Source: Candidatus Thorarchaeota archaeon
GTDB lineage: Archaea; Asgardarchaeota; Thorarchaeia; Thorarchaeales; Thorarchaeaceae
NCBI GenBank assembly: GCA_019057475.1
Contig: DXJO01000018.1
Location: forward strand, 32,001-96,000
Direction: 5' to 3'
Length of the DNA stretch: 64,000 bases
A program made the position numbers and the translations under genes. Under the pieces are notes generated by a model that saw only the letters and a list, made by a program, of their open reading frames with translations, was not told the origin of the DNA and searched no databases. How positions within the stretch are numbered: position 1 is the stretch's first letter; each line of letters starts with the position of its first letter. This document shows positions 1 to 64,000 of this stretch, piece by piece.

Positions 1-686
1 TTCTTAGCACCCAGCAGACGAACTGCGTCCTTTGCAGCCCGCTCGCCCAATCCTGCGGTTTCGAACAGCCGCTCTCTGGAAACATCGAAGTCGAACGAAC
101 TCTTGCGTTCTTCGCCATCCATGGCAATCACATAGACATAGCAGCTGTTCATTCCAGTTCTAGACGCAGCCTGTATCCCAAGTGTATTGCCGAGGGCGAT
201 TCCACCCCAAGAGGCAGAACACCCGGCATTCACTATCTTGGCTTTAGGGTCTGTTTCTCGGGCCTCCTCCACCATCTGTAGGGAATGCTCAATCAGGTCA
301 TCTGTTCCCAGCTCGAGTATCTCCTTAGTGAATACGCCTTCGCGTCCGGGCTTGCGCGGCTCACAGAAGCCCTTGAATCTATCATCCTCCACTGATATCG
401 TATTGATAATGGAGAGAGCCTCTCTCGTGCTTAGTTTCACGCGATCTAGGTCGATTCCACTTGCACATGCAAAGCCCACTCGCTGACCTTTTGCTGCGCG
501 TACTGCGTTACCTGCAACAACACCATCCTTAGCAGTGACAACGCCTTGATCGATTTCCGCCTCAGAAGAGCTCTCGTAGTGGATGAATATCTCAAATTCA
601 GCCGAGCTATCTAGTGCCTTCGCGTATTTCAGACTAGTGTCAGTAACAGATAGAAGCTCATCATTTAGATTGTCATATTCCATCAT
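1..686 (-). CDS. pmbA: PmbA/TldE-family protein, N-terminal part (runs off window start)
   Basis: Not in the ORF track. Manual translation from ATG 686 (MMEYDNLNDELL...EIFIHYESSSEAEIDQGVV...GFACASG...) is open to position 1. It lies directly downstream of tldD with a GGAGG RBS. Confidence 0.8.
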   Translation of the reverse strand, partial: MMEYDNLNDELLSVTDTSLKYAKALDSSAEFEIFIHYESSSEAEIDQGVVTAKDGVVAGNAVRAAKGQRVGFACASGIDLDRVKLSTREALSIINTISVEDDRFKGFCEPRKPGREGVFTKEILELGTDDLIEHSLQMVEEARETDPKAKIVNAGCSASWGGIALGNTLGIQAASRTGMNSCYVYVIAMDGEERKSSFDFDVSRERLFETAGLGERAAKDAVRLLGAK

Positions 687-696
687 AATCATCCTC

Positions 697-2130
697 CTAG
701 CCATTAGCCTGACCTCCAAAGGTTACATCGCCCACCAGCAGTTTGGGTCCTCCGAAACCTACCGGCAATGGGGATTGCCCGCCTTTTCCGCACCCTCCGA
801 AGTATCCCGAATACAGTCTAAGTTCCTTCGTTGCGCCTTCTATCTTACCGAGGAAGTCGAGAATATTCCCTGAAAGGGCTACCTCCCTTAGCGGATGCTT
901 GATCTCGCCTCTCTCCACCCAGTATCCGCGAATCGCCTTGAACAAGAAACTACCATCAGCATCGACCTGACCGCCAGATGTCTGTATGGCATAGACCCCA
1001 GTTCCGAGCTGCTCTAGCGCCTCCTCTTCCGTGAGAGTGCCTAGCGTGAAATACGTGTTCGTCATTCGGGGGATGGGTGGGAACACGAAGCTAACCGCAC
1101 GGCTATTGCCAGTTGGCTCTTGCCCAAGCTTTTTGGCTGTACCTCGATTGTGAAGGTAGTGCACAAGCACACCCTTGTCGAGTACAACTGTTTGGCCACC
1201 AGCGATGCCTTGGTCGTCAAAAGGAAACCACAGGCCACCGGTCTTCTTGATGTCGGGATATCCTCCATCGATTATTGTGGCATGTTCTGTACCGAGGCGT
1301 TCTCCTATCTTTCCTGCCAAAGGAGAGCCTCCAGTGACAATGAAGTCCGCTTCGCTAAGATGTCCAAAGGACTCGTGGGCAAGCACGCCAACAAGACGGT
1401 TCTCGATTAAGCTACGGAATTGCCCAGCTGGACACGCCTTAGCTTTGAGCTGCTCTTTAGCTTTCGCGCCTGCACTCTCACCAACCTCTTCAGGAGTGGT
1501 GCCCTTAGACTCAAAGAAATCAAGTCCGATGGTCCCTCCGTGTCCTTCCACGGCGAAGACGAGAGCGCCAGAATCCGTCTTCGACGTCACATAGCAACGG
1601 AGTCCAGTGACCAGAAACTCCCAATCAATCTCTGACGCATCGCTATTCGTGAACATTTTCTTGCCGTAAAGCTCACCGTAGAGCCCTCGTATGTTTCTAA
1701 TGTTCGCTCCGTGTTCGCGTGCAGATTCCACTACGCGGTTCACCATGTCCGTCTTGTGACCTAGGTCCTTGTCCCGAGGGTGGACCTTGACTGGCAAGGT
1801 GTCTGACTTCTTGCTCTTCACTGGAGACCCACGCTCAAAGGGGAGTTTCAGAGTAGCTGCCTTTGAAGACGCTTTTGCCATTTTGAACGCCTTCTCAGCC
1901 GCCATCTTAACATCCTTTGAAGCGGAACTTGCAGTGAAGGAGAAGCCAGAAACTCCGTCAACATAGCACGTGATGCCAAAGCCCATTCTTGACTTCACCT
2001 GTATGTCCTTCCAAATATCATCTGTGCGCTGCAGAGTTCTAAGTGTGAGATCATCATAACGAGCCTCTACAAAGTCAGCTCCGAGGTCCTCTCCAACTCG
2101 CACGCACTTTTGAAGCAAATCAAACATCAA
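697..2130 (-). CDS. tldD: TldD-family metalloprotease
   Basis: HESFGHLSEAD (HExxxH), DDQG, PRMTNTY and GCGKGGQ..PVGFGGP motifs. Confidence 0.92.
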   Translation of the reverse strand: MMFDLLQKCVRVGEDLGADFVEARYDDLTLRTLQRTDDIWKDIQVKSRMGFGITCYVDGVSGFSFTASSASKDVKMAAEKAFKMAKASSKAATLKLPFERGSPVKSKKSDTLPVKVHPRDKDLGHKTDMVNRVVESAREHGANIRNIRGLYGELYGKKMFTNSDASEIDWEFLVTGLRCYVTSKTDSGALVFAVEGHGGTIGLDFFESKGTTPEEVGESAGAKAKEQLKAKACPAGQFRSLIENRLVGVLAHESFGHLSEADFIVTGGSPLAGKIGERLGTEHATIIDGGYPDIKKTGGLWFPFDDQGIAGGQTVVLDKGVLVHYLHNRGTAKKLGQEPTGNSRAVSFVFPPIPRMTNTYFTLGTLTEEEALEQLGTGVYAIQTSGGQVDADGSFLFKAIRGYWVERGEIKHPLREVALSGNILDFLGKIEGATKELRLYSGYFGGCGKGGQSPLPVGFGGPKLLVGDVTFGGQANG

Positions 2131-2258
2131 TCATCAGCCCTTCACACCCGCCATGAAACCGTACATCATAGAGTGTGCTATCAATTCGATGAGTTCATAC
2201 CAACCGGGGAAAGCAGCTTAAGAGCATTGGGATTAGCGTAGGCTGCAGCAATCAGAAA

Positions 2259-2855
2259 CTAACGTGGGGGATGTCTGCCATACAGCTCTTTCGCTATTCG
2301 CGTGAATACATCTTGCACGTTTTCACCTGTCTTTGCACTGGCTTCGAAAAAGGGCCAACCCAACGAGTCAGCATGAACTCTTCCCTCAGCAGAACTTACC
2401 TGCCGGGATTCCTCGCGGTCTGATTTGTTACCAACGAGGGCTCCTGGGAGCTGCTTACCTGTTTCACCATCCAAGGCAACAAGGAGTCCCCGATACCACT
2501 CAGGTAGGGCTTCGAAGGAATCTCTATCGCTGACGTCGTAAACCAATGTCACAAAGTGTGCGCCCTTGTAGTATTGTGATCTCAAGGCAGTGAAGTCTTC
2601 TTGTCCACCAAGATCTATCACTGTGAGAATTACTGGGGTGAAAGCATCCACATTGACAGCGATTGCACTCAAGTCGACTCCAACCGTTGCGCAGTAACTC
2701 TCATCGAATTCATCCAGAATCAGCCGACGAATCAACGAGGATTTACCTGTGTTTGCGTTGCCAATCAGGAGGACCTTGTAGACTGGAACTGACAAAAGAA
2801 TCGCCTTTTCCAACTTATCACGGGCACGTTCGTCTTTCCCAGGGTCTAATCTCAA
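2259..2855 (-). CDS. Rab-like small GTPase (Ras superfamily)
   Basis: G1 GNANTGKS, G2 TVGVD, G3 DLGGQ, G4 NKSD, G5 EASAK; RabF-like YYKGA and LVYDVS. Confidence 0.92.
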   Translation of the reverse strand: MRLDPGKDERARDKLEKAILLSVPVYKVLLIGNANTGKSSLIRRLILDEFDESYCATVGVDLSAIAVNVDAFTPVILTVIDLGGQEDFTALRSQYYKGAHFVTLVYDVSDRDSFEALPEWYRGLLVALDGETGKQLPGALVGNKSDREESRQVSSAEGRVHADSLGWPFFEASAKTGENVQDVFTRIAKELYGRHPPR

Positions 2856-2948
2856 GCTGAGGCTTTTAAGCTAATGCAATATTCACGGGCCGTATTGGTC
2901 AGAGTTATCAATATGCTCGGGCCCTCCCTACTATAGTTGTTGAGCACC

Positions 2949-3830
2949 ATGTTGAGGTACGAAGGGTCGATTTGGAGACCACCAAGCGAAGCAAGAAGCC
3001 TAATCCTTCAAGCGACTATAGGTTGCTCACACAACGCCTGCACATTCTGTATTTCATACAAGGACAGAGAATACAGAGTTAGAGGTGCGAGAGAAATCGC
3101 CAATGACTTGGCTGAACTCCCTCGAACGTACAAACAGAGGGTCAGGCGAGTATTCCTTGCTGATGGTAATGCACTGGCCATGGATACGACCCAGCTTAAA
3201 GACACGCTGGACGTTCTGAGAGGAGATCTCCCCAATCTCGACAGGGTGGGGGTGTACGGCTATGCCAAGGATGTTAGAAACAAGAGCGTCGAGGAGCTCC
3301 GTGAACTCAATGAGGCGGGCCTCGGAATTGTGTATCTTGGGCTCGAAACGGGAGATGATAAGCTTCTGAGATGGGCTCGAAAAGGTGTAACAACTGAAGA
3401 GAACATCGCTGCAAGCAAGAAGATTCGCGACGCAGGGATTCCTCTCTCACTTACCATCATCCTGGGTCTCGGCGGCGAAGAGCACTCAGAACGACACGCA
3501 GTTTCTACTGCCAAGACATTGAATGAGATTGATCCAGAGTATGTAGGGGCACTTACCCTGATGATTCCAGGCGGGACTCCCCTCCATAAGATGGTTGATC
3601 AGGGAGAGTTCACGCCCATGAAGCCGTTAGCGATTGTCAGTGAGCTAAAGACACTTGTCGTTAACCTTGACCTGACGAAATGCATTTTTCGGACAAATCA
3701 CGCGTCAAACTACTTGCCAATTGGTGGAACTCTCAACAGGGACAAGCAAGCGATTCTTGATGTAATAGAGGGCGCAATAGCATCAGGCGATGAGAGCAAG
3801 CTTAGGCCCGGCTACTTGAGGGGTCTCTAG
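2949..3830 (+). CDS. Radical SAM protein
   Basis: CSHNACTFC (CxxxCxxC), RPPSEA N-terminus, FLADG, YLGLETG. Confidence 0.9.
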   Translation: MLRYEGSIWRPPSEARSLILQATIGCSHNACTFCISYKDREYRVRGAREIANDLAELPRTYKQRVRRVFLADGNALAMDTTQLKDTLDVLRGDLPNLDRVGVYGYAKDVRNKSVEELRELNEAGLGIVYLGLETGDDKLLRWARKGVTTEENIAASKKIRDAGIPLSLTIILGLGGEEHSERHAVSTAKTLNEIDPEYVGALTLMIPGGTPLHKMVDQGEFTPMKPLAIVSELKTLVVNLDLTKCIFRTNHASNYLPIGGTLNRDKQAILDVIEGAIASGDESKLRPGYLRGL

Positions 3831-4453
3831 TCAGACGAGCTGTTTTGCCTGAGCTTCGGAAAAAGGCGACCAGTCCGTTTGATGTACTCCCTGTATTGGT
3901 CGCCGAACTGCTCAATCAGCATCTCCTCCTCTTTGGACAGCCTCCAATAGGTGTATGGCATGGCTATGATTAGAAACAGAAGAAGTATCCAGTTAACAGA
4001 AACGAGAACCATGCCTGCATTAAACAATGTATGTGCGCTGTAGAGAGGATGTCTTACTCTAGTATAGGGTCCAGCTGTGACCAACTGGTGATCTTTGTAG
4101 ACCTCAAGCGTTGCCGAGTAACTACTAGCGAGAGTTCGATGAACCCAAAGTACGCAAAGAACCGACACAACGCCTAGGATTACACCCAGCACACGAATCT
4201 CTAGTGGCAGAAGGAAATACGACCATGATATCAGTTGCACATCGAGTACATAGAACAAGGCAACAATCATCTGGATCCAAAACATTCCAAGGAGCAATAT
4301 GGCGCTCGGTAGTCCTTCTCGCCTGATATCCTCGAAGCGCTCTTTTCTCGACTTCCTAGCGAATGATGTCTTCTTGGTGTAGTACCCCCGAATGGCAATG
4401 AATATGATGTAGAACGCCAAGAAAGATACACGAAAGGCAAGTTCTGGCTCCAT
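3827..4453 (-). CDS. Isoprenylcysteine carboxyl methyltransferase (ICMT/Ste14/PEMT) family membrane protein
   Basis: Several TM segments, GPYTRVRHPLYS, EEEMLIEQFGDQYREY. Confidence 0.85.
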   Translation of the reverse strand: MEPELAFRVSFLAFYIIFIAIRGYYTKKTSFARKSRKERFEDIRREGLPSAILLLGMFWIQMIVALFYVLDVQLISWSYFLLPLEIRVLGVILGVVSVLCVLWVHRTLASSYSATLEVYKDHQLVTAGPYTRVRHPLYSAHTLFNAGMVLVSVNWILLLFLIIAMPYTYWRLSKEEEMLIEQFGDQYREYIKRTGRLFPKLRQNSSSD

Positions 4454-4606
4454 GATTCAATCCACACTGTTAGTCAACTGCAAGATATCATAGAAACCTA
4501 CCGCTGCACAAAATACTCGAAGAGGAGCCTTTGACTACGTGATGATAAAAAGAAGCAGGAGGGAGCCCGAACCTGAAAAAATCGGCTCAAGCTCCAACCA
4601 TCGAGA

Positions 4607-7549
4607 TTAAGGGGCTGCTTGGCTCTTTCCTCGTTTTTTCATGACTATGACGAGGATGATTATCACAACCACTGCCACACCTGCAATAATCAATAGGAAT
4701 GTAAGGTCGCCAGAGTCTATGACCGTAAGGTCGTCAGAGTCTGTGACCGTAAGGTCGCCAGAGGCTATGACCGTAAACTCCTCGAACTCGCTAGTAGTGA
4801 CCTGCGATAGGTCGTCAGTGGCTTCGATAACCCATTGGACAGTCGTTCCAGCTGGAAAGGCACCTATGTCGCATTCGTATGTTTTTCCTGAAACCACTGC
4901 CATGGCCGCATTATTCCAAGTTGAGCCGTTGTTTATGCTGTAACTGCAGATAACAGACTGGATATCACTTACATCCGACACGTCAGCCGATATTGTCACG
5001 TTCGTGCCCTCGAGTGCCAAGCTGTGTGCAAGGTTCTCAATTTCGGGTCCATGGTTATCCACAATGAAGACTGCATCTGAAGTATCGACTCCAGCAAGTG
5101 CGTAGTCTTCAGCAACCACCCGAATGAGGAACTCTGCGCTGTCGTCAAGACCGGTCGTATCCCAAGTGTAGGATGTTTCCGTGAGGCCTGATGCCAGCAC
5201 GTGCCATGTAGAACCACCGTCGTCACTGTAGGAAACAGTAGAAATCGTTGAGTCCAAGTTGGGCTCTGTGATAGTCCAATGGATGACATGGGAACCTGTG
5301 ACAGTTTCTCCACCATCAGGATTGGTCACATGGACAGCCGGAGCTCTGTTCTCGGCAAGCCATCCAAAGGCATTCGTGATGAAGATGTCATTGTCGGAAT
5401 CAAAGAGAGTGGGTACGCCATCGCCATCTGGATCGCCCATCTCCATGAAATTGACGTCCGTTATGCACACTACACGTCCATGTCCCTGCTCAGCTGCAGC
5501 AAATACAGTCAACCCATCTGCAGGAGAACCATCAGAGGTCCAAGTGCACGTACCATCGTCATCGGTGATGACCAAGGCAGTACCAGTACCGATGGTGTCG
5601 TACGCTGTGCTACCGTCGACTTCAATCCGTGATATGCCGTCCATTATGGTATGGTTGCCTATGCTTTCGTTGTCATAGATTATGTACGAAGGGAAGATCG
5701 GACCATCGTCAGAGTCATCCAGGTAGCTTGTGCCATTTCGCTCGAATCCAAATGCGCTGCTGATCAAATCTGTTTCATTGCCGAAATGTCCCCAGTCAGC
5801 AGCAAGGAAAAGGCCGCCTCCTCTCTCAACAAATGACACCACGGAGTCAACTTCATCCTGAGTATAGTTTATGCCCCCGTTGCATATGAACAGGACATGG
5901 GTTTCATCGAGCAGATTCTCATGGAAATCCGTCATCCACTTCACGGTGTAACCGAGCTCTGTGAGGTAGTTACCGAATCCAAGATACGCAGCGTTTACCT
6001 GGTATAAAGCGGTATGCGATTCGTCAAAGAGCACTATTCGCTCCTTCACGCCAGCTCCAAAGAGCCAGCGGATATTGTTAACTAGGAAGACATCATTGTC
6101 ACTGTCGAAGTAGTTGTTTGTACCATCACTGTCCGAATCAAGCGTGCTAGTCAACGCATCTGTATCTCCAAAAATCGCAACTCTCCCATCCCCTTCAGTA
6201 AATGCTACTGACACCGCTGTTCCGTTGGCAATCAATCCACCACCAAACGTAGCAGTTCCATCAGTATCGGTTATTATAAGGGATTGAGCGTTTGCTGGCA
6301 TCTCGATGAAGCCGGAGCCGATATAGAACTCAACTCGGTTCACATCCAAGGTAATGGAGTGGTTATTAAGATTGGTGGGCTTCTCGAAGATGATCTGTGT
6401 ATCGGAGGTCAAATGGTCATCGGAGTCGGCCAATCCGTGGGTTCTATTGCGAACAACGCGGAATTGCTCGATTACTAGGTCAAGCGAATCGCCATGTGAC
6501 CCTACATCAGTCGTGATGAAGAGGCCTCCTCCATCGTTCACGAAATCATCAATAGCATCGACATCTTGGGTGGTGTAATTCACTAGCCCATGCGTTAGTA
6601 CAAGAATATCGCATGCTGCTAACAACTCAGGATCGAATGTCTGCATGGTCGTTACAGCGTATCCTTCTGCCATTAGGTCAGCGGCAAAGCCAGCCAACTC
6701 ATCTGTGACCTCAAAGGATTGACCGTGAGAATCATCAAACACGACGTGCCGATGGAGCCTAATAGCATTGGCAAGTAGGGCGTCAGAGTTCACGTTACGC
6801 TTAAACATATCGAAACCAAGCACTACGACATGTCCACGGCCCATGATCTTATGCAAAACAACAGTGTTAGTTCCATCATCAACAACTGTAGCATTATCAT
6901 TTGTTTCGAATGCCATGGCACCGGTTGGGGCAGCCCATGAACTTGCCACACCTCTCGCCAGTGCATCACTCGCGTTGACAAGGTTGATAGTGGTTCCTGA
7001 GAAAGCGCCTACAGATCCCACCTGCACCAAATTTGATCCATTATAGATGCGTATGGTAGGTGCATCAACGTTATAGGTTGTGCCTTGGTAATCCATTAGG
7101 ATAACAATTCCGCCGTCATTGACGAACTCAGTAAGAGTGCTCGCCCATGCGATACCCACCTCTGTCATGTTGTCTGGGTGCGCTCTCTCCTGCTCAGGAA
7201 TTAAAAGAATGTCATGACCAGGCAACATCGCGGTGAGATTCGTGTAATCAGTCAAATCGCCATAGGTGTAGTTGTACCCAAAGGTATCATCTATCGACTT
7301 CATGGTGTTCTTAAGTTCACCATGTGGTCCCATGTTATTGTCAACATACTCCGTATAGACAAGGATGCTCACGGGGAGTTGCTTATTATCGCTAAATGAC
7401 GCGGCTGCAGTTGCAGTTTCGCCTGTTAAGCTAGGACTCATTTCTGCATACGGTGTATCAGTGAGGAGTGTCCTCCCAACCGGGATAACCGTTATCAGAA
7501 GCAGAGCGACCAGCGCCAAGCATAAGCCTCCTGTTGTTTTCTTAATCAT
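4607..7549 (-). CDS. Large secreted, C-terminally membrane-anchored protein with three GATase-like (GIFT/DUF4350-like) domains and Ig-like domains
   Basis: N-terminal signal peptide; repeated VxFDxSH...FVxxGGGLF...GxGRV modules; DxDxDG motifs; C-terminal TM followed by KKR. Confidence 0.75.
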   Translation of the reverse strand: MIKKTTGGLCLALVALLLITVIPVGRTLLTDTPYAEMSPSLTGETATAAASFSDNKQLPVSILVYTEYVDNNMGPHGELKNTMKSIDDTFGYNYTYGDLTDYTNLTAMLPGHDILLIPEQERAHPDNMTEVGIAWASTLTEFVNDGGIVILMDYQGTTYNVDAPTIRIYNGSNLVQVGSVGAFSGTTINLVNASDALARGVASSWAAPTGAMAFETNDNATVVDDGTNTVVLHKIMGRGHVVVLGFDMFKRNVNSDALLANAIRLHRHVVFDDSHGQSFEVTDELAGFAADLMAEGYAVTTMQTFDPELLAACDILVLTHGLVNYTTQDVDAIDDFVNDGGGLFITTDVGSHGDSLDLVIEQFRVVRNRTHGLADSDDHLTSDTQIIFEKPTNLNNHSITLDVNRVEFYIGSGFIEMPANAQSLIITDTDGTATFGGGLIANGTAVSVAFTEGDGRVAIFGDTDALTSTLDSDSDGTNNYFDSDNDVFLVNNIRWLFGAGVKERIVLFDESHTALYQVNAAYLGFGNYLTELGYTVKWMTDFHENLLDETHVLFICNGGINYTQDEVDSVVSFVERGGGLFLAADWGHFGNETDLISSAFGFERNGTSYLDDSDDGPIFPSYIIYDNESIGNHTIMDGISRIEVDGSTAYDTIGTGTALVITDDDGTCTWTSDGSPADGLTVFAAAEQGHGRVVCITDVNFMEMGDPDGDGVPTLFDSDNDIFITNAFGWLAENRAPAVHVTNPDGGETVTGSHVIHWTITEPNLDSTISTVSYSDDGGSTWHVLASGLTETSYTWDTTGLDDSAEFLIRVVAEDYALAGVDTSDAVFIVDNHGPEIENLAHSLALEGTNVTISADVSDVSDIQSVICSYSINNGSTWNNAAMAVVSGKTYECDIGAFPAGTTVQWVIEATDDLSQVTTSEFEEFTVIASGDLTVTDSDDLTVIDSGDLTFLLIIAGVAVVVIIILVIVMKKRGKSQAAP
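4701..4776. repeat. 3 x 24-bp tandem repeat (GTAAGGTCGYCAGAGKCTRTGACC) within the stalk of the surface protein
   Basis: Units at 4701, 4725 and 4749; encode VIASGDLT/VTDSDDLT/VIDSGDLT. Confidence 0.9.
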
Positions 7550-7858
7550 AATTCATTCCTTCATTGGTGGCTGTGCGGCGTGGAAAAGCCATTTCTAACA
7601 TTACTCCATCTCTAATGTAGCTGGAGCTGTGCTACAGTGCGGCACAAATCCATCCTATCACTATTCCAGTCAATCCTTTTTAAGCTTCGCAGTAATTTGC
7701 TTCGCCTAAATCTGGTAATCAAGGCTATTCCTAGAGATACCGTGTATGGGGCTTCTAGACTTGACACTTTGGGAAAGAGCGACTCCTATTTGCAATTACT
7801 TAATAGCCGTGAGCATACAACCATGTTCCACCGACCAATATGGAAAAGATAACACTCG

Positions 7859-8275
7859 GTGATGCAAATGACTGATAAGATATACGTAATCAGCTGTAGT
7901 CAAGATTTGGCGAGTATGGGCATTGACCGAATGCGTACTTCTGTTGAGGGGTTGGAAGAGGTCGAACTATCATTTGATTGGTCAGCAGTACGGCTTGTTC
8001 CAGTCATCGCTGACGAAAAGGTCAAGTTTCAGATAGGCGAAACGCTCATAGTCAGTATAAAACCAATAGAGATTCCTGCATATGCTGCAGTCATCCAGAG
8101 TTTCTATGGTACGAACGGAATGGGTCACATGTTCTGCATAGGTTGCCTCACATTCAAGACTTATGCCGACGACCGAGTTGCGGACAAGGCAATGTTCCAG
8201 TCTAGAGTGAAGGCGCCCGTTATGAAGGGAGACCTTCTTGGACAGGTTCTAATTGTACCTGGAAAGAAGAAGTGA
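7859..8275 (+). CDS. DUF22-like archaeal protein
   Basis: PVIADE...IKPIEIP...KGDLLG pattern typical of DUF22. Confidence 0.65.
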   Translation: MMQMTDKIYVISCSQDLASMGIDRMRTSVEGLEEVELSFDWSAVRLVPVIADEKVKFQIGETLIVSIKPIEIPAYAAVIQSFYGTNGMGHMFCIGCLTFKTYADDRVADKAMFQSRVKAPVMKGDLLGQVLIVPGKKK

Positions 8276-8434
8276 AAGCACCCAGAATAGAAATTAAACC
8301 CAAAGATATCAACTACCTTAGACGGTTGCATTGATCTATCCAACTTTCTAATTCATCGGGACCCCTAACTCATTAGAATCACGTATAGGCACACAGTTTT
8401 ATCACATAAGAATTCCCAGCAGTTTGTGGTTCTG

Positions 8435-9358
8435 ATGACCTACAGACTGCGAGATTTTCGTTTCGACGAGGACTTCGATTTAGCACGAAGATTTCTTGGT
8501 GATACGTTCGAACTAACTGGAGAGCACTACACATGGGTACCATCAAGATTAGAAAATGAAAAGCATGGACAATGCGGTTCAGAGCATTCACCAGAAGATG
8601 ACAAATGGATCAAGATATGGGAACACGTGGATGATGAAAGTCCGACCATTGTAGCAGTAACCATCTTGAAATCTAATGGGTACTTCTGGATAAACGTCCA
8701 TCCTGATCATAGAGCACTTGTGAAAGAGATTGTTCCAGCCATAGAAGCGCAAAGGAAACAAATGAGTAAAGCAGAGGAAGAAGAACTCAAGATTGGCACA
8801 CCAGTTCCAATAAGTTTCAAGTCACGAATTGCACATCTCAAAGAATTGGGGTATGAGGAGGGAGGTGTATGTGAACACAATCGAATTAGACCACTCAATC
8901 TTCCTCCTCCTGAGTTTCAACCACCTGAGGGTTATACTGTCAGACATGTTGCGTTATCTGAGGACTTCGAAGAATACCGTAAGGTCCTCAGTGCGGTCTT
9001 TCCTCATTGTACAAGCATGACAGAGAATCTGGTAAGAATCTACACTGAAGCGGAGTTCTATAATGATGATCTTGATCTTGTGGTGGAAGCGCTTGATGGG
9101 AGCTTTGCAGCTTTCGTCACAGTGAGGATTGACCCAATCAGCAGGATGGCTGAGCTGGAACCAGTAGGGACACATCCAGACCACAGGGGTTTAGGACTTG
9201 GAAAGGCAATCTGTGCTGAAGGTATTCGACGTGTTCAGAAATACAATCCAAGCTGCATCGTTATTCTAGGAGCTGCATCAACTGAAAGCGCCGTCAGGCT
9301 TTACGATTCACTTGGTTTTTCAAAGGAAGATGTTCATCTCTGGAAGAAGATTATCTAG
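8435..9358 (+). CDS. GNAT-family N-acetyltransferase
   Basis: EPVGTHPDHRGLGLGKA (motif A), AVRLYDSLGF. Confidence 0.85.
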   Translation: MTYRLRDFRFDEDFDLARRFLGDTFELTGEHYTWVPSRLENEKHGQCGSEHSPEDDKWIKIWEHVDDESPTIVAVTILKSNGYFWINVHPDHRALVKEIVPAIEAQRKQMSKAEEEELKIGTPVPISFKSRIAHLKELGYEEGGVCEHNRIRPLNLPPPEFQPPEGYTVRHVALSEDFEEYRKVLSAVFPHCTSMTENLVRIYTEAEFYNDDLDLVVEALDGSFAAFVTVRIDPISRMAELEPVGTHPDHRGLGLGKAICAEGIRRVQKYNPSCIVILGAASTESAVRLYDSLGFSKEDVHLWKKII

Positions 9359-9594
9359 GCGCTTCGCTTTATGAACCAGATTATTTTGTCGCCCTCTTCA
9401 CGCATTTCAAGGATCTCATTTCCTGTGCGCTTGGCCCAGGTTGGAAAATCCTTCTTAGTGCCAACATCTGTGACAGTAACTTGGAGAATCTCTCCCACCG
9501 CGATCTCCTTGATTTCCTTCTTCGTCTTCAGCACGGGCATCGGACATCTCAGCCCGCTCGCGTCAAACACTCTAGCGACTTCATGATCAGTCAT
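9355..9594 (-). CDS. tusA: TusA/SirA sulfur carrier
   Basis: DASGLRCPMP motif, 79 aa. Confidence 0.92.
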   Translation of the reverse strand: MTDHEVARVFDASGLRCPMPVLKTKKEIKEIAVGEILQVTVTDVGTKKDFPTWAKRTGNEILEMREEGDKIIWFIKRSA

Positions 9595-9813
9595 AGGTCA
9601 TCAACTAGGCTGCAAAAGCGATTTATTCCCGTTTTATGCGTTACCATATGCCCAAACAGCCATATGCAGCTAAACGTTCATTCTGAAATCGCGCGGTTAC
9701 AGTCCGTAATCCTACGCAGTACATTTGCACGGTAACAGACCATTTTTTGTTCCTTTTCCATCACCCTTAATAACACGCGAAATCAACCATTTAGCAATTG
9801 CGGGTGAATTACA

Positions 9814-10209
9814 ATGGCCCTATTCGAATTGATTCTGTTCGTCCTATTCGGTGTTGCCATGAGCACGATGTTTAGCGGGTTTATGCTAGCGAGAAGGATG
9901 GGCTTCTATCTGATGAAGCAAGTCATGACTCTTATGGGAGCGATGATAGTCGCACTGGGAGCACTGATCGTGGGACTTTTCCTCCCGCCAGCGATTCCAG
10001 CTATGTATGACATGCTTCATATAATATTAATGATCAACTTCATCCTAGTCCTAGTGGCTACTCTAATGGAGTTCGGTCAGGTGCTACCAATACTCATGAA
10101 GGCAATGCAGGGTGGTCCGATCCACAGTTCGCACATCACGAACTTGTTGATCTCCTTCTTCCTGGCATTGGGCTTGGTTCTCTTCTATGAGGGCCTAGCA
10201 ATACTGTAG
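9814..10209 (+). CDS. Hypothetical 4-TM membrane protein
   Basis: 131 aa, strongly hydrophobic; GGTGA RBS; co-oriented with the downstream DsrE gene. Confidence 0.7.
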   Translation: MALFELILFVLFGVAMSTMFSGFMLARRMGFYLMKQVMTLMGAMIVALGALIVGLFLPPAIPAMYDMLHIILMINFILVLVATLMEFGQVLPILMKAMQGGPIHSSHITNLLISFFLALGLVLFYEGLAIL

Positions 10210-10225
10210 AGGAGATGATTCAAAG

Positions 10226-10588
10226 ATGGCTAGTCTATACATCGTAGGATCGTGGGGTCCGGAAGCCGCAGAGCGATGCTTTGCTCCCTTTGTGACCGGC
10301 ACGACCGCTCAGGCACAGGACGTAAAGGCGAAGGTATTCCTCATGATGGACGCAGTGTACCTCATGAAGAAGGGAATCGCAGAGAAGGTTAAGGCGCCTG
10401 GTTTTCCGCCACTTCCAGAGCTCATCGATGCATTCCTAGAGGAAGGTGGAAAAATCGAGCTCTGTTCAAACTCAGCAGAGTTCAGAGGCGTAAAGAAAGA
10501 GCATCTACGCGACGATCGCATCACTATTGCTGGCGCCGCCACAATGATTGATGATGCCCTTACGTTTGACAGTACAATGTACTTCTAA
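10226..10588 (+). CDS. DsrE-family sulfur transferase
   Basis: VFLMMDAVYL, ELCSNSAEFRG (conserved Cys). Confidence 0.85.
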   Translation: MASLYIVGSWGPEAAERCFAPFVTGTTAQAQDVKAKVFLMMDAVYLMKKGIAEKVKAPGFPPLPELIDAFLEEGGKIELCSNSAEFRGVKKEHLRDDRITIAGAATMIDDALTFDSTMYF

Positions 10589-10593
10589 GTGTC

Positions 10594-10630
10594 GGCGGGA
10601 ATCTATTCCCCGCCCTCTCTTTTATTTTTC
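10594..10630 (+). terminator. Hairpin plus T-tract between convergent genes
   Basis: GGCGGGAAT..ATTCCCCGCC followed by TCTCTTTTATTTTT. Confidence 0.5.
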
Positions 10631-10641
10631 TGGAATGTCAC

Positions 10642-10941
10642 TCAAAGAGAGATGACCTTGTCGTATTCGTCCATCATCAAATCGACGATTCGGGAGTAGT
10701 CAACAAGATCCACATCCACGACAAGGCGATCACCCAGTCCGCGTTCCTCCACGTGTTTCTTGGACGCATACACCTTGACTTTCAACGTCTTGAGTTCATC
10801 AGAGTGTGGACAGCCTTTGTCAGCCATGAAAACTCCATCCTGAACCAGCAAAATGGCCGCCTCTTGGCCTTTGCTTTTCAAAGCTTGAATAATCTCTTCC
10901 AGACTTGAGCAGTCAGACGATAGCCAAATCAATGCCTTCAA
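10642..10941 (-). CDS. dsrH: DsrH/TusB family protein
   Basis: ILLVQDGV, VEERGL, VDYSRIVDL; third gene of a dsrEFH-like triplet. Confidence 0.85.
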   Translation of the reverse strand: MKALIWLSSDCSSLEEIIQALKSKGQEAAILLVQDGVFMADKGCPHSDELKTLKVKVYASKKHVEERGLGDRLVVDVDLVDYSRIVDLMMDEYDKVISL

Positions 10942-10956
10942 CTTCGCATCACACTC

Positions 10957-11307
10957 CTAAAATGTTAGAACTATTTCGTTCTCTACGAACGCCTTCCCTA
11001 CCCCAGCCTCGTCGAGTACTTCCACGCCTTCAATCAATTCACCGGGGCTTATGTTGTGCGCCTCCAACGACTTCTTGCTCACACAGATGCGACCATCGAA
11101 ACTCTGGAAGGTCATCTTGAACATCCTGATTGGCAGGTCGTTCATACCCTTCAGAATTGAGAGAACGCCGTCCCCCATGAATAGCATCATCGGTTCATGA
11201 TCCATGCCAAACATACCAACACTTGCACGCCAGCCCTCAAAGTTAAAGATGGAACCAAAAGGCTTGGATCTGATCAATAGCAGTACACTCCGTTCCGTGA
11301 ATTCCAC
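10957..11307 (-). CDS. dsrF: DsrF/TusC family protein
   Basis: PFGS..EG, LFMGDGV; middle gene of the triplet. Confidence 0.8.
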   Translation of the reverse strand: MEFTERSVLLLIRSKPFGSIFNFEGWRASVGMFGMDHEPMMLFMGDGVLSILKGMNDLPIRMFKMTFQSFDGRICVSKKSLEAHNISPGELIEGVEVLDEAGVGKAFVENEIVLTF

Positions 11308-11318
11308 TGTGATTCCTC

Positions 11319-11684
11319 CTATGGTACAAACGTTAGAAACCTGTCACACTCACCTACAATCTCTGCAAGCTCGGTGAGACCTGTGACCTCGACCCCCGGA
11401 GTGTAGTCAGTACCTTCCTGGTCAAATCCTCTGGCAGTTGTGCAGAGGCCACATGCTTGGAAAACAGCCCCAGCATCAGCCAGCTCTTGGAACCTTTCAT
11501 TCATTGGGCGTTCAGGATCAGGTTCCTGGTTGAGCTTGGCATTGTTCACTCCGTCCACAAAAAGGAAGGCTTTCACTTCGTGACCCTTCTCGAGAGCGGC
11601 CTTAGCAATCTCATAGAAGGTTTCGCTATTCTGGTATGTATAAGGGCCGGTGAGCAATAGCATGCCCAGAGTCTTCTTGTTCAA
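11319..11684 (-). CDS. dsrE: DsrE/TusD family sulfurtransferase
   Basis: GPY, FLFVDGVNNA, ACGLCTTARG, GLTELAE. Confidence 0.85.
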   Translation of the reverse strand: MNKKTLGMLLLTGPYTYQNSETFYEIAKAALEKGHEVKAFLFVDGVNNAKLNQEPDPERPMNERFQELADAGAVFQACGLCTTARGFDQEGTDYTPGVEVTGLTELAEIVGECDRFLTFVP

Positions 11685-11775
11685 TCCAAATCAACTCCTA
11701 GAGCTGTCCATTCAATTCCTGAGTGGTTAAAAAATGTAACAGTACGACAGTGAAGGTGCCCATGATGCTCGACAT

Positions 11776-12786
11776 TCAGTTGGCTGCATCAGACACTTGC
11801 GCCTTGAAGCACGCAACTTCACGCCCGTCGCTCATCTTCAAGAGTTCAGGCTCCTTCTGACTGCACTCGTCACCCACAAACGGACATCTTGTATGGAACC
11901 TACAGCCGGATGGAATGCTGATTGGGTTGGGGGTCTCTCCTGTCAAGAGTATCCTGTTGCGTTCTACACCTATTTCAGGGACGGGAACAACGGAAACCAG
12001 TGCCTTTGTGTACTTGTGCATTGGCGAATCAATAATCTGCTTGGTTTCGCCTCTCTCAACTATCTTGCCTAGGTACGCTATCGCGATTCGGTCTGCGAGC
12101 TGTTTCGCTACCGCAAGGTTGTGCGTGATTATAATGATGGATATGTTCTTCTTCGCCCTAAGCTCCAAGAGCAAAGTAAGAATCTGACCGCGCATTGAAA
12201 CGTCCAGCATAGAAACCGGCTCGTCTGCTATTAGCAGATCTGGGTTTAGAACTAATGCGGCCGCGACCGCAACCCGCTGTCTTTGCCCTCCGCTTAGTTC
12301 GTGCGGCAATCGACCGACGAACTCATCTGGAGAATTTAGGCCTACATCCTCAAGAGCTGACCTCACTCGCTCGTCGACTTCGCATTCATCACGGCATATA
12401 TTGTGAATTCTAAGCGGCTCGGCGATAATGTCTTCAACAGTCATGTTATTGCTGAGAGAACCATAGGGATCTTGGAAAATCATTTGCATCCTCGTTCGGT
12501 ACTTCTTGAATTCTGATTCACTCATATCTGAAATCTTGTCACCGTCAAACCAAAGCTCCCCCTCTGTCAACGTTTCCAGTCGCATTATGAGCCTAGCGAT
12601 CGTGGTCTTGCCGCAGCCCGATTCGCCTGCAATGCAGAAGATCTCACCTCTCTTAACTTTCAAGTCTATGCCATCTACAGCACGGATGTATGTGGGCTCA
12701 GTTCTTTTGAAGATAGTTGAGAATAGTCCGCTTCTAACAGTGAACCACTTCTTGATGCCTCGTGCCTCCAATATTATATCTGACAT
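11776..12786 (-). CDS. oppF: Oligopeptide/dipeptide ABC transporter ATPase (OppF/DppF)
   Basis: [26 protein letters not shown]-terminal PSGCRFHTRC; start taken at MSDII (ATG 12786). Confidence 0.92.
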   Translation of the reverse strand: MSDIILEARGIKKWFTVRSGLFSTIFKRTEPTYIRAVDGIDLKVKRGEIFCIAGESGCGKTTIARLIMRLETLTEGELWFDGDKISDMSESEFKKYRTRMQMIFQDPYGSLSNNMTVEDIIAEPLRIHNICRDECEVDERVRSALEDVGLNSPDEFVGRLPHELSGGQRQRVAVAAALVLNPDLLIADEPVSMLDVSMRGQILTLLLELRAKKNISIIIITHNLAVAKQLADRIAIAYLGKIVERGETKQIIDSPMHKYTKALVSVVPVPEIGVERNRILLTGETPNPISIPSGCRFHTRCPFVGDECSQKEPELLKMSDGREVACFKAQVSDAAN

Positions 12787-13757
12787 CAGAACTCGTGCCT
12801 CCTCCAGCAAGCAACGCAGTGGCCATTCTCGCATTCAAGAGGTGGTACTTCCTGTCTACACCTGTCAACAGCGAAATCACACCTGGGATTGAATCTGCAA
12901 CCGCTTGGCGGATTAATGAGGTCCGGTGGATTTCCAGGAATGAAGTCTATCTCCTTATCGACTAGAATACTCGGAAATGATGAGATGAGTTTCTTCGTAT
13001 ACGGATGCTCAGGCATTGTGAAGATAGTATCAGTGCGGCCAGTTTCTACAATACGCCCTGCATACATTATGATGATTCTGTCACAAGTTTCAGCCAGAAC
13101 AGACAGGTCATGAGTAATCAGGAGGACTGATAGATTGGTCCTATCCCTCAACTGGTTAAAAAGGTCGAGAATCTGCGCTTGGACCATAACATCTAAAGCT
13201 GTCGTTGGCTCGTCCGCGATTATGATGGACGGATGGCAGACCAAAGCCAAAGCAATCATCAGGCGTTGCTTCATTCCACCGCTCAATTCATGGGGATATG
13301 AAGTGGCACGTGCAGGGTCGATTCCAACTGATTTGATCAACTCAAGCGAGCGCTCTTTCGCCTCCTGTTCTGTCACATCCTCGTGAATACGCAATGCAGT
13401 GATCATTTGGTCTATAGCCTTGTGGACTGGATTCAGAGCATTCATCGCTCCTTGGAATACCATGGAAATATCACGCCAACGAAGTGCTTCGACCTTTTTT
13501 GTATCATAGTCAAGTATGTTCTCGCCCTTGAATAGGATGACCCCTTCTTCCACCTTGCCCTCTTTGGGCAGCAAATGCATCAATGACAGCGCTGTAGTTG
13601 TCTTCCCGCAACCTGACTCGCCGCTCAGCCCTATGAACTCACCACGATGAATCCTGAAGCTAACATTCTCAGCTGCCTTCACTTTGCCCTGCTTGGTTTC
13701 GTAGGTGATTCGCAGGTTTTTCACCTCGAGGAAAACTTCGCGTTTTGTGTCAGCCAT
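12786..13757 (-). CDS. oppD: Oligopeptide/dipeptide ABC transporter ATPase (OppD/DppD)
   Basis: [35 protein letters not shown]. Confidence 0.92.
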
Positions 13758-13766
13758 GTCCTCGCA

Positions 13767-16523
13767 TCACCGCCTCCTCAATCGGGGGTTGGCAATCTCG
13801 TCCATGGCATATCCAAGCATGGAAACCCCCATCAACAGTAGAACCACCATGATTCCAGGTGGAAAGACCCACCACCAAAGATTCCCAGTCATTGCACCCG
13901 AGCCAAAGGCTTGGTATAACATTGTGCCCCAACTGACCATAGTTGGATCACCCAACCCAAAGAAATCAAGCACGACTTCAGAGAGAATCGCATAGGCTGT
14001 CACAAGAACTGTGTTGGCAACGATGAGCGGCGCTACTGCGGGGAGAATATGCTTAAACATGATGTAGGATTTGCTACCTCCGACCGCTCTTGCTCTCTCG
14101 ATGTAATCCCGCTCCTTAATTGTTAAAACCTGACCCCTTACTATGCGCGCAGTGGAAGGCCAAGAGAATATGCCTATGATAATAATCAACGAATAGACCG
14201 AAGGAGGAAGAATCGCACCAAGAATAATCATAATCACAAGACCAGGTATCACAAAGAAGATGTCGGTGAAACGCATCAAAAGCGAATCAGCAATGCCTCC
14301 ATAGTACCCCGCAAGCAGACCAATCATTCCTCCAATGAACATCGTAATCATTGTTGCGACTAGTCCGATGATGAGTGTGATGCGAACGCCGATGACAAGC
14401 TGACTGAATACATCTCGTCCAAGCTGGTCGGTACCCAAGAGATGGAACCCGGGAAAAGAGGTGGGATTGCCTGTAATTATCCACAATGAGGTCGTCATCA
14501 GAAGAGCAAGGCCCAAAGTCAGCATAGTCAAGCCGATAAGACGCTCCAAGGAGGGTCTCAACGCTGATTTTGTGATTTCTCTCAGTGCAGACCGCAAGTT
14601 GGGTAGTGCTAGAGCAAGACCTATCCCACCAAGCAAGAATGCACCTGCAGTGGCAAGAGAGCTTGCTCTAGCTAGCGAATGCGGAAGAAGGAGGATTGCA
14701 ACGTAAGCAAGAAAGGCTCCAATGAAAGCCCATTGAATTGAAGCAGAAATGTTTGGCCTATTACGATAGCTTGCGTACACCCACACCACGGCGCCTATCA
14801 CAAGGATAGCTAGACTGACATCTAGAAGAGCGGCTTGATCTAATGGTAGGGGTGTTGGGGGCTGTCGTGGTGTCCCTGTCAAATGGGCTGTGGGATCGTA
14901 TGGAGCAAGTATGTCTCCAAATATCGCGAGAGCAGCAAATGCGGAAACTGTTACTGCTCCAACAATGCCCATTTTGTTCCCTAGAATCTGCCTTACCATA
15001 GCGATTGTCTGCACCTGTCGATTCAGGAAGTAGCCATAAAGCCAGCCGGCCAATGATGTTATTGTAAGAAGAGGATGAGCGATGATGGAAGCTGACAACA
15101 TCAGGACATGTAACCAGCCCTCCAGCGATGACACGGGCGGAAACACGCTTGCGCCCACAAAGGTCGTGGCCCAAGATAGTACCCATTCCAGCCCATATGC
15201 GTTGGGCATCGCAAGTGCCACAATCATTACAATTGTGACAAACAGCACATTCAACGTTAGGACTAATTGCGATAGTCGAATAAGCAGCTGCGGCCGATGA
15301 TTCGTCCAGAGGTACGTCAGGTTCCCAGGTGAATAAAGCTTGGCTCTATTCCAAATGAACCTGAGGATATCTTGCCTTCGCACGAATACGAGGATGGCAA
15401 GTGTGCTAATCAGAAATAGTGCAGCATAAGAAGGTGCGAGGAGCAGAATAACAATGTCCAGGCACAGCAGCACTGTGGTTAAGTACGTGAAAGGGCGCAG
15501 AAACCACCCGAAAAACCCTCCCTTCTTCTCATCTGTGAGGGTGAACTCAGTTCCCACTCTGATTCGTGGGTCAAGCCAGTAGTACAGGAAATCAGCAGCA
15601 AGGTTGGCAAAGATCATAACCACAGTGATCACAAAGAATGTTCCCTGCAAAACGGGGTAATCCCTCCAAAGAATGCCGTCCCAGAGCAAACGTCCGATTC
15701 CGGGATATGAGAAAATGACCTCCACTTGAAGTGCACCAGCTACCGTGGCTCCGAGGTTCAGAGCTATGATAGTGGTTACAGGAATCATTGCATTTGGCAC
15801 GGCCTCTTTGTCCAGCTGATCCTTCTCAGTACGTCCTTTCGCTTTCGCTGTAATCATGTAGTCCTCACTAAGCACATCAAGCAGTGCATTTCTCATTATG
15901 AGCGCAAACACGCCAATCAAAGCTATTGTCAGTACACCCCAAGGTAAAATGAGTCGTCTGACGATTTCATAGGTAAAAAGTAAGGGATTACTAACGAAAT
16001 CTATGTTTGGGATAATTGCTGTTATCGGGAACCATCCAAGATTGACTGCGAACAGCATGATGAAGAACATAGAGAGGAAAAACGACGGAATGGAATAGGT
16101 CAGCAATGAGATGATTAGTCCAACGGCATCAGCACGCTCACCCCGTTTCCATGCAGAATGCTTTCCAATGTAGATGCCGATTGCTATGGAGGCAATGGTC
16201 GCAGGTAGAATGAGTAGCAGTGTATTGAGCAAACGGTGAAGTATCAATATTCCAACATCTGTCTGATATCGAAATGAGATACCGAAGTTACCTGTCAGGA
16301 AGTTGACAATGAATAGAAAAAACTGCTCAGGAAGCGGCTTGTCCAAGCCAAACGCTATGATGATTTGCTCCTGCGCAGCTTCAGGGATATTCGGGTTTCT
16401 GGCTAGGAATGTGGCAGGATCTCCCGGAAGCATATGGAAGAAGATGAAGTCGATAGCCAGTGCAATGAATATAGTAACAATGGCTTGTACGACTCTTTTC
16501 GCCAGTGTTCCTCTTAGACCCAA
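13767..16523 (-). CDS. Fused OppB-OppC ABC permease with extra TM segments
   Basis: N-half OppB (LPGDP, FGLDKPL, EDYMITAKAKG, DPRIR); C-half OppC (LLGTDQLGRD, DYIERARAVGG, NPRLR); 918 aa single ORF. Confidence 0.88.
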   Translation of the reverse strand: MGLRGTLAKRVVQAIVTIFIALAIDFIFFHMLPGDPATFLARNPNIPEAAQEQIIIAFGLDKPLPEQFFLFIVNFLTGNFGISFRYQTDVGILILHRLLNTLLLILPATIASIAIGIYIGKHSAWKRGERADAVGLIISLLTYSIPSFFLSMFFIMLFAVNLGWFPITAIIPNIDFVSNPLLFTYEIVRRLILPWGVLTIALIGVFALIMRNALLDVLSEDYMITAKAKGRTEKDQLDKEAVPNAMIPVTTIIALNLGATVAGALQVEVIFSYPGIGRLLWDGILWRDYPVLQGTFFVITVVMIFANLAADFLYYWLDPRIRVGTEFTLTDEKKGGFFGWFLRPFTYLTTVLLCLDIVILLLAPSYAALFLISTLAILVFVRRQDILRFIWNRAKLYSPGNLTYLWTNHRPQLLIRLSQLVLTLNVLFVTIVMIVALAMPNAYGLEWVLSWATTFVGASVFPPVSSLEGWLHVLMLSASIIAHPLLTITSLAGWLYGYFLNRQVQTIAMVRQILGNKMGIVGAVTVSAFAALAIFGDILAPYDPTAHLTGTPRQPPTPLPLDQAALLDVSLAILVIGAVVWVYASYRNRPNISASIQWAFIGAFLAYVAILLLPHSLARASSLATAGAFLLGGIGLALALPNLRSALREITKSALRPSLERLIGLTMLTLGLALLMTTSLWIITGNPTSFPGFHLLGTDQLGRDVFSQLVIGVRITLIIGLVATMITMFIGGMIGLLAGYYGGIADSLLMRFTDIFFVIPGLVIMIILGAILPPSVYSLIIIIGIFSWPSTARIVRGQVLTIKERDYIERARAVGGSKSYIMFKHILPAVAPLIVANTVLVTAYAILSEVVLDFFGLGDPTMVSWGTMLYQAFGSGAMTGNLWWWVFPPGIMVVLLLMGVSMLGYAMDEIANPRLRRR

Positions 16524-16569
16524 AAAACCTCACCTTAAGTCCTGTGTACTACCAGTCTGCTAAAAAGAT

Positions 16570-16606
16570 TGGAAGGAACAGACAGATATTATGCCTGTTC
16601 CATCCA
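16570..16606 (-). terminator. Stem-loop between the SBP gene and the permease gene (possible attenuator or mRNA-stabilising hairpin)
   Basis: TGGAAGGAACAG...CTGTTCCATCCA, 12-bp stem with one mismatch, T-rich on both sides. Confidence 0.45.
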
Positions 16607-16624
16607 TTTTCTTGCTTTTTGATA

Positions 16625-18529
16625 TCAGCCTCTCCGTTTCATGTATACGATGCCTATGATCACGATTACAACCACAGCTATTCCAACGAGGGCAATCATC
16701 TCTATCGGGAACGCGGATGGCAAAAGGACATACACGTCAGCCTCAAGCCAAGACATCCAGTTCCAAATGGAAAAGATTCCTGATTCCCAGTCTGTATGAG
16801 CGAACTCCCATCTGTCGCTTCGATAGATTTCTAGGTCATTGAACTCCACAAGGATACAGACGCTGGCCTCATCATAGACAAGCTGCTGCATCTCATCGAT
16901 CAGGTCCTCACGTTCACTATCGTCAGCGAGCTTTTGCTCTGCATAGATTTCGTCTACGCGTGCAATGGAGAGTCCAGTCGGGTTAATCCAGCTCGGGGTT
17001 GTCATATACTGAGCGATGCTGTTGGGATCTGCTATCTGGGAATAGAACGTGACTGCCAGGTCGAAGTTTCGGCTACCCGCTGCGGTGTCAGTCACGAAGG
17101 TTGTTGTGTCAACTGCCTGAAGGGTTATGCCAAAGCCAGCAGCCTCAAGATCCGCCTCTATCAGTTGAACCATGCTCAGGTCAACCGGCGCGCCTGAAAC
17201 ATACTTCAAAGTAAACTCAAGAGCCTTGGTTGATCCATTGAGATCCTTTTCGTAGACCCCTCCGGTATTCTTAACCCAACCGTCCGCCTCAAGAGTTGCC
17301 ATCGCTTCAGCTGTACCAGCATCAAAGGTCACTAGTGCATTGTTGAACCATTTGAGTGTACTATGAACAACAGAGTCTGCAGGCTGAGCATGGTCCAGAT
17401 AGGCAATTTGAGCAATCTTTGTCTTGTTGATTGCCTGATTGATTGCCTTCTTGACCGAAAACTCACGCAACGCGAATTTGTCAGTCGTATTGCAGTAGTA
17501 CCAATCCTGGTCTATGAGTAGAGCTTCCCATCCAAGGAACGGGTTCTCATTGAGAGTAACTCCCTCAGTAGTTCCTAGAGACTCCAAGAATGGAGCTTCA
17601 GTTTCGCAGAAGTCGATTTCACCAGCCGCAAGAGCTTGTGTCATTGTTTCGATAGAGCTGTAGAACAGCACAGTAATGTTGTCGATGTTAGGGCGTCCCC
17701 ATTGATAGTCCTCATTTGCTTCAAGGAATGCGTACTCTCCGATTACGTACTCGGAAAGCTTGAACATGCCAGTGCCGACTTCTGGTGTGTCAAAGGTCGG
17801 TACAATAATGTTCCATGAGATTCCATCCCAGTTCAGGTAGTCCCAGTAGCCCCACGGGTCATAGCCGGTACCATTCAAACCCCACACGGGGTCGTTCCAT
17901 GTGATGGGGTCCCAGAGGTGCATCGGAAGTATTGGAACGTACGTAAGACCTGTAAGTAAGTACTCCTGGTTGACCTCGACAGGCGTACTATCGTATCGCT
18001 CATTCCAGTAATAGAAAGGAGCGCCAGCCATCCACGAATAGATGCTTGCGTACCCATTCTGCACGAAGTTAAGCACAACAGTATAGTCGTCAGGGCACTT
18101 GATGTTATAGTGATCGATGTGACCTGTTTGAGCTACCCACCAGCCCAACCATGTCCAAGTGAAGAGTGTCCAATTGACATCCGCTGACGTAAATGGAGTT
18201 CCGTCGTGCCATGTGGCATTCTGAACCAAATGCAAAGTCAGTTGAGTACCATTTTCAGCCCATTCCCAGGATTCTGCAAGGCCTCCCGTCACTCCCCAAT
18301 CATCATCCCAGCGCGTTAGCGGGTCATAGATCCAGTTGAAAAATTCCCATGAGGCTATGCTTCCCGCAAGAATTGGGTTCAGGTAGTCGGGCTCACCAAA
18401 CATACCCAGTTTGAATGGCTTTCCTGTTTCTTCTTCTTGCGCAACCACTTGCATCGGCGTATTGGCTAATACGGGTAGAACCATGGCCAGAACAAGAAGT
18501 AACGCGAGAATGTATTTTCGTCTTTTCAC
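16625..18529 (-). CDS. oppA: Family-5 ABC substrate-binding protein (OppA/DppA), C-terminal TM anchor
   Basis: LAESWE, WHDGTPFTSADV, VGTGMFKL; signal peptide after GTG 18529 (VKRRKYILALLL); C-terminal TM. Confidence 0.88.
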   Translation of the reverse strand: MKRRKYILALLLVLAMVLPVLANTPMQVVAQEEETGKPFKLGMFGEPDYLNPILAGSIASWEFFNWIYDPLTRWDDDWGVTGGLAESWEWAENGTQLTLHLVQNATWHDGTPFTSADVNWTLFTWTWLGWWVAQTGHIDHYNIKCPDDYTVVLNFVQNGYASIYSWMAGAPFYYWNERYDSTPVEVNQEYLLTGLTYVPILPMHLWDPITWNDPVWGLNGTGYDPWGYWDYLNWDGISWNIIVPTFDTPEVGTGMFKLSEYVIGEYAFLEANEDYQWGRPNIDNITVLFYSSIETMTQALAAGEIDFCETEAPFLESLGTTEGVTLNENPFLGWEALLIDQDWYYCNTTDKFALREFSVKKAINQAINKTKIAQIAYLDHAQPADSVVHSTLKWFNNALVTFDAGTAEAMATLEADGWVKNTGGVYEKDLNGSTKALEFTLKYVSGAPVDLSMVQLIEADLEAAGFGITLQAVDTTTFVTDTAAGSRNFDLAVTFYSQIADPNSIAQYMTTPSWINPTGLSIARVDEIYAEQKLADDSEREDLIDEMQQLVYDEASVCILVEFNDLEIYRSDRWEFAHTDWESGIFSIWNWMSWLEADVYVLLPSAFPIEMIALVGIAVVVIVIIGIVYMKRRG

Positions 18530-18569
18530 AAATATCACATCCAGTGAAGGACTGGGCTGAAATACACGG

Positions 18570-18616
18570 TGTACAATGATTAAAATCCACCGAACAACAG
18601 TGAACAACCATGAACA
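18570..18616 (-). promoter_or_regulatory. Four-box operator/promoter of the opp operon
   Basis: On the - strand: TGTTCA (18616), TGTTCA (18606), TGTTCG (18596), TTTTAAT TATA-like, TGTACA (18575); offsets 0/10/20/41. Confidence 0.75.
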
Positions 18617-18626
18617 TGGCTAGGCA

Positions 18627-19601
18627 TCATCGCTTCTTTACGCGGTACACAGCTAATGCCACGATGACAAGCAATGTAGCCGCAATGGCAACTGACTGTT
18701 CAAATGACAATCCCAACGTTGGAGGTGGAGTGGTTGATGATTCGAAACCCTCCACTAGCCACAGGGAGACCTTCATCATCATATCCCATTCGGAGCCCTG
18801 GTCATCAAACTCATTCTCCCAAATGCTGTTATCTCTCTGAGAGTCCTCCTCCCACTCTGGGTGAGGTCCAGAAAGGAACACGCGGCCAGAGTCGTATTCA
18901 AATGCGACCATTGCAGACTGGTTATTGACCGAGAATGTCGCCAGCGTGTGAATCCCATTTTGGCTCTCGCTTTCGAAGTAGGGTCCACCGTAGTACATGA
19001 CTGAATGCGTGGAGGGCTCTCCAGAGAAGTCGATGATATCCGAACTATGATTCACACTTATCTCGCACATATCGTAGTTTGGCCAGCTAGCAATCTCCTC
19101 GATTGAACCCACTCCCGTACCATCGAAGAGGTCAAGTGAATAATCATGGGTTGTTCCTTCCCAGGTGATCTTATCACAGGCAAAGTAAGCTCCAGCACAC
19201 ACACCAAAGAATGCGCCTCCCTCCCTCACAAACCGTCTAATCTCCGCAATTCCAATAGAGCCCAATTCATTGTTGTAGGTGACCGCCCAACCGCCCGGGA
19301 TGACTACCATGTCGTAGTTCGACAGTTTTCCGTCAATGATGTCTGAGGCATAGAGCAGGTCTGTACTTGCATTCATCCACTGAAACATGAATGTCAACGC
19401 GTTTCTACTACTCTGACTTGATGATTGGTCACCAAAGTAGACAGCCACGCTTACCCCTGAAAGGTCGATCCGATTAGCTGGTGTTTGGGCTTGAGTATTA
19501 GTGGCTAGAGTAAGAATGAACATTACTACAACTGCAAGTGCGACAAATGAGCGATAAGTTCTTGTGATGGCTTCAAGCTTCATTGAGAACCGACCGGACA
19601 T
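18627..19601 (-). CDS. BPL_N / class-I GATase-like domain protein, secreted and C-terminally anchored
   Basis: IPGG, GVCAGAYFAC, YYGGPYF, SGPHPE (Cys-His-Glu triad); signal peptide and C-terminal TM. Confidence 0.8.
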   Translation of the reverse strand: MSGRFSMKLEAITRTYRSFVALAVVVMFILTLATNTQAQTPANRIDLSGVSVAVYFGDQSSSQSSRNALTFMFQWMNASTDLLYASDIIDGKLSNYDMVVIPGGWAVTYNNELGSIGIAEIRRFVREGGAFFGVCAGAYFACDKITWEGTTHDYSLDLFDGTGVGSIEEIASWPNYDMCEISVNHSSDIIDFSGEPSTHSVMYYGGPYFESESQNGIHTLATFSVNNQSAMVAFEYDSGRVFLSGPHPEWEEDSQRDNSIWENEFDDQGSEWDMMMKVSLWLVEGFESSTTPPPTLGLSFEQSVAIAATLLVIVALAVYRVKKR

Positions 19602-19660
19602 ATTGATTGCAGTCGCGTACTAATCTAGCCTTATTGCTCTTTAGCAATGCGCAGCACTCT

Positions 19661-19707
19661 TGTTCAATCGTGAACACGGATGTTAGCACTCTTCATATCA
19701 TTGTTCA
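19661..19707 (+). promoter_or_regulatory. Four-box operator/promoter of the aminotransferase operon
   Basis: TGTTCA 19661, TGAACA 19671, TGTTAG 19681, TGTTCA 19702 (0/10/20/41). Confidence 0.78.
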
Positions 19708-19788
19708 TATCAAATACAGTACAGCCTGATATCAGTACTTCTTCAAACGGGTCTGGATGAAAAGAACCCCTATAGGAGTTGTCAAAGA

Positions 19789-21084
19789 ATGGTTGACGCC
19801 AAGGAAATCATGAAGAAAGACAAAGAGTACCTAGCAGCAGTCTATTCTCGTAAGCCAATCGTTGTATACGAAGGAAAGGGCGCAATTGTCAAGGATCTTG
19901 AAGGGCGAGAATATATCGATTGTTTGAGCGGCATCTCAGTTGTAAATGCCGGACATACGCCTGAACGCTTAGTGAGAGCAGGAACTGAGCAAATGAGAAG
20001 ACTCTGGCATTGCTCTGGCCTGTATTACAGCGTTCCTCAGACACTGCTTGCGGAAAAATTGGCCAGCATTGCACCGGGCGCACTCAGGAAATCTTTCTTC
20101 TGCAACAGTGGTGCTGAGGCGGTTGAGGGGGCTGTCAAGCTAGCAAAGAAGTTCGCGATATCTGAAGGTCGTACTGGAGCAGGTGTCATTGCCCTTGAGG
20201 GCTCATTCCACGGCAGACTTGCCTTATCTCTGACTTTGACCGGTCAAGCCAAGTACAAGAAAGGATTCGGGACATTCGCCAACCACCCGGGAGTTGTACA
20301 TGCTCCAGCACCCTATTGCTATCGATGTCCTCTGTCATATCCTGATTGTGGCGTTGAGTGTGCACGGAAGGTCGAGGACATCATCAAATACCACACAACT
20401 GGCGATGTAGCGGCGATGATAGTGGAACCAGTGATGGGTGAGGGAGGGATCATTGTACCGCCTGATGGATATCATGCAGAATTGCAGAAGATATGTCACG
20501 ACCATGAAATCCTCTTCATTGCGGATGAAGTGCAGACTGGCTTTGGCAGAACTGGCAAGATGTTTGCAAGTGACTTTTGGGACATCAAGCCCGATATTAT
20601 GACAATGGCGAAGGGGCTGGGGGCTGGCCTACCCATAGGCGCTGTGATGTATACTGATGAGATTGTGAGATGTTTGGTGTCAGGGGACCACTTCTCGACA
20701 TTTGGCGGAAATCCTGTTTGCTGTGCTGTTGCGCTGGAAAACATAGCATATTTGCAGGAAGAAGGGCTCTTGACCAATTCCAAGCATATTGGGAAGCTGC
20801 TCATGGAAGAGCTGCTATCCTTACAGCAGAAAAACGACATGATTGGAGATATCCGAGGAAAGGGGCTCATGATTGGCGTAGAGCTCGTGAAAGATAAGAC
20901 TTCCAAGAAACCCGCTGTTGAGCAGACAAAGAAGGTTGCAAAGGAAATGTTCAACAACAACATCCTGATAGGCACAGGTGGGGTCCACAGCAATGTCCTA
21001 CGCATACAGCCTCCGCTTTGCCTTTCAGACGAACAGGCCAAGAAAGTGTTGGACCTCCTAAAGGAGCAGCTGGGGGATCTCTAG
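19789..21084 (+). CDS. Class-III PLP aminotransferase (GabT/ArgD-like)
   Basis: NSGAEAVE, SFHGR, EPVMGEGG, ADEVQTGFGRTG, MAKGLG, STFGGNP. Confidence 0.93.
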   Translation: MVDAKEIMKKDKEYLAAVYSRKPIVVYEGKGAIVKDLEGREYIDCLSGISVVNAGHTPERLVRAGTEQMRRLWHCSGLYYSVPQTLLAEKLASIAPGALRKSFFCNSGAEAVEGAVKLAKKFAISEGRTGAGVIALEGSFHGRLALSLTLTGQAKYKKGFGTFANHPGVVHAPAPYCYRCPLSYPDCGVECARKVEDIIKYHTTGDVAAMIVEPVMGEGGIIVPPDGYHAELQKICHDHEILFIADEVQTGFGRTGKMFASDFWDIKPDIMTMAKGLGAGLPIGAVMYTDEIVRCLVSGDHFSTFGGNPVCCAVALENIAYLQEEGLLTNSKHIGKLLMEELLSLQQKNDMIGDIRGKGLMIGVELVKDKTSKKPAVEQTKKVAKEMFNNNILIGTGGVHSNVLRIQPPLCLSDEQAKKVLDLLKEQLGDL

Positions 21085-21111
21085 GGATCACCAAGACTTG
21101 GAGGCTTTGAG

Positions 21112-22884
21112 GTGGAAAAGACTTCGATTAACCGCATCGAGGATACAATCAGGGGGCTTTGTCAGTTCGAGAATAGGATAGCCGGGTCCAAGAATGAAGC
21201 GCGTGCTGCGGAGTTCCTCATCAAACGTCTTCAAAGTTGTGGCATTCAGGATGTCAAAGAAAGCTCATTCTCTGTAATCAGCTGGAAACCCGTGAACTGC
21301 CAAGTCATGATTATTGAACCGCTTCGGCGAAAGATTGAGGCTGCACTCTTCCCTTGCTCTCCAAGCGCAGAAAGCAATGGCAATCTGATGGCAATCGATC
21401 AAACGTCCAATGAAACACTGAACAACGGGAGCCAGATAGGCCTTTCGCCTTGGGGTAAGCTGCTGTATCAATCAGTCACGACCGCCTATCATCAGGCTGT
21501 GAAACTCGGGCTTGAAGCAGTCCTGATTTCCGCACCCGATGATGGCGACCTGAGGAAGGTTGTAATCGTTGATTCTGGAGGGTCTTTGAAAATACCAGTG
21601 ATCAGCATCTCAAAGGAAGACGCGTCTTTTCTTTCAGACCTGATGGGGAGCTCGAAAGTTGTTCTTGAAGTAAGAACTGAAGTCGATGTGGACCCTGAGG
21701 CCCAGTCCAAGAATCTGGAAGTCGTAATCGAAGGAAACAAAGAATCTGAGCACGAGATTTGCATAGGGGCGCACTATGATGCTTGGTTCAAGGGCGCGGC
21801 TGACAACGCTGCACCAGTAGCTGTTGTCCTCGAACTCGCCCACCTTCTGAATGAATATGTCGTTAATGGAGGATCCCTGCTCAGAACTGTTAGGTTTCTA
21901 TTCTTTGGGGCTGAAGAGAGCGGATCAACGTCCTTCTATTACTGGATCAATGGCTCCAAAGCCTATGTAGCAGCCAACAAGGATACTGTGATCAAGACCG
22001 CGGCAATGCTCAGTTTGGATTCAATCGGATTCCCCCCTCCTGCTCCAAACAGTATCGGAGCTACTGGGGGTCTTCTTGCATTCGCTAAGAGCATTCAAGC
22101 TGGCCATGGAAATGCTTCCAATGTCACGTTCTTTGGTCCACCCGGATACGGAAGCGATCACTGGTTCTTCGAGATATCCGGCGTTCCAACAATTTACGGT
22201 CTAGCTTTTCCAAGCAAATTCTACCATACACAGAAAGACGACCCTGACAATTTGGACTACGACGGTGTGCATTTTCACGCGGAGTTCATGCGGAGCGCGC
22301 TATTCACCTTGGCAAATGCGCCTTTGTTGCCTCTCGACATGTTTGGTTCCTTGACGGAAATCGAGCGGATACTCACGCATTACAATGAGATGAAGGATTG
22401 TCCTTTTGATACAGCAAGTGTGGTGGCTAAAATTAAGCAGATTTGGGGCAAGAAGAAAGCCTTTGAGAAGGCTGCAAAATCCGCAATCGCCGCCAATAAC
22501 ACGAAGCTACTGGAAAAGATGAACCGGTTCCATGTGTTGACTGCTCGTACATGCAACCGTACAATAGGACGGACTCTGCGAAGCTCATCTTCTTCCGGTG
22601 TTAGCTATTTGGCAAGATTGGAATTGATTGCAGATTATATGGAAATCCGCGCAGCCGTCAACAGGTTAAAACAGATGCCAATCGCAAATCTAGCAAATGA
22701 AACAATCAAGAGACTTGAATCACAAGAAGACAACCCATTCAGCTGGGTTTCGATTCATGAACCGTTGGGAACCCTTGAGAAAGAAGCAGCTCGGATATCA
22801 CGTGTGGTGGAAAACGAGCTCACTAACCTGTTAGAAGCAATCGATGCTATTTGGCAAGATATGGAAGAACTAGTATCAGAATAG
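21112..22884 (+). CDS. M28-family metallo-hydrolase with PA-like domain (paralogue A)
   Basis: GAHYD, GAADN, GAEE, SLDS, GSDH, YHT metal-ligand motifs; no signal peptide. Confidence 0.85.
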   Translation: MEKTSINRIEDTIRGLCQFENRIAGSKNEARAAEFLIKRLQSCGIQDVKESSFSVISWKPVNCQVMIIEPLRRKIEAALFPCSPSAESNGNLMAIDQTSNETLNNGSQIGLSPWGKLLYQSVTTAYHQAVKLGLEAVLISAPDDGDLRKVVIVDSGGSLKIPVISISKEDASFLSDLMGSSKVVLEVRTEVDVDPEAQSKNLEVVIEGNKESEHEICIGAHYDAWFKGAADNAAPVAVVLELAHLLNEYVVNGGSLLRTVRFLFFGAEESGSTSFYYWINGSKAYVAANKDTVIKTAAMLSLDSIGFPPPAPNSIGATGGLLAFAKSIQAGHGNASNVTFFGPPGYGSDHWFFEISGVPTIYGLAFPSKFYHTQKDDPDNLDYDGVHFHAEFMRSALFTLANAPLLPLDMFGSLTEIERILTHYNEMKDCPFDTASVVAKIKQIWGKKKAFEKAAKSAIAANNTKLLEKMNRFHVLTARTCNRTIGRTLRSSSSSGVSYLARLELIADYMEIRAAVNRLKQMPIANLANETIKRLESQEDNPFSWVSIHEPLGTLEKEAARISRVVENELTNLLEAIDAIWQDMEELVSE

Positions 22885-22902
22885 GAAAATGGAGGAATCA
22901 GA

Positions 22903-23793
22903 GTGGCAAGAAAACTGGGTGTGGCTGGTCTTCAGTTGAAGAAAGACTTTAGCGACGCAGAGTCCAATATCATCAAATTCGAAACTATGACACGAACAGC
23001 AAAGGCGTCATATCCATGGGTGGATCTAATTTTCACTGGTGAACTATACCTTCAACAGTATGGAACCAAAGATTGGAAGGATTTCGCTGAGCCCATCCCA
23101 AATACTTTGACTGATCGACTATCGCGTCTTGCTAAGAGAACTCATTGCTGGTTGGTTCCTGGCTCCTTTCTCGAGCGAGACGGTTCGCGAATCTTCAATA
23201 CCTCGATTGCGTTCAATCCAGACGGGGAGATAGTAGTGAAGTACAGGAAGATTTTCCCATGGGCTCCACACGAAGATACGGATCAAGGTACCGAGTTCAT
23301 CACATTCGACATCCCCGGAATAGCAAGAGTAGGCATGACCATTTGCTACGATTTATGGTTCCCAGAGTTGTTCAGGACACTTGCATGGATGGGATCTGAA
23401 GTCATTCTGCAGCCGTCTGCGACATACACCCCTGATAGGGACGCCGAGTTGATTCTAACGCCAGCTCAGGCCATCATGCACCAATGCTATATTCTCAATG
23501 TGAACACAATCAGTCCTCACGGAGGAGGACGGTCGATGTTTGCAGATCCAGAAGGGTATGTTATCCAGAAGACTGGCACTCACGAGGAAATGATGATTGA
23601 GGTCATTGATATAGACAAGGTTGCATGGATCCGACAACATGGTTCCTTCGCACTCAACCCGGTTTGGAAGAGCTTCAGGGACTCGCCCTTGAACGGGAAA
23701 TTCCCGCCGTATGAGAATCTACAAGACGGCGAGATACTCAAGACACTCGGGGAAATGAAGCTTCAGAAGAGTATCAGAGATTGGGACGTTTAG
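22903..23793 (+). CDS. Carbon-nitrogen hydrolase (nitrilase superfamily)
   Basis: Glu-Lys-Cys triad: FTGEL, YRKIFPW, ICYDLWFPE. Confidence 0.9.
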   Translation: MARKLGVAGLQLKKDFSDAESNIIKFETMTRTAKASYPWVDLIFTGELYLQQYGTKDWKDFAEPIPNTLTDRLSRLAKRTHCWLVPGSFLERDGSRIFNTSIAFNPDGEIVVKYRKIFPWAPHEDTDQGTEFITFDIPGIARVGMTICYDLWFPELFRTLAWMGSEVILQPSATYTPDRDAELILTPAQAIMHQCYILNVNTISPHGGGRSMFADPEGYVIQKTGTHEEMMIEVIDIDKVAWIRQHGSFALNPVWKSFRDSPLNGKFPPYENLQDGEILKTLGEMKLQKSIRDWDV

Positions 23794-23811
23794 ACCCGGG
23801 AGACAGCTAAC

Positions 23812-25101
23812 ATGTCAGATAAGGGTGAAGTAGTTAAGGAGTGGATACGAGAGCATAGCGACTCGCTAATCACTCTGACTCAAGAACTAGTTCGCATCCC
23901 CAGCATCACCGGACACGAGTTTAATGTTCAGGAATACATCCTGAAGCGCTTAGATCGCCTAGGTCTCGAGCCATGGATGGTTCTGCCAGATGTCGATGTT
24001 TTAAGAAAGGACGCCGACTTCTTTGAAACATCGTCTTTCGTCAAGTATGGATACGAGAACCGACCCAACGTTGCCGGCATCCTTAAGGGGTCCGGCAATG
24101 GCCGGTCGATATGTCTTAGCGGGCACGTTGACGTTGTATCCCCAGAGCCCGTTGGCCAGTGGTCCTATGACCCTTGGTCTGGTGAAGTTGACGACGGGAT
24201 GATCTATGGTCGAGGGGCAGGCGATATGAAGGCAGGTATCGCCGCCATGATTATCGCATTGGAGGCAATCAGGAGGGCCGACGTCAAGCTAAAGGGCGAT
24301 GTTCATGTGGAAACGACAATTGAAGAAGAGGATGGTGGAGTAGGCGGCAATCTCTACATGAGACTGACGCAACCACGAACGGATGGTGCGATAAACCCCG
24401 AACCAACCAGCCTACAGATTGGCATGGCTAGTGCAGGAGTCATGTACTTTAGGGTAATTTCCTTCGGCGTCCCAGCCCATGCTGCCACTGCGCACTTTGG
24501 AGTCAACGCAATACACAAGATGCTTCCCCTCATTGAGGCGCTTCGAACTCTAAATGAAAGGAGACAACAGAGAATCTCCTATGCTTATGCCGAAGCTATG
24601 AGTCCTAGGATGAAAGGGCGAGTGACCACAATCAACATAGGAGTTGTTAGGGCGGGCGATTGGCCCTCAACAGTTCCAGGGACATGTGAGATAGAATGCA
24701 GAATAGGCTGGCCGCCCGGGGAAACCCGGGAGGAAGTGATGAGTGAAGTTGAAGAGTGCATAACAAACGCATATCAGAATGACTCATGGCTCCGCGACCA
24801 TCCTCCCAAGGTGGAGTGGTTCGGATGGCGGGCAAGGCCCCACGAGCAAGACGTCCAAGATCCGTTTGTCCTTTGCATAAGAAACCAAATTGCAAAGGCG
24901 ACTAAGAAAAGCCCAGTCCTGTACGGAGGTTCAGCAGGCCTTGATACGCGATTTTTCGTGAACCATGGCACTCCGGCTGTGACATTCGGACCTGCCGCGC
25001 AAAGAATTCATTCGTTTGATGAATGCGTGAGCATTGAGTCAATTGTGACGACAGCTGAAGTGATAGCTGCAACGATAATGGACTGGTGTGGTGTGGCCTA
25101 A
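23812..25101 (+). CDS. M20A/ArgE-DapE family amidohydrolase
   Basis: LSGHVDVV, GRGAGDMKAG, EEE, PEPT, IHSFDE. Confidence 0.9.
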   Translation: MSDKGEVVKEWIREHSDSLITLTQELVRIPSITGHEFNVQEYILKRLDRLGLEPWMVLPDVDVLRKDADFFETSSFVKYGYENRPNVAGILKGSGNGRSICLSGHVDVVSPEPVGQWSYDPWSGEVDDGMIYGRGAGDMKAGIAAMIIALEAIRRADVKLKGDVHVETTIEEEDGGVGGNLYMRLTQPRTDGAINPEPTSLQIGMASAGVMYFRVISFGVPAHAATAHFGVNAIHKMLPLIEALRTLNERRQQRISYAYAEAMSPRMKGRVTTINIGVVRAGDWPSTVPGTCEIECRIGWPPGETREEVMSEVEECITNAYQNDSWLRDHPPKVEWFGWRARPHEQDVQDPFVLCIRNQIAKATKKSPVLYGGSAGLDTRFFVNHGTPAVTFGPAAQRIHSFDECVSIESIVTTAEVIAATIMDWCGVA

Positions 25102-25152
25102 TTTCGCTAATCGCAGAAACACCTGTTCCTGGAAACTGCAGACTTTTCGCTC

Positions 25153-26928
25153 TTACATTCCAACTATCTTCGACATGCCTTTGGAGATTCCACTGAGGAG
25201 GTCCGAAAGGTTGGATAGTTCCTTCTCTATCTGTTGGAACACTCTGGATCTTTCTTGTTCCAGCTTCGCAAGGGGCTCATGAATCCTAATCCAGTTGTAG
25301 GGATTCTCCTTCTGCACTTCAAGTTTGGCGACAGAGTGATGCCCTATGTTCGCAATTGGCATGCCACGCAGAGCGCTAATTGCTCGGCTTAGGTCAACAT
25401 AATCGGCAATCATTTCCAAGCGAGAAAGATAGTCTACATCGTCAGGAGCCTTTTGCCGCCAGATCCAACCGATTGTTCTGTTAAGCGAGTTTGCAGTGGA
25501 AAGCAGGAACTCATTGATTGCCGCAATTCCGTTTGAGTCACTTTTCTCACTCACATCCTTTAGGGATTTCAAGAACTTCTGTTTCATTCCCGCAATCCGG
25601 TCCAGCTTCTTTAGGAGTGGTGCTAAGTCAAATGGACTATCCGTTCTTCTGCTATGTTCAAACAGAATTCCACGGAATCGCTCCAGAAGCGGGAAGATGT
25701 CAATTGGCAGCAAATCTGCGTTTGCTAGGCTGAGCAATGCCTTCCTAATGAACTCAGCAAAGAAGTGGACTGCTTGATAGTCCAAGTTCTCAGGACTGTC
25801 CTCTTGCGTGTGATACAACGGACTCGGGAATGACACACCGTACACTGAAGGGACACCGGAGATTTCAAAGAACCAGTGGTCACTACCATACGCTGGGGGA
25901 TCGTAGTAGTCTACTCGCGAAGCAATCTTTGAGCCGACTTTCAGATTCCTAACAAAATCAAGGAGTCCAGTCGTAGCAGCAATGTAGTTCTTAGCAGGAG
26001 TTGGATAGCCCACTGAATCCAACGATAAGAAGGAAGCGGCTTTCTTAACTATATCTTGGTTTTCCCTGACGAATGCTTTTGACCCGTTGCACCAGTAGTA
26101 GAAGTCCATAGAGCCGCTCTCCTCAGCCCCAAAGAATAGGAACCTAACCGTTCTCTTGAGCTCTCCTTCGTTTTGCCTATACTCATGAAGGAGCCTTGCG
26201 GTTTCGAGAACTATCGCCGCAGAAGCTGAATTGTCAGCGGCTCCTTGGAACCATGCGTCATAGTGGGCACCAATCAGAATCTCGTGGTCTGATGAGCCGT
26301 TGCCCGCCACTGTGACCATAAGATTGCGCGACCGTGCTTTCGCGGACCAGTCAACCTCTGTACGCAACTCAACGACAACATCATCCGACTCCAAAAGGTC
26401 GAAGAGAAACTCGCCATCTTCCTTGGATATGTTAATCATTGGTATCTTCAGAAGACTGCCTGAAGATATGACAACAACCTTGTGCAGATTGCCGTCATCA
26501 GGAGAGGAAACAATCAAGCCTTTGGCATCCTGATCTAAGGCATGGAAGTAGGCTCTCATCGGTCCAAGGTAAAGCTCTGTTCCCCACCTAACTAGACCAA
26601 TCGTGTCGCTATCTTTCTCTAGGATTCCGGAGTTGATTTGGTGAAAGGGCGCAAGTCGTCCCTTTATTTCTGCACCTTGTGAGTGGGGGAACACAACTGC
26701 CTTGATGTCCTTGCGAACCGGCTTGATGACCTTGAGTTGGCAATGTGTAGGTTGCCACCGATGAACCTCGAACTTACTCTCCTTGATTTTGGTGATTCCG
26801 AAGCTGGCAAGTCGGCTTTTGATGTATTCCGCAGCCTTCGCTTCACTCTCGGTCCCTGCAATCTTGTTTCCTATGGCACTAAGACCTTCAACGGTTTTCC
26901 TAATTTCGTCGATAGACGTCGGTTCCAA
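25153..26928 (-). CDS. M28-family metallo-hydrolase with PA-like domain (paralogue B)
   Basis: Same motifs as paralogue A; TTG start at 26928 after GGAGG aligns with the start of paralogue A. Confidence 0.85.
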   Translation of the reverse strand: MEPTSIDEIRKTVEGLSAIGNKIAGTESEAKAAEYIKSRLASFGITKIKESKFEVHRWQPTHCQLKVIKPVRKDIKAVVFPHSQGAEIKGRLAPFHQINSGILEKDSDTIGLVRWGTELYLGPMRAYFHALDQDAKGLIVSSPDDGNLHKVVVISSGSLLKIPMINISKEDGEFLFDLLESDDVVVELRTEVDWSAKARSRNLMVTVAGNGSSDHEILIGAHYDAWFQGAADNSASAAIVLETARLLHEYRQNEGELKRTVRFLFFGAEESGSMDFYYWCNGSKAFVRENQDIVKKAASFLSLDSVGYPTPAKNYIAATTGLLDFVRNLKVGSKIASRVDYYDPPAYGSDHWFFEISGVPSVYGVSFPSPLYHTQEDSPENLDYQAVHFFAEFIRKALLSLANADLLPIDIFPLLERFRGILFEHSRRTDSPFDLAPLLKKLDRIAGMKQKFLKSLKDVSEKSDSNGIAAINEFLLSTANSLNRTIGWIWRQKAPDDVDYLSRLEMIADYVDLSRAISALRGMPIANIGHHSVAKLEVQKENPYNWIRIHEPLAKLEQERSRVFQQIEKELSNLSDLLSGISKGMSKIVGM

Positions 26929-27047
26929 AGGTTCTCCTCCTCGCTCGTGGCGAGTCCAACTAGTGATGCGAGCTCTTCCAAAGCTAAACAGCATGGGATC
27001 TCACATGACACTTCACGATTAGCGCACTATGCTGTACTACATGCTTA

Positions 27048-27094
27048 TGAACAACGATATGAAATATGCTAACATCCGTGTTCATGATTGTACA
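27048..27094 (-). promoter_or_regulatory. Four-box operator/promoter of M28 paralogue B
   Basis: On the - strand: TGTACA (27094), TGAACA (27084), TGTTAG (27074), TGTTCA (27053); offsets 0/10/20/41. Confidence 0.78.
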
Positions 27095-27112
27095 AGAGCG
27101 TACGCTTCAAGT

Positions 27113-27159
27113 TGTTCAAGTCTGTTCAAGAGTGTTAGGTTTCTTTTTCTACATGTTCA
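27113..27159 (+). promoter_or_regulatory. Four-box operator/promoter of the corrinoid protein-mtmB operon
   Basis: TGTTCA 27113, TGTTCA 27123, TGTTAG 27133, TGTTCA 27154 (0/10/20/41). Confidence 0.78.
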
Positions 27160-27200
27160 CATCATCGTGACCATTGATGCGATTCTGTGAGTAGACACGT

Positions 27201-27848
27201 ATGAATGACTCCGTCAATAAGCTAAAGGAAGCTGTTATCAAAGGTGACTACAAAAACACCCCTGACCTCGCCAGAGAAGCTCTCGAGGCAGGTGTATCCC
27301 CTATTGAGGTTCTTAAGAAAGGGATTACAGACGCGGCTACGATTGTAGGGGATCAGTTTGAGCGGATGGAGATATACCTCCCGGAGCTGATGATGTCAGG
27401 AAAAGCAATGATGGCAGGCATTGATGTCATTCTACCCAGGATTTCGTCTAGCGATGATGTAATCAAGGGCAGGGTCGTTGTTGGAACTGCGCTAGGAGAT
27501 GTACACGAGATTGGCAAGAACATTCTCAAGGTTCTGCTAATCGCTAGTGGTTTCGAGGTAAGCGACCTGGGAGTGAATGTTCCCACTTCCAAGTTTATTC
27601 AGGAAGCAGAGAGAATCAACGCAGACATAATTGCAATATCTGCCCTGATGACTTCCACACTGGGAGGACAGAAAGATGTCATCGATTATCTGCGAGAAAC
27701 AGGGAAACGTGACAAATACATCATAATGGTGGGTGGAGGTCCGACCAACAAGCAGTGGGCAGACACGATAGGTGCCGATGGCTTTGCAGAATCAGCTCCT
27801 GATGCAGTCAGGGAGGCAATTAGGTTGATCGAAGAACGGAGGGGATAG
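27201..27848 (+). CDS. Methyltransferase cognate corrinoid protein (MtmC/MtbC/MttC family)
   Basis: B12-binding DVHEIG (DxHxxG), SALMTST, MVGGGP, IGADG. Confidence 0.93.
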   Translation: MNDSVNKLKEAVIKGDYKNTPDLAREALEAGVSPIEVLKKGITDAATIVGDQFERMEIYLPELMMSGKAMMAGIDVILPRISSSDDVIKGRVVVGTALGDVHEIGKNILKVLLIASGFEVSDLGVNVPTSKFIQEAERINADIIAISALMTSTLGGQKDVIDYLRETGKRDKYIIMVGGGPTNKQWADTIGADGFAESAPDAVREAIRLIEERRG

Positions 27849-27850
27849 AT

Positions 27851-29230
27851 ATGCTGCCTGTCATAGAGATAACAAAGCGGTGTCTTGAAGGAACACCATG
27901 CCTTGAGAGTGACTTTGACCTAGAGATTTTCGCACCTAGAGTCAGAGAGCTTGTCAAGGAATATGGCATAGCATATGACACTGATGTCATTGTGCCCTCA
28001 GACAACGGATTGGCGGACTCGGTGTTCAAGGCTGCCGTGGAATTGGTTGTTGATGTGGGGATGTTCTGCAAGGATACAGAGCGGATTGTCAAGTTTGAAG
28101 AGCAGGAGGTCCGGAAAGCAATCAAGACCGCTCAACGAGAAACCACCTTCGGTGAAGGCGAGGAACGGAGAACACTGCGCTCACGAACTCCAGAATCCAA
28201 GGACCACCCGTGGATATTCGCGGGAGCAGGAGGGGTGACAGTATCAAATGAAAACATCTTCATGCGACTTGTTGAAAACTATGCCAGAATGATACCGAAA
28301 GCCAATGCCATCACAACACCCTGTCTGCTTGAGGTGGATGGAATGAGCATTCGGGCGCGTTCGCCTCTTGAGATTGTGGGTTCAATTCGAACTGTGATGC
28401 TTGGCCGCGAAGCATTGCGAAGGGCGGAACGGCCAGGACTTCCCATTATGAATGGAATAAGCACTGCTGAATCGGCAGTTGCTCTTATCTCCGGATTGCA
28501 TCCTGATTTTGGGCTCAGAAAGTCAGACGGGTATATGATCTCCCTGTTAGCTGAGCTGAAGACAGACTTTGACCTGCTTAATCGTGCTGCACTGCTTCAA
28601 TCCATTGATGTCCCAATAGCCGGGATCTACGGGCCCATATTCGGTGGTTTCGCAGGTGGGGCTGAAGGGACTGCAATAGCATCGGTCGCGTTTCACATCC
28701 TAGCCATGCTCGCATATCGTGCTTCTTGGACCCTTTGTTTCCCCATCCATATCAAACACATTTCAAGCTCATCTCCTGAACTCATCTGGACCGCTAGTGT
28801 GTACTCACAAGCGGTTTCCAGAAACACTGAACTACCTGCGTTGTACTACCCCTACACCGCCGCAGGACCATGCACGGACATGGTTCTTCGGGAATTTGCC
28901 GCCCAGTTCATTGCGGCCATATCTTCAGGAGTTTCAATAGAAACAGGAGGCGTGGCGAAAGGAAAGTATTTCGACTATCTCACGCCGATTGAACCAATGT
29001 TCGGTTCAGAGGTTGCGTACGCAGCAGCAGGTCTAAAACGATCTGATGCAGATGATATGGTCAAAGAGCTACTATCCAGGTTCATAGAAAAAATCCCGAA
29101 CCCGCCGAAAGGGAGCAGGTTTCAAGAGTGCTGTGACCAGACAACAGGTAAGCCTTCAAAGAAGTGTTTCAGCATATACAAGAAGGTGAGGGATGAGGTC
29201 TCGGACCTCGGAATCGAGTTCTCCAGCTAG
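27851..29230 (+). CDS. mtmB: Monomethylamine:corrinoid methyltransferase (MtmB) homologue, pyrrolysine-free
   Basis: Collinear with Methanosarcina MtmB as recalled (DTERIVKF, RPG, ELKTD, PIFGGFAGG, AGPCT, AKG, FQEC, DLG); no in-frame TAG. Confidence 0.88.
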   Translation: MLPVIEITKRCLEGTPCLESDFDLEIFAPRVRELVKEYGIAYDTDVIVPSDNGLADSVFKAAVELVVDVGMFCKDTERIVKFEEQEVRKAIKTAQRETTFGEGEERRTLRSRTPESKDHPWIFAGAGGVTVSNENIFMRLVENYARMIPKANAITTPCLLEVDGMSIRARSPLEIVGSIRTVMLGREALRRAERPGLPIMNGISTAESAVALISGLHPDFGLRKSDGYMISLLAELKTDFDLLNRAALLQSIDVPIAGIYGPIFGGFAGGAEGTAIASVAFHILAMLAYRASWTLCFPIHIKHISSSSPELIWTASVYSQAVSRNTELPALYYPYTAAGPCTDMVLREFAAQFIAAISSGVSIETGGVAKGKYFDYLTPIEPMFGSEVAYAAAGLKRSDADDMVKELLSRFIEKIPNPPKGSRFQECCDQTTGKPSKKCFSIYKKVRDEVSDLGIEFSS

Positions 29231-29270
29231 CTACTATGAATTTCTTGACATGCACCGTGTAGACAGAGAT

Positions 29271-30413
29271 TTAATGAGAATGGCCTCGACCCGCTCCGTG
29301 CTGCTCACCGAAGTACAGAACAGCTGTGGCTTCGCCTTCTTCTCGGCTCATCTCCTCTATTCCGTCAAGACTTAGGAGACTCCGTATTAGCTTAATCGCG
29401 AGATCCTTTGTGACTGGGGTTCTAGATCTCACCTGAACCCGAACAAGGTCTCCATCCGCCGTGACATTGCATTTCTCAAGCAGCCCCGAAGATGTGACGT
29501 TCAGAGCTGACCTCCTGACCCGATCCAGAATAGTCATAGATACATCAGAACCAACCACATCTGGCTGAGGGCCAAAGTCCTTTATGCTAACTAGAGTTCT
29601 CTCTCCGATGGCATCATTGATTGTGTGAGTGGCCAACCACTCCAAGAGCGGCGGACAGAGAGTGGCACGTCCACTCTGACCGGCTTGCATGAGGAACCTC
29701 TCACGTCGGCTTTTCCAGGCTTCGAAGATTCTCCTGTCGCGGTTTCCTTTTAGAAACCGAAACTCGCGATCATCGACCCACCTTAAACTAACCTTATTCT
29801 CAGCAATAACTTCAACATCGACGGTATAGCCTGCTTCATCCCAACTTGCTAGGAGCAGGAGTAGAAGGGTTTCAGGCTGATTTCGCATCATCTTGATGGT
29901 AGCCATAACCGTTCTGCGATCCGAATAATCTTCAACAGACCTGAGAACTCCCATCGTTTCTAGCAACTGCACGTGGAGTACAAATGCCTCGTATGTATTT
30001 TCCCAAATTTCCTGAGGGACAGTGCCGAGTCTGCGCAGTAGCTTTGTCTGTTGAGTGCCAAGCTTGTCAATTCGATCCTTAAATTCGCTGGCTGAGAACC
30101 TTGTCTGTCCGAAATCTGACAGTGCATCAAAGAATGCCGACGCAGCAAGGCCCATGTCCGCAGCATCAACTAAGGAGGCCAAGAGCTTTGAGATAGCCTT
30201 GAATTCACAATCATCACAATCTGGTTGGTTTCGTCGAATGCTGTAATAGCCGATTGCTTCCTCAATGACTTCGTTAATGCGCCCAGTTTCGCCGCTTAGG
30301 GATTTTAGCAGATCTCTAGTTTGCGCTGACACAGTTGTATGGATGTGAACGCGAGGACCACCTTTCACATAACCACGAGGTGCTTCGTCCTGTGTGTTTG
30401 AAGTTTTTTTCAT
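29271..30413 (-). CDS. Putative transcription regulator: N-terminal ribbon-helix-helix, CxxC, C-terminal putative ligand-binding domains
   Basis: RVHIHTTVSAQTRDLLKSLSGETGRINEVIEEAIGYY fits an RHH strand-helix-turn-helix; CDDC; ATG at 30413. Confidence 0.6.
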   Translation of the reverse strand: MKKTSNTQDEAPRGYVKGGPRVHIHTTVSAQTRDLLKSLSGETGRINEVIEEAIGYYSIRRNQPDCDDCEFKAISKLLASLVDAADMGLAASAFFDALSDFGQTRFSASEFKDRIDKLGTQQTKLLRRLGTVPQEIWENTYEAFVLHVQLLETMGVLRSVEDYSDRRTVMATIKMMRNQPETLLLLLLASWDEAGYTVDVEVIAENKVSLRWVDDREFRFLKGNRDRRIFEAWKSRRERFLMQAGQSGRATLCPPLLEWLATHTINDAIGERTLVSIKDFGPQPDVVGSDVSMTILDRVRRSALNVTSSGLLEKCNVTADGDLVRVQVRSRTPVTKDLAIKLIRSLLSLDGIEEMSREEGEATAVLYFGEQHGAGRGHSH

Positions 30414-30469
30414 GAACACACTCACCGATTCATGTTCAAGATGGCTCCTCTTAATGTGGCATGTGAACA
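30413..30469 (-). promoter_or_regulatory. TGTTCA/TGAACA boxes at the regulator's own 5' end (possible autoregulation)
   Basis: Boxes at 30464-30469, 30433-30438 and 30413-30418. Confidence 0.55.
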
Positions 30470-30547
30470 TAAGAGTTCCGTAGAAGTGCCAAGACTGACT
30501 AGAAACGCCAAACGCCAGAGAATAATGCCAAATTCATATCATTCCCA

Positions 30548-31303
30548 TCAATGGGAAGTAAAGCCTCCATCTACTACGACCACGGCTCCGGTCATAAATG
30601 TCGATTCATCGCAAGCCAAGAAAAGCGCTGCTTGAGCAACTTCTTCAGGTGTTCCAAATCGTCCCATAGGATATGATTTCGTTCGCTCGTCGCGGACTAG
30701 CTCTGCATTGCCCTGCTTCTCCAGTACCCTGCGTAGCATTGGAGTTTCTATTGCTCCAGGACAGATGCAGTTTACACGGATATTGTCTGTAGCCAGTTCG
30801 ACAGCCAAGGTCTTTGTCATCGCAATGACTCCGCCTTTTGAAGCCGAGTAGGCGGGAGAGAAAGAACCCACTAAACCCGCGACGGAGGCATTGTTAATGA
30901 TGACCCCACCGCCATTCTTGATCATCTCTGGAATAGTATACTTGCAGCAGAGAAACACAGATTTGAGATTGACATTGATTGATCTATCCCATTCCTCCTC
31001 TGTTGTATCTTTCAGATTCTTGACAACTTCAACACCTGCATTGTTGAACAGCACATCGATTCTGCCAAATGCTAGTGCCTTTTCGACTAGTTTCTTGACT
31101 TCACTCTTTTCAGATACGTCAGTCTTAACAAAGACCGCCTCTCTTCCTGTTTGTCTAATCGCTTCAATAACCTCAAGCCCCTTTTCTTGATCAATGTCAG
31201 CTCCCACAATCCTTGCACCCTCTTGAGCAAAGAGCAATGCTGCGGCCCTTCCGATGCCAGAACTGATTCCAGTTATCAAAGCCACTTTCTCTTCTAGCTT
31301 CAT
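30548..31303 (-). CDS. Short-chain dehydrogenase/reductase (SDR)
   Basis: TGISSGIG, NNAG, YSASK, PGAIETP, VDGG; start MKLEEK. Confidence 0.92.
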   Translation of the reverse strand: MKLEEKVALITGISSGIGRAAALLFAQEGARIVGADIDQEKGLEVIEAIRQTGREAVFVKTDVSEKSEVKKLVEKALAFGRIDVLFNNAGVEVVKNLKDTTEEEWDRSINVNLKSVFLCCKYTIPEMIKNGGGVIINNASVAGLVGSFSPAYSASKGGVIAMTKTLAVELATDNIRVNCICPGAIETPMLRRVLEKQGNAELVRDERTKSYPMGRFGTPEEVAQAALFLACDESTFMTGAVVVVDGGFTSH

Positions 31304-31308
31304 CGTAT

Positions 31309-32133
31309 TCAGCCCATCCTCTTCTTCCAAAACTGACAAATCTCCAGAGGGGTTGCGAACCACACATCTTCTCGCGATTTCATGAGCTGGATTAGCTTCT
31401 CCAGCATCTTAGTTCTCGAAGGAATGCCGATTATTTGGGGATGCATTGCAAGCATAAAGTACAGCCCTTCGTCGTAAACCGCTTCGAATTCATCCGACCA
31501 TATTTCAAGGACCTTCCTGTGACTACTGATGCCGCTTTGGTATTCAAGAGGTGGGAAGTAGTTGAATCCAAAGTAAACCCAATCATCCAGTATCCAGCGA
31601 ATGGGAAGCTCTATAATCTTCTTATTTTCCGTCGCAATGGCGTACGGAACATCATCGCCCATCATGCTGCTATCGTAGATTAAGCCGTGCTTGGATAGCA
31701 GGTTAAGGGTGTTAGCACTCATGTCGGCTGCCGGCGCTCTGTATCCCATTGGCTTTTTGCCTGTAATCTCTTCCAGAACTTCAGTACCCTTCTCAAGTTC
31801 TTCCTTCTCCTCTAGAAGACTGCAGCTTGCAGGGTTTCTGTGGGAATATCCATGGTGTCCGACTTCATGTCCGTCCCCACTGATTTCCATCACGGTTTCC
31901 GGATATCTCTCGGCCACCTCTCCAGGGATGAAAAAGCCTGCCTTCAAATTGTGTGTCTTCAACAATCGCAGAATGCGGGGAACGCCTGCTTTGGGGCCGT
32001 ATTCCCCTTGTGACAACACCACGGGGTTATCACGCTCAATCCTGTGACGCCTTAAGATGTTACGCCATGAAATATCGGCATCTAGATCAAAGGTTAAGCA
32101 AACAACGCACCTGGCTCCATCCAACCATTCCAT
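31309..32133 (-). CDS. Polysaccharide deacetylase (CE4, PgdA/PuuE-like)
   Basis: LTFDLD, HEVGHHGYSH, GYRAP, YDSS, MHPQIIG. Confidence 0.88.
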   Translation of the reverse strand: MEWLDGARCVVCLTFDLDADISWRNILRRHRIERDNPVVLSQGEYGPKAGVPRILRLLKTHNLKAGFFIPGEVAERYPETVMEISGDGHEVGHHGYSHRNPASCSLLEEKEELEKGTEVLEEITGKKPMGYRAPAADMSANTLNLLSKHGLIYDSSMMGDDVPYAIATENKKIIELPIRWILDDWVYFGFNYFPPLEYQSGISSHRKVLEIWSDEFEAVYDEGLYFMLAMHPQIIGIPSRTKMLEKLIQLMKSREDVWFATPLEICQFWKKRMG

Positions 32134-32342
32134 TTCTTCAGCTCCGCTTCTCTATCTCACCTGCTCTTCCTTTTATTTGGCCCGCTATTCAGTCTCCAGT
32201 CCATTGTTTCGTGTGAGATGTCACTTTATGCAGTTGCAGCAGACGATGCCCAGTATTTCAAGATACACTGTATCTGCACTAGCTTGCAGTCATTGAAACA
32301 CTCCTATTGATTGTACGAAGTTGATATTGGTCTTCAGACACA

Positions 32343-33461
32343 TTGAATAACCCGCACTTCACAAAGGAATATCCAGGAGATTGGGTCTTGACTGAGATAG
32401 TGCTTGAATACGAAGCCAAAGATAGCAGGAAGAAGGAATCACGCTTCGACGAGGAGGAAACAACCTTCAACCTGAGTCGTAACGGCATCAAGACAATCGA
32501 TTTGACACCACTTCTAGGCAATACTGTAATTGAGACCCTGAACTTGGGGTCCAACAAGCTTGAGAGATTGGATCTCACACCGATTGACCAGTGCACTAGT
32601 CTCAAGATTCTAAACATTTTCAAAAACCAGTTAACAGAAGTTGATTTGGAACCTCTTGAAGGATGTCCTGAGTTTTTGGAACTGAATCTGGGAACGAACG
32701 AGCTTCAAGAAATCACCTTGAAACCACTAGCCAAGTGCCGGAAACTCCAGCGATTAAGACTATTCAACAATCAGCTTGAAACAATTGACCTCAAACCACT
32801 AGCGAAATGTCAGAATCTAGGGTCACTCGAGCTGGAGAATAACTCGCTGACGAAGGTCGATCTGACCCCTATCGCCAAGTGCACCGGGCTTATACAGCTG
32901 AACCTCATGTATAATGCACTGGATAACCTTGACATCTCATCGCTTGCCAAGTGCGAGCAGCTCAAGTTCCTCTACCTGCATCATGCTCAATTAACATCAA
33001 TAGATCTCACCCCCCTGGCGAAATGTCTGGACCTACGGATGTTGCGACTTGGAGGTAATCAGCTAGAATACATCGACCTGCGGCCATTGGAAGCCTGTAC
33101 TCAGCTGAGAAGGCTCGGACTTGCTATGAACCTGCTGGAATCTATAGACCTAGAACCGCTGAGACCATGCCGACATCTGTTTAGCCTCGATTTGGCAAGG
33201 AATCGCCTAAGCACCATCAACCTTAGCCCTCTGGCAAAATGTGGCAAGCTTGAAGAGCTTTATCTCTACAGCGAACACAAAGAGGAGCAGAATGACTTCA
33301 AGACTATCGATTTGACACCGCTCTTCTCTTGCAAGTCTCTGGAGGACGTGACTGTTGCGGAAACCACTGAATTGACGGCAAAGAAAAATCTTCGCCGCGC
33401 TGCTAGTATTCCAGAAGGCATCGAAGAGCTAATCTCAGATGATCGAATAACTTGGGTCTGA
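32343..33461 (+). CDS. Leucine-rich repeat protein (22-aa repeats)
   Basis: About 12 repeats of LxxLxLxxNxLxxIDLxPLxxC. Confidence 0.92.
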   Translation: MNNPHFTKEYPGDWVLTEIVLEYEAKDSRKKESRFDEEETTFNLSRNGIKTIDLTPLLGNTVIETLNLGSNKLERLDLTPIDQCTSLKILNIFKNQLTEVDLEPLEGCPEFLELNLGTNELQEITLKPLAKCRKLQRLRLFNNQLETIDLKPLAKCQNLGSLELENNSLTKVDLTPIAKCTGLIQLNLMYNALDNLDISSLAKCEQLKFLYLHHAQLTSIDLTPLAKCLDLRMLRLGGNQLEYIDLRPLEACTQLRRLGLAMNLLESIDLEPLRPCRHLFSLDLARNRLSTINLSPLAKCGKLEELYLYSEHKEEQNDFKTIDLTPLFSCKSLEDVTVAETTELTAKKNLRRAASIPEGIEELISDDRITWV

Positions 33462-33528
33462 GTCCAAGGCTGAATGCGACCAAAGCAAAGCGATTATAAC
33501 GGAGCGTGTTCAACCGACTTGAGGGTTA

Positions 33529-34176
33529 ATGACTATGGTAGTTGAGATAGACGATTCAATGAAAGCACAGGTCATTGAGATGTTCCAGAACCTTGACAGC
33601 GATGTCAAGATACATCTATTCGTTAAGGACCACGACTGCTTATACTGCAACGACACCACGGCACTGGTGACGCAAGTCGCAGAGCTCTCCGACAATGTGG
33701 AAGTTATACCCCACAAGGAAGACACGGTCACCATGGATGCGCTTGGAGTGAAGTACCATCCGGCTGTCGTGCTCCACGGTAAGGGGGAATACAAGGTCAG
33801 ATTCTACGGTATTCCGTCCGGACACGAGTTCAGTGCTCTTGTCGGGGGAATTGTTGATGTTTCTACAGGTATGCCTGCACTCCCGCCTGATATTGTTGAA
33901 GACATCAAGGCGATCGACAAACCTATCCACATTAGGGTCTTCACCACACCCCAATGCCCTTACTGTCCAGGCATGGTTAGGCTGGCGCACCAAGCTTCGA
34001 TAATAAATCCGCTAATCGAGGCGGACATGGTTGAGGCATTGGAATTCCAGGACCTAACCACAAAGTACGAGGTGTTCGGGGTGCCGAAATCCATCTTCAA
34101 CGAAACTGTTTCGGTCGAAGGATTGACGCCACCCGAGTTATTCGTTGAGAAGCTGTACGAAGCGATTGACAAGTAG
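33529..34176 (+). CDS. Protein disulfide oxidoreductase (archaeal PDO, two thioredoxin folds)
   Basis: CLYC and CPYC motifs, FYGIPSGHEF, GVP. Confidence 0.9.
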   Translation: MTMVVEIDDSMKAQVIEMFQNLDSDVKIHLFVKDHDCLYCNDTTALVTQVAELSDNVEVIPHKEDTVTMDALGVKYHPAVVLHGKGEYKVRFYGIPSGHEFSALVGGIVDVSTGMPALPPDIVEDIKAIDKPIHIRVFTTPQCPYCPGMVRLAHQASIINPLIEADMVEALEFQDLTTKYEVFGVPKSIFNETVSVEGLTPPELFVEKLYEAIDK

Positions 34177-34309
34177 GAGGAAACCCAAACCTATCCAGTC
34201 CTTTGCAGTGGAGCTGGTCATAACACTATTGCAGAGTGAATGCGTATTCGGAATAGCCCTGCTTCTTGCGTGAGTCTATTGCACCATTTGGCGGAACTAA
34301 CCTAGGCAA

Positions 34310-35248
34310 TCACTCGTCTTGTTGACAAGTGAACACGAACTCATTCTCGTTCACGTAGCGATAGGCCTGATAGGCAGCATGGACTCCTTCAGCCACGCCA
34401 GTTATCGCCTGCTTGAATTCAGTATCTACAACATCGCCAGCTGCAAACACACCAGCCACATTCGTGCGGCTTGATCGGTCAATGATGATTTCGCCCTTCT
34501 TGTTGACCTCTACGCCCACCTTCTTCGCCAAGCCGGACATCGGTATTCCTCCAATTGCTACGAATACCCCGTCCAGCTCAAGCGTATCCGAGCCGTTATG
34601 AGGACGATCGAGCTTCACACCTGTGACTCGGTCATCGCCCATGATTTCAGTAATGTTGGTCTTCGTGATGACCTCTATCTTTGGCTCGTTTGCAATCCGT
34701 TTTGCATTGACTGGTTCAGGGCGTATCTTTTCTTTTCGATAGATGAGGTACACCTTGTCACTATACTTCGCAAGCAGTAGAGCCTCCTTTGCTGCACTAT
34801 CACTTCCGCCTACGACAGCAGACACCTTGTTCTTGAAGAGCGGGCCGTCACAGAGAGCACAGTAGCTCACGCCCTTGTTCTTCAGCTTCTCATGACCAGG
34901 AACCTCTAGTTCCCGTTCTTTCATTCCGGTCGCCACAAGAACGCTCCTGGCAAGGTAGGTCTTCTTGTCAGTAACAACATAGAAGCAGTTCTCTTTGCAC
35001 TTGAAGAGGTCCTGAACAGTTCCAGTTTCAAAGTAAGCTGGATAGTCAAGAGCATGAGCCTTGAGATTCTCAGCAAGCTCTTTGCCTGTGAGTTGGCTGA
35101 ATCCAGGGTAATTAGAAACATCATCCGTGAGAGTAATAGTTCCTCCTTCCAAGTCGCCAATAACGGCTACCTCAAGCTCGAGCCGTGCTGAATACATGGC
35201 AGCACTATACCCAGTGACTCCGGCTCCAATGATAACTAGATCGTACAT
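34310..35248 (-). CDS. trxB: Thioredoxin reductase
   Basis: GAGVTG, NYPG, GVSYCALCDG, VGGSDSA, FAAGD. Confidence 0.9.
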   Translation of the reverse strand: MYDLVIIGAGVTGYSAAMYSARLELEVAVIGDLEGGTITLTDDVSNYPGFSQLTGKELAENLKAHALDYPAYFETGTVQDLFKCKENCFYVVTDKKTYLARSVLVATGMKERELEVPGHEKLKNKGVSYCALCDGPLFKNKVSAVVGGSDSAAKEALLLAKYSDKVYLIYRKEKIRPEPVNAKRIANEPKIEVITKTNITEIMGDDRVTGVKLDRPHNGSDTLELDGVFVAIGGIPMSGLAKKVGVEVNKKGEIIIDRSSRTNVAGVFAAGDVVDTEFKQAITGVAEGVHAAYQAYRYVNENEFVFTCQQDE

Positions 35249-35252
35249 CTTG

Positions 35253-35495
35253 CTAACCTCCAAGTCTGCGACCTAGCCGTCGCTCTACGCGTCTGTCAAA
35301 CCCGACGAAGACATCCTCACCCACTACAGTCACGGGGATTGCCTTATGCCCAGTGACCTTAGCAAGCTCCTCGAAGGTTTCAGGATTTGTTAAAACGCAC
35401 TTCTCTTCATATTGCACACTCTTCTCCTTCAAGAACTCCTTGAGTTTCTTCGAGTGGGGGCATTCAGGTGCAGTGTAAATTACAGCCGTTGCCAT
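35253..35495 (-). CDS. Glutaredoxin/NrdH-like protein (CPHS, monothiol)
   Basis: IYTAPECPHS, AIPV, VGFD; real start MATAV at 35495. Confidence 0.85.
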   Translation of the reverse strand: MATAVIYTAPECPHSKKLKEFLKEKSVQYEEKCVLTNPETFEELAKVTGHKAIPVTVVGEDVFVGFDRRVERRLGRRLGG

Positions 35496-35777
35496 TGTAT
35501 TGAGCCTCACGAAATCGCTGTTGCGCAGCGGAAACAGCGAAATGCGACTAGAAACCAATAGGGAAAGCCCACCCACATATAGATTGTGAAAGGACTCTGA
35601 GAGCGCAATTGCAGAACGAAGAATCCCGACCAAGTACACATAATAAAGCTCCTAGCCATCCTAGTATGGCCCAAAAAATTCCCTACCACTCATTAGCATG
35701 CCCCCCAGCAAACGTATCGATATCAGGACTGTCAACAATTCAAGAACCGATAGCTTGGATTCAAAGGAGACGGTGAA

Positions 35778-38339
35778 GTGGCAGAAGACGCTAAAACACA
35801 GGCTTCATTGAGGGAGAGCGAGGAGAAGTTCAGACAGCTGTTCCATCACTCCAATGACGCAATCTTCATCCATGACCTTTCTGGGAAGACTATTGACGTG
35901 AATCAGAGGGCATTGGAACTCTTTGGCTACACAAGAGAAGAAGCCCTCAAACTGAACGTTTCCGCATTCGTGCCTCCAGAGTACATGAACGACTCAGAAG
36001 ACCCTTACGAAGAGATAGCGAAGAAAGGATTCCTGAGAATCGAGGCGAACTTCAGAAAGAAGAATGGAGATGTTTTCCCTGGAGAGCTGTCTGCAAGTCT
36101 GTTTCAGATTGCAGGCAAACCTGTAATCCAGGGGATTGTACGGGATATATCTGAGAGGCATCAGTCTGAACTAGCACTCCGAGATAGTGAGGAGCGGTAC
36201 AGGACTATCATAAGCTCGATGTCTGATACTGTGTTTGTCTACGACAAAGAGAATCGTCACGCCCAGATTTACGCTTCCGAAGAGAGTCTACTTTATGCCA
36301 AACCGGAGGACATCCTCGGCAGGCGCGTTGATGAGGTGTTACCAGGAGAAGTAACCAGTCTACTCGTAAGCTGCTTGAAGAGAGTAAGAGAAACGGGCGA
36401 TAGTGAGAGTGTTGATTATTGTCTTGAGTTGGAAGGAGTAGAGCATTGGTTCTCAACACGCATGAGTCTTCATGAAGACGGTGAGAGCGTTGTTGCAGTC
36501 GCGCGAGATATAACGAAACGAAGACAGGCGGAAGATGCTAGAGGTGAATCTGAGAAGACGTATAGAACTCTCTTTGAATCCGCCAACGATGCCATCTTTC
36601 TAATGAGGGATGACATCTTCATCGAGTGTAATGACAAGACCCTTGAGATGTTCGGTTGCACTAGGGAACAAATCATTGGTGAACCACCATACAGGTTCTC
36701 CCCAGAACACCAACCTGATGGAAGGAACTCAAAGGAGAAAGCATTAGAAAAAATTGGTGCGGCCTTCCATGGAGAGCCTCAGAGATTCGAGTGGCAGCAT
36801 ATCAAGTACGATGGCACTCCCTTTGATGCTGAAGTTAGTCTGAATGTTATTGAAATTGAGGACAAACCCGCGTTGCAAGCCATTGTGCGAAACATCTCGG
36901 AACGAAAGCGTGCTGAAATGGCTCTTCAGGAGTCAGAAACGAAGTACAAGTCGCTACTAGAGCAGGTGACTCTCGGAATAGTAATTCTCCAGGGGACTCC
37001 ACCACGTGTCCGCTATACTAATCCAGAGATATTCAGAATAACTGGCTACGCGCCTGACGAATTACTCGAATTCTCGGACAAAGAAATGGCCCGCGTTATC
37101 GACCCCACGGAATTGCAGCACCTCTTCCAGCGCTTCGAAGACAGATTAGACGGAAAACCAACACCTCAAAGATATGAGATTCGCATGACTCGGAAAGACG
37201 GCAAAGAGATTTGGGTCGATTTCACTGCAAGCCTTATCGAGTATGATGGACAACCGGCCCTTCAGGGAACGCTTATCGACATAACAGAGAAAAAGATCGC
37301 CCAAGATGCTCTAAGAGATAGCGAAGAACTATACCGGCTCCACTTCGATAATGCATCCGACGTAATTCTTTCGCTCGGTCTTGATGGAACAATACTGGCT
37401 GTTTCTCCTTCTGCAGAGGTCCACGTGGGCTATGTTCCGGATGAGCTTGTCGGAAAGAAGCTCCAGGACATCGACATTCTAGCTCCTGAGTATTCGGATA
37501 CAGTCATTTCAGACATGGCCAAGGCCATCACGAACCGGCAAGGCGCTCGTGCTGTGTACGAGTTCATTCATAGGAATGGGAACAGGTTATGGGGTGAGGT
37601 AAGCGCATCACCACTTATCGTTGATGGCAATGTAATTGCCATCATAGCTGTCATCAGGGACATAACGGACCACATCGAGTCGGAAAGAGAACTGCGAGAG
37701 TCAAGCAGAGACCTCGAGCTCTATACATCTCTTCTCCGTCACGACCTGGGAAACGATCTGCAAGTGATACTTACTCAGACGAAAGCAGCTCAGGTGCTGC
37801 ACGCAGATGATATTCGGCTCACAGAGCTAGCTGAAGCTGTCAGCGCATCTGCACTTAGAATGTCACAGGTGCTTGCCCTCTTTGAACCCCGAGAGAAGAA
37901 GAGTGAAGAAAACATCGTGGCAATGCTAGAAACCTGCGCGCTGCAAGCAATGAAAGCTCACAGGGGTATGGAAGTCATGATCCAAGCCAATCCCTTGGCC
38001 CGGAAACAAGAAATTGCTGGTGGCAGATTACTCCCGATGGTCTTCGACAACCTGTTGCGTAACTCTGCGCAATTCACAGAAACAGATGTCAAGGTCCACA
38101 TCGCAGTCACGCGAAAGAAGGACTACGTGCAGATTGACGTGTCTGATGATGGGCCCGGAATTCCTAAGGAGATTCAATCGAAACTCTTTGAGCGGGGCAC
38201 CTCGACGAAAGGAGGAGGACTTGGGCTATACCTCAGCAAGCGTGTTATTGAGCACTATGGCGGATCAATAGAACTACTATCTAGACAGAAGTCAAAGAAA
38301 GGGGTAGTTTTCCGCATCAAGCTCAAGAAAGTCCAGTGA
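35778..38339 (+). CDS. Cytoplasmic sensor histidine kinase with five PAS domains
   Basis: Five E-x-[YF]R-x-L-F...RDI[ST]E units; H-box RHDLGN; N-box DNLLRNS; DDGPGI; GGGLGL. Confidence 0.92.
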
Positions 38340-38414
38340 AGCCAACCTCCATTTGTGAACAGTCTTAAGCGAAAAACTCGTCAGCTCGCACAGCCATATT
38401 TGGGAGATATCAAG

Positions 38415-38891
38415 ATGGACAAGAAAGAAACTCTCGAATTCATTGACAAACAAATCAAACTAGAGATGCGCATTATTGAGTTGGTCGAGGAGAACACGTC
38501 AAAGCTTGGCAACGCATTCGTGAAGGATTTGTTGCTTGGAATCTCGCAAGACTCGAAAAAACACGCAGCCCTGCTCAAATCTCTGAGGAAAGCCGTAGAT
38601 GGGCCAACTCCATTCATCAGCGAAGATGAGAGGGATAAGATTGCTGAGGGCATCAAGGAGCATATCAGACTTGAAGCAAGTGCAGTCAAGACCTATGGCG
38701 AGCTAATTGAGAAGAGCGACAATGATCAGGTAAAGACTATAGCGGCCATGATTCGTGAGGATGAGATACGACACCACAGCCTTCTTCATGAGTTTCACAA
38801 AACAATGATCGAACCAGAAACACTGACTGAGGACATGATTTGGGATGTTCTTTGGAAGGATTCCCCTTGGAAGGGCAGTCCAGGCGGTTAG
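38415..38891 (+). CDS. Ferritin-like (rubrerythrin-type four-helix) protein
   Basis: DSKKH, HIRLE, EDEIRHH motifs. Confidence 0.75.
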   Translation: MDKKETLEFIDKQIKLEMRIIELVEENTSKLGNAFVKDLLLGISQDSKKHAALLKSLRKAVDGPTPFISEDERDKIAEGIKEHIRLEASAVKTYGELIEKSDNDQVKTIAAMIREDEIRHHSLLHEFHKTMIEPETLTEDMIWDVLWKDSPWKGSPGG

Positions 38892-39292
38892 TTCCATCGT
38901 ATCAAATGGCAACCGGCGTCCACAAGATGCTCCTCGCATCACTCCTTTCAAGTCCTACAGCACAGGCTTTTTAGCCATAGTTATCATTGATTTTTTGGCT
39001 TCATTTCGTCAATAGACGCATTTCCCAGCACATAGGGACAATTTGACGAATTTCAGAGTTATCATAGGTACGCAAGTTATCATTCCATCTACAATGAGAA
39101 CTATTACTGCGCACAAGCATCAATCCTCAGGAACACGCTTGCGTCTTAGAAGCCTTCGTAACAAGCGTTCTGTTGGACTGATCTTGATTCTGAAGCTTTA
39201 CATCTTGTTCAGAATGTAGAAAATGAAGCACATAGGTTTGCTCAGCGCCATCATCACAAGCTGAGAGAGAAGAAAGTGAGATAAAGGAAACG

Positions 39293-39592
39293 ATGTCAAC
39301 ACCTAGTACATCGCGAAAGACTCTGAGAATTGACAAGAAGAAGGAAATCGTTCGGATTGATATTTTCGATGATTCTGATGCTAAGCAGACAAATTCTGAA
39401 GTAACGATGGAGCCTTATATGATAAGAGGATACGAAGAAGGGACCATGCAGGAAGAGAAAGCAAGTTTCAAGGAAATCTTAGATTGGATCCATGACGAGC
39501 CCAAAGACGAGATTGATCATTCTCATCAAGCCGCTCTTGGTCAATCTGTGGATGTGGGAATCGCTGAGCGTAGGGAACACTACTATTTATGA
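39293..39592 (+). CDS. Hypothetical protein
   Basis: 99-aa ORF with AGGA RBS; ends at the edge of the AT-rich insert. Confidence 0.4.
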   Translation: MSTPSTSRKTLRIDKKKEIVRIDIFDDSDAKQTNSEVTMEPYMIRGYEEGTMQEEKASFKEILDWIHDEPKDEIDHSHQAALGQSVDVGIAERREHYYL

Positions 39593-39596
39593 GGAA

Positions 39597-40907
39597 ATGA
39601 TAATGATAAAAGATTTCAAAGGAAAGGTTGCAGTCATAACAGGAGCAGGGAGTGGCATTGGGCGAAGTCTTGCTCATGCCTTTGCAAAAAGGGGAATGAA
39701 AATTGTAATTGCAGATATAATTGAGAATAAATTGAATTCTGTTTCACAAGAATTGGAGAAAATGGGAGCTGAAGTATTATCTTTGGTTATCGATGTATCC
39801 AATCGTGATGATATCAATAAATTAGCAAATACTGCCTATGAACGATTCGGCAAAATAAACATCTTGTGTAATAATGCTGGTGTTGGAGGTGGTAGCCATA
39901 TGCAACTTTTAACCTTAGAGGATTGGGATTTTGTGTTAGGAATTAATCTATTTGGTGTTATTTATGGGACTAAGGCTTTTTTGGCTCATATGTTAGCACT
40001 TGGAGAACCATGTCATATTGTAAATACAGCTTCAGTTGCAGGTTTGGCGCCAGCAGAAAGTGGTCCATATTCTGTTTCAAAATTCGGTGTAGTAGCACTT
40101 AGTGAAATGCTTCTAATACAGAATTATAATACAAATATTGGTGTGTCAGTTCTTTGTCCAGGTTTTGTTGATACAGATATAATCAACAATTCAGAGATTA
40201 TTGCACAAACACGTTCAGGATTGTTTCAACCTACCCCCGAGATGGTTGAAGCAGGTAAAATTCAGTCAGAGAACCTTACAAGACTATTCAAATTTGGTAT
40301 GTCTCCCGATACTGTTGCGGAAAAAGTGATTAAAGCAATTGAAGAAAATATCTTTTATATAATTACTCACCCAGATTATTTACCTCATATACAAGAAAGG
40401 TTTGATAGAATTAATTCTGATTCGGTGCGATTGAATAAACATTTTCCTGAAAAAAAGACAGGAATTATAACAAAAAGATTTGATCAAATCACACCGACAT
40501 TTTCAATCACTTATCCTGATAAATGGATTGAAATGAAACCACCATTGATTTTTTACCCAAATCTAATTTTCGCCACTTCATTTCCTGGACAGAATCTAGA
40601 GGTCTGGGTTAGAGATGTTCCACCCAATATGCTTTTAGAAAATGCAACAAAAATTTGGTCTGATGCGTTAAAGAATTTTGTAAAAGAAGTAAAAATTATT
40701 TCTGATAACCAGACAAAATTAAAGGATGGAACTCCAGCTAACGAAGGATTAACTGAACATCTAACATTTGGATACAACATTAAAATGAACGGTATACATC
40801 TTTCAACATTCAAGGAAAATAAATGGATTAGTGTATATCTATATACTTTAGCCAGTATCTATAACGAAGATCTTAAAAAAATCGTATATTCATTAGAATT
40901 TAAATAA
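39597..40907 (+). CDS. SDR fused to a C-terminal PsbP/Mog1-like domain; AT-rich gene
   Basis: TGAGSGIG, NNAG, YSVSK, CPGFVDT; ~150-aa tail beginning FSITYPDKW; start MIMIKDFKG. Confidence 0.85.
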   Translation: MIMIKDFKGKVAVITGAGSGIGRSLAHAFAKRGMKIVIADIIENKLNSVSQELEKMGAEVLSLVIDVSNRDDINKLANTAYERFGKINILCNNAGVGGGSHMQLLTLEDWDFVLGINLFGVIYGTKAFLAHMLALGEPCHIVNTASVAGLAPAESGPYSVSKFGVVALSEMLLIQNYNTNIGVSVLCPGFVDTDIINNSEIIAQTRSGLFQPTPEMVEAGKIQSENLTRLFKFGMSPDTVAEKVIKAIEENIFYIITHPDYLPHIQERFDRINSDSVRLNKHFPEKKTGIITKRFDQITPTFSITYPDKWIEMKPPLIFYPNLIFATSFPGQNLEVWVRDVPPNMLLENATKIWSDALKNFVKEVKIISDNQTKLKDGTPANEGLTEHLTFGYNIKMNGIHLSTFKENKWISVYLYTLASIYNEDLKKIVYSLEFK

Positions 40908-41087
40908 CTGATTAGAATTCTTTTTCTTCCGACCGGATACAGATATCCAACCTGAGCCGCTGACGCCTTCAGATCGTATTCTCGTTTTTGTTTCTTTGAT
41001 TTGCTCATGTCAATCAACTCGATGTATCTGCGTTATACAGCGACACAGGCACACCTAAGGTCTCTTACCTAGTCATTGCTTATTTGT

Positions 41088-41160
41088 CCGGTTGTGGGTG
41101 ATAACCACGAATGACAATCTTGATGCGCTGCGCTTCTACCAAAGGCGGGGCTTCAGACGG
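41088..41160 (+). pseudogene. C-terminal fragment of a GNAT acetyltransferase
   Basis: RLWVITTNDNLDALRFYQRRGF motif with no upstream gene body. Confidence 0.65.
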
Positions 41161-41455
41161 GAATCAAATCAAACGAAACTCTGGTTCAGATTGTTCTGCA
41201 CATTCAACAGGCTAGTTGCTCGCCTTCGTGGTTCTGTCGGTTGGGGTCCTATGGGATACCTGTTCAATCGCACCTACAATGTTCAGAATCTCTTTAGTGC
41301 ATGGTGGAGGCATTCATGTTCAAATGGAAATCATTATAGATGCTCTGATGCAGCGTTATCGCCAGAGCAGCAAGAAACTGCGGAACGGGTTAGTTCATGG
41401 CTGATAGTAACACTATAATTCAGCCATAGTTAATTATGACAACTAAGGTGACATC

Positions 41456-42469
41456 TTGGCTTCTTCAAAGACTTATGACACGATAATCATTGGCGGTGGT
41501 CCCGCAGGTGCTTCAGCCGCGCTGCATCTTGCATATCACAAACGGTCAGTCTTAGTTCTGGATCGCGGGACAAGCCCCATGCATTTCCATACAAACAGCA
41601 TCTACAACTTTGCAGGTTCTGGCACATACAATGAGGGCAGGTCTCTGCTTCGTCAGATGGAGGGAGTTGCGCAATCCGCAGGAGCAAAACTCAAGGCAGC
41701 GAATGTAGTGGAGGTGTCCGGTCGATACCCGAAGTTTAAGGTCACCACAGACTGGAGTCCTCGAGCCAGGGATAAGTCTGAATACATTTCCAGGACCCTG
41801 ATATTCGCAACCGGAACTGCGCGCAAACATCCACTCGTAAACGGCGAATGGATGAATTGGCTGCCTGTCGCCAATGTCGGAAATGGTGCATACTACTGCC
41901 CAGACTGTGAGGCACCACTATGCAAAGGTAAGGATGTTCTGGTGGTCAATGCTGGGACGGTGGGTAGCGCTCTTCATGTTGCCAACACACTGACACGGTT
42001 TGCCAAGAAGATTCGCATCCTGATGACCGAAGATGCCTATGCACCGATAGAGGGTCAGGACCTCACTAAGCTAGACAAGTCACCGTTCGAATGGGTCAAA
42101 GGCACAATCAAGTCGATAAGTTTTCTGCGACCGAGTAGAGTGCAATCAGTTACCCTAACAAATGGTGAAAAAATACGAGCGAATGTCTTCTTTGTGGCTC
42201 ATGTGGCAGTTCCAAGGTCTGAGCTTGCACAGCAGATTGGAGTGGAAGTGGACCCGCGAGGGAACATTCTCACTGACAAGCGGGGCAAGACCAACAAAGA
42301 AGGAGTCTGGGCAGCTGGTGACTGTCGCCCAATAACACAACAAGTGGCAATGGCAACAGGAACTGGCAATTACGCAGCACTCATGATAAACCAGTTCTTG
42401 GGCAATGAGTACGAGAAGGACCGATTATTCGATCATCCTGATTGCCGCGGACTCATTCATCCCGATTAG
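41456..42469 (+). CDS. FAD/NAD(P)-dependent oxidoreductase, thioredoxin-reductase-like
   Basis: IGGGPAG, ATG, YYCPDC, WAAGD. Confidence 0.85.
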   Translation: MASSKTYDTIIIGGGPAGASAALHLAYHKRSVLVLDRGTSPMHFHTNSIYNFAGSGTYNEGRSLLRQMEGVAQSAGAKLKAANVVEVSGRYPKFKVTTDWSPRARDKSEYISRTLIFATGTARKHPLVNGEWMNWLPVANVGNGAYYCPDCEAPLCKGKDVLVVNAGTVGSALHVANTLTRFAKKIRILMTEDAYAPIEGQDLTKLDKSPFEWVKGTIKSISFLRPSRVQSVTLTNGEKIRANVFFVAHVAVPRSELAQQIGVEVDPRGNILTDKRGKTNKEGVWAAGDCRPITQQVAMATGTGNYAALMINQFLGNEYEKDRLFDHPDCRGLIHPD

Positions 42470-42552
42470 TCCAATCTCGACCCCAAAAGATATGCTTAAA
42501 AACAAGTTGCTTCACTATAGTTAATAGTGTGAATCTTTTTGGAGTGCTTAAT

Positions 42553-43029
42553 ATGACAAACAACGACAAACTCCTAGCAATACTAGAAAAACAGATTGAG
42601 GTGGAGAAGCGCACCCTCGACATGCTCATTGAGGCCGAAGAGAGCTTTGGGGAAACTGCAGTACGTCTCGTCTGTATGGAACTTCGCCTAGACACTTTGA
42701 AACACGTGAAGTTTTTGGAAGGCATGACAGAGATGCTAACGACTGCTCCGTGCAATACATGGTCTGCAAAGATACAGCGCTACGTGGACAGAGTCAAGTT
42801 GGAAAGAATGATTGGCAACCTTGTCCAAGAAGAGGATATGATGGCTGACCTTTATGGGGAAGCACTCGCTGAAATCAATGACCCGATTGCAGAGCTGCTT
42901 CTATTGCACCTCAAGGAAACTGAAGAACGGCATAGTCAAGATCTGAAGAAGATTATTCGCATTATTCAGACGGCCCCATTGCAGTCAGTGAAAGCTGAGA
43001 AGGGAAGTGACATTGTCTGCGAGGATTGA
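42553..43029 (+). CDS. Ferritin-like protein
   Basis: DTLKH, EEDM, ETEERH; start MTNND. Confidence 0.7.
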   Translation: MTNNDKLLAILEKQIEVEKRTLDMLIEAEESFGETAVRLVCMELRLDTLKHVKFLEGMTEMLTTAPCNTWSAKIQRYVDRVKLERMIGNLVQEEDMMADLYGEALAEINDPIAELLLLHLKETEERHSQDLKKIIRIIQTAPLQSVKAEKGSDIVCED

Positions 43030-43069
43030 GAGGAAGCCACATCCAAACCATTAAGGAGAACCATGGAAA

Positions 43070-43579
43070 ATGCAGGCAATTGAAGTGAACCCAATGCCAA
43101 CACTCAATGATGTGACAAAAGATGCCCCGACTGTGAATCAATATATCGACAGAATGCCGATAGGTCATCGCGGCGGCTTCGTTAGACAGCGTGATAGCTA
43201 TGAGCTTGACATGAGCATTGTTGAGAAACTAAGGATACATGCTAACGACCACGAGGTTGTGGCCCTGTTCGCAAACTGGTGCAGTGACTCGCGCAAAGCC
43301 ATACCCGTGCTTGCTCACCTAGAAGACAAGATAGGGCTGAAGGTTCGTGCTCTTGGGGGAATGACAAAGCCATCCTGGGAGGAGAAGAGAAAGAACCCGG
43401 GCATGAACTGGGCGATTCCTCCTAGTCCAAGAGAGGTTGAAACACTAAGTGTAACAAGTAGCCCGACTATCATCATCTTCAATAGCTCCGGAGAAGAAGT
43501 GGGCAGAATCAAGACAAGGCCCAAGGTTGAGAAGACCGTTGAAGCAGAGATTCTCAGAATCATTGAAGATAGCGAATAG
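43070..43579 (+). CDS. Thioredoxin-like protein (WCSDS)
   Basis: NWCSDSRKAIP, SPTIII, EVGRI. Confidence 0.8.
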   Translation: MQAIEVNPMPTLNDVTKDAPTVNQYIDRMPIGHRGGFVRQRDSYELDMSIVEKLRIHANDHEVVALFANWCSDSRKAIPVLAHLEDKIGLKVRALGGMTKPSWEEKRKNPGMNWAIPPSPREVETLSVTSSPTIIIFNSSGEEVGRIKTRPKVEKTVEAEILRIIEDSE

Positions 43580-43859
43580 AGGGTAGTAAACAGCTGGTGC
43601 AAAGTTGGACATACCTGGACAATTCCATTGAGGGCTTTATATAGACCAATACGACATTGATTTCTGAGGAATACGACATACCTGTAAAGGTTCCTCACGG
43701 AGTAGTCCAGTGCCGTTTTCTGGACGTACTAGACTTCGGTGTCCAACTTTGTACAACCTACAATGAACCGCAACCTAAAGTTGACAGTTTACATTTTGAA
43801 CTGATATCATTGTTCGCGTAGTTCTTTCCTACTCGCTACCACTTCTTCTCACGCTCCCT

Positions 43860-44021
43860 CTACTCTACATCAAGAACCTCAAACTTGACTCTGCCGCACT
43901 CCGGACAGCGCCAGGTTGACGTAAGACTCGGCGGATCATCCATTGTTTCAGTTGACTCTCTTTTCATCTGTACTCTGCAGTCGTCGCAGAGGAACGCCTC
44001 GGGATCAGAGGCATCTCTCAC
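43860..44021 (-). CDS. Small zinc-ribbon protein (53 aa)
   Basis: Below the ORF-track cutoff; manual translation VRDASDPEAFLCDDCRVQM...WRCPECGRVKFEVLDVE (two CxxC). Confidence 0.65.
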   Translation of the reverse strand: MRDASDPEAFLCDDCRVQMKRESTETMDDPPSLTSTWRCPECGRVKFEVLDVE

Positions 44022-44040
44022 TTCCAAGGCATATTGAGAA

Positions 44041-44781
44041 CTAAAGCTTCAGATCATGCATCTCTAACCATTTCTTTCCAAGTCGCTCTCCTGTTTTCTC
44101 AACTTCTTCTAATGTGGGTTCCCTGCCGGACCTACGGGCATTTCTTTGGAAGGCCTGCCGAATGAGAACTGGAATTGTCTTTCTCCACAAGTCAATGTCT
44201 GAATGATACTTGAAATCGGGGAGGGCTTCTGTCTGGAAATTCTCAGACAAGATGCGAGCCGCGTGCCATATTTTGCCAATATTCTTTATGTCCTCCTTCT
44301 CATCCCGACCAGTGCTAAAATCTGTGAAGCCAATCATGTATGGCTCTGCTAGCTGCATTAGAATGAAGTTCTTACCATCATATACAGCATAGTTTGAACA
44401 ACCAATCATGACTGTGTAATTGTATGCTTGCCTAAGATATGCGCCATAACTCACTGATAATCTTGAGAATTTTCTAGTCTTGATCTCTATTACAAGAGCT
44501 GGTTTGATCTTAACGCGGTCGAATTCAAGCTGTAAACTTGTTAGTAAGACAATATCTGCTTCCTTGGTTTTGCCATCATCACGAATTGTTGCCTCTATTA
44601 GCACATCCTTTGCGCTCCAGGCAGGAACAGGCCCTCTGGGTATTATGCGTTGGAGGTGTATTGCTTTGTTACGAAGCAACCGATACAACTCTGCTTGTAT
44701 GTAGATCTCTTTGGCCTTTGTTGCGCTTATGTCTAGCAAGTTTAATCCCCTCTGATTGTTCCCCCGTTCATTGAAACTCAT
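44041..44781 (-). CDS. PD-(D/E)XK nuclease, HsdR_N-like
   Basis: EADIVLL...LVIEIKT...RQAYNY...YAVYDG. Confidence 0.72.
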   Translation of the reverse strand: MSFNERGNNQRGLNLLDISATKAKEIYIQAELYRLLRNKAIHLQRIIPRGPVPAWSAKDVLIEATIRDDGKTKEADIVLLTSLQLEFDRVKIKPALVIEIKTRKFSRLSVSYGAYLRQAYNYTVMIGCSNYAVYDGKNFILMQLAEPYMIGFTDFSTGRDEKEDIKNIGKIWHAARILSENFQTEALPDFKYHSDIDLWRKTIPVLIRQAFQRNARRSGREPTLEEVEKTGERLGKKWLEMHDLKL

Positions 44782-44978
44782 GATTCATCACGGATTTACA
44801 TTAATATGTCTTCATGTTCTAAGACTCACTTCTGGGTTGGTTACATGAGGAGGTTGCGGACCAGGTTAAAATTGAGAAAGCTCTCGTCACAGAAGAGTTT
44901 GGTGAGTCCCAGGAGTCCATCACAACTGTTGCCGTCGGGTGAGACGCTCTCCTAGAGGAGCCGGGTCTTGACTTTTGT

Positions 44979-45191
44979 CTATCTCCTCTCTTCCTCTCTT
45001 TCCCTCAAGGCCTTTCTGAGTTCCTCTAAGTCTAAGTTGACTCTTTGTTCATCGTACTGCGGCTCAGGCTTCTGACGAACACCAGTCCTTAGTCTGGTGT
45101 TGAGGTGTCTGAGTGTGAGTCTTCTCCTCTAGCGCCTGAGTTCCCTCTTGAACTCACGCCAGACTTCTCTCTGTCCCTCGAACCTCATCAT
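44979..45191 (-). pseudogene. 70-codon basic/coiled-coil ORF interrupted by an in-frame TAG at codon 21
   Basis: ATGA overlap with the upstream gene; MMRFEGQREVWREFKRELRR*RRRLTLRH...EELRKALREREEERR*. Confidence 0.55.
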
Positions 45192-46498
45192 GCTCTGCCC
45201 TCCTCTATGAGTCTGTCAAGGTCAGCTGCCAGAGTTTCGGGACTTGTGTTGGTTCCCTTATTGGAATTTAGGTGCTGAGTCTCAGAACCGTCCAATGGAA
45301 ACAGGACCATCCTTAGAGACTTGGATATGACCAGCAGAACCCAAGCAAGGCCGCCAGCTCTGACGACCTCGTTCTCAGGCGTGACCTCATAGATCCGATT
45401 GACGTGGGGCTCTGAAGAAAACTTGACGTTTAGTGCATAGAACGAATCAGGATCATCTCCATTCATTCCAGCAATGTCATTGACTCGACAACTCTTCCAA
45501 GATGAAATATCGCAGTGTCCCTTGCCTGAGCTTGACCCGAGATACCAATCACCGCGCCCATGTAGAGAACTATGCGTGAACTCTTCGACCACTCGGCCGA
45601 TGTCCGAATTCGACAGTTGTCTTGTTCTGGTCCTTATGCGTTCGTTGAAGGTCACTATTAGCATCTCCGGGATAATGGCAGCTTCAACCATACAGAACAA
45701 CAGGTCAGTCCTTCGCATCCTCGACTCCGGTGGAACTAAGTTCCAACTCACGAGGTGCGCGTCACGTTCGGGAATCCCTTTTCTTATGCAGAGGTCATAG
45801 AACATCTGACGCAGACCCAACCATCCCGATGATACTTTGACAGCCTCTTCACCGGGCTCTGGTGGCAGACCGAACGGGGCCAGCTCCCTGAACGCCTGCT
45901 TAATCTCCTTATGATACCGCATGATTCGGCGCTGACTTGGCTTAAAGTGTACGATTCCTTTAGTCTCCACGGGGTTGCGCTTCCATAGTAAAACATCAGA
46001 TTTACCATCATCAATCGGCGTCAGCAAGGCATCATCTACTTGAATCACCACGAGGTCACTCCAGTCAATGAATTTGACAGACTCCTGAGTCGAGGCCTGT
46101 CTTGGCCGCTCACCTATCTCAAAGAGATGTCTTGCTACTTTCATCCCGATATACTCAGACAGAGCACTGACATCACCCCAGTCAACAGACATCCATCTGA
46201 GATTTGGTCGTGGTGACTTGGACTGACTTGACTCCATTGTGAAGTAGTACCCTACGTCAAACGCAACCTCGTCTTTGACCATATCTGACCAAGTACATAT
46301 CTTCTTTGTCGCCTCGGTCACGACCTCTTGAACGCCGGGGCCAGTTGACTTCACGAACTTGACCCAAGGACATCCTGCCTCTATCTTGAAATGTTTTGCA
46401 TTCGGCCCGGTCACGAAAATCTTGCCTGATAGTGCATTTTTGTTATAACCCCAATAGGGGAACTTCCATGTCCCTTCTACAAACCGCTCTGAGCTCAT
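45188..46498 (-). CDS. Hypothetical protein (436 aa) in the helicase operon
   Basis: Long ORF with 4-nt overlaps to both neighbours. Confidence 0.8.
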   Translation of the reverse strand: MSSERFVEGTWKFPYWGYNKNALSGKIFVTGPNAKHFKIEAGCPWVKFVKSTGPGVQEVVTEATKKICTWSDMVKDEVAFDVGYYFTMESSQSKSPRPNLRWMSVDWGDVSALSEYIGMKVARHLFEIGERPRQASTQESVKFIDWSDLVVIQVDDALLTPIDDGKSDVLLWKRNPVETKGIVHFKPSQRRIMRYHKEIKQAFRELAPFGLPPEPGEEAVKVSSGWLGLRQMFYDLCIRKGIPERDAHLVSWNLVPPESRMRRTDLLFCMVEAAIIPEMLIVTFNERIRTRTRQLSNSDIGRVVEEFTHSSLHGRGDWYLGSSSGKGHCDISSWKSCRVNDIAGMNGDDPDSFYALNVKFSSEPHVNRIYEVTPENEVVRAGGLAWVLLVISKSLRMVLFPLDGSETQHLNSNKGTNTSPETLAADLDRLIEEGRA

Positions 46499-46701
46499 AG
46501 TCCAGCCTCCTCTATCATCTTGATTGCTTCCGGAGTTAGGAATAATAGGTCGCCCTCACGGAGCACATATCCTTGGAACATCCCGTCGCTGAACTCAAGT
46601 AGTTCTTCGAGTCTGTCAAACAACTTCTCAAACAAGTCCCTCAGGTCGGGGTGTATCTTTGGGTCAACGACTCTGCGTATGGTTGTTATTGTATCACTCA
46701 T
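46495..46701 (-). CDS. Small hypothetical protein (68 aa)
   Basis: 4-nt overlaps on both sides, GGAGGTG RBS. Confidence 0.7.
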   Translation of the reverse strand: MSDTITTIRRVVDPKIHPDLRDLFEKLFDRLEELLEFSDGMFQGYVLREGDLLFLTPEAIKMIEEAGL

Positions 46702-48752
46702 CTGGCCGCCACCTCCTTGCCTTTAGTGGTCAGCACAATCCACATTGGATTGCCCCGTTCCACGACCCAGCCCTTCGACATGAATTCAATCTTCAACATA
46801 CGGTCTTCGCCTGTGAGTCGTTTCACTTCTATTGCATCATCTAGACTCTCAGCATATCTGAACCAGAACTTAGCCAATCGGTGTGTTTTCTTCTCAGACT
46901 TCTGGTCAGTGAATCTATCCAGTTCTAGTGAAGCAGGTGAAACGACTGAAGCAGCCTCTTCGGAATCCTTTTCTTGGTGAGTCTTTTTATCCTCATTTTC
47001 ACTCCCAGAACTACTCCGTGAAAAGGATTCCAGAACAGGTGCTTCAACCGCTTCACCTGCTTCAGTTTTCACATCATATTCGTCTAATCTAGTCTGAGTA
47101 TCATCATACTCATACTTGAATCTGATGTTATCTATATCAACGCCGAGTGCCCTGAGGCCTACAAGGTCTATATCCAGACCTGAGTACGCTCTGACCTGTT
47201 TCCCTCCCTCAATACGAGGCTGACTCTCATTAATGAATGGTGCATATCTCTTGAGCTGTTTATGAAACCATGAGGTTGAGATGGGTTTCAAATCCTCAGC
47301 AACGCAGTACTTCAAATGCAAGTCGTACAATGAACTCTTCACGAATAGATCAGACTCGTGGTCCGGCATGATGAATTTCTCAACCATATACTGGACCGGG
47401 TTGCTCACTCGTAGATACTCAAGTCGCTCGACCTCCCAGCCTCTGTCACCGGTCAGCTTACCGTTCTTCCTCAGTCTTGACCATCCATCAAGTGCCTGAT
47501 TCAATATACCGCTTAGCTCTGTCGACGTTGTCAGTCGAGAGAGCAGCTTGTCACGCGGAACCGTGCCCTTCTCGCCCTTGAGAAAAGTATTTGGAAAGTT
47601 GAACACACGGAGTCTGCGCCACACGCCTGTAACGTCGTCATAAATTGGTGGTGGATTGTTGGATGAGAATATCAACACAGCTACGCTGTAGAAGCTAAAG
47701 CTCTCACGGAACTTATACTCCCCCTCTATGATACCTCCGCCTGTCAAATCTTTGATTCTGTTAGTATGGATGATAGGGGTATTCGGAATCTCCCCGGCTA
47801 TGTTCGCCAGTTTGCCACGGAGTCGACTTGACGCAAACCTGTTCTCAGCAAGTTGCTGAAGCGTCACGGCTGATACATTGGTCTTGCCCAAGAATGAGGT
47901 CATGACATCCAGCAGGACTGACTTACCGTTTGCTCCGGCCCCGACAAGAATGACCATCATATCGTACGGCCAGCCCTTCCACAGACAGTATCCAATCAAC
48001 TCGAAAATCGATTGAATGTCTTGGTCGTTCTCCAATACCTCTGACAGGAACTGCTTGAACGCTGGACAGTCTGCATTTGGATCATAGTCAACTGGAATAG
48101 CTGCAATCTGATATTCCTCAGGGTCAAAACCCTTCAAATGTTTCTTGGTGGTGAGGTTCAGGCGACCGCCCTTGAGGACCAGAATTTCTGCTGGACCTCC
48201 AAGCTCAATGCTCTTGTCATACGAGAGGTTTTGAATCATATTGACAGTTTCGTTGCAGATATGCGACCTGTAGTCAGCATTTGTCATCTGGGTGACAATC
48301 CTGCGGATGAAGTCCTCACCGTCCTTTGTCCAGACCCCTATATCTGGGTCATACCGCCAGAGATGGAAATGTTTGCCCTGTGTGTGGAATCTTTGCTCAC
48401 TCTGAAGCCACTCTGCTATCATTGACACCTTCCTAGGTGTGCCTTTCGTTTTCTGAATGGCAGTCGTAAGCTGTTCCAACGTCATACCAGTGACCTTGAC
48501 TCTCTCATGCTCTGGTTCCTTCTTCTTGGTCTTGACCTTGCCCTTCATCGATTTCTTCGGCGTTTTGGCTCTTGTCATTTCTAACACAAAGTCAACATGC
48601 ATTTTCTTACAGGCACCTCTAACAAGATGATTCTGAATCTGAAGAAAATGCTCTGCGTTAATCTCGGACTGAATCGGTTTTCTGTAACTCTCGATTGCGT
48701 CTATGATCTCACTCATGGAACACAACCATAATTCCGGGTCAAGTTCGTCCAA
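46698..48752 (-). CDS. Phage/plasmid D5/P4-family SF3 helicase (primase C-terminal-type)
   Basis: D5_N region (YDP..GVW, YDPNADCP.F..FL), Walker A GAGANGKS, Walker B NIAGE, SSNNPP, WRRL. Confidence 0.9.
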   Translation of the reverse strand: MDELDPELWLCSMSEIIDAIESYRKPIQSEINAEHFLQIQNHLVRGACKKMHVDFVLEMTRAKTPKKSMKGKVKTKKKEPEHERVKVTGMTLEQLTTAIQKTKGTPRKVSMIAEWLQSEQRFHTQGKHFHLWRYDPDIGVWTKDGEDFIRRIVTQMTNADYRSHICNETVNMIQNLSYDKSIELGGPAEILVLKGGRLNLTTKKHLKGFDPEEYQIAAIPVDYDPNADCPAFKQFLSEVLENDQDIQSIFELIGYCLWKGWPYDMMVILVGAGANGKSVLLDVMTSFLGKTNVSAVTLQQLAENRFASSRLRGKLANIAGEIPNTPIIHTNRIKDLTGGGIIEGEYKFRESFSFYSVAVLIFSSNNPPPIYDDVTGVWRRLRVFNFPNTFLKGEKGTVPRDKLLSRLTTSTELSGILNQALDGWSRLRKNGKLTGDRGWEVERLEYLRVSNPVQYMVEKFIMPDHESDLFVKSSLYDLHLKYCVAEDLKPISTSWFHKQLKRYAPFINESQPRIEGGKQVRAYSGLDIDLVGLRALGVDIDNIRFKYEYDDTQTRLDEYDVKTEAGEAVEAPVLESFSRSSSGSENEDKKTHQEKDSEEAASVVSPASLELDRFTDQKSEKKTHRLAKFWFRYAESLDDAIEVKRLTGEDRMLKIEFMSKGWVVERGNPMWIVLTTKGKEVAAR
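46929..47064. repeat. Inverted iteron array (3 x 9-bp TGAAGCRG-like plus a 12-bp inverted repeat in each arm): candidate replication origin
   Basis: 45-bp arms at 46929-46973 and 47020-47064, 36/45 complementary, 46-bp spacer. Confidence 0.75.
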
Positions 48753-49384
48753 CCACCTTACCTCCGTCGCTGTCTGTTTCTTCCTTATTCATTCTGATTA
48801 CACTCCTAATAATGAGAAAAACAGTCAGACCCCCCATTGTCCGATTGCAAGGGTTAACCCTATCCCCGATTGCAATGGCTAATGGTCATTACAGCTTTTT
48901 GTGCTCTCTCGTTGCTTTCGCAACAACGATAATAACATCCATTTAAAAACTTTCCTTTTTCGACGCTGTTCAGGATTTTTCGTGACCCCATCAATCATGG
49001 CTCGCAGTCGATAAGGAGTTGGCCTTTATGCTGGTAAAATGGCGAGCCAGCCGAAAATAACCAAGGAGAATAGTCTGAATTCACCCAGCTCAAGTGACAG
49101 GAAATAACAACCAACTAACGATGGCCACTGAGTTTACACCAAGGTGTGGAATCCAGCTAGTCAGTCATGTGCACTTCTTTGTAGTACGGAGTCAGCCTAA
49201 GAATACCCCTAGAATGCAAGGCATTCGGCATATCTACTCCCAATCAAGTGTACTGAGAGCCATTAGATAGATACAGAGAGCCAGAGCTTAGAGGCACACG
49301 TGTTCAATGAACAGTGGCGAAGGTAGTGGCAATTCAGTTGGGATGGTCTGCATCAGTGCTCACCAGCAGTCTTCAATACTCCAA

Positions 49385-50494
49385 TCATTCCAATTTCCAG
49401 CTATAATCAACCATATCCAGTAGTTCAATCATATTTCCCATCCAAACTACCAATGCAATTACCACTCGATCGACCATCCCTTTCGTTGCATATTTTATAT
49501 CGGGTTCATGAATGGGTTTGTTTACAAGTTTCAGCAGAGTTGTTGTATGAGAATCGAGGAAATCCAGTGTCTTACGGATTGCTTTTCGTTCTACTTCATA
49601 TTTTCTACCGAACTTTTCTTGTGAACGCTGCTTTATCCACTTCAGAATCTTATCCAACTTCGTTTTTACAGCGCTTTCACCTGGCATAGCTTCACTATCC
49701 GAAAGCATCGTAGATCTCAATACTTCCCCAGTGAACCTTCGGATGATTGTTCTAACATTATCTAGAACCTGTTTCCACTCTAGAGGATCTTTTCCTCTTT
49801 CTTGTTTACTAACTGTTTCCTTTAGTAGTTCTATAAGAACAGGATTTAGATTTCCAAGTTTGATGGCAATCAGATTCTGGGTTTCATCAAAAATGCTTGC
49901 AAAAGCATTCCCAAATTGGAGCGCAACGAAATGCCAAGTAGCGAAGTCATGAACTTTGGCTCTAATGGAATAACTCATTCCTCTCATTTTCTCTACTGGA
50001 AGAATAGCTTCGAGTGACACTACCATATCTTGCTTTTCTCTGAAGTATGATGAGGAATCACTTTCATTTTCAACTACTTTCGAGAAAACTAGCTTCTTGG
50101 GTTGATTAGCCGTTTCAAGTTCCATACAAGGATAGGTAATCAAGAAGGGAGTTGGCAAAGGTGCTGCTGAGAGTTGTAGTTGTAGCATTGTATGGGGGTA
50201 TCTTGGATCTGCAAATGGCGGCCTGGGCGATTTGGCTGGTAGAATCACATGTCGATACGCTGGAACTCTGAATTTCTTATTTAGCTTCATTTCTTCCTCT
50301 ATTGGGATTTTTGGGTATCCAACTAGCTCAAGATTTATCCACAGAGTTTCAGACTCATCCAAGTCTAGTAATTTTGATGCTTTCTGACACCTGTACAGAA
50401 GCGCGGTTGTTGTGACATTGGAATCTTCAATATCATTGAGTATTGATTCGAGTATTTCTAAAGCCTTCTCTTTTCTTGATGAGATGTCAATCAA
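49385..50494 (-). CDS. AbiTii-like N-terminal domain protein (putative abortive-infection effector)
   Basis: SRKEKALEILESILNDIE...LLYRCQKASKLL...WINLELVGY; AT-rich. Confidence 0.65.
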   Translation of the reverse strand: MIDISSRKEKALEILESILNDIEDSNVTTTALLYRCQKASKLLDLDESETLWINLELVGYPKIPIEEEMKLNKKFRVPAYRHVILPAKSPRPPFADPRYPHTMLQLQLSAAPLPTPFLITYPCMELETANQPKKLVFSKVVENESDSSSYFREKQDMVVSLEAILPVEKMRGMSYSIRAKVHDFATWHFVALQFGNAFASIFDETQNLIAIKLGNLNPVLIELLKETVSKQERGKDPLEWKQVLDNVRTIIRRFTGEVLRSTMLSDSEAMPGESAVKTKLDKILKWIKQRSQEKFGRKYEVERKAIRKTLDFLDSHTTTLLKLVNKPIHEPDIKYATKGMVDRVVIALVVWMGNMIELLDMVDYSWKLE

Positions 50495-50700
50495 CTCCGT
50501 TGATCTTTATAGATTCAATACATGATTTCAACTAGTTTTCTATAAAAGGTTACAACATTATGTATCGTCATGGAACGGGAGATATTTGGTCCTGAGTTCC
50601 TTCCTTACCGTCAAGAGAAGCAGAAGTAGTTCTAACTTCATTTCGAGAGAGGCCAGTCCTCTCTCCATCTCTCTTTTTCCCACCCACCCCAGTACTAATC

Positions 50701-51345
50701 TCATTGCTTCTCGAAGATCTGCTTCGGCGTGTATGATTGTGGATGATACAGTGGATGTGCAATGCATGTAGTTATGCCTTCTAGCAACTTCTGTTGATTC
50801 CATGATGGTTGTTGTGCACCTTTCGTTATTGGCATCCACATGAGGTAGATATTGAAAGCACTATCTCTATGCTTGGTCTTATGTGTAACACTTATTGATT
50901 CCAATGCTTTGAACCCAGGTTTTTCCATTTGCTCTTTTCTAAACCATGGACTCCAATGTTCTGTCAAAGCTATAGTAGCGAAACCATTAGCTTCTCTTTC
51001 GCTTTCTATCATATCCTTTACAAGCATTCTCCCAAAATCGTGTCCTTTTGCTTTTCTTAACACCCAGATGCAATTCATCACGATTACACCGTCACCAACT
51101 ATGGGATAATAGGAAACTTCTGAAGGTGAATACTCGATCGTCCCAATGACGTTTCCCTCGAAAATGAGAATCTTTTTGTGGAATCCTTTCGGGATTGCTC
51201 TTTCCAAGTATGATGTCCTTTTCTTGTAGCGTTTAGATGGCGGACCCGTCAGACATCTGTGAAGATATATCTCGTACTTACTGCTTTCTGTAATGTCAAC
51301 GATTCTAGCCTTAGAGGAAAACTGCATGTGTAACATTCTTTCCAT
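50701..51345 (-). CDS. GNAT-family (YoaP-like) acetyltransferase
   Basis: GTIEYSP, MNCIWV..KAKGHDFGRMLV. Confidence 0.7.
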   Translation of the reverse strand: MERMLHMQFSSKARIVDITESSKYEIYLHRCLTGPPSKRYKKRTSYLERAIPKGFHKKILIFEGNVIGTIEYSPSEVSYYPIVGDGVIVMNCIWVLRKAKGHDFGRMLVKDMIESEREANGFATIALTEHWSPWFRKEQMEKPGFKALESISVTHKTKHRDSAFNIYLMWMPITKGAQQPSWNQQKLLEGITTCIAHPLYHPQSYTPKQIFEKQ

Positions 51346-51422
51346 TCCCGATATGTACCTTGCTCAGGATGATCATGTATCTTCGAGGTACTAACTAAAT
51401 TCTATTCATGACACGCGAAACA

Positions 51423-51489
51423 TTTGGGCCAGAGTATCTGGCCCAAAGTTTAGTTAGTAGTGTGTTCAGACATGAATGTCATGCTGAAC
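51423..51489 (-). terminator. Tandem hairpins downstream of the ABC-2 operon
   Basis: TTTGGGCCAGA-GTA-TCTGGCCCAAA perfect 11-bp stem; second hairpin at 51464-51489. Confidence 0.55.
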
Positions 51490-51496
51490 GATGTCA

Positions 51497-52234
51497 CTAC
51501 TTCAAACTACGTTTCAGCACCCGCTCACAGGCCGCTAGCATGAGAAACAAGAACACGACCATCGCTCCGACATTGGCCAGGGGACCCAGCAGTCCGGATG
51601 CTTCAGTAGTAGCCATTCTCAATGCGTTCACTGAGTATGTCAGAGGCAAGAAATGCGCGACGACTTGGAGGACCAACGGCATGGCTTCAATAGGAATGAA
51701 AACTCCGCAGAGAAATATCATAGGAAACCGGAAGAAGTTCGAGAGAGTCTGAGCCTCGAAAACCTCTGTTACCGATACTGCTACCAAAGCGCCAAGCGCC
51801 GATAGTGTCAGGAGGGTTAGAATAAGCGTACCTAAGAACAGTAAGGGGTCGACAATCTCCATCCCGAACATGGTAGTCGTAATGAGCACCATTACTCCTG
51901 AGATCATTCCCCCAAAGATTGTTCCGCCCAAAATCTTTCCTGCCAGAAGTGACCTGATCGATATCGGAGCCATCAGGAGGCGTTCAAAAGCACCATTGCG
52001 CCTCTCGAAAGTTATGACTATTGCTTCCATGCTTGTTGTGCCAAAGACGGCAGCCATTGCGATGAGACCAGGGGCGAGTTCAACAAGCCCTGTTGGGTTT
52101 CTAAGCAAGAACGCAAGAGTGAGAACGAGTGGGAAGAGGATGCCCCAGCTGATGTTAGGCGGCTTGAAATAGTATGCTTGCAGGTCCTTCCTGAGGATGT
52201 AATAGATCCCACTGAGCTCATTCCTCAGACTCAT
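51497..52234 (-). CDS. ABC-2 type exporter permease
   Basis: FERRNGAFERLLMAP, FLCGVFIP, LPLTY; about 6 TM. Confidence 0.88.
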   Translation of the reverse strand: MSLRNELSGIYYILRKDLQAYYFKPPNISWGILFPLVLTLAFLLRNPTGLVELAPGLIAMAAVFGTTSMEAIVITFERRNGAFERLLMAPISIRSLLAGKILGGTIFGGMISGVMVLITTTMFGMEIVDPLLFLGTLILTLLTLSALGALVAVSVTEVFEAQTLSNFFRFPMIFLCGVFIPIEAMPLVLQVVAHFLPLTYSVNALRMATTEASGLLGPLANVGAMVVFLFLMLAACERVLKRSLK

Positions 52235-53196
52235 TCTCGAGATCCCCCCTTTTCTGCTCGCATTCTATCTGGCGACATTCCTGTCAGCTCCATGAAGACC
52301 TCCTCAAGCGTCGGTCGTCCTGTCTCCAGTGCTTCCACAGATACCCCCTCACTAGATGTGAGGTTGATCAGGGCACTCAGGGACTCGCCAGGGTTTTCAA
52401 CACGTAGGTGTATGAACCGGCCCTCATGTTCTAGCTGTCCAATCTTATTCAGCCCGTGAAGCAGTGGTCCGTCTGGCACACGAGAAAGCTCAGCCCGAAT
52501 GATCGGCTGGGCGCGTACTCGTTTCTTGATATCCTCAGGTGTGTCTAGTACTACAATCCTCCCCTGCACGATTATGGCAATCCTATCACAAAGACGGTCA
52601 GCCTCCTCAATATAGTGCGTTGTCAGGAAGACCGTTGTATCGTGAGTGCCTAGTCGCTCGATGTACTCTCTCAGGGAGTGAGCACTCACAACGTCGAGTC
52701 CGACGGTTGGCTCATCTAAAAAGAGAATCTCTGGGGAGTGGACTAGCGAGGCAGCTATCACTGCTCGCCGTTTTAAGCCCTTTGAGAGCTTGCCGAACTT
52801 CGTTCCCTTCCTGGACATCAGGTCAAAGGAGTGGAGGACTTCTTCAATCCGGTTGGCACGCTCATGTCTTGAGACATGATAGAGTTGGGACATGAAGAGC
52901 AGATTATCCCATACGGAAAGCTCGTCGTACAAGTTTGAAACCTCGGGCACCAGACCAACACGGCGCTTGACCTCCACGATGTCATCCGTGATGCTGTAGC
53001 CTGCTACTGTTGCGGTGCCATTGCTGGGTCTGGAGAGGCCAACAAGCATCCTAATAGTAGTCGTCTTCCCAGCCCCATTTGGCCCGAGAAATCCAAAGAC
53101 CTCCCCCTTGTTGACTTCGAATGAAATGCCATCAACCGCTAGAAAATCATCGTAGTACTTGGTAAGCCCGTTAATCTTAATGGCTGGCATATTCAT
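52231..53196 (-). CDS. ABC-2 (DrrA-like) exporter ATPase
   Basis: GPNGAGKTT, LSKG, LDEPTVGLD, TTHYIEEA, PTLEEVF. Confidence 0.92.
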   Translation of the reverse strand: MNMPAIKINGLTKYYDDFLAVDGISFEVNKGEVFGFLGPNGAGKTTTIRMLVGLSRPSNGTATVAGYSITDDIVEVKRRVGLVPEVSNLYDELSVWDNLLFMSQLYHVSRHERANRIEEVLHSFDLMSRKGTKFGKLSKGLKRRAVIAASLVHSPEILFLDEPTVGLDVVSAHSLREYIERLGTHDTTVFLTTHYIEEADRLCDRIAIIVQGRIVVLDTPEDIKKRVRAQPIIRAELSRVPDGPLLHGLNKIGQLEHEGRFIHLRVENPGESLSALINLTSSEGVSVEALETGRPTLEEVFMELTGMSPDRMRAEKGGSRE

Positions 53197-53642
53197 CTCA
53201 ACTCCTTCAGGCAGTGTCAGATTGGGTGTGCTGCTTAAAACAAATTCCAATAGTACAAGAAAGGATACTGGCACCACCTAAACGCAGGCTCGCTCTCAGC
53301 CAGGAAAGCTAAGGAGTCCATTCTCTCTGATTAAGCTTGGCACCTAATAATCTAAGCTCAATGGTGAGATATCATATCTCGTGCTCATGGCCTGAGAACC
53401 TGCCGTACAGGCAAGAGAAGCAAATGTAGAACCAATCCTCAAATTGAGAGATGCTCGTCCTCCATTATCTGCAAAGTCAACTTGGAGACAAAGCTCAATT
53501 GATGGTTTGTGTTTAGTCTTGGTGTTGCATTCGTCTGTTTCAAGACGAGTCCATGAGCGCGACAAATGTAGGGGACTATCGGGGATCTAGCTCAAGACCG
53601 ATAGTAGAGTGTTGTTCGAGATGTGTATCAGAAGGGATTATC

Positions 53643-54125
53643 ATGACCAATGATGAAGCTTCACCAACTCTAGTGCCAACCTCTGGTGTTCGATTCCAAG
53701 ATCAAATAAGAGTCGTCAGGGCTTATGTTGTACTGAGCAACAATGGAAATGAACCTGTTCATCTCAAAGAGGTTAAGGGGATAACGAGATTGGCACGGTC
53801 CCAAATCTCTGGTCTCAATTCATTCATGGTCATGCTTGGTTTATTAGAGCATGTGAGTAGAGGACACTACAAGCCAACTACGGCTTCAGTGAACTTATGC
53901 AGCAGTGACCCTGGCGAGGAGGATTTCGGTCAAATCACAACAGTCCTTGAGAGATCGGCCCTTTTTTCATTTGTTGAGCAGTACTTGAGAGTCCATGGTG
54001 GCGGGTCATGTCAAGGACTGATTGAGTACATTATGGAGAAAGCAGGAACAGAGGAAACATATCGAGTACAGAGCGCAGTGGAATGGCTTATCAGATCCGG
54101 GTTGGTTGAACGGGGCCAAGACTAG
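53643..54125 (+). CDS. Tandem winged-helix-like protein (effector-less paralogue of 54275-55267)
   Basis: 46/70 identical to the N-terminus of the convergent gene; ends EWLIRSGLV. Confidence 0.78.
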   Translation: MTNDEASPTLVPTSGVRFQDQIRVVRAYVVLSNNGNEPVHLKEVKGITRLARSQISGLNSFMVMLGLLEHVSRGHYKPTTASVNLCSSDPGEEDFGQITTVLERSALFSFVEQYLRVHGGGSCQGLIEYIMEKAGTEETYRVQSAVEWLIRSGLVERGQD

Positions 54126-54193
54126 GACTTCAGAATGGAGGATTGCTAATCCCGTAGACCTTTCATCGAACTATCTATCCCTCGTACTTTGAG

Positions 54194-54241
54194 GGCCAAT
54201 CACTCTTGGTATAGTTGAACTATACGTCTAGAGAAGCTGAT
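54194..54241. repeat. 48-bp direct repeat copy A containing the palindrome GTATAGTT-G-AACTATAC
   Basis: 40/48 identical to 56366-56413. Confidence 0.85.
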
Positions 54242-54274
54242 AGAACCCTTTGGATTAGACGGAGGTCTGATTCT

Positions 54275-55267
54275 CTATTTCTCATCCTTCTTTGCTTGCT
54301 TCAATATCATGTTCCAGTCGTCTAACAAATCAAGAGCAGAGTCCCACCATTCATCAAAAGGAGGGTGATACTCAGTATCCTTTATTTCCGCATACTGTCC
54401 TATCAGAATCGTGTCTACGGAGGGTAGGTTCCAACAAGCATCCTTGGTGATAATCCAACGGTCATGAATGCTTCCAAGAATCTCTTTGTTCACAATCACC
54501 CTTAGCGAAGTGGATTTCCCCAAAGCGTCCAATTCGGATGCAAAGCGACTGAAGTCTTTGCGAAAGCGTTCGTTTATCTTATCACCCATGCCAGTTAGAA
54601 TCTTTATCATCGAAACCGAGCTCTCTTTCATTGAGTCAATTGTGTACTCCAGTCCTGAAATGCTGAAGTACTTGTCAAACCAGTAAACATAGTCCTGACA
54701 TCTGAGAATGATACTTCGTAACTGTATCACATTGCTGAACGGACGACCGGGACTTATTGCAGTGTCTTCCAGTTTGTGATGTCGTTTTGGTTGGGATTTG
54801 ATGCTTAATGTGTTGGATAGCGTCAGCCATTCCAATGCTCTTTCAGCTCTTGAGGATACACTCGTATGCGTCTTTCTGAGAAGAAAATCCACTAGCTCTT
54901 CCCAAGTCTGTTCACCATGGATTAGTACGTGATTCCGTATTGCAGCATTGAGTAGTGAGTTCTCTATCGCGGGCTGAAGCTCCTCAAAATGCTCTTGACC
55001 AAGCAAAGGATCAAAGAACCTCACGGCGACCTCAGTTGGCTTGTAGTTCCCTCTCTCCTGTAGTTCAAGAAAATTGAGTGTGGTGAAGAAGGAATTAAGG
55101 CCTGAGATTTGTGTTCTCGATAGTCCAGTTTCCTCCATTACTCTCTTATAATGCACAGGCACGTTGCCGAAATTGCTCAACACGACATAAGCGCGTAGAA
55201 CCAGCACTTGGTCTCTAAAAGCAACTCCAGAGGTTGGTACAAGAGCAGATTCAGAGTCCTCCCCCAA
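54275..55267 (-). CDS. Winged-helix-like N-terminus fused to a PLD-like (DxY...HDR) putative nuclease domain
   Basis: YWFDKYF, IKILTG, SIHDRWII..WNLPS. Confidence 0.72.
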   Translation of the reverse strand: MGEDSESALVPTSGVAFRDQVLVLRAYVVLSNFGNVPVHYKRVMEETGLSRTQISGLNSFFTTLNFLELQERGNYKPTEVAVRFFDPLLGQEHFEELQPAIENSLLNAAIRNHVLIHGEQTWEELVDFLLRKTHTSVSSRAERALEWLTLSNTLSIKSQPKRHHKLEDTAISPGRPFSNVIQLRSIILRCQDYVYWFDKYFSISGLEYTIDSMKESSVSMIKILTGMGDKINERFRKDFSRFASELDALGKSTSLRVIVNKEILGSIHDRWIITKDACWNLPSVDTILIGQYAEIKDTEYHPPFDEWWDSALDLLDDWNMILKQAKKDEK

Positions 55268-55282
55268 TCTAGTCTACCTCTC

Positions 55283-56035
55283 CTAGTGATTTGCTTCCAC
55301 TTTGAAGCTAAGTGATTCGAGCAAAGTTCGGATGTCTGCAAGGATTTGTACTCTCTGAACTTCATCTAGAAACCCCTCTATTGTAAAGCTCACGTGGATT
55401 GTCACACCCTCATCTTTTTTCCCACCTGTCTTCTTTGCACTCATGAAACCGACTTGGATTTCTCGTGATTCTTCCGGAGCGATCTCATCTGCGGCCTCTT
55501 GGCCCAAATCAATTTGCTTATTGAAGCTCACGACATTGTCAGGGTCAATCGAAACAATTTGAACTAGTATTAGGAGTTCAATCAGAGTTGTTGCACCCAT
55601 AACTGCATTAGTCGTATCCACCGACTTTCCCGAATCCTCAACGACGCGTCTGATCACGTTCTCTCTAGTTTCCTGTTCAACGTGGAAGAGATAATCGAGT
55701 AATGGACGCCCTTCGGTCCATTCTAGAAGAAGGCTTCGCAAGATTTCATTGAACTTCTCATCTTTTCGATAGTCAATCATCTGCGCCGCCTTCTGCCCAA
55801 TATCGGTTAGACGATTCTGTTGTCCTTCTTTCCTAAGTATACCAATCTGGGTAAGGAAGGAACTCTGGTTGGATACTACCTTCGCCTTGCTTTCGAGTTT
55901 CGCATCACTACTTATTCGAGATGCCACCTCTTTGGTCGTACGTGCACTCTCATGACCCCTAGCACGGTTCCATGCGGCAATGACATCAAGTAACCCACTC
56001 AAAGAAACACCATATGGGATTGCCATTTTGTCCAT
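55283..56035 (-). CDS. Tandem winged-helix protein (DUF5343-like architecture)
   Basis: SFLTQIGIL..RLTDIG wing, second HTH, acidic linker, C-terminal VTIHVSFTI strand. Confidence 0.62.
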   Translation of the reverse strand: MDKMAIPYGVSLSGLLDVIAAWNRARGHESARTTKEVASRISSDAKLESKAKVVSNQSSFLTQIGILRKEGQQNRLTDIGQKAAQMIDYRKDEKFNEILRSLLLEWTEGRPLLDYLFHVEQETRENVIRRVVEDSGKSVDTTNAVMGATTLIELLILVQIVSIDPDNVVSFNKQIDLGQEAADEIAPEESREIQVGFMSAKKTGGKKDEGVTIHVSFTIEGFLDEVQRVQILADIRTLLESLSFKVEANH

Positions 56036-56365
56036 GCTTTGCTCTCCACCTCGTACTCCTGTTGTTCATATTCATTTTCTATGATTTCTTAATAGCATTG
56101 CGGAACTAAACGAGCCCAGATATGGCTAGTGATACAATGGCTGCATTTCTGCAATAAGCGTTTCTCTTGCAGGGCGCATGCTCCAAGTACGGTATGCTTA
56201 ACTTGACTATTAATCAATTATAGTTGTAGGCCTTGACTCAAAGGTGGAATCAGGAATCTGTTTCGACCAGAAACGCATGAATATGAACATGACATGCATG
56301 GCCAATTGACTTGGATTGATACCTTCAGTGAAAAACGGCTCTGAGGTTTCAAAGTATCTGTGGAT

Positions 56366-56413
56366 GGCCAGTCACTGCTTGTATAGTTCAACTATACATC
56401 TGGAGAAGCAGAT
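56366..56413. repeat. 48-bp direct repeat copy B containing the palindrome GTATAGTT-C-AACTATAC
   Basis: 40/48 identical to 54194-54241. Confidence 0.85.
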
Positions 56414-56488
56414 GTAGTTCTGACCATCAGACGATGAGAGGCTCATCTTCTCGCCCACTCTTTCTTTCCAACGAAGGGAAAGTAGGGC

Positions 56489-56830
56489 CTAATCCTTCGC
56501 CTTTTCCGAGAAGTAGCCTTCCCTCGTCATTATCTCTTTTGTAGCTCTGCTGCTAGGTCCATCACCTCTGGCTACAAAGACACCAACATCCTTGCCAACC
56601 TCTTTAGCTATCTCTGCAACATCAGCGTGCCTGAACCCTGGGCAGAGGAGGATCGAATGAATACCCTCTTCTTTCACAAGATTTCTACTCACTTCGACCG
56701 CCTGAGCCTGATTTCTGACCACCCTCACATGAAGGCTGTACATGGATGTTTCCACTTTGCATTTGTGTTTCCCTGGCTCTGCATCAGGAGCATGGGCAAG
56801 AAAGAGCACTTTGAAAGCCAAATTCATCAT
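56489..56830 (-). CDS. DUF6506-like small protein
   Basis: APDAEP.KH, EGIHSILLCPGF pattern. Confidence 0.65.
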   Translation of the reverse strand: MMNLAFKVLFLAHAPDAEPGKHKCKVETSMYSLHVRVVRNQAQAVEVSRNLVKEEGIHSILLCPGFRHADVAEIAKEVGKDVGVFVARGDGPSSRATKEIMTREGYFSEKAKD

Positions 56831-56970
56831 CTCCTCCTGTAATCTACTCGTTCAATCCAATGGATAATGGAACTGATGATATAAAATAGTCTATGCAGCA
56901 ATCCCCGATAATGGTGAGTTGTCAAAGAAACGAGTAACTTGCAGATGCAAAAGCTTGATCTCATCACATT

Positions 56971-57435
56971 GTGATTGTGTTTCTTATGAAGACTAACCGA
57001 ATTTTCGGTCCACCCACACGACGAGCGGATCCCACGCACCATCAGGAAATTCAGCGTGTTTCGCACCTTCAGCGACATAGAACTCCTTCGAGTCCGAGGG
57101 AATCCCCTCATGACAACCAACCATTGAAGATTCACAGTAGTCACGCCAATGGAGTCTGTAGCAGCCATTAAGGGTTATTGGGCCTTGTTTCCCTTTTCCT
57201 TTCTTTTCTCTACTTGCTTGCCAGTCTAATCTTTCCCGCGATTCTGTGTCTACTGATTGCCTGGCCAGCTGTGGTTAGTGGTACTCAGCAATATGTCGGT
57301 CCTCTGCCACATCAATTCATCTTGGGGATTTTGCTTGTGTGGTCAACCAATCGACGGCGAGAAACCTCCACCTGGAATGAATCGAAGGAAAAGGAATCAT
57401 GGTGGAAGAAAGACAGGCGGACATTCTCTGAATAG
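56971..57435 (+). pseudogene. Degraded membrane-protein gene
   Basis: Hydrophobic C-terminal piece (GPLPHQFILGILL...W...WW) lacks an intact N-terminus; upstream reading broken by stops. Confidence 0.4.
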
Positions 57436-58145
57436 TGGATAGATCGTACGGCGTCCGAGTATCAGGCACATTGGTCAGTCAGTGGAAGGGTGAATCTTGG
57501 TGGGCAAAGCGCACAGTTACGAACGGTCAGTAAGGGTGTCTATTGGCGGGTTAGTAAGCGTGTTGTTAGAGTGATAAGTCGTGGATGGTCATGAGATTCA
57601 TGGGGGTGCTCTAACAGACACGCCCTCTTCGAGGGTCTTGTGGGTTCTCGGAGCATAGACCTCCCCGGCTGGGCCATATCTACATTGGCGTTGATGCCTC
57701 GTAGTACAATGCTCGGTCTGACGGATTCTTCTTATTGGACTGACTTGACATTTGCGAGCCCATGAAGTTTCTACCATGAGGCATAGGAAGCCGTGAGCCT
57801 TATCATGATGTGTTTGGTCGCGGGCTTCATTGTCCTCAGGGCTCGTGTGAACTCCCCATATCATGTCGCTCGAATAGCATCGACCAACATAGTTGATACT
57901 CACGCGGGACATCATTCCCTTTGGCGAGAAACAAAGAGGAAGAAGGGCAGGAAGAAGAAATGAATAAACATGCTGTACCTGCTTGAAAACTATAGCGTAT
58001 GCATGCTTGTGTAGGGTATTGTAGAACTAGTGAAAAACGCGAAAACCGCGAAAAACAAATGATATATGATATCTAAAAGTCTGGTCGCGATGGGGACTAC
58101 ACCCTCTATCGAGAACGGACACGCGCAGACGGCCTCAGAAGATGT

Positions 58146-58558
58146 TATCTCAGAGTCGCGATCACGCTACACAGCAATGTTGCTGTGTCCGCCGCGACTC
58201 GCCAAGAGTAGGACTTTATCAACTCTTCAGAAAGCGAGTCTGATAAAGCATTTTTCCGGCGGCGACAGTGTAGTCATTGGATTCGTGTCTGTGATACCCC
58301 AAGTCTTCGAGCCAGTTCTGCTTGACCCGACTTAGATGCCTTCAGGAATTGAAAAGGCAATTGGATAGTCGTGCTTGATTAGTTTGAATAATTGCACATC
58401 AAATTTCAAATCAGCAACTCTAGCACTCAGGCTTTGAGGAAATCCAGTATCAAGCCACCATCGTTTCTTTCGTGGAAGGTCTTTGACAAGTTCAGTTTCA
58501 AGAACCTCACGAACTGGACAAGTTGCTCAGCGATGGCCTCGATGTCAGTCTAATGCAT
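58146..58558 (-). pseudogene. Degraded HTH (XRE-like) regulator gene
   Basis: GQAELARRLGVSQTRIQ* helix-turn-helix amid multiple stops and frameshifts. Confidence 0.5.
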
Positions 58559-58653
58559 CTCTTCTATGGCTTCACACTCCTCCGTGACGACCTGTTGGAA
58601 AACGAAATAAGCAAAGAAGAGAGATAGAAAACACCGAACGGAGAATTTCAAGG

Positions 58654-59847
58654 ATGCATCAATACAACCTCCTAGCTACTGTAGATATTTCCAGAGTAGC
58701 AGACACCTTCGCCCGAAATCAACTACCTAACATAGTTCTTGTTGGAAGAGAGATTCTATTACTTGAAAGGATGCGTCGCAGTGAGAAAGATGCAACCCTC
58801 TCGAAGAAAATGATTAGTCTTCACGCAAGTCATTTGAATTTAGACCAATTGCAATATCGACTAAGCTTGCAGGTTTTCCAGGACTTTCGAATGATTTCCT
58901 CATATGATGAATCAAAATTCCAATTAGAATACACAATATCCAAAGAAGTCTATGATTATGGCTACAAACGATTAGAAGGAATCGCTTCTGCAAGAGAACT
59001 AAGATTGGTTGATTATGTTGCTAGATCAATGAAGAAGCCCCAAGATATGAGTGAATTGGATGAGATTATTGATACATTCGACAAAGAATTCAGAGCGGGT
59101 TTGAAAGCTTTTGTCATTGAAACAGTAATGTCCCCGATTTTTGCAAAGAAAGAAGAGTATGCTGTGTCTTCAAGAATTTTCCGTGAAAAGAAAATCTTCA
59201 AGGAAGCAATGGATATTCTAGATGCAAATGAAGTTGGGACAATAATATCAACTCTTCAGAATAATCCTGGACTTCCTGCCCAAGAAACAGCTAAACGATT
59301 AAACCTTAAACCTTCTGATCTAGATTTACTTAGCAAATCTGGAGTAATCGATCCTTTAAATCTCACTATCTCTGGAAACACCAAAACCTATCTTTTCGGA
59401 GCCGACCTTCTTTGTGAGAAGACCAATCAAGATCATCTTGATCTTGTAAAAATGACTCTTGCTAATTTTAGGTATGCTGAACATTACTCAATGATTGCTC
59501 GCCTTCGGAGTTTGGAGAAGTTTTTCAGCTATCTACTTGATCATGGATACGCAGGAAGAGCAACCCCCATTTTGACGGATTATACTAATTTGGAAACAAC
59601 TGGTGTTCTTAGAGTGCAGAAGCTATCTGATGGGAAAGGCAGATTCTGGCTACTAAAACGTGATGTGATTCAGGATGCGTTGGATGTAATCGAAGGTTAT
59701 ACCCCTTTTCACATCGGTCCCCGCGAGGAGGGTCTATCAAGATTGGATGATGTAATTACATCTCGTATTGCTATCAAGGTGAAAGAAAGGGACACTCAGA
59801 AACGTGTAGCTGATGCAAAGCGAGAGATTGAGGAGGGTATGGTATGA
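58654..59847 (+). CDS. Hypothetical multi-winged-helix-like protein, coupled to the downstream nuclease
   Basis: 397 aa; LQNNPGLPAQETAKRLNL...LSKSGVI HTH; ATPILTDYTNLETTGVLRV; ATGA overlap; AT-rich. Confidence 0.75.
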   Translation: MHQYNLLATVDISRVADTFARNQLPNIVLVGREILLLERMRRSEKDATLSKKMISLHASHLNLDQLQYRLSLQVFQDFRMISSYDESKFQLEYTISKEVYDYGYKRLEGIASARELRLVDYVARSMKKPQDMSELDEIIDTFDKEFRAGLKAFVIETVMSPIFAKKEEYAVSSRIFREKKIFKEAMDILDANEVGTIISTLQNNPGLPAQETAKRLNLKPSDLDLLSKSGVIDPLNLTISGNTKTYLFGADLLCEKTNQDHLDLVKMTLANFRYAEHYSMIARLRSLEKFFSYLLDHGYAGRATPILTDYTNLETTGVLRVQKLSDGKGRFWLLKRDVIQDALDVIEGYTPFHIGPREEGLSRLDDVITSRIAIKVKERDTQKRVADAKREIEEGMV

Positions 59848-60902
59848 AATCACACGAACTGCTACAGGCACTAAAACCAGAGTTAGAAGTAGCAGATTTG
59901 TTCAGACGGCTTGGCTATTTTACGCGAGCCCATATAGATCTCTATCCTTCCGATACTTTTAGTAAGGTTTCAGATATTGATGTTTTTGGAATCCGATTTG
60001 ATGCACAACTCACCCCATCAAGAATTGTTGCTGAGGTTAAGAAAAACGAATGTGGTACAACTAATATTCTCAAGTTACATGGATTAGGGTCATATCTAGG
60101 TCGCTGTGATTGCTACTTTATTACCGGGGGAGGGAGTACGCACTGTCGTAGGGTTGCTCGTGAACTTGACATTCGGGTCGCTTCTCGTGAGAAAATTATC
60201 AGCGTAGTTGGAAAAGCACCAAGTGGATTTATTGCATCAAATCCAAAATCAATTGCCACTACATTCTCCCATCTCGAGGTGCTTAAGAAGAAAATTGATC
60301 GAGATCTCTATTGGCGGTATTTCTATCTCTGGCTTGAAAAAGACCCATATCAAAGATTATACCATCAACAAGATTTGTTTGAGTCCGCTTTAGAACATTT
60401 GGAATCTGATGAAACCCAAGCAGCTGCGAAATGGTTCAGACGCGAGTTGTTTTTACTATCTCAAATCAGCATTATGGAAGTTGCATCGGATTGCGTTGGA
60501 GTCCCTGATACAATAATTAAAAGCTATATTGAAGGCAGATTCATGAATTTAGGAACTCCAAGAAAAAGCAAGGAGAAGATTAAATCTGGAGTTGAAAAAC
60601 TGCTTTCTATCATTGATGAATTAAGTGGGAATAAGATAGAGTTTCCTGAAATTGAGATATTACCTCGATATCTACCAACATTGACAAAATTAATTCAATT
60701 TGTTTTAACCTCAGCTCGTTTTGCTCAACAATATTTACTCAGAAACAATGAACTAAACCTGCTTATGCTAGATGGAAAAGATATCGACATATCAAAAATG
60801 GTTAGCCCAGAACAGATAAAGTACATCCGCGAGTTCAATGATTTACTTGGACGAGTTATGCATAACGGACCTATCAAAGATGATTTTCGAAATTTCCTTT
60901 GA
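59844..60902 (+). CDS. PD-(D/E)XK (Mrr/HJR-like) nuclease with helical C-terminal domain
   Basis: ELEVADLFRRLGY...SDIDVFG...VAEVKK. Confidence 0.78.
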   Translation: MKSHELLQALKPELEVADLFRRLGYFTRAHIDLYPSDTFSKVSDIDVFGIRFDAQLTPSRIVAEVKKNECGTTNILKLHGLGSYLGRCDCYFITGGGSTHCRRVARELDIRVASREKIISVVGKAPSGFIASNPKSIATTFSHLEVLKKKIDRDLYWRYFYLWLEKDPYQRLYHQQDLFESALEHLESDETQAAAKWFRRELFLLSQISIMEVASDCVGVPDTIIKSYIEGRFMNLGTPRKSKEKIKSGVEKLLSIIDELSGNKIEFPEIEILPRYLPTLTKLIQFVLTSARFAQQYLLRNNELNLLMLDGKDIDISKMVSPEQIKYIREFNDLLGRVMHNGPIKDDFRNFL

Positions 60903-61208
60903 TATTGTCCCGTCAGCAATTGGGCTTGCAATGTAGTACTGGTTTCTGAATGCACTATAGGTAGTCCACGTCACAAGATCGGATTGATGAAGACGGCTCT
61001 ATCGAGTCTTTCCAATCGTGCCAAAGGACTGAGATTTGTAGGCGTTGTATTCACAAGTAAGTCGACAAGTGATCCAGAGCGCCAAGGAGCTCTCAAAGAT
61101 CATGTAATCACAAGGGATGCATCGGATATCAAGTCGCTAGTGCAAATGGCCGCTGAAGCACCTAATCCAAGAAAGGTATATGCTTGGTTAGGACTTGACG
61201 TAGCCTGA
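60903..61208 (+). pseudogene. C-terminal remnant of a restriction-endonuclease-like gene
   Basis: Open frame YCPVSN...VVLVSECTIGSPRHKIGLM...; no start for the catalytic part. Confidence 0.45.
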
Positions 61209-61263
61209 TTGGAATAACCGAGTCAAATTTAGTCTGTCCGCTGAGATGTCAAGGAATGCAATT

Positions 61264-62048
61264 TCAATGGGTAGCATTTCTTAGTAGGTGCTCAATCCTG
61301 GAAATAAGCCCTTCATAGTCTGCTATTCTGTCCTCTGGCTCCTCCTCATCTCCGAAGTACGCCTTCACAGTTCCTCTGATCTGTCTTTCAGCGTAATCGA
61401 GTGTTTCTTCAACGTCATTTCGAGTGGGCACTGTCACCAGTATCCAGCTGTATACCTGATCGCCTGTCTTATCAGATCGAGCACTGAGCTGAATCTCTGG
61501 CTTGAACTTCAGTACAGGACAGACCAACTTTTCTTCATCCATCTCAAGATAGCTGCCAGCTCGGATTGCCCTCAGGCCTAGCTCCCTCGCGATTTGTCGG
61601 CTCTCTCTGAACACTATGCCCTCTCTAGTCGTGGGGTCTGGAACGAACTCAAGCGTGAACTCGCACCATGTATTTCCGAGAGATGCGCTTTCTGCCGACA
61701 ACATTGCAGATATTTCCGAGTCGCCAAGCCCAGTCCAGACTAGATCTCTTCGGATATGATGACCTCTAGCACATCAGAGGTTGTGGTTCCGCCAGTTGAC
61801 ACTATATTGAGTCTGCATTCCTCTTGTTGAAGGCGTTCCAGTAACTCACGAGATACTGTTTCCTTCTCGCACACGAAGATAAGGCTGCGTCTTGCAGTGA
61901 CCTCTTTTTTGGTATCTCTGCCGACTAGAAACGGTCTGTCCGCTCTCTCACACACAGCCTTTGGTTTTGCCCATATGTTCAAGGTTTCGCTTTGGATTCC
62001 GTCGTAACTAAATAACACGAAGCGGACTGATGAGGGAGAATCATGCAA
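61264..62048 (-). pseudogene. Hypothetical gene split by a probable 1-bp deletion near 61745
   Basis: ORFs 61740-62048 and 61264-61704 join as EVIISEE-DLVWTGLGDSEISAML if one G is restored. Confidence 0.5.
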
Positions 62049-62150
62049 CTAGATCCTAGAGCGCGAAAGACATATCTGGTCATCACTGACAAGGGGCGAC
62101 GTGTGGCGCAGAAGATCAGGGAGATTCAGGAGATCCTCGAGGATCCCTAG
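62043..62150 (+). pseudogene. C-terminal wing/helix remnant of a MarR/wHTH regulator
   Basis: RKTYLVITDKGRRVAQKIREIQEIL. Confidence 0.45.
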
Positions 62151-62211
62151 CAAACGATAACACAGAAGAAAGACGCCTGAGTGTCAATATGGGTTCTGTG
62201 GGAGTGATCAT

Positions 62212-62880
62212 GTGAAAGATACCGTCGAGATGGACTCACTCGGATTCCGTAGATGGCAGGACGAGTTAAGGCAAAGATTGTTTTCAACAGAGAAGGGAAT
62301 CCGAGTCCTGCTGGCGTTTGCAGGCCTACTAGGGTTTGTAGCAAGCTCGAGCGAGTTGTGGCTGACATCTTCGCTTTCATTCTTCTCTAGAATTCCTGAT
62401 TTGCCAGATGGGCTCTTGACCCCGGTCATTCTATTCTTTGTGCTCGTTATTCTCTATTGTGAGAACTGGAAAAGGATTTGTGAGCGGTGGGATTGGAAAT
62501 CAGGTATTGGGTATGGTCTGATCAGTGCAGGAGGGGATGTTCTAATCATGTGTCTGGTGACTTATGGGCTCTATCTAGGCATCGGAGAGTTGACGAGTGT
62601 GACTCTCCCCATATCATGGAAATTGTTATATCTTGCAGTCCCGCTGTCAATAGGGGAGTTCGCCTTGACCTCGATGATTTCTAACCTCTTGCAGAAAATC
62701 ATCTCTCTTGAAAAGGAAATTGATGAGGCTGGTAGAAGTTTGCAGGAGTTAGGTCAACGGGCAAGTAGAATCCCTCAGGAGGATCTGCGTACTTCTGAGC
62801 GCAGCCAGATAATCCGCGATTTTGTGAAGGACACTTCAGAACAACAGGGGGGGGAAGATGATGACAAAGAATCAGGCTGA
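62212..62880 (+). CDS. Hypothetical 4-TM membrane protein with C-terminal coiled coil
   Basis: Four hydrophobic segments, then LQKIISLEKEIDEA; overlaps the next gene. Confidence 0.7.
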   Translation: MKDTVEMDSLGFRRWQDELRQRLFSTEKGIRVLLAFAGLLGFVASSSELWLTSSLSFFSRIPDLPDGLLTPVILFFVLVILYCENWKRICERWDWKSGIGYGLISAGGDVLIMCLVTYGLYLGIGELTSVTLPISWKLLYLAVPLSIGEFALTSMISNLLQKIISLEKEIDEAGRSLQELGQRASRIPQEDLRTSERSQIIRDFVKDTSEQQGGEDDDKESG

Positions 62881-64000
62881 AGAAATCGAAGAAACGATTG
62901 CAAATTTGGTGCGAATGGTTGAAAAGCTGAAGAGTCAAGGCATTACGATCCAAAGCGATGTCATGGCCAAGATCCTCTCACGTATTGAGATTCTAGAGGG
63001 CAAGTTGAGATCTCTTGATACGTCTAGCGTTGATATGCAGAAGGCGATGGAGGAGATTCTTCCCAGGTTCGAGAAAATGGAAGTCGACTTCGGGAAATGT
63101 AGGGCCGTGTGTGAGCTAGGACAGGTGAAAAGGCCCTCGGGGAAGACCAAGAAGCTCTTTTCGAAACTGGATAAGCTTGCGAAGAAGGGCTCCATAGCCA
63201 AGGCTATCGATCTTGCCCAGGAATATCGTATCGAGTTTAAACAAGACCCTACTTTCTGGTACTATTTTGGGACCCTACACCTAGCCAATGACAATCCAAC
63301 GGAAGCTCTCAACTTCTTCGACAAGTCGGTGAAGCTAGACCCGGAGATGTTTGAGCCTCATTGTAGTTCTGTTATGGCATTGGCCGATCTTGACCGCCTA
63401 GACGACGCCAAATCGTACATTGTCAACTTGATAAAGAGCCATCCGATTCCGCCCTGCCATGGATTCTATAGTTTCGTTGGAAACATCCTGTGGAGAAAGG
63501 GATCCGTTGATGATGTGAACCAGATTGTTGAGAGTGTTACTCATCCACTGAAACCAGGCTGCACTCCATGTATCAAGGCCTTTCTGTACCTCAGTGTAAA
63601 GGAGGGGCAAAAGGCCCTTGATGCGTTGAAGGACGTCGAGGGAGTAAAATGTCCGGAATACAGACTGGTTCGTGCTGCTGCGCTAGGTAAGGCCGGACAT
63701 GCTGATGACTTTGTCGCTGAGATTGAATCCGTCAAACTGAAATTCGAGATTGACCCAATGATGTACCTTGTTCTGACACAGGCCATAAAAAGCTTCGATT
63801 CGAAAAGCCAGTGTGAAACCTTGAAGACCTTTGCAATGAAGATTATGAAGAAGATCAAGTGGAGAAAGGTGCTTGAGCCAAAAGGCAGACTGTTGGAGGC
63901 CGCAGCATACAAATCCTACAATCTGCGGTGTCCTGATGTGGACTTTCGTCTTCGTTTGCTCAAAGAAGCCGCAAAGCATCACGATTGTCCAGCCCTGCGC
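62858..64000 (+). CDS. TPR-containing protein (runs off window end)
   Basis: Not in the ORF track; manual translation open for 381 codons; N-terminal coiled coil, then FWYYFGTLHLANDNPTEALNFFDKSVKLDP TPR. Confidence 0.8.
   Translation, partial: MMTKNQAEEIEETIANLVRMVEKLKSQGITIQSDVMAKILSRIEILEGKLRSLDTSSVDMQKAMEEILPRFEKMEVDFGKCRAVCELGQVKRPSGKTKKLFSKLDKLAKKGSIAKAIDLAQEYRIEFKQDPTFWYYFGTLHLANDNPTEALNFFDKSVKLDPEMFEPHCSSVMALADLDRLDDAKSYIVNLIKSHPIPPCHGFYSFVGNILWRKGSVDDVNQIVESVTHPLKPGCTPCIKAFLYLSVKEGQKALDALKDVEGVKCPEYRLVRAAALGKAGHADDFVAEIESVKLKFEIDPMMYLVLTQAIKSFDSKSQCETLKTFAMKIMKKIKWRKVLEPKGRLLEAAAYKSYNLRCPDVDFRLRLLKEAAKHHDCPALR

Follow-up and report, generated by a model that had tools for sequence, protein, structure and literature searches.

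A conserved Thorarchaeal island places an oligopeptide-type importer, hydrolases and a corrinoid methyltransferase behind one promoter design

A 19-kb island in the 3.34-Mb genome of a Thorarchaeon from sediment combines an Opp importer, amide-cleaving hydrolases and a corrinoid-dependent methyltransferase behind promoters of one common design. The window analysed is a stretch of 64,000 nucleotides (contig DXJO01000018.1 of assembly GCA_019057475.1, positions 32,001-96,000 of the forward strand), of which the island occupies positions 11776-30469. On balance, we favour reading it as a substrate-inducible catabolic regulon on an accessory island, the conserved core of which would process a single imported compound, amide-linked (peptide-like) and carrying an N-methyl group. 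The hydrolases and the methyltransferase would then act on the same compound, and methyl groups would flow from the imported compound to the corrinoid; as a leading guess, we infer methyl-lysine or methyl-arginine released from imported peptides as the substrate. The literature that we searched held no description of an Opp importer combined with a corrinoid methyltransferase and an extracellular GATase1-type hydrolase.

Uptake, amide cleavage and corrinoid-dependent methyl transfer had been proposed to form one unit, and synteny in 15 species-level Asgard genomes bore this out. The comparison set consisted of Thor- and Hermodarchaeal genomes with orthologous loci (MtmB identity 70-75%); the core was syntenic in all 15, with the same boxes at equivalent promoters. 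The core order was M28, BPL_N (a GATase1-like exo-hydrolase)-oppABCDF-corrinoid protein-MtmB, a 380-aa protein and M20. The opp genes adjoined the corrinoid protein and MtmB in 15/15 Asgard-type loci. The 380-aa gene was also present in 15/15 (the L012 copy ends at the contig edge), and BPL_N, M28 and M20 were found wherever the contig extends far enough. The island was not found among 18 same-family genomes. Downstream of oppF, on the same strand and after a gap of ~90-100 nt, came the corrinoid protein and MtmB in 14 of the 15. This arrangement speaks against an alternative in which two unrelated functions share a regulator or a co-inherited island, namely ordinary oligopeptide uptake with peptidases, and a methyltransferase whose methyl donor is a small free amine, quaternary or methylated, that enters by a different path, with no substrate in common. 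We consider that alternative rather unlikely, although several observations given below favour it.

Four transcription units had been claimed to share one promoter architecture, and this was confirmed at oppA, the aminotransferase operon, M28b and the corrinoid protein-MtmB unit. The common design is TGTWCA-N4-TGWWCA-N4-TGTTMG-[T-rich]-TGTWCA. The composite pattern TGTWCA-N4-TGWWCA-N25-TGTWCA matched four times in the 3.34-Mb genome, every time at this locus, and never in five shuffled genomes; the four matches point at oppA, the aminotransferase, M28b and the corrinoid protein, one each. The oppA promoter (18570-18621, minus strand) has boxes at offsets 0, 10 and 20, followed by TTTTAATCAT and then by a TGTACA box. 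The candidate promoter/operator of the aminotransferase operon (19657-19709, plus strand; TGTTCA-N4-TGAACA-N4-TGTTAG-N5-TTCATATCAT-TGTTCA) lies between the operon and the divergently oriented BPL_N gene, and the candidate promoter/operator of M28b (27046-27098, minus strand) is an inverted copy of this 53-nt block (89% identity). The candidate promoter/operator of the corrinoid protein and MtmB (27113-27159, plus strand) reads TGTTCA-N4-TGTTCA-N4-TGTTAG-N5-TTTTTCTACA-TGTTCA. Three further boxes (30413, 30433 and 30464, within 30413-30469, minus strand) lie over and upstream of the start codon of the 380-aa gene. Fourteen of the 64 TGTTCA/TGAACA hexamers of the window fell within ~500 nt of promoter DNA, and 3 of the 11 genome-wide clusters of at least three hexamers were in the island. 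The same dedicated operator array at every unit argues against two unrelated functions, and its absence elsewhere in the genome sets the regulator apart from global nutrient regulators.

The boxes were also conserved in relatives. In an alignment of 13 loci, the corrinoid-protein promoter read TGTTCA-N4-TGTWCA-N4-TGTTRG-N5-CTTTTC-N4-TGTTCA; every box base was invariant, whereas the flanks had diverged. Box clusters were present in the 15 loci upstream of M28/BPL_N, oppA, oppBC, the corrinoid protein and regulator/M20; pairs of boxes preceded oppA in relatives, and triple boxes stood upstream of the regulator orthologues in 12 of them.

The 380-aa orphan protein (29271-30413, minus strand) is likely, not proven, to be the regulator that acts on these boxes, and we infer a repressor mode. 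The initial annotation had placed an RHH-like regulator next to the units, and this is consistent with the 380-aa gene being the sole gene always adjacent to MtmB in Asgard loci and having boxes of its own. Their position over its gene start suggests, at the level of sequence, that it is autoregulated. The ORF list extends the gene to 30470, but the start is probably ATG 30413, giving the 380-aa length of the orthologues. With this start, and with the GTG at 18529 that is probably the start of oppA instead of 18607 as in the ORF list, the boxes fall in non-coding DNA. The protein had no Pfam or NCBIfam match, nor did the first 61 residues of five orthologues give any Pfam hit, RHH profiles included, up to E 10. 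Its layout comprises an RHH-like N-terminus, an invariant CxxC, a middle domain weakly resembling V4R, H-NOX and Bet3, and a ferredoxin-like C-terminal domain. In the AF2 monomer, residues 1-66 had a low pLDDT of 31-49, with helices at 30-43 and 46-62 after a conserved RVH(L/I)HTT(I/V)S. Overall fold matches reached Z 5-8: residues ~84-220 matched Bet3/TRAPP (Z 7.3, 127 residues), H-NOX (Z 5.9-6.8, ~128 residues) and the DmpR sensor domain (Z 5.2, 138 residues), all below 8, where values are common for unrelated folds. Foldseek matches of the middle domain were weak (E 0.025-0.05). The low pLDDT, the low Z values and the missing RHH profile match weigh against the favoured reading. The family comprises 38 proteins, all from Thor-/Promethearchaeota and restricted to these Asgard islands. 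An SDR gene (30548-31363, minus strand) and a polysaccharide-deacetylase-family gene (31309-32133, minus strand), both assigned by Pfam, are possible peripheral members; L006, L013 and L015 have the pair next to the regulator gene, and another relative, G017, has it next to M20.

The importer has the composition of an Opp/Dpp-type system: a family-5 solute-binding protein, two BPD_transp_1 domains and two oligo_HPY ATPases. OppF (11776-12834, minus strand; ABC_tran and a C-terminal oligo_HPY domain) has orthologues of 68-72% identity, whose genes immediately precede that of the corrinoid protein in relatives, and OppD (12786-13757, minus strand; ABC_tran and oligo_HPY) has orthologues of 65-75% identity. 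The permease is a fused OppB-OppC protein of 918 aa (13767-16523, minus strand; two BPD_transp_1 domains, BPD_transp_1_N and OppC_N), a fusion also found in relatives (~906-910 aa). OppA (16625-18529, minus strand; SBP_bac_5) has a signal peptide and a C-terminal membrane anchor, as read from its termini. Matches of OppA to solved structures were weak at best, the nearest being NikA, AppA, CtaP and CntA. The best NCBIfam and PDB matches being NikA, CntA and other nickel-binding proteins, the system might instead be a Nik/Cnt-type nickel/cobalt (metallophore) importer that supplies the cobamide methyltransferase, with the peptidases processing the chelator. We find this highly improbable: at 123 bits (cut-off 393) and E ~1e-20, the matches are weak and no better than those to the peptide-binding AppA and Opp4A, metallophore synthesis genes were not seen among the annotated genes of the island, and metal import offers no reason for the operator to be shared with the two M28 peptidases, the M20 deacylase and the extracellular Cys-His-Glu hydrolase. 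The island holds no other amine transporter, which again argues against a methyltransferase substrate that enters separately from the Opp cargo.

All gene calls of the initial annotation held in Pfam searches and its gene content stood; missing from its list was the gene just upstream of oppA, which encodes a BPL_N-family class-I glutamine-amidotransferase-like hydrolase (18627-19601, minus strand; Pfam BPL_N). With a signal peptide and a C-terminal transmembrane segment, the protein is predicted to be membrane-anchored and extracellular. It carries Cys135-His247-Glu249 motifs, and GVCAGAY and GPHPEWE were invariant in 7 orthologues. Its AF2 model matched GATase1 folds in Foldseek at E 1e-9 to 1e-7, and Pdx2, GuaA, PabA, HisH and ThuA-like chains with a probability of 1.0 (E 3e-9 to 5e-7). 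The modelled fold is that of GATase1 (peptidase C26-like), a Cys sits at the nucleophile elbow, the His/Glu pair belongs to an H-P-E motif, and catalysis is predicted.

Three peptide-type hydrolases are encoded further along the island. M28a (21112-22884, plus strand) and M28b (25153-26994, minus strand) are cytoplasmic M28 metallopeptidases by Pfam, both without a signal peptide and 50% identical to each other; the nearest solved structures of M28b are the Aneurinibacillus aminopeptidase and YwaD, and relatives keep an M28 gene divergent from BPL_N. The M20 ArgE/DapE-family deacylase (23812-25101, plus strand; M20 and M20_dimer) scored above the cut-off of NCBIfam TIGR01910 and also had no signal peptide; its orthologues (61-64% identity) adjoin the regulator gene in relatives. 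The hydrolases and the transporter reached no NCBIfam equivalog; Opp, M28, M20 and GATase1 are generic peptide-handling families, which counts against the single-compound reading and fits two separate functions.

Two genes that had been counted in the pathway proved accessory. The class-III PLP enzyme (19789-21084, plus strand; Aminotran_3) resembles GABA and acetylornithine aminotransferases, with GabT and archaeal racemases as the nearest solved structures, and reached no NCBIfam equivalog. It lies outside the conserved core: no orthologue was found beside MtmB orthologues, and two loci had a 35%-identical copy several kb off. The carbon-nitrogen hydrolase (22903-23793, plus strand; CN_hydrolase) is closest to the Nit2 omega-amidase (PDB 2w1v, E 4e-30). 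This gene likewise had no orthologue beside MtmB orthologues, and a true orthologue was present in 1 of 30 relatives (G017), where its neighbours are AT3, M20, BPL_N and Opp, while MtmB, the corrinoid protein, the regulator and the boxes are all missing. The import and hydrolysis module can therefore function by itself, which favours the two-function alternative.

The corrinoid protein (27201-27848, plus strand; B12-binding_2 and B12-binding, with DVHEIG as its DxHxxG motif) scored 203 bits against TIGR02370 (cut-off 215). Its gene is separated by 2 nt from that of a pyrrolysine-free MtmB-family methyltransferase (MT1; 27851-29230, plus strand), an adjacency conserved in 53/76 loci. The latter protein matched PF05369 with 321 bits (cut-off 25) over profile positions 3-450 of 450, and M. 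barkeri MtmB1 with 225 bits, residues 10-457 being aligned. It is the sole MtmB in this genome. The reading frame is an uninterrupted 459 codons with no in-frame UAG; Pyl202 of M. barkeri aligns to M200/N201 in RPGLPIMNG, where N201 is invariant in 14 homologues and the PIMN motif is kept. In a residue-by-residue alignment, Glu205, Glu229 and Glu259 of M. barkeri MtmB, which we take to be the acidic residues of the methylamine site around Pyl, correspond to S204, M229 and I259. No PylS scored above the cut-off in the genome. A Pyl-type monomethylamine methyltransferase was consequently rejected as very unlikely from the sequence, which has no UAG/Pyl and has all three Glu replaced, in a genome without PylS.

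More distant MtmB homologues in Bathyarchaeia, Thermoplasmata and Chloroflexota share the PIMN pocket motif and lack Opp, so their substrate need not come from peptides, a further point in favour of separate functions. Distant homologues of the clade also adjoin other amine-catabolic genes, with MttB-like genes in 21 loci, and this counts for the favoured reading. In 11 Thermoplasmata loci, a DDAH-like dimethylargininase gene ends ~70-380 nt upstream of the MtmB homologue on the same strand (in a 12th it is 2.8 kb off), and in one Chloroflexota locus the neighbours are an acylating aldehyde dehydrogenase and a class-III aminotransferase. MtqB, whose use of free tetramethylammonium and choline was published in 2026 as the first function for any non-Pyl MtmB (Kashyap et al., PMC13044021), is the sole characterised member of this kind and also fits the two-function alternative.

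An MT2 or RamA-type activator had been noted as missing from the window. None was present in the window or on its contig, but both MtrH and RACo are encoded on another contig, C40, in an operon of the order MtrH (PF02007)-RACo (PF14574)-corrinoid. In one relative (L002/L016), the gene order is corrinoid protein-MtmB-MtrH-RACo-regulator, and the C40 proteins are 63% (MtrH) and 54% (RACo) identical to the L002 pair directly behind MtmB, against 30-36% for paralogues. The genome thus encodes MT1 beside its corrinoid protein and, elsewhere, MT2 and the activase, as well as four URO-D genes. The C40 MtrH-RACo operon had no TGTTCA boxes, a point against the favoured reading. Among C1 enzymes, the genome encodes Mch, MTHFR and FTHFS, which fits that reading; no acetyl-CoA synthase beta subunit (CdhC) turned up in this 96% complete genome, which counts against it. 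With no obvious acetogenic sink for lack of CdhC, and with corrinoid methyl transfers being reversible in principle, the MtmB homologue might be biosynthetic and use methyl groups of the corrinoid protein for the N-methylation of an amine, yielding for instance a methylated osmolyte or a modified peptide. We give this reading hardly any credence, as the module sits among import and hydrolytic genes and not among biosynthetic or export genes, the linked MtrH and RACo genes of L002 follow the usual arrangement of catabolic systems, and characterised MtxB-family enzymes all demethylate their substrates (PMC13044021).

For a catabolic regulon, we propose the following course. The membrane-anchored extracellular GATase1-type Cys-His-Glu hydrolase would trim the compound outside the cell, and the anchored family-5 binding protein with OppBC-D-F would take it in. 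The cytoplasmic M28 aminopeptidases and the ArgE/DapE-type M20 deacylase would free the methylated amine, from which the pyrrolysine-free MtmB homologue would move the methyl group to the Co(I) of the adjacent corrinoid protein. The MtrH-type MT2 could hand it on to a pterin C1 carrier, with RACo reactivating oxidised corrinoid. In this genome, the added aminotransferase and Nit2-like amidase, behind the copy of the M28 promoter, may degrade the carbon skeleton further. The 380-aa protein would bind as RHH-type dimers to the TGTTCA boxes phased by 10 bp, which flank the T-rich TATA-like element of every promoter, its own included, and would let go once substrate or product occupies its sensor domain.

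Several known systems offer the nearest comparisons. RHH repressors on phased tandem repeats (CopG, MetJ, Arc, omega and NikR) may resemble the orphan protein in its strand-like RVHLHTTIS, helix, G-x-T-G turn and second helix, and in an operator of short repeats about one helical turn apart; the orphan protein differs in matching no RHH profile, in its larger size (380 aa), in its CxxC pair and in two extra alpha/beta domains. MtmB1/MtmC of Methanosarcina barkeri (PDB 1NTH, 1L2Q) share full-length homology and an adjacent corrinoid protein with DxHxxG, whereas the Thorarchaeon gene has no UAG/Pyl codon and has Ser, Met and Ile in place of Glu205, Glu229 and Glu259. The Opp/Dpp importers and peptidases of protein-degrading sediment archaea likewise have an anchored family-5 binding protein (the archaeal C-terminal anchor), a fused BC permease, two oligo_HPY ATPases and M28 and M20 metallopeptidases alongside; the Thorarchaeon importer, in contrast, would share its transcription and regulation with a corrinoid methyltransferase, and an extracellular GATase1-type Cys-His-Glu hydrolase precedes it. 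The non-Pyl MttB-superfamily systems for glycine betaine (MtgB), carnitine (MtcB), proline betaine (MtpB) and gamma-butyrobetaine (MtyB), each with a corrinoid protein, MT2 and RamA/RACo, follow the same four-part logic of MT1, corrinoid protein, MT2 and reductive activase; there too, non-methanogens feed methyl groups to a pterin carrier, and the loss of Pyl goes along with a shift in substrate. Their MT1 belongs to PF06253 and not to PF05369, and they are usually linked to betaine-type transporters, whereas the Thorarchaeon MT1 is linked to an Opp importer and peptidases. MtqB/MtqC from Methanococcoides methylutens Q3c, a tetramethylammonium and choline:corrinoid methyltransferase, has a sulfur/aromatic pocket for quaternary amines, with a conserved Met-Cys in MtqB homologues (PMC13044021). 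MtqB is similarly an MtmB-family TIM-barrel without pyrrolysine, encoded beside its cognate corrinoid protein, in which hydrophobic and sulfur residues replace the acidic methylamine-binding site. The Thorarchaeon pocket has Met-Asn instead of Met-Cys, the host is a non-methanogen with an MtrH-type (pterin) MT2 in place of MtbA/MtqA (coenzyme M), and its genes belong to a regulon of Opp importer and peptidases that has a candidate regulator of its own.

The 18.7-kb island (window positions 11776-30469) contains all of the genes that the initial annotation had named, and Pfam agreed with that list. The importer is of the Opp-type ABC class (oppF, oppD, an oppBC fusion and a binding protein of family 5) and is accompanied by a class-III aminotransferase, two M28 metallopeptidases (M28a, 21112-22884(+), and M28b, 25153-26994(-)), a carbon-nitrogen (CN) hydrolase, an M20 ArgE/DapE-type deacylase, a two-domain B12-binding corrinoid protein and a full-length MtmB-family protein. 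Pfam also assigned a 324-aa BPL_N-family protein, absent from the earlier list, immediately 5' of oppA. The last gene of the stretch (29271-30470(-)) is an orphan without a Pfam or NCBIfam match. Three consecutive DsrE/DsrF/DsrH-like genes (10642-11684(-)) adjoin oppF and lie outside the conserved island.

None of the hydrolases, nor the aminotransferase, passed an NCBIfam equivalog cut-off; the M20 enzyme passed only the generic ArgE/DapE subfamily model. Among solved structures, the aminotransferase was closest to GabT and archaeal class-III racemases, the CN hydrolase to the mouse Nit2 omega-amidase, the M20 enzyme to DapE and a putative acetylornithine deacetylase, and M28b to the Aneurinibacillus aminopeptidase and YwaD; the closest solved relative of the aminopeptidases prefers Arg/Lys/Leu. 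The solved-structure matches of OppA were weak (NikA, AppA and CntA). Both OppA and the BPL_N-family protein carry a signal peptide and are membrane-anchored at the C-terminus, and neither feature was found in the M28 or M20 enzymes. The BPL_N-protein orthologues share an invariant GVCAGAY nucleophile elbow and GPHPEWE, and the structural model matched class-I glutamine amidotransferase folds (Foldseek probability 1.0). This protein is best read as a predicted extracellular Cys-His-Glu amide hydrolase, which would act before OppA.

Scanning GTDB species genomes yielded 79 loci, and the conservation check across Asgard genomes proposed in the initial annotation revealed a syntenic core in 15 of them. 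As far as each contig extends, 15/15 of these Asgard-type loci showed the layout M28(-) / BPL_N-oppA-oppBC-oppD-oppF-corrinoid protein-MtmB(+) / 380-aa orphan gene(-) / M20(+) or deacetylase-SDR. They belong to Thor-, Hermod- and 'Promethearchaeota' MAGs, and their MtmB proteins are 70-75% identical. CP070761 is an exception, with the order corrinoid protein-MtmB-MtrH-RACo-380-aa gene and the opp operon alongside. Distant MtmB homologues (42-64% identical; Bathyarchaeia, Thermoplasmata and Chloroflexota) keep at most the corrinoid protein beside MtmB. Clusters of TGTTCA-type hexamers (boxes) were present at the equivalent promoters of the Asgard-type loci. When 13 corrinoid-protein promoters were aligned, the box bases and a TTTT were invariant and the surrounding sequence had diverged; judging from this alignment, the boxes represent a phylogenetic footprint.

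The pathway initially proposed (import, hydrolysis, transamination and corrinoid-dependent demethylation under common regulation) stood in part. Import, hydrolysis and corrinoid methyl transfer are kept together with common boxes in the 15 Asgard-type loci, so that their reading as a conserved, co-regulated unit is supported by comparative genomics. The transamination and nitrilase steps are local additions, with no aminotransferase or CN hydrolase orthologues beside the MtmB orthologues in the scanned loci. A true orthologue of the CN hydrolase was found in 1 of 30 relatives, the same-family genome G017, where AT3-CN hydrolase...M20 is divergent from BPL_N-oppABCDF. The gene order on its contig C12 (loci L101 and L103) is deacetylase-SDR / M20 ... 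CN hydrolase-aminotransferase / BPL_N-oppA-(2.3 kb)-oppBC-oppD-oppF, and a 2.8-kb unannotated stretch separates M20 and the CN hydrolase. The G017 locus lacked MtmB, the corrinoid protein, the 380-aa gene and TGTTCA boxes, which shows that the import/hydrolysis genes can occur as a module in the absence of the methyltransferase. In the island, the aminotransferase and the amidase look like additions placed between an ancestral M28 promoter and an M28 gene. Neither MtmB nor 380-aa gene orthologues turned up in 18 genomes of the same family (6 same-genus, 52-92% complete), indicating that the island is accessory and patchy within Thorarchaeia, a distribution that we read as transfer or loss. The MtmB paralogues among the 30 relatives were only 31-35% identical and occurred in two other families, while the BPL_N gene was present in 4/18 same-family genomes (31-47% identity).

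The common promoter design previously attributed to four transcription units was confirmed. In gene orientation, the oppA, aminotransferase-operon, M28b and corrinoid-protein promoters read TGTWCA-N4-TGWWCA-N4-TGTTMG-N5-(T-rich 10-mer)-TGTWCA, the T-rich 10-mers being TTTTAATCAT, TTCATATCAT, TTCATATCGT and TTTTTCTACA. The composite pattern TGTWCA-N4-TGWWCA-N25-TGTWCA had 4 matches on both strands of the 3.34-Mb assembly, 4/4 of them in these island promoters, and 0 matches in five shuffled genomes. Consequently, the whole-genome search revealed no regulon members with the composite pattern outside the island. Elsewhere in the genome, the hexamer clusters either are spaced differently or form part of a 63-nt tandem repeat located at contig ends (C4 and C27). 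The repeat (C4:7353-7520 and C27:2-87, at or near the contig ends) has a period of ~63 nt and carries three TGTTCA per unit, 11 nt apart. Three + strand TGTTCA at window positions 41261-41317 are spaced 19 and 37 nt, unlike the island geometry, and may be there by chance. The aminotransferase and M28b promoters (19657-19709 and 27046-27098) are inverted copies of 53 nt with 89% identity, 7.3 kb apart, whereas the M28 proteins behind them are just 50% identical; as inverted repeats, the two copies could mediate inversion or gene conversion of the intervening segment. The oppA gene probably starts at GTG 18529, so its boxes fall in non-coding DNA. The orphan gene has three boxes with another spacing, over and upstream of ATG 30413, the start that gives a 380-aa product (29271-30413(-)) of the same length as its orthologues.

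The family of the 380-aa protein comprises 38 sequences, all annotated as hypothetical and all from Thor-/Promethearchaeota. The gene is a constant neighbour in these islands, is confined to them and has boxes of its own; moreover, the operator repeats lie one helical turn apart and the boxes flank a TATA-like element. For these reasons, the 380-aa protein is a candidate regulator of the island. Repeats phased one helical turn apart are typical of the operators of ribbon-helix-helix (RHH) proteins. The orthologues share RVH(L/I)HTT(I/V)S, two helices with a G-x-T/S-G turn and then an invariant CxxC, an N-terminal pattern that fits an RHH domain; profile searches gave no RHH match in this protein, and the monomer model was poor at the N-terminus. 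The CxxC (residues 66 and 69), directly after the RHH-like segment, was invariant in 13/13 orthologues and may bind metal or act in redox chemistry at the interface of a dimer. Over its whole length, the middle domain matched Bet3/TRAPP, H-NOX and the V4R-type DmpR sensor with Z 5-7.6, a range common among unrelated folds, and the modelled resemblance to a V4R-like sensor is suggestive. Foldseek against the PDB returned weak matches, the top ones being de novo designs. Archaeal regulons that sequence and phylogenetic footprints alone suffice to define are few; the operator and its candidate regulator would be one of them and, to our knowledge, an early example among Asgard archaea.

The MtmB homologue is an uninterrupted ORF of 459 codons and the only PF05369 gene of the source genome, in which PylS was not found. 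In a residue-by-residue alignment (225 bits), pyrrolysine (Pyl) 202 of M. barkeri MtmB1 falls on Met200/Asn201 in RPGLPIMNG, and Glu205, Glu229 and Glu259 are replaced by Ser, Met and Ile. Across 14 homologues (Asgard, Bathyarchaeia, Thermoplasmata and Chloroflexota), Asn201 never varies and Met200 hardly does. The corrinoid protein has the DVHEIG motif. Homologues of MtmB without Pyl occur widely among uncultured archaea of sediments; a single scan of the GTDB species genomes gave 326 confirmed matches. MtqB of Methanococcoides, the only one with a known substrate, was the first to be given a function, in a 2026 paper: it demethylates tetramethylammonium and choline with a pocket in which sulfur-containing and aromatic residues abound. 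According to the same paper, the other non-Pyl MtmBs, Asgard ones included, have no assigned function (PMC13044021). The missing Pyl and acidic site, taken with the precedent of MtqB, point to a donor with a permanently charged or otherwise pre-activated N-methyl group.

As initially annotated, neither a second methyltransferase (MT2) nor an activase is encoded in the window; both are found on contig C40 of the source genome. There, an MtrH-RACo-corrinoid protein operon (C40:104.9-108.2 kb; L085:6896-10160) is divergent from a 460-aa 4Fe-4S protein gene and includes no substrate methyltransferase. Identity to the counterparts directly 3' of MtmB in CP070761 is 63% for its MtrH and 54% for its RACo, compared to 30-36% for the other paralogues. 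The C40 operon is likely the MT2/activase partner of the orphan substrate methyltransferase of the window. No TGTTCA boxes were found at the operon, which therefore lies outside the island's regulon in this genome. The source genome also encodes Mch, FTHFS and MTHFR, and two MtrH paralogues, which share 30-36% identity with the MtmB-linked MtrH, directly adjoin the MTHFR gene (C24:29770-33252). One of four URO-D genes (MtaA/MtbA-like) directly follows a corrinoid-protein paralogue 42% identical to that of the island (C29:115498-117133), and the pair is a putative second corrinoid methyl-transfer module. The acetyl-CoA synthase beta subunit CdhC was not found in the source genome. Entry of methyl groups into pterin C1 metabolism is plausible, and an acetogenic sink is not evident.

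The neighbours of the wider MtmB clade bear on the substrate. A DDAH-like dimethylargininase homologue lies on the same strand upstream of a non-Pyl MtmB in 11 Thermoplasmata loci (L057, L060, L062-L065, L068, L070, L071, L073 and L076; just upstream of position 10001 or equivalent), ending ~70-75 nt before MtmB (168 and 377 nt in two loci). These loci mostly have no adjoining corrinoid protein, and the DDAH-like gene scored 182 bits against the NCBIfam dimethylargininase model, below its cut-off of 340. The linkage suggests that methyl-arginine-type chemistry may be tied to this clade. The neighbour census also revealed MttB-like genes at 21 loci. A Chloroflexota locus (L087:7328-14178, JBHOZI010000003.1) has the order corrinoid protein-MtmB-acylating aldehyde dehydrogenase-class-III aminotransferase-diaminopropionate ammonia-lyase and is, from its gene content, a further amine-catabolic context of the clade. 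Its aldehyde dehydrogenase is SauS/EutE-like (570 bits against a SauS cut-off of 600). Lysine catabolism was rejected for the Chloroflexota neighbours: the dehydrogenase belongs with the acylating SauS/EutE enzymes rather than with the P6C dehydrogenases, and the Sacchrp_dh genes match carboxynorspermidine synthase, though only weakly.

Based on the neighbour census, the peptide importer, the aminopeptidases with their Arg/Lys/Leu-preferring solved relative and the ArgE/DapE-type deacylase, our leading guess, a doubtful one, is that the substrate is methylated basic amino acids set free from imported peptides. Peptides of detrital proteins, largely eukaryotic or archaeal, would be taken up by Opp; the M28 and M20 enzymes would release N-methylated lysine/arginine, or N-terminally methylated residues; and the methyl groups would pass to the cobamide and on to pterin C1 metabolism. 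This rather improbable reading makes the Asgard non-Pyl MtmB a methyl-amino-acid:corrinoid methyltransferase, fed by imported peptides and under the control of a new RHH-plus-V4R-like one-component regulator family. If true, the methylated-protein reading would describe the first pathway harvesting the methyl groups of post-translationally methylated proteins. Protein degradation is a lifestyle generally predicted for Asgard archaea. A methylated peptide residue as donor would join it to methylotrophy in these archaea and constitute a carbon and reductant source missing from current sediment carbon-cycling models.

The island links one non-Pyl MtmB clade to an importer, hydrolases and a dedicated candidate sensor-regulator with a defined operator. 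The substrate can thus be approached experimentally in three independent ways, through the OppA ligand, the regulator inducer and the MtmB methyl donor. No description of an Opp-MtmB cluster in Asgard archaea was found in the literature searched. The methyltransferase of the island belongs to the MtmB superfamily without being a monomethylamine methyltransferase of the Pyl type. As predicted from its genes, the system would work like the known methylotrophy modules made of a substrate methyltransferase, a corrinoid protein, MT2 and RACo; what appears new is that it is coupled to peptidases, an exo-hydrolase and an Opp importer and has a dedicated candidate regulator with its operator.

Follow-up and report, generated by a model that had tools for sequence, protein, structure and literature searches.

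A phased four-box promoter motif in a Thor archaeon and its relatives, most likely the site of an undescribed ribbon-helix-helix-like regulator

Four 47-nt sites, each composed of four 6-bp boxes, precede genes of a nutrient-breakdown cluster within the window, by which we mean the whole 64,000-nucleotide stretch of Thorarchaeota DNA analysed here. The motif marks the promoters of this one cluster in the present Thor archaeon and in 20 relatives, and it is most likely the binding site of an undescribed, cluster-encoded regulator that resembles ribbon-helix-helix (RHH) proteins, for which there are no binding data. We report as observations the motif itself, how unique and conserved it is, which genes make up the regulon, and the tie of the motif to one protein family.

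Four phased sites in one gene cluster

The boxes start at offsets 0, 10, 20 and 41 in each of the four sites, and the shared geometry, box letters and coordinates given in a first-pass annotation of this DNA proved exact. Operator 1 (18570..18616, minus strand), at the promoter of an oppA-type binding-protein gene and ABC transporter operon, reads TGTTCA/TGTTCA/TGTTCG/TGTACA in the sense of transcription (18616-18611, 18606-18601, 18596-18591 and 18575-18570), with a TATA-like element, ATTTTAAT, at 18586-18579. Operator 2 (19661..19707, plus strand) lies at the promoter of a class-III aminotransferase operon and consists of TGTTCA/TGAACA/TGTTAG/TGTTCA, starting at 19661, 19671, 19681 and 19702, with the TATA-like element TCTTCATAT at 19690-19698. 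Operator 3 (27048..27094, minus strand), at the promoter of M28 peptidase B, reads TGTACA/TGAACA/TGTTAG/TGTTCA in the transcription sense (27094-27089, 27084-27079, 27074-27069 and 27053-27048), and operator 4 (27113..27159, plus strand), in front of a gene pair for a corrinoid protein and an MtmB-like methyltransferase, carries TGTTCA/TGTTCA/TGTTAG/TGTTCA, starting at 27113, 27123, 27133 and 27154.

The putatively regulated genes form four units. Unit 1 (11776..18529, minus strand) encodes an OppA-type binding protein (16625-18529), a fused OppBC permease (13767-16523) and the two ATPases OppD and OppF (12786-13757 and 11776-12834), all on the minus strand. Unit 2 (19789..25101, plus strand) comprises the class-III aminotransferase, M28 peptidase A, an amidase of the CN-hydrolase family and an M20 deacylase of the ArgE/DapE family, and unit 3 (25153..26994, minus strand) is M28 peptidase B. 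Unit 4 (27201..29230, plus strand) contains the methyltransferase-cognate corrinoid protein (27201-27848) and the MtmB-family methyltransferase (27851-29230), which has no in-frame stop; both are on the plus strand. A BPL_N / class-I glutamine-amidotransferase-like gene (18627..19601, minus strand) runs divergently from operator 2 and always accompanies the cluster. Boxes 1 and 2 of operator 2 could serve as shared control of this gene, which in genome G030 lies in an operon downstream of a four-box site.

When the whole 3.34-Mb genome was searched with a degenerate pattern, four matches were found at zero mismatches, none at one to three, one at four and seven at five, so that up to three mismatches these four sites stand alone and the objection that the motif might be common at random positions does not hold. 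The chance expectation of a generalised pattern, calculated from base composition, is 1.6e-5 per genome, and a reversed-pattern control gave no match in 61 of 61 and 86 of 86 genomes searched. Because the degenerate pattern had been defined on these very sites, a weight matrix from other genomes is the fairer test. Built solely from sites outside this genome and then scanned over it, the matrix ranked the four window sites first, at 37-54 bits; the fifth match scored -1.9 bits, a drop of 39 bits from the fourth.

Across 86 genomes of the same Thorarchaeota family, the motif occurs at 59 sites in 21 genomes, and the 10/10/21 spacings are unchanged throughout. All 59 sites lie upstream of, and are oriented to, orthologues of five gene kinds, namely the class-III aminotransferase, corrinoid protein, M28 peptidase, OppA-type binding protein and CN-hydrolase; the motif-bearing orthologous promoters include 20 of aminotransferase, 16 of corrinoid and 15 of M28 genes. 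This pairing of site and gene is kept despite a shuffled gene order among the relatives, and also in genome G098, where the motif loci are 1.38 Mb apart. The proposal that the motif defines a new archaeal regulon therefore stands in so far as all sites are found in front of the five orthologous gene kinds, but this regulon is a single locus with five promoters here, and not a genome-wide one.

The consensus of a box is TG(T/A)(T/A)CA, with an invariant TGT in its 5' half, and box 2 occurs as TGTTCA, TGTACA or TGAACA (22, 21 and 16 of the 59 sites). The oppA promoters of genomes G029 and G030 have a fifth box 10 nt upstream. Spacers diverge freely across genera, while the boxes and the distances between them are fixed, which in a set of 23 non-redundant sites corresponds to an information content of 1.76 bits for boxes versus 0.53 bits for spacers. 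It has to be considered that the sites could be mere copies of one duplicated promoter, with boxes that have no selected function, since operators 2 and 3 are near-identical over ~50 nt and the aminotransferase and M28 sites of genome G025 are near-copies of one another. Judged from the sequences, however, this reading is hardly credible and already contradicted by the conservation pattern, in which boxes and spacing persist as the spacers change, and operators 1 and 4 have only the boxes in common with operators 2 and 3.

A TATA-like element between boxes 3 and 4

The 15-nt gap between boxes 3 and 4 is the sole conserved spacer (consensus tTtTtaT; the T at gap position 7 is invariant) and resembles the YYTTWAWW elements located ~30-38 nt upstream of 15 tRNA genes in this genome. 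This conserved T-rich element supports the earlier suggestion that the boxes bracket a TATA element, in the absence of transcription start data. From the end of box 4 it is 40 nt to the GTG start of oppA at 18529, a start codon with the Shine-Dalgarno-like GGATGTGA in front of it, and 41 nt to the corrinoid-protein ATG at 27201, in keeping with the ~41 nt originally noted for both; the aminotransferase start is 81 nt away and that of M28 peptidase B 53 nt. In relatives, the start lies ~38-42 nt from box 4 at oppA and ~36-43 nt at 13 of 16 corrinoid genes. Without mapped starts, we can only say that a leader of 25-28 nt would agree with the distances to the Shine-Dalgarno-like element and the start codon at oppA and at the corrinoid gene.

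With the TATA region inside the motif and three TBP genes in the genome (six TBP-domain matches), one could envisage a special core-promoter type that is read by a TBP or TFB paralogue and needs no dedicated regulator. We consider this very improbable. The motif is present in only 21 of the 86 family genomes, always together with the cluster, 6-bp quasi-palindromes at each helical turn are unlike TBP/TFB recognition, and the same boxes extend past the promoter onto the start codon of the candidate regulator described below.

The promoters differ in the quality of the gap element. Those of oppA keep a near-consensus TTTTAAT, present together with the boxes of operator 1 in the orthologous promoters of relatives, and in those of the aminotransferase, M28 and corrinoid genes the TATA-like element is imperfect (TTCATAT, TTCTTAT or CTTTTCA, for example). 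Several of the regulated promoters, moreover, have no purine-rich BRE, and box 3 stands where tRNA promoters have an A-rich BRE. Imperfect elements that lack a BRE make activation possible: the same protein on the same boxes might be an activator or a dual regulator, with dimers at boxes 1-3 recruiting TBP/TFB in the presence of ligand to a weak, BRE-less TATA while the regulator's own gene remains autorepressed. Boxes 1-3 would then be situated at about -60 to -38, the usual position for archaeal activators, as in the upstream activating sites of Ptr2, TrmBL1 and BarR. We keep this reading in mind but think it rather unlikely. A protein on box 4, past the TATA element but before the expected start, should stand in the way of the polymerase, and the oppA promoters, which retain TTTTAAT, should not need an activator.

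The candidate regulator, its promoter and its paralogues

The candidate regulator is a 380-residue protein encoded at 29271..30413 on the minus strand. Its RHH-like N-terminus contains the invariant residues R21, V22, H23, H25, T26 and T27 followed by helices 30-39 and 46-60, and is succeeded by an invariant C66-x-x-C69 motif, a long helical hairpin (70-129) and a C-terminal region of two alpha/beta lobes (140-370). Residues R21, H23, H25 and T27 do not vary across 28 homologues, and V22 and L/I24 alternate with them. Such an alternation of polar strand residues, and the two-fold symmetry of the short boxes, are consistent with RHH recognition on sequence grounds, the contact itself being unproven.

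Boxes are also found at the gene's own promoter, the fifth box-bearing one of the locus. This candidate autoregulatory operator (30413..30469, minus strand) is composed of TTA-TGTTCA (30469-30464), N25, TGAACA (30438-30433), N14 and TGTTCA (30418-30413), with three boxes at offsets 0/31/51-52, the last of which overlaps the ATG. Of 17 regulator genes, 15 have this spacing of 31/32 plus 20/21; those of L008 and L030 have two boxes 32 nt apart, without an exact third. The steps of 31 and 20-21 are whole helical turns, as are the constant 10/10/21 steps of the four-box sites, and the helical phasing inferred earlier from the four sites alone thus extends to this promoter. Boxes downstream of the TATA-like element and on the start codon can only hinder transcription, which is one reason why we favour repression; their placement on the regulator's own 5' leader is typical of repression and argues against an activator.

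The motif is present in all 18 regulator-bearing genomes of the 86, and the three genomes with the motif and without the regulator are 62-87% complete. Since the whole cluster is present or absent together, such co-occurrence cannot single out the regulator from the other cluster genes; it is, however, the sole one among them that is neither an enzyme nor a transporter.

An AlphaFold2 monomer model contains helices 30-39 and 46-60 and leaves residues 1-27 at pLDDT <50 without showing a strand, which is what a strand formed only in the dimer would look like in a monomer model. A homodimer model of residues 14-110 obtained a score of 0.47 compared to 0.02 for the best of three controls, a level that 20 of 30 proteins with same-chain pair structures attain, as does 1 of 23 with single-chain structures. 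At least 76% of contacts are shared between runs, and the partner pLDDT is no lower than 68. The closest contacts (25-25, 27-23, 27-22, 53-53 and 56-56, with 53-56 also named) would describe a symmetric dimer with an antiparallel N-terminal ribbon and paired second helices, a predicted likeness to RHH proteins. As RHH dimers are themselves solved structures, the model demonstrates likeness and not binding.

Sequence profiles do not add to this picture. No Pfam match to the regulator was obtained, even at E = 10 with the N-terminal 75 residues, and the RHH_1 model (PF01402) matches seven other genes of this genome but not the regulator. A profile-profile comparison with these seven genes places strand, helix A, loop and helix B in register, at a probability of 5%. 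Membership of the RHH superfamily is accordingly a prediction backed by models alone. No sequence similarity to any solved chain, nor to MetJ, was detected. Fold searches with the whole model and with residues 135-380 returned, among the matches listed, generic two-layer alpha/beta and helical-hairpin folds (Z up to 9.7; TM up to 0.58, on short designed proteins). A recognisable ligand-binding fold for the C-terminal region was not found in these searches, and a NikR or ACT-like domain was absent among the matches listed, which does not exclude a relationship. In a language-model search for look-alikes, the nearest clusters carry PF27313 (AF_0136_C; score 0.93, 202 of 256 features shared), and a HMMER search over 1.84 billion representatives returned only 19 clusters, none identifiable as AF_0136; the tie to that family is no more than a lead.

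Homologues number 28 or more, and there are in addition two distant paralogue groups with the same box and spacing. In another Asgard family, TGTACA-N15(ATTAATAAA)-TGTACA stands immediately in front of the gene of a paralogue (20-24% identity) in each of 11 genomes; four paralogue-free genomes of the same genus have no match to the pattern, and stray matches number only four in 19 genomes. The genomic context is different, yet the boxes and the 21-bp spacing around a TATA element are the same. The enclosure of a strong TATA, ATTAATAAA, by two boxes at the paralogues' own genes is typical of repression, and is a further point against activation.

These data also bear on the possibility that the operator is real but bound by another trans-acting factor encoded elsewhere, the 380-residue protein being, for example, a sensor or scaffold. 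The protein belongs to no DNA-binding family by sequence profile, and its co-occurrence with the motif is common to every gene of the cluster. We nevertheless judge this improbable, given the absence of any other non-enzyme, non-transporter gene in the cluster, the boxes on the protein's own promoter, the dimer model with RHH geometry, and paralogues elsewhere whose identical boxes flank TATA at 21 bp almost exclusively at their own promoters. The initial nomination of the 29271-30413 protein as regulator has gained support from the 18/18 co-occurrence, its own-promoter boxes, the dimer model and the paralogue promoters, with no binding data.

A proposed TATA clamp and its known counterparts

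We favour, with moderate confidence, the view that the four sites are operators of the 380-residue RHH-like protein, acting as an autoregulated, ligand-released repressor; binding, sign of regulation, transcription starts, oligomeric state and ligand are inferred. A two-stranded ribbon (R21-V-H-L/I-H-T-T27) of each dimer would enter the major groove at a single 6-bp quasi-palindromic box. With boxes 1-3 one helical turn apart and box 4 two turns further on, the bound dimers should all be on the same side of the DNA, probably tied together via the helical hairpin and C-terminal lobes. The BRE position would be covered by box 3 and the stretch from about -19 to -14 by box 4, and the array would thus clamp the TATA element from both sides and exclude TBP/TFB or RNA polymerase from the promoter. 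A small molecule of unknown identity, held by the C-terminal region, would free the protein from DNA; it is probably the import substrate, an N-methylated or N-acylated amine or peptide, or else derives from its breakdown. Release is expected to turn on together what we count as five units, that is, the Opp-type importer, the two M28 peptidases, the aminotransferase/amidase/deacylase operon, and the corrinoid protein with the pyrrolysine-free MtmB-like methyltransferase. The regulator would repress its own gene via the boxes at its TATA element, near the start site and on the start codon.

Parts of this arrangement have counterparts elsewhere. The RHH protein MetJ of Escherichia coli binds as one dimer per short repeat, cooperatively along one face of 2-5 tandem repeats over the promoter, with occupancy set by a small molecule and a metabolic regulon. 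Repeat number varies here as well, given the fifth oppA box in two genomes. MetJ, however, has ~105 residues and recognises abutting 8-bp met boxes, whereas the protein described here is much longer, has a large C-terminal region and no sequence similarity to it, and its 6-bp boxes are set at 10-bp steps, with a 21-bp step over TATA, on an archaeal TBP/TFB promoter. The Omega repressor of plasmid pSM19035, CopG and Arc are RHH proteins whose dimers bind short repeats in direct or inverted orientation, which the variable orientation of box 2 recalls; they are small, sense no ligand and act on bacterial sigma-70 promoters, and the Omega heptads abut at 7-bp steps. NikR, found in bacteria and archaea, joins an RHH domain to a C-terminal metal-binding, ACT-like tetramerisation domain, and binds, under ligand control, to promoter-overlapping half-sites that are separated by roughly two turns of the helix (N16 in E. 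coli). This is close to the N15 between boxes 3 and 4 and between the paralogues' two boxes, but the present C-terminal region is ~300 residues of helical hairpin and two alpha/beta lobes, and there are four boxes instead of two.

In PutA, an RHH domain is fused to a large non-DNA-binding part, and 6-bp GTTGCA sites are repeated in the put control region between divergent catabolic genes. The repeated 6-bp unit between divergent genes and the catabolic regulon are shared features; unlike the present protein, PutA is the enzyme itself and bacterial, and its sites lack strict 10/10/21 phasing. Archaeal repressors that overlap BRE/TATA or the start (TrmB/TrmBL1, Phr, MDR1, LrpA and NrpR) block recruitment of TBP/TFB or RNA polymerase and are released by metabolites, the same mechanism as expected here, but their domains are of the winged-helix or Lrp type and their sites are one or two longer palindromes. 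To our knowledge, none of these has been described with four phased 6-bp boxes flanking TATA, and none is from Asgard archaea. Full-text literature searches found no description of the four-box motif or of the 380-residue protein.

A broader and more tentative idea, which we regard as possible but would not yet bet on, is that these proteins represent a hitherto undescribed one-component regulator family, known to date from Asgard archaea alone, with an RHH-like ribbon, CxxC motif, hairpin and new two-lobed sensor. It would be characterised by a two-box clamp around TATA, with box centres 21 bp apart, which would grip one face of the DNA and keep TBP from bending it; Thorarchaeota would have added two upstream boxes. 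There, a methylated amine or peptide would switch on peptide-type import and hydrolysis together with corrinoid-dependent demethylation by the pyrrolysine-free MtmB homologue.

Asgard archaea are the closest prokaryotic relatives of eukaryotes, and we know, also from literature searches, of no sequence-specific regulator described in them together with its operator. The 47-bp operator with its 59 natural variants, the candidate regulator and the five-promoter regulon provide such a pairing in testable form; synthetic protein and DNA would allow in vitro study with no need to culture the organism. Should the TATA-clamp idea prove right, it would represent a simple control of a eukaryote-like TBP/TFB promoter by a bacterial-type ribbon-helix-helix protein. 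The regulon also defines the genes that act with the pyrrolysine-free MtmB homologue, and thereby narrows the search for the substrate of this enzyme.

Proposed operator sites in the window and in its genome

The first-pass annotation had described four promoters carrying boxes related to TGTTCA at offsets 0, 10, 20 and 41, and this arrangement holds base for base in the window sequence. The sites lie 5' of genes identified with Pfam and NCBIfam as encoding an OppA-type binding protein (oppA; 18616 to 18570, minus strand), a class-III aminotransferase (19661-19707, plus strand), an M28 peptidase (27094 to 27048, minus strand) and a corrinoid protein (27113-27159, plus strand). The true start of oppA is a GTG codon at 18529, and GGATGTGA just before it closely resembles the Shine-Dalgarno sequence of archaea. 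The end of box 4 is therefore 40 nt from the start codon, and the corresponding distance is 41 nt for the ATG (27201) of the corrinoid gene.

When the whole genome of the window (G000; 3.34 Mb, 56 contigs, 96% complete) was searched with the degenerate four-site pattern, four matches were returned without mismatches, none with one to three, one with four and seven with five. Base composition leads one to expect 1.6e-5 matches per genome to TGWWCA-N4-TGWWCA-N4-TGTT-N17-TGTWCA, and the reversed generalised pattern, which served as a control, did not occur in 86 related genomes. Because the pattern had been defined post hoc, a weight matrix was built only from sites of other genomes (20 non-redundant sites, none from G000) and used to scan G000. 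The four sites of the window took ranks 1 to 4, with 37-54 bits, while rank 5 scored −1.9 bits. Exactly these four sites stand out in the genome-wide search for the gapped motif, so the pattern is not one that is common at random. Sub-matrices comprising boxes 1-3, or box 3, the gap and box 4, detected nothing further in G000 that was clearly above background, and the spacing statistics of TGWWCA revealed no additional cluster of phased boxes there; the regulon of this genome is therefore a single locus.

The four-mismatch match on contig C28 and a one-mismatch match in the related genome G042 look like chance and were dismissed. TGTTCAC repeated in tandem at two contig ends outside the window (C4:7330-7531 and C27:1-130) is a different feature and was not accepted as an operator. 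Each unit, with a period of 63 nt, contains AGAATGTTCAC three times, in steps of 11 nt, along with TTAACACGTTAACA; the repeat looks like an iteron-like or origin-like element that broke the assembly, and its geometry is unrelated to that of the operator. Rfam gave no family match within window positions 18000-31000, and a scan for sigma-70 promoters and terminators, which is not applicable to an archaeon, returned nothing above shuffles.

Conservation of the sites and of the TATA-like gap

With at most one mismatch allowed, a search of 86 genomes of the same family located the pattern at 59 sites, which belong to 21 of these genomes and represent 6 of 16 genera. All 59 were retrieved together with the DNA downstream, and each stands 5' of, and is oriented to, an orthologue of one of five genes: the class-III aminotransferase (20 sites), the corrinoid protein (16), the M28 peptidase (15), the OppA-type binding protein (7) and the CN-hydrolase (1). 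The proposal that the promoters define a regulon is thus borne out in 21 genomes, although the order of the genes varies among genera and the sites track the heads of transcription units. In G098, whose genome is a single contig, 1.38 Mb separate the aminotransferase and M28 sites from the corrinoid site and the candidate regulator gene. That the sites follow the unit heads despite such reordering and separation argues that they respond to a trans-acting factor.

The mean information of 23 non-redundant sites is 1.76 bits in the boxes and 0.53 bits in the spacers. Among the 59 sites, box 1 reads TGTTCA in 49 and TGTACA in 7, box 2 is divided between TGTTCA (22), TGTACA (21) and TGAACA (16), box 3 reads TGTTGG (39), TGTTGC (12), TGTTAG (4) or TGTTCG (3), and box 4 TGTTCA (52) or TGTACA (7). 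Because of this usage, and in the absence of binding data, we infer that the recognition unit is quasi-palindromic, that its TGT half does not vary, and that box 3 is a deliberately imperfect copy of it. Array length varies, as the oppA promoters of two related genomes, G029 and G030 (loci L019, ~6887-6900, and L020, ~12930-12944), have a fifth box, TGTTCA, 10 nt 5' of a box 1 that is weakened to TGTCCA; met-box arrays are likewise of variable length. The aminotransferase promoter of the window (19657-19710) and that of the M28 peptidase (M28-B; 27045-27098) are near-identical inverted copies, spacers included. The corresponding promoters of the related genome G025 are near-copies of each other, yet unlike the G000 pair, which suggests that promoter duplication or gene conversion has been repeated within each genome.

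Among the spacers, conservation is limited to the 15 nt that separate box 3 from box 4; position 7 of this gap is always T, and its consensus is tTtTtaT. Fifteen tRNA genes of G000 have a YYTTWAWW element ~30-38 nt 5', preceded by an A-rich stretch. The oppA gap, ATTTTAAT, is a good match to this element, and the other operator gaps (TCTTCATAT, TTCTTAT and CTTTTCA) match it more poorly. The conservation of the gap, its consensus and its resemblance to the tRNA-promoter elements support the earlier suggestion that boxes 3 and 4 bracket a T-rich TATA-like stretch, whose role as a TATA box is inferred. G000 has three TBP genes, all outside the window and spread over contigs C50 and C40; two of the three are close neighbours on C40. 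If the gap is the TATA box, box 3 would lie over the BRE position and box 4 over about −19 to −14. Transcription would then start ~12-15 nt past box 4, an inference made without RNA data, and the leaders predicted for oppA and the corrinoid gene would be 25-28 nt long, including a Shine-Dalgarno-like element. Between box 4 and the start codon, ~38-42 nt are conserved as the spacing at oppA, and ~36-43 nt at 13 of 16 corrinoid genes.

A candidate regulator and its link to the boxes

The sole gene of the cluster that encodes neither an enzyme nor a transporter (29271-30413, minus strand) specifies a candidate regulator of 380 amino acids. It has no match in Pfam, in NCBIfam or among the sequences of solved structures, the latter searched at E values up to 10. 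Its 38 close homologues are all named Thorarchaeota or Promethearchaeota and all annotated as hypothetical, and a HMMER search of 1.84 billion representatives returned only 19 clusters. Language-model likeness points to Pfam AF_0136_C (PF27313), which is only a lead. Conservation is highest at the N-terminus, where R21-V-H-L/I-H-T-T27 is followed by two helices and an invariant C66-x-x-C69. In the AlphaFold2 model, helices span residues 30-39 and 46-60, residues 70-129 form a long hairpin, and there are two alpha/beta lobes.

Modelled as a homodimer, residues 14-110 scored 0.47, compared with 0.02 for the best of three controls, and passed the tool's mark, which is reached by 20 of 30 solved same-chain pairs and 1 of 23 solved single chains. 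The runs had a contact agreement of at least 76% and a pLDDT of at least 68. In the model, the closest contacts (25-25, 27-23 and 53/56-53/56) form an antiparallel ribbon with paired second helices, the geometry of ribbon-helix-helix (RHH) proteins. RHH dimers are already represented among solved structures, however, so the result shows likeness only. Membership of the RHH family is not confirmed by sequence profiles: RHH_1 matched seven other genes of G000 but not the regulator, and a profile-profile alignment with these seven was in register but had a probability of 5%. The codons of C66 and C69 are at window positions 30207-30218, and the CxxC motif lies just past the second helix, inside the modelled dimer interface. 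With its four cysteines, a dimer could hold a metal or redox site there, and the motif is retained as GSC(E/D)DC in the distant paralogues.

A Foldseek search with the whole model returned nothing at E ≤ 0.001, and one with residues 135-380 gave two weak matches (E values of 4.7e-4 and 9e-4; TM 0.17 and 0.32 on the query). The VIA-align matches listed for both regulator models were confined to helical hairpins and generic ferredoxin-like lobes, and neither search gave the C-terminal lobes a clear structural relative. Since these matches are weak or generic, with H-NOX/TRAPP entries only at TM 0.1-0.3, a relationship to V4R or H-NOX is not claimed.

The regulator is present in 18 of the 86 genomes, all of which also have the motif; three genomes, 62-87% complete, have the motif without the regulator. 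This co-occurrence alone is weak evidence, because the whole cluster comes and goes as one. The regulator's own promoter reads TTA-TGTTCA, N25, TGAACA, N14-15, TGTTCA-TG in 15 of 17 genes examined, the last box overlapping the start codon, with a Shine-Dalgarno-like GAGGTGA or GGAAGTG just 5'. The regulator genes of loci L008 and L030 have two boxes 32 nt apart without an exact third box, and one genus has an additional TGTACA 31 nt upstream. The spacings of 31 and 20-21 nt are whole helical turns, as in the operators. The helical phasing proposed in the first-pass annotation is thus met again here, in addition to the recurrence of the 0/10/20/41 geometry in 59 sites.

The strongest evidence tying the protein to the boxes, again obtained without binding data, comes from distant paralogues. 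In another Asgard family (f12), a paralogue of 650 amino acids (20-24% identity) shares the strand S-V-H-I-H-T-T-I and a GSC(E/D)DC motif, and TGTACA-N15-TGTACA, with ATTAATAAA in N15, stands directly 5' of its gene in all 11 genomes (loci L079-L089; e.g. G047:C33:21714-21740). The sequence of this gap is A(G/C)ATTAATAA(A/G), which makes a strong TATA box, and a third TGTACA is found 21 or 9 nt upstream in nine of the 11. Genome-wide, TGTACA-N15-TGTACA is almost confined to the paralogue's own promoter: it is absent from four same-genus genomes without the paralogue, and only four stray copies of this pattern of 12 fixed bases occur in 19 genomes, with ~0.3 expected per genome. In a third group (f25), the paralogues have 515-534 amino acids and the strand E-H-V-H-V-V-T-D. 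One of the two genomes checked has three TGAACA boxes 5', the last two flanking a 15-nt gap with TTATAAAC; in the second the upstream boxes are less clear. As the clamp stands on the paralogues' own promoters, the pairing of two boxes around a 15-nt TATA gap travels with the protein family and not with the catabolic genes.

In G047, a glutamate-dehydrogenase-like gene adjoins the f12 paralogue. A distant relative of the regulator, P0054 (534 amino acids), has a C-terminal response-regulator receiver domain, and in this branch the regulators may be coupled to two-component signalling.

Possible ligand and mode of regulation

The regulon comprises an Opp-type importer, two M28 peptidases, an ArgE/DapE-type deacylase, a CN-hydrolase amidase, an acetylornithine/GABA-type aminotransferase, and a corrinoid protein with a pyrrolysine-free MtmB homologue. 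Such a gene set suggests that the ligand, itself unknown, is an amine or peptide that is N-methylated or N-acylated and that the cell imports. A fused OppB-like/OppC-like permease (13767-16523; 918 amino acids), whose halves match at residues 10-322 and 694-913, is kept as a fusion of ~920 amino acids in relatives. The MtmB-family methyltransferase (27851-29230), paired with its cognate corrinoid protein (27201-27848), covers positions 3-450 of the 450 in the Pfam profile, and its reading frame is uninterrupted by an in-frame stop, hence its description as pyrrolysine-free. A 2026 study (PMC13044021) reports by its title that Methanococcoides requires a non-pyrrolysine MtmB homologue to make methane from tetramethylammonium and choline.

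The simplest reading, and the one towards which we lean, is that the regulator is a repressor released by its ligand, with binding, transcription starts and ligand all inferred. RHH-like dimers would occupy the phased boxes along one face of the DNA, those on boxes 3 and 4 clamping the TATA element and covering the BRE and the TATA-to-start region, while boxes 1 and 2 would contribute cooperative affinity. The near-consensus TATA-like element of oppA speaks for repression, as does the clamp that the paralogues set over their own strong TATA. The protein might instead be an activator, or play a dual role, on the same boxes: boxes 1-3 occupy the upstream position used by activators, the promoters are without an A-rich BRE, and three promoter classes have imperfect TATA-like elements. 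We regard this as unlikely, however, given that box 4 lies 3' of the TATA element and that the boxes on the leader and start codon of the regulator gene can only hinder transcription, both of which are features expected of a repressor.

RHH repressors acting on tandem short repeats are well established (MetJ, Arc, CopG, omega, NikR and PutA), and archaeal repressors that mask the BRE/TATA region are also known. Full-text literature searches on Thorarchaeota RHH proteins, AF0136, TGTTCA in connection with RHH, and Asgard regulons found no description of the motif or the protein. What is new is the regulator family, uncatalogued in the Pfam and NCBIfam libraries searched, together with the fixed 10/10/21 geometry flanking the inferred TATA box, the recurrence of this geometry in distant paralogues, and the host, an Asgard archaeon.
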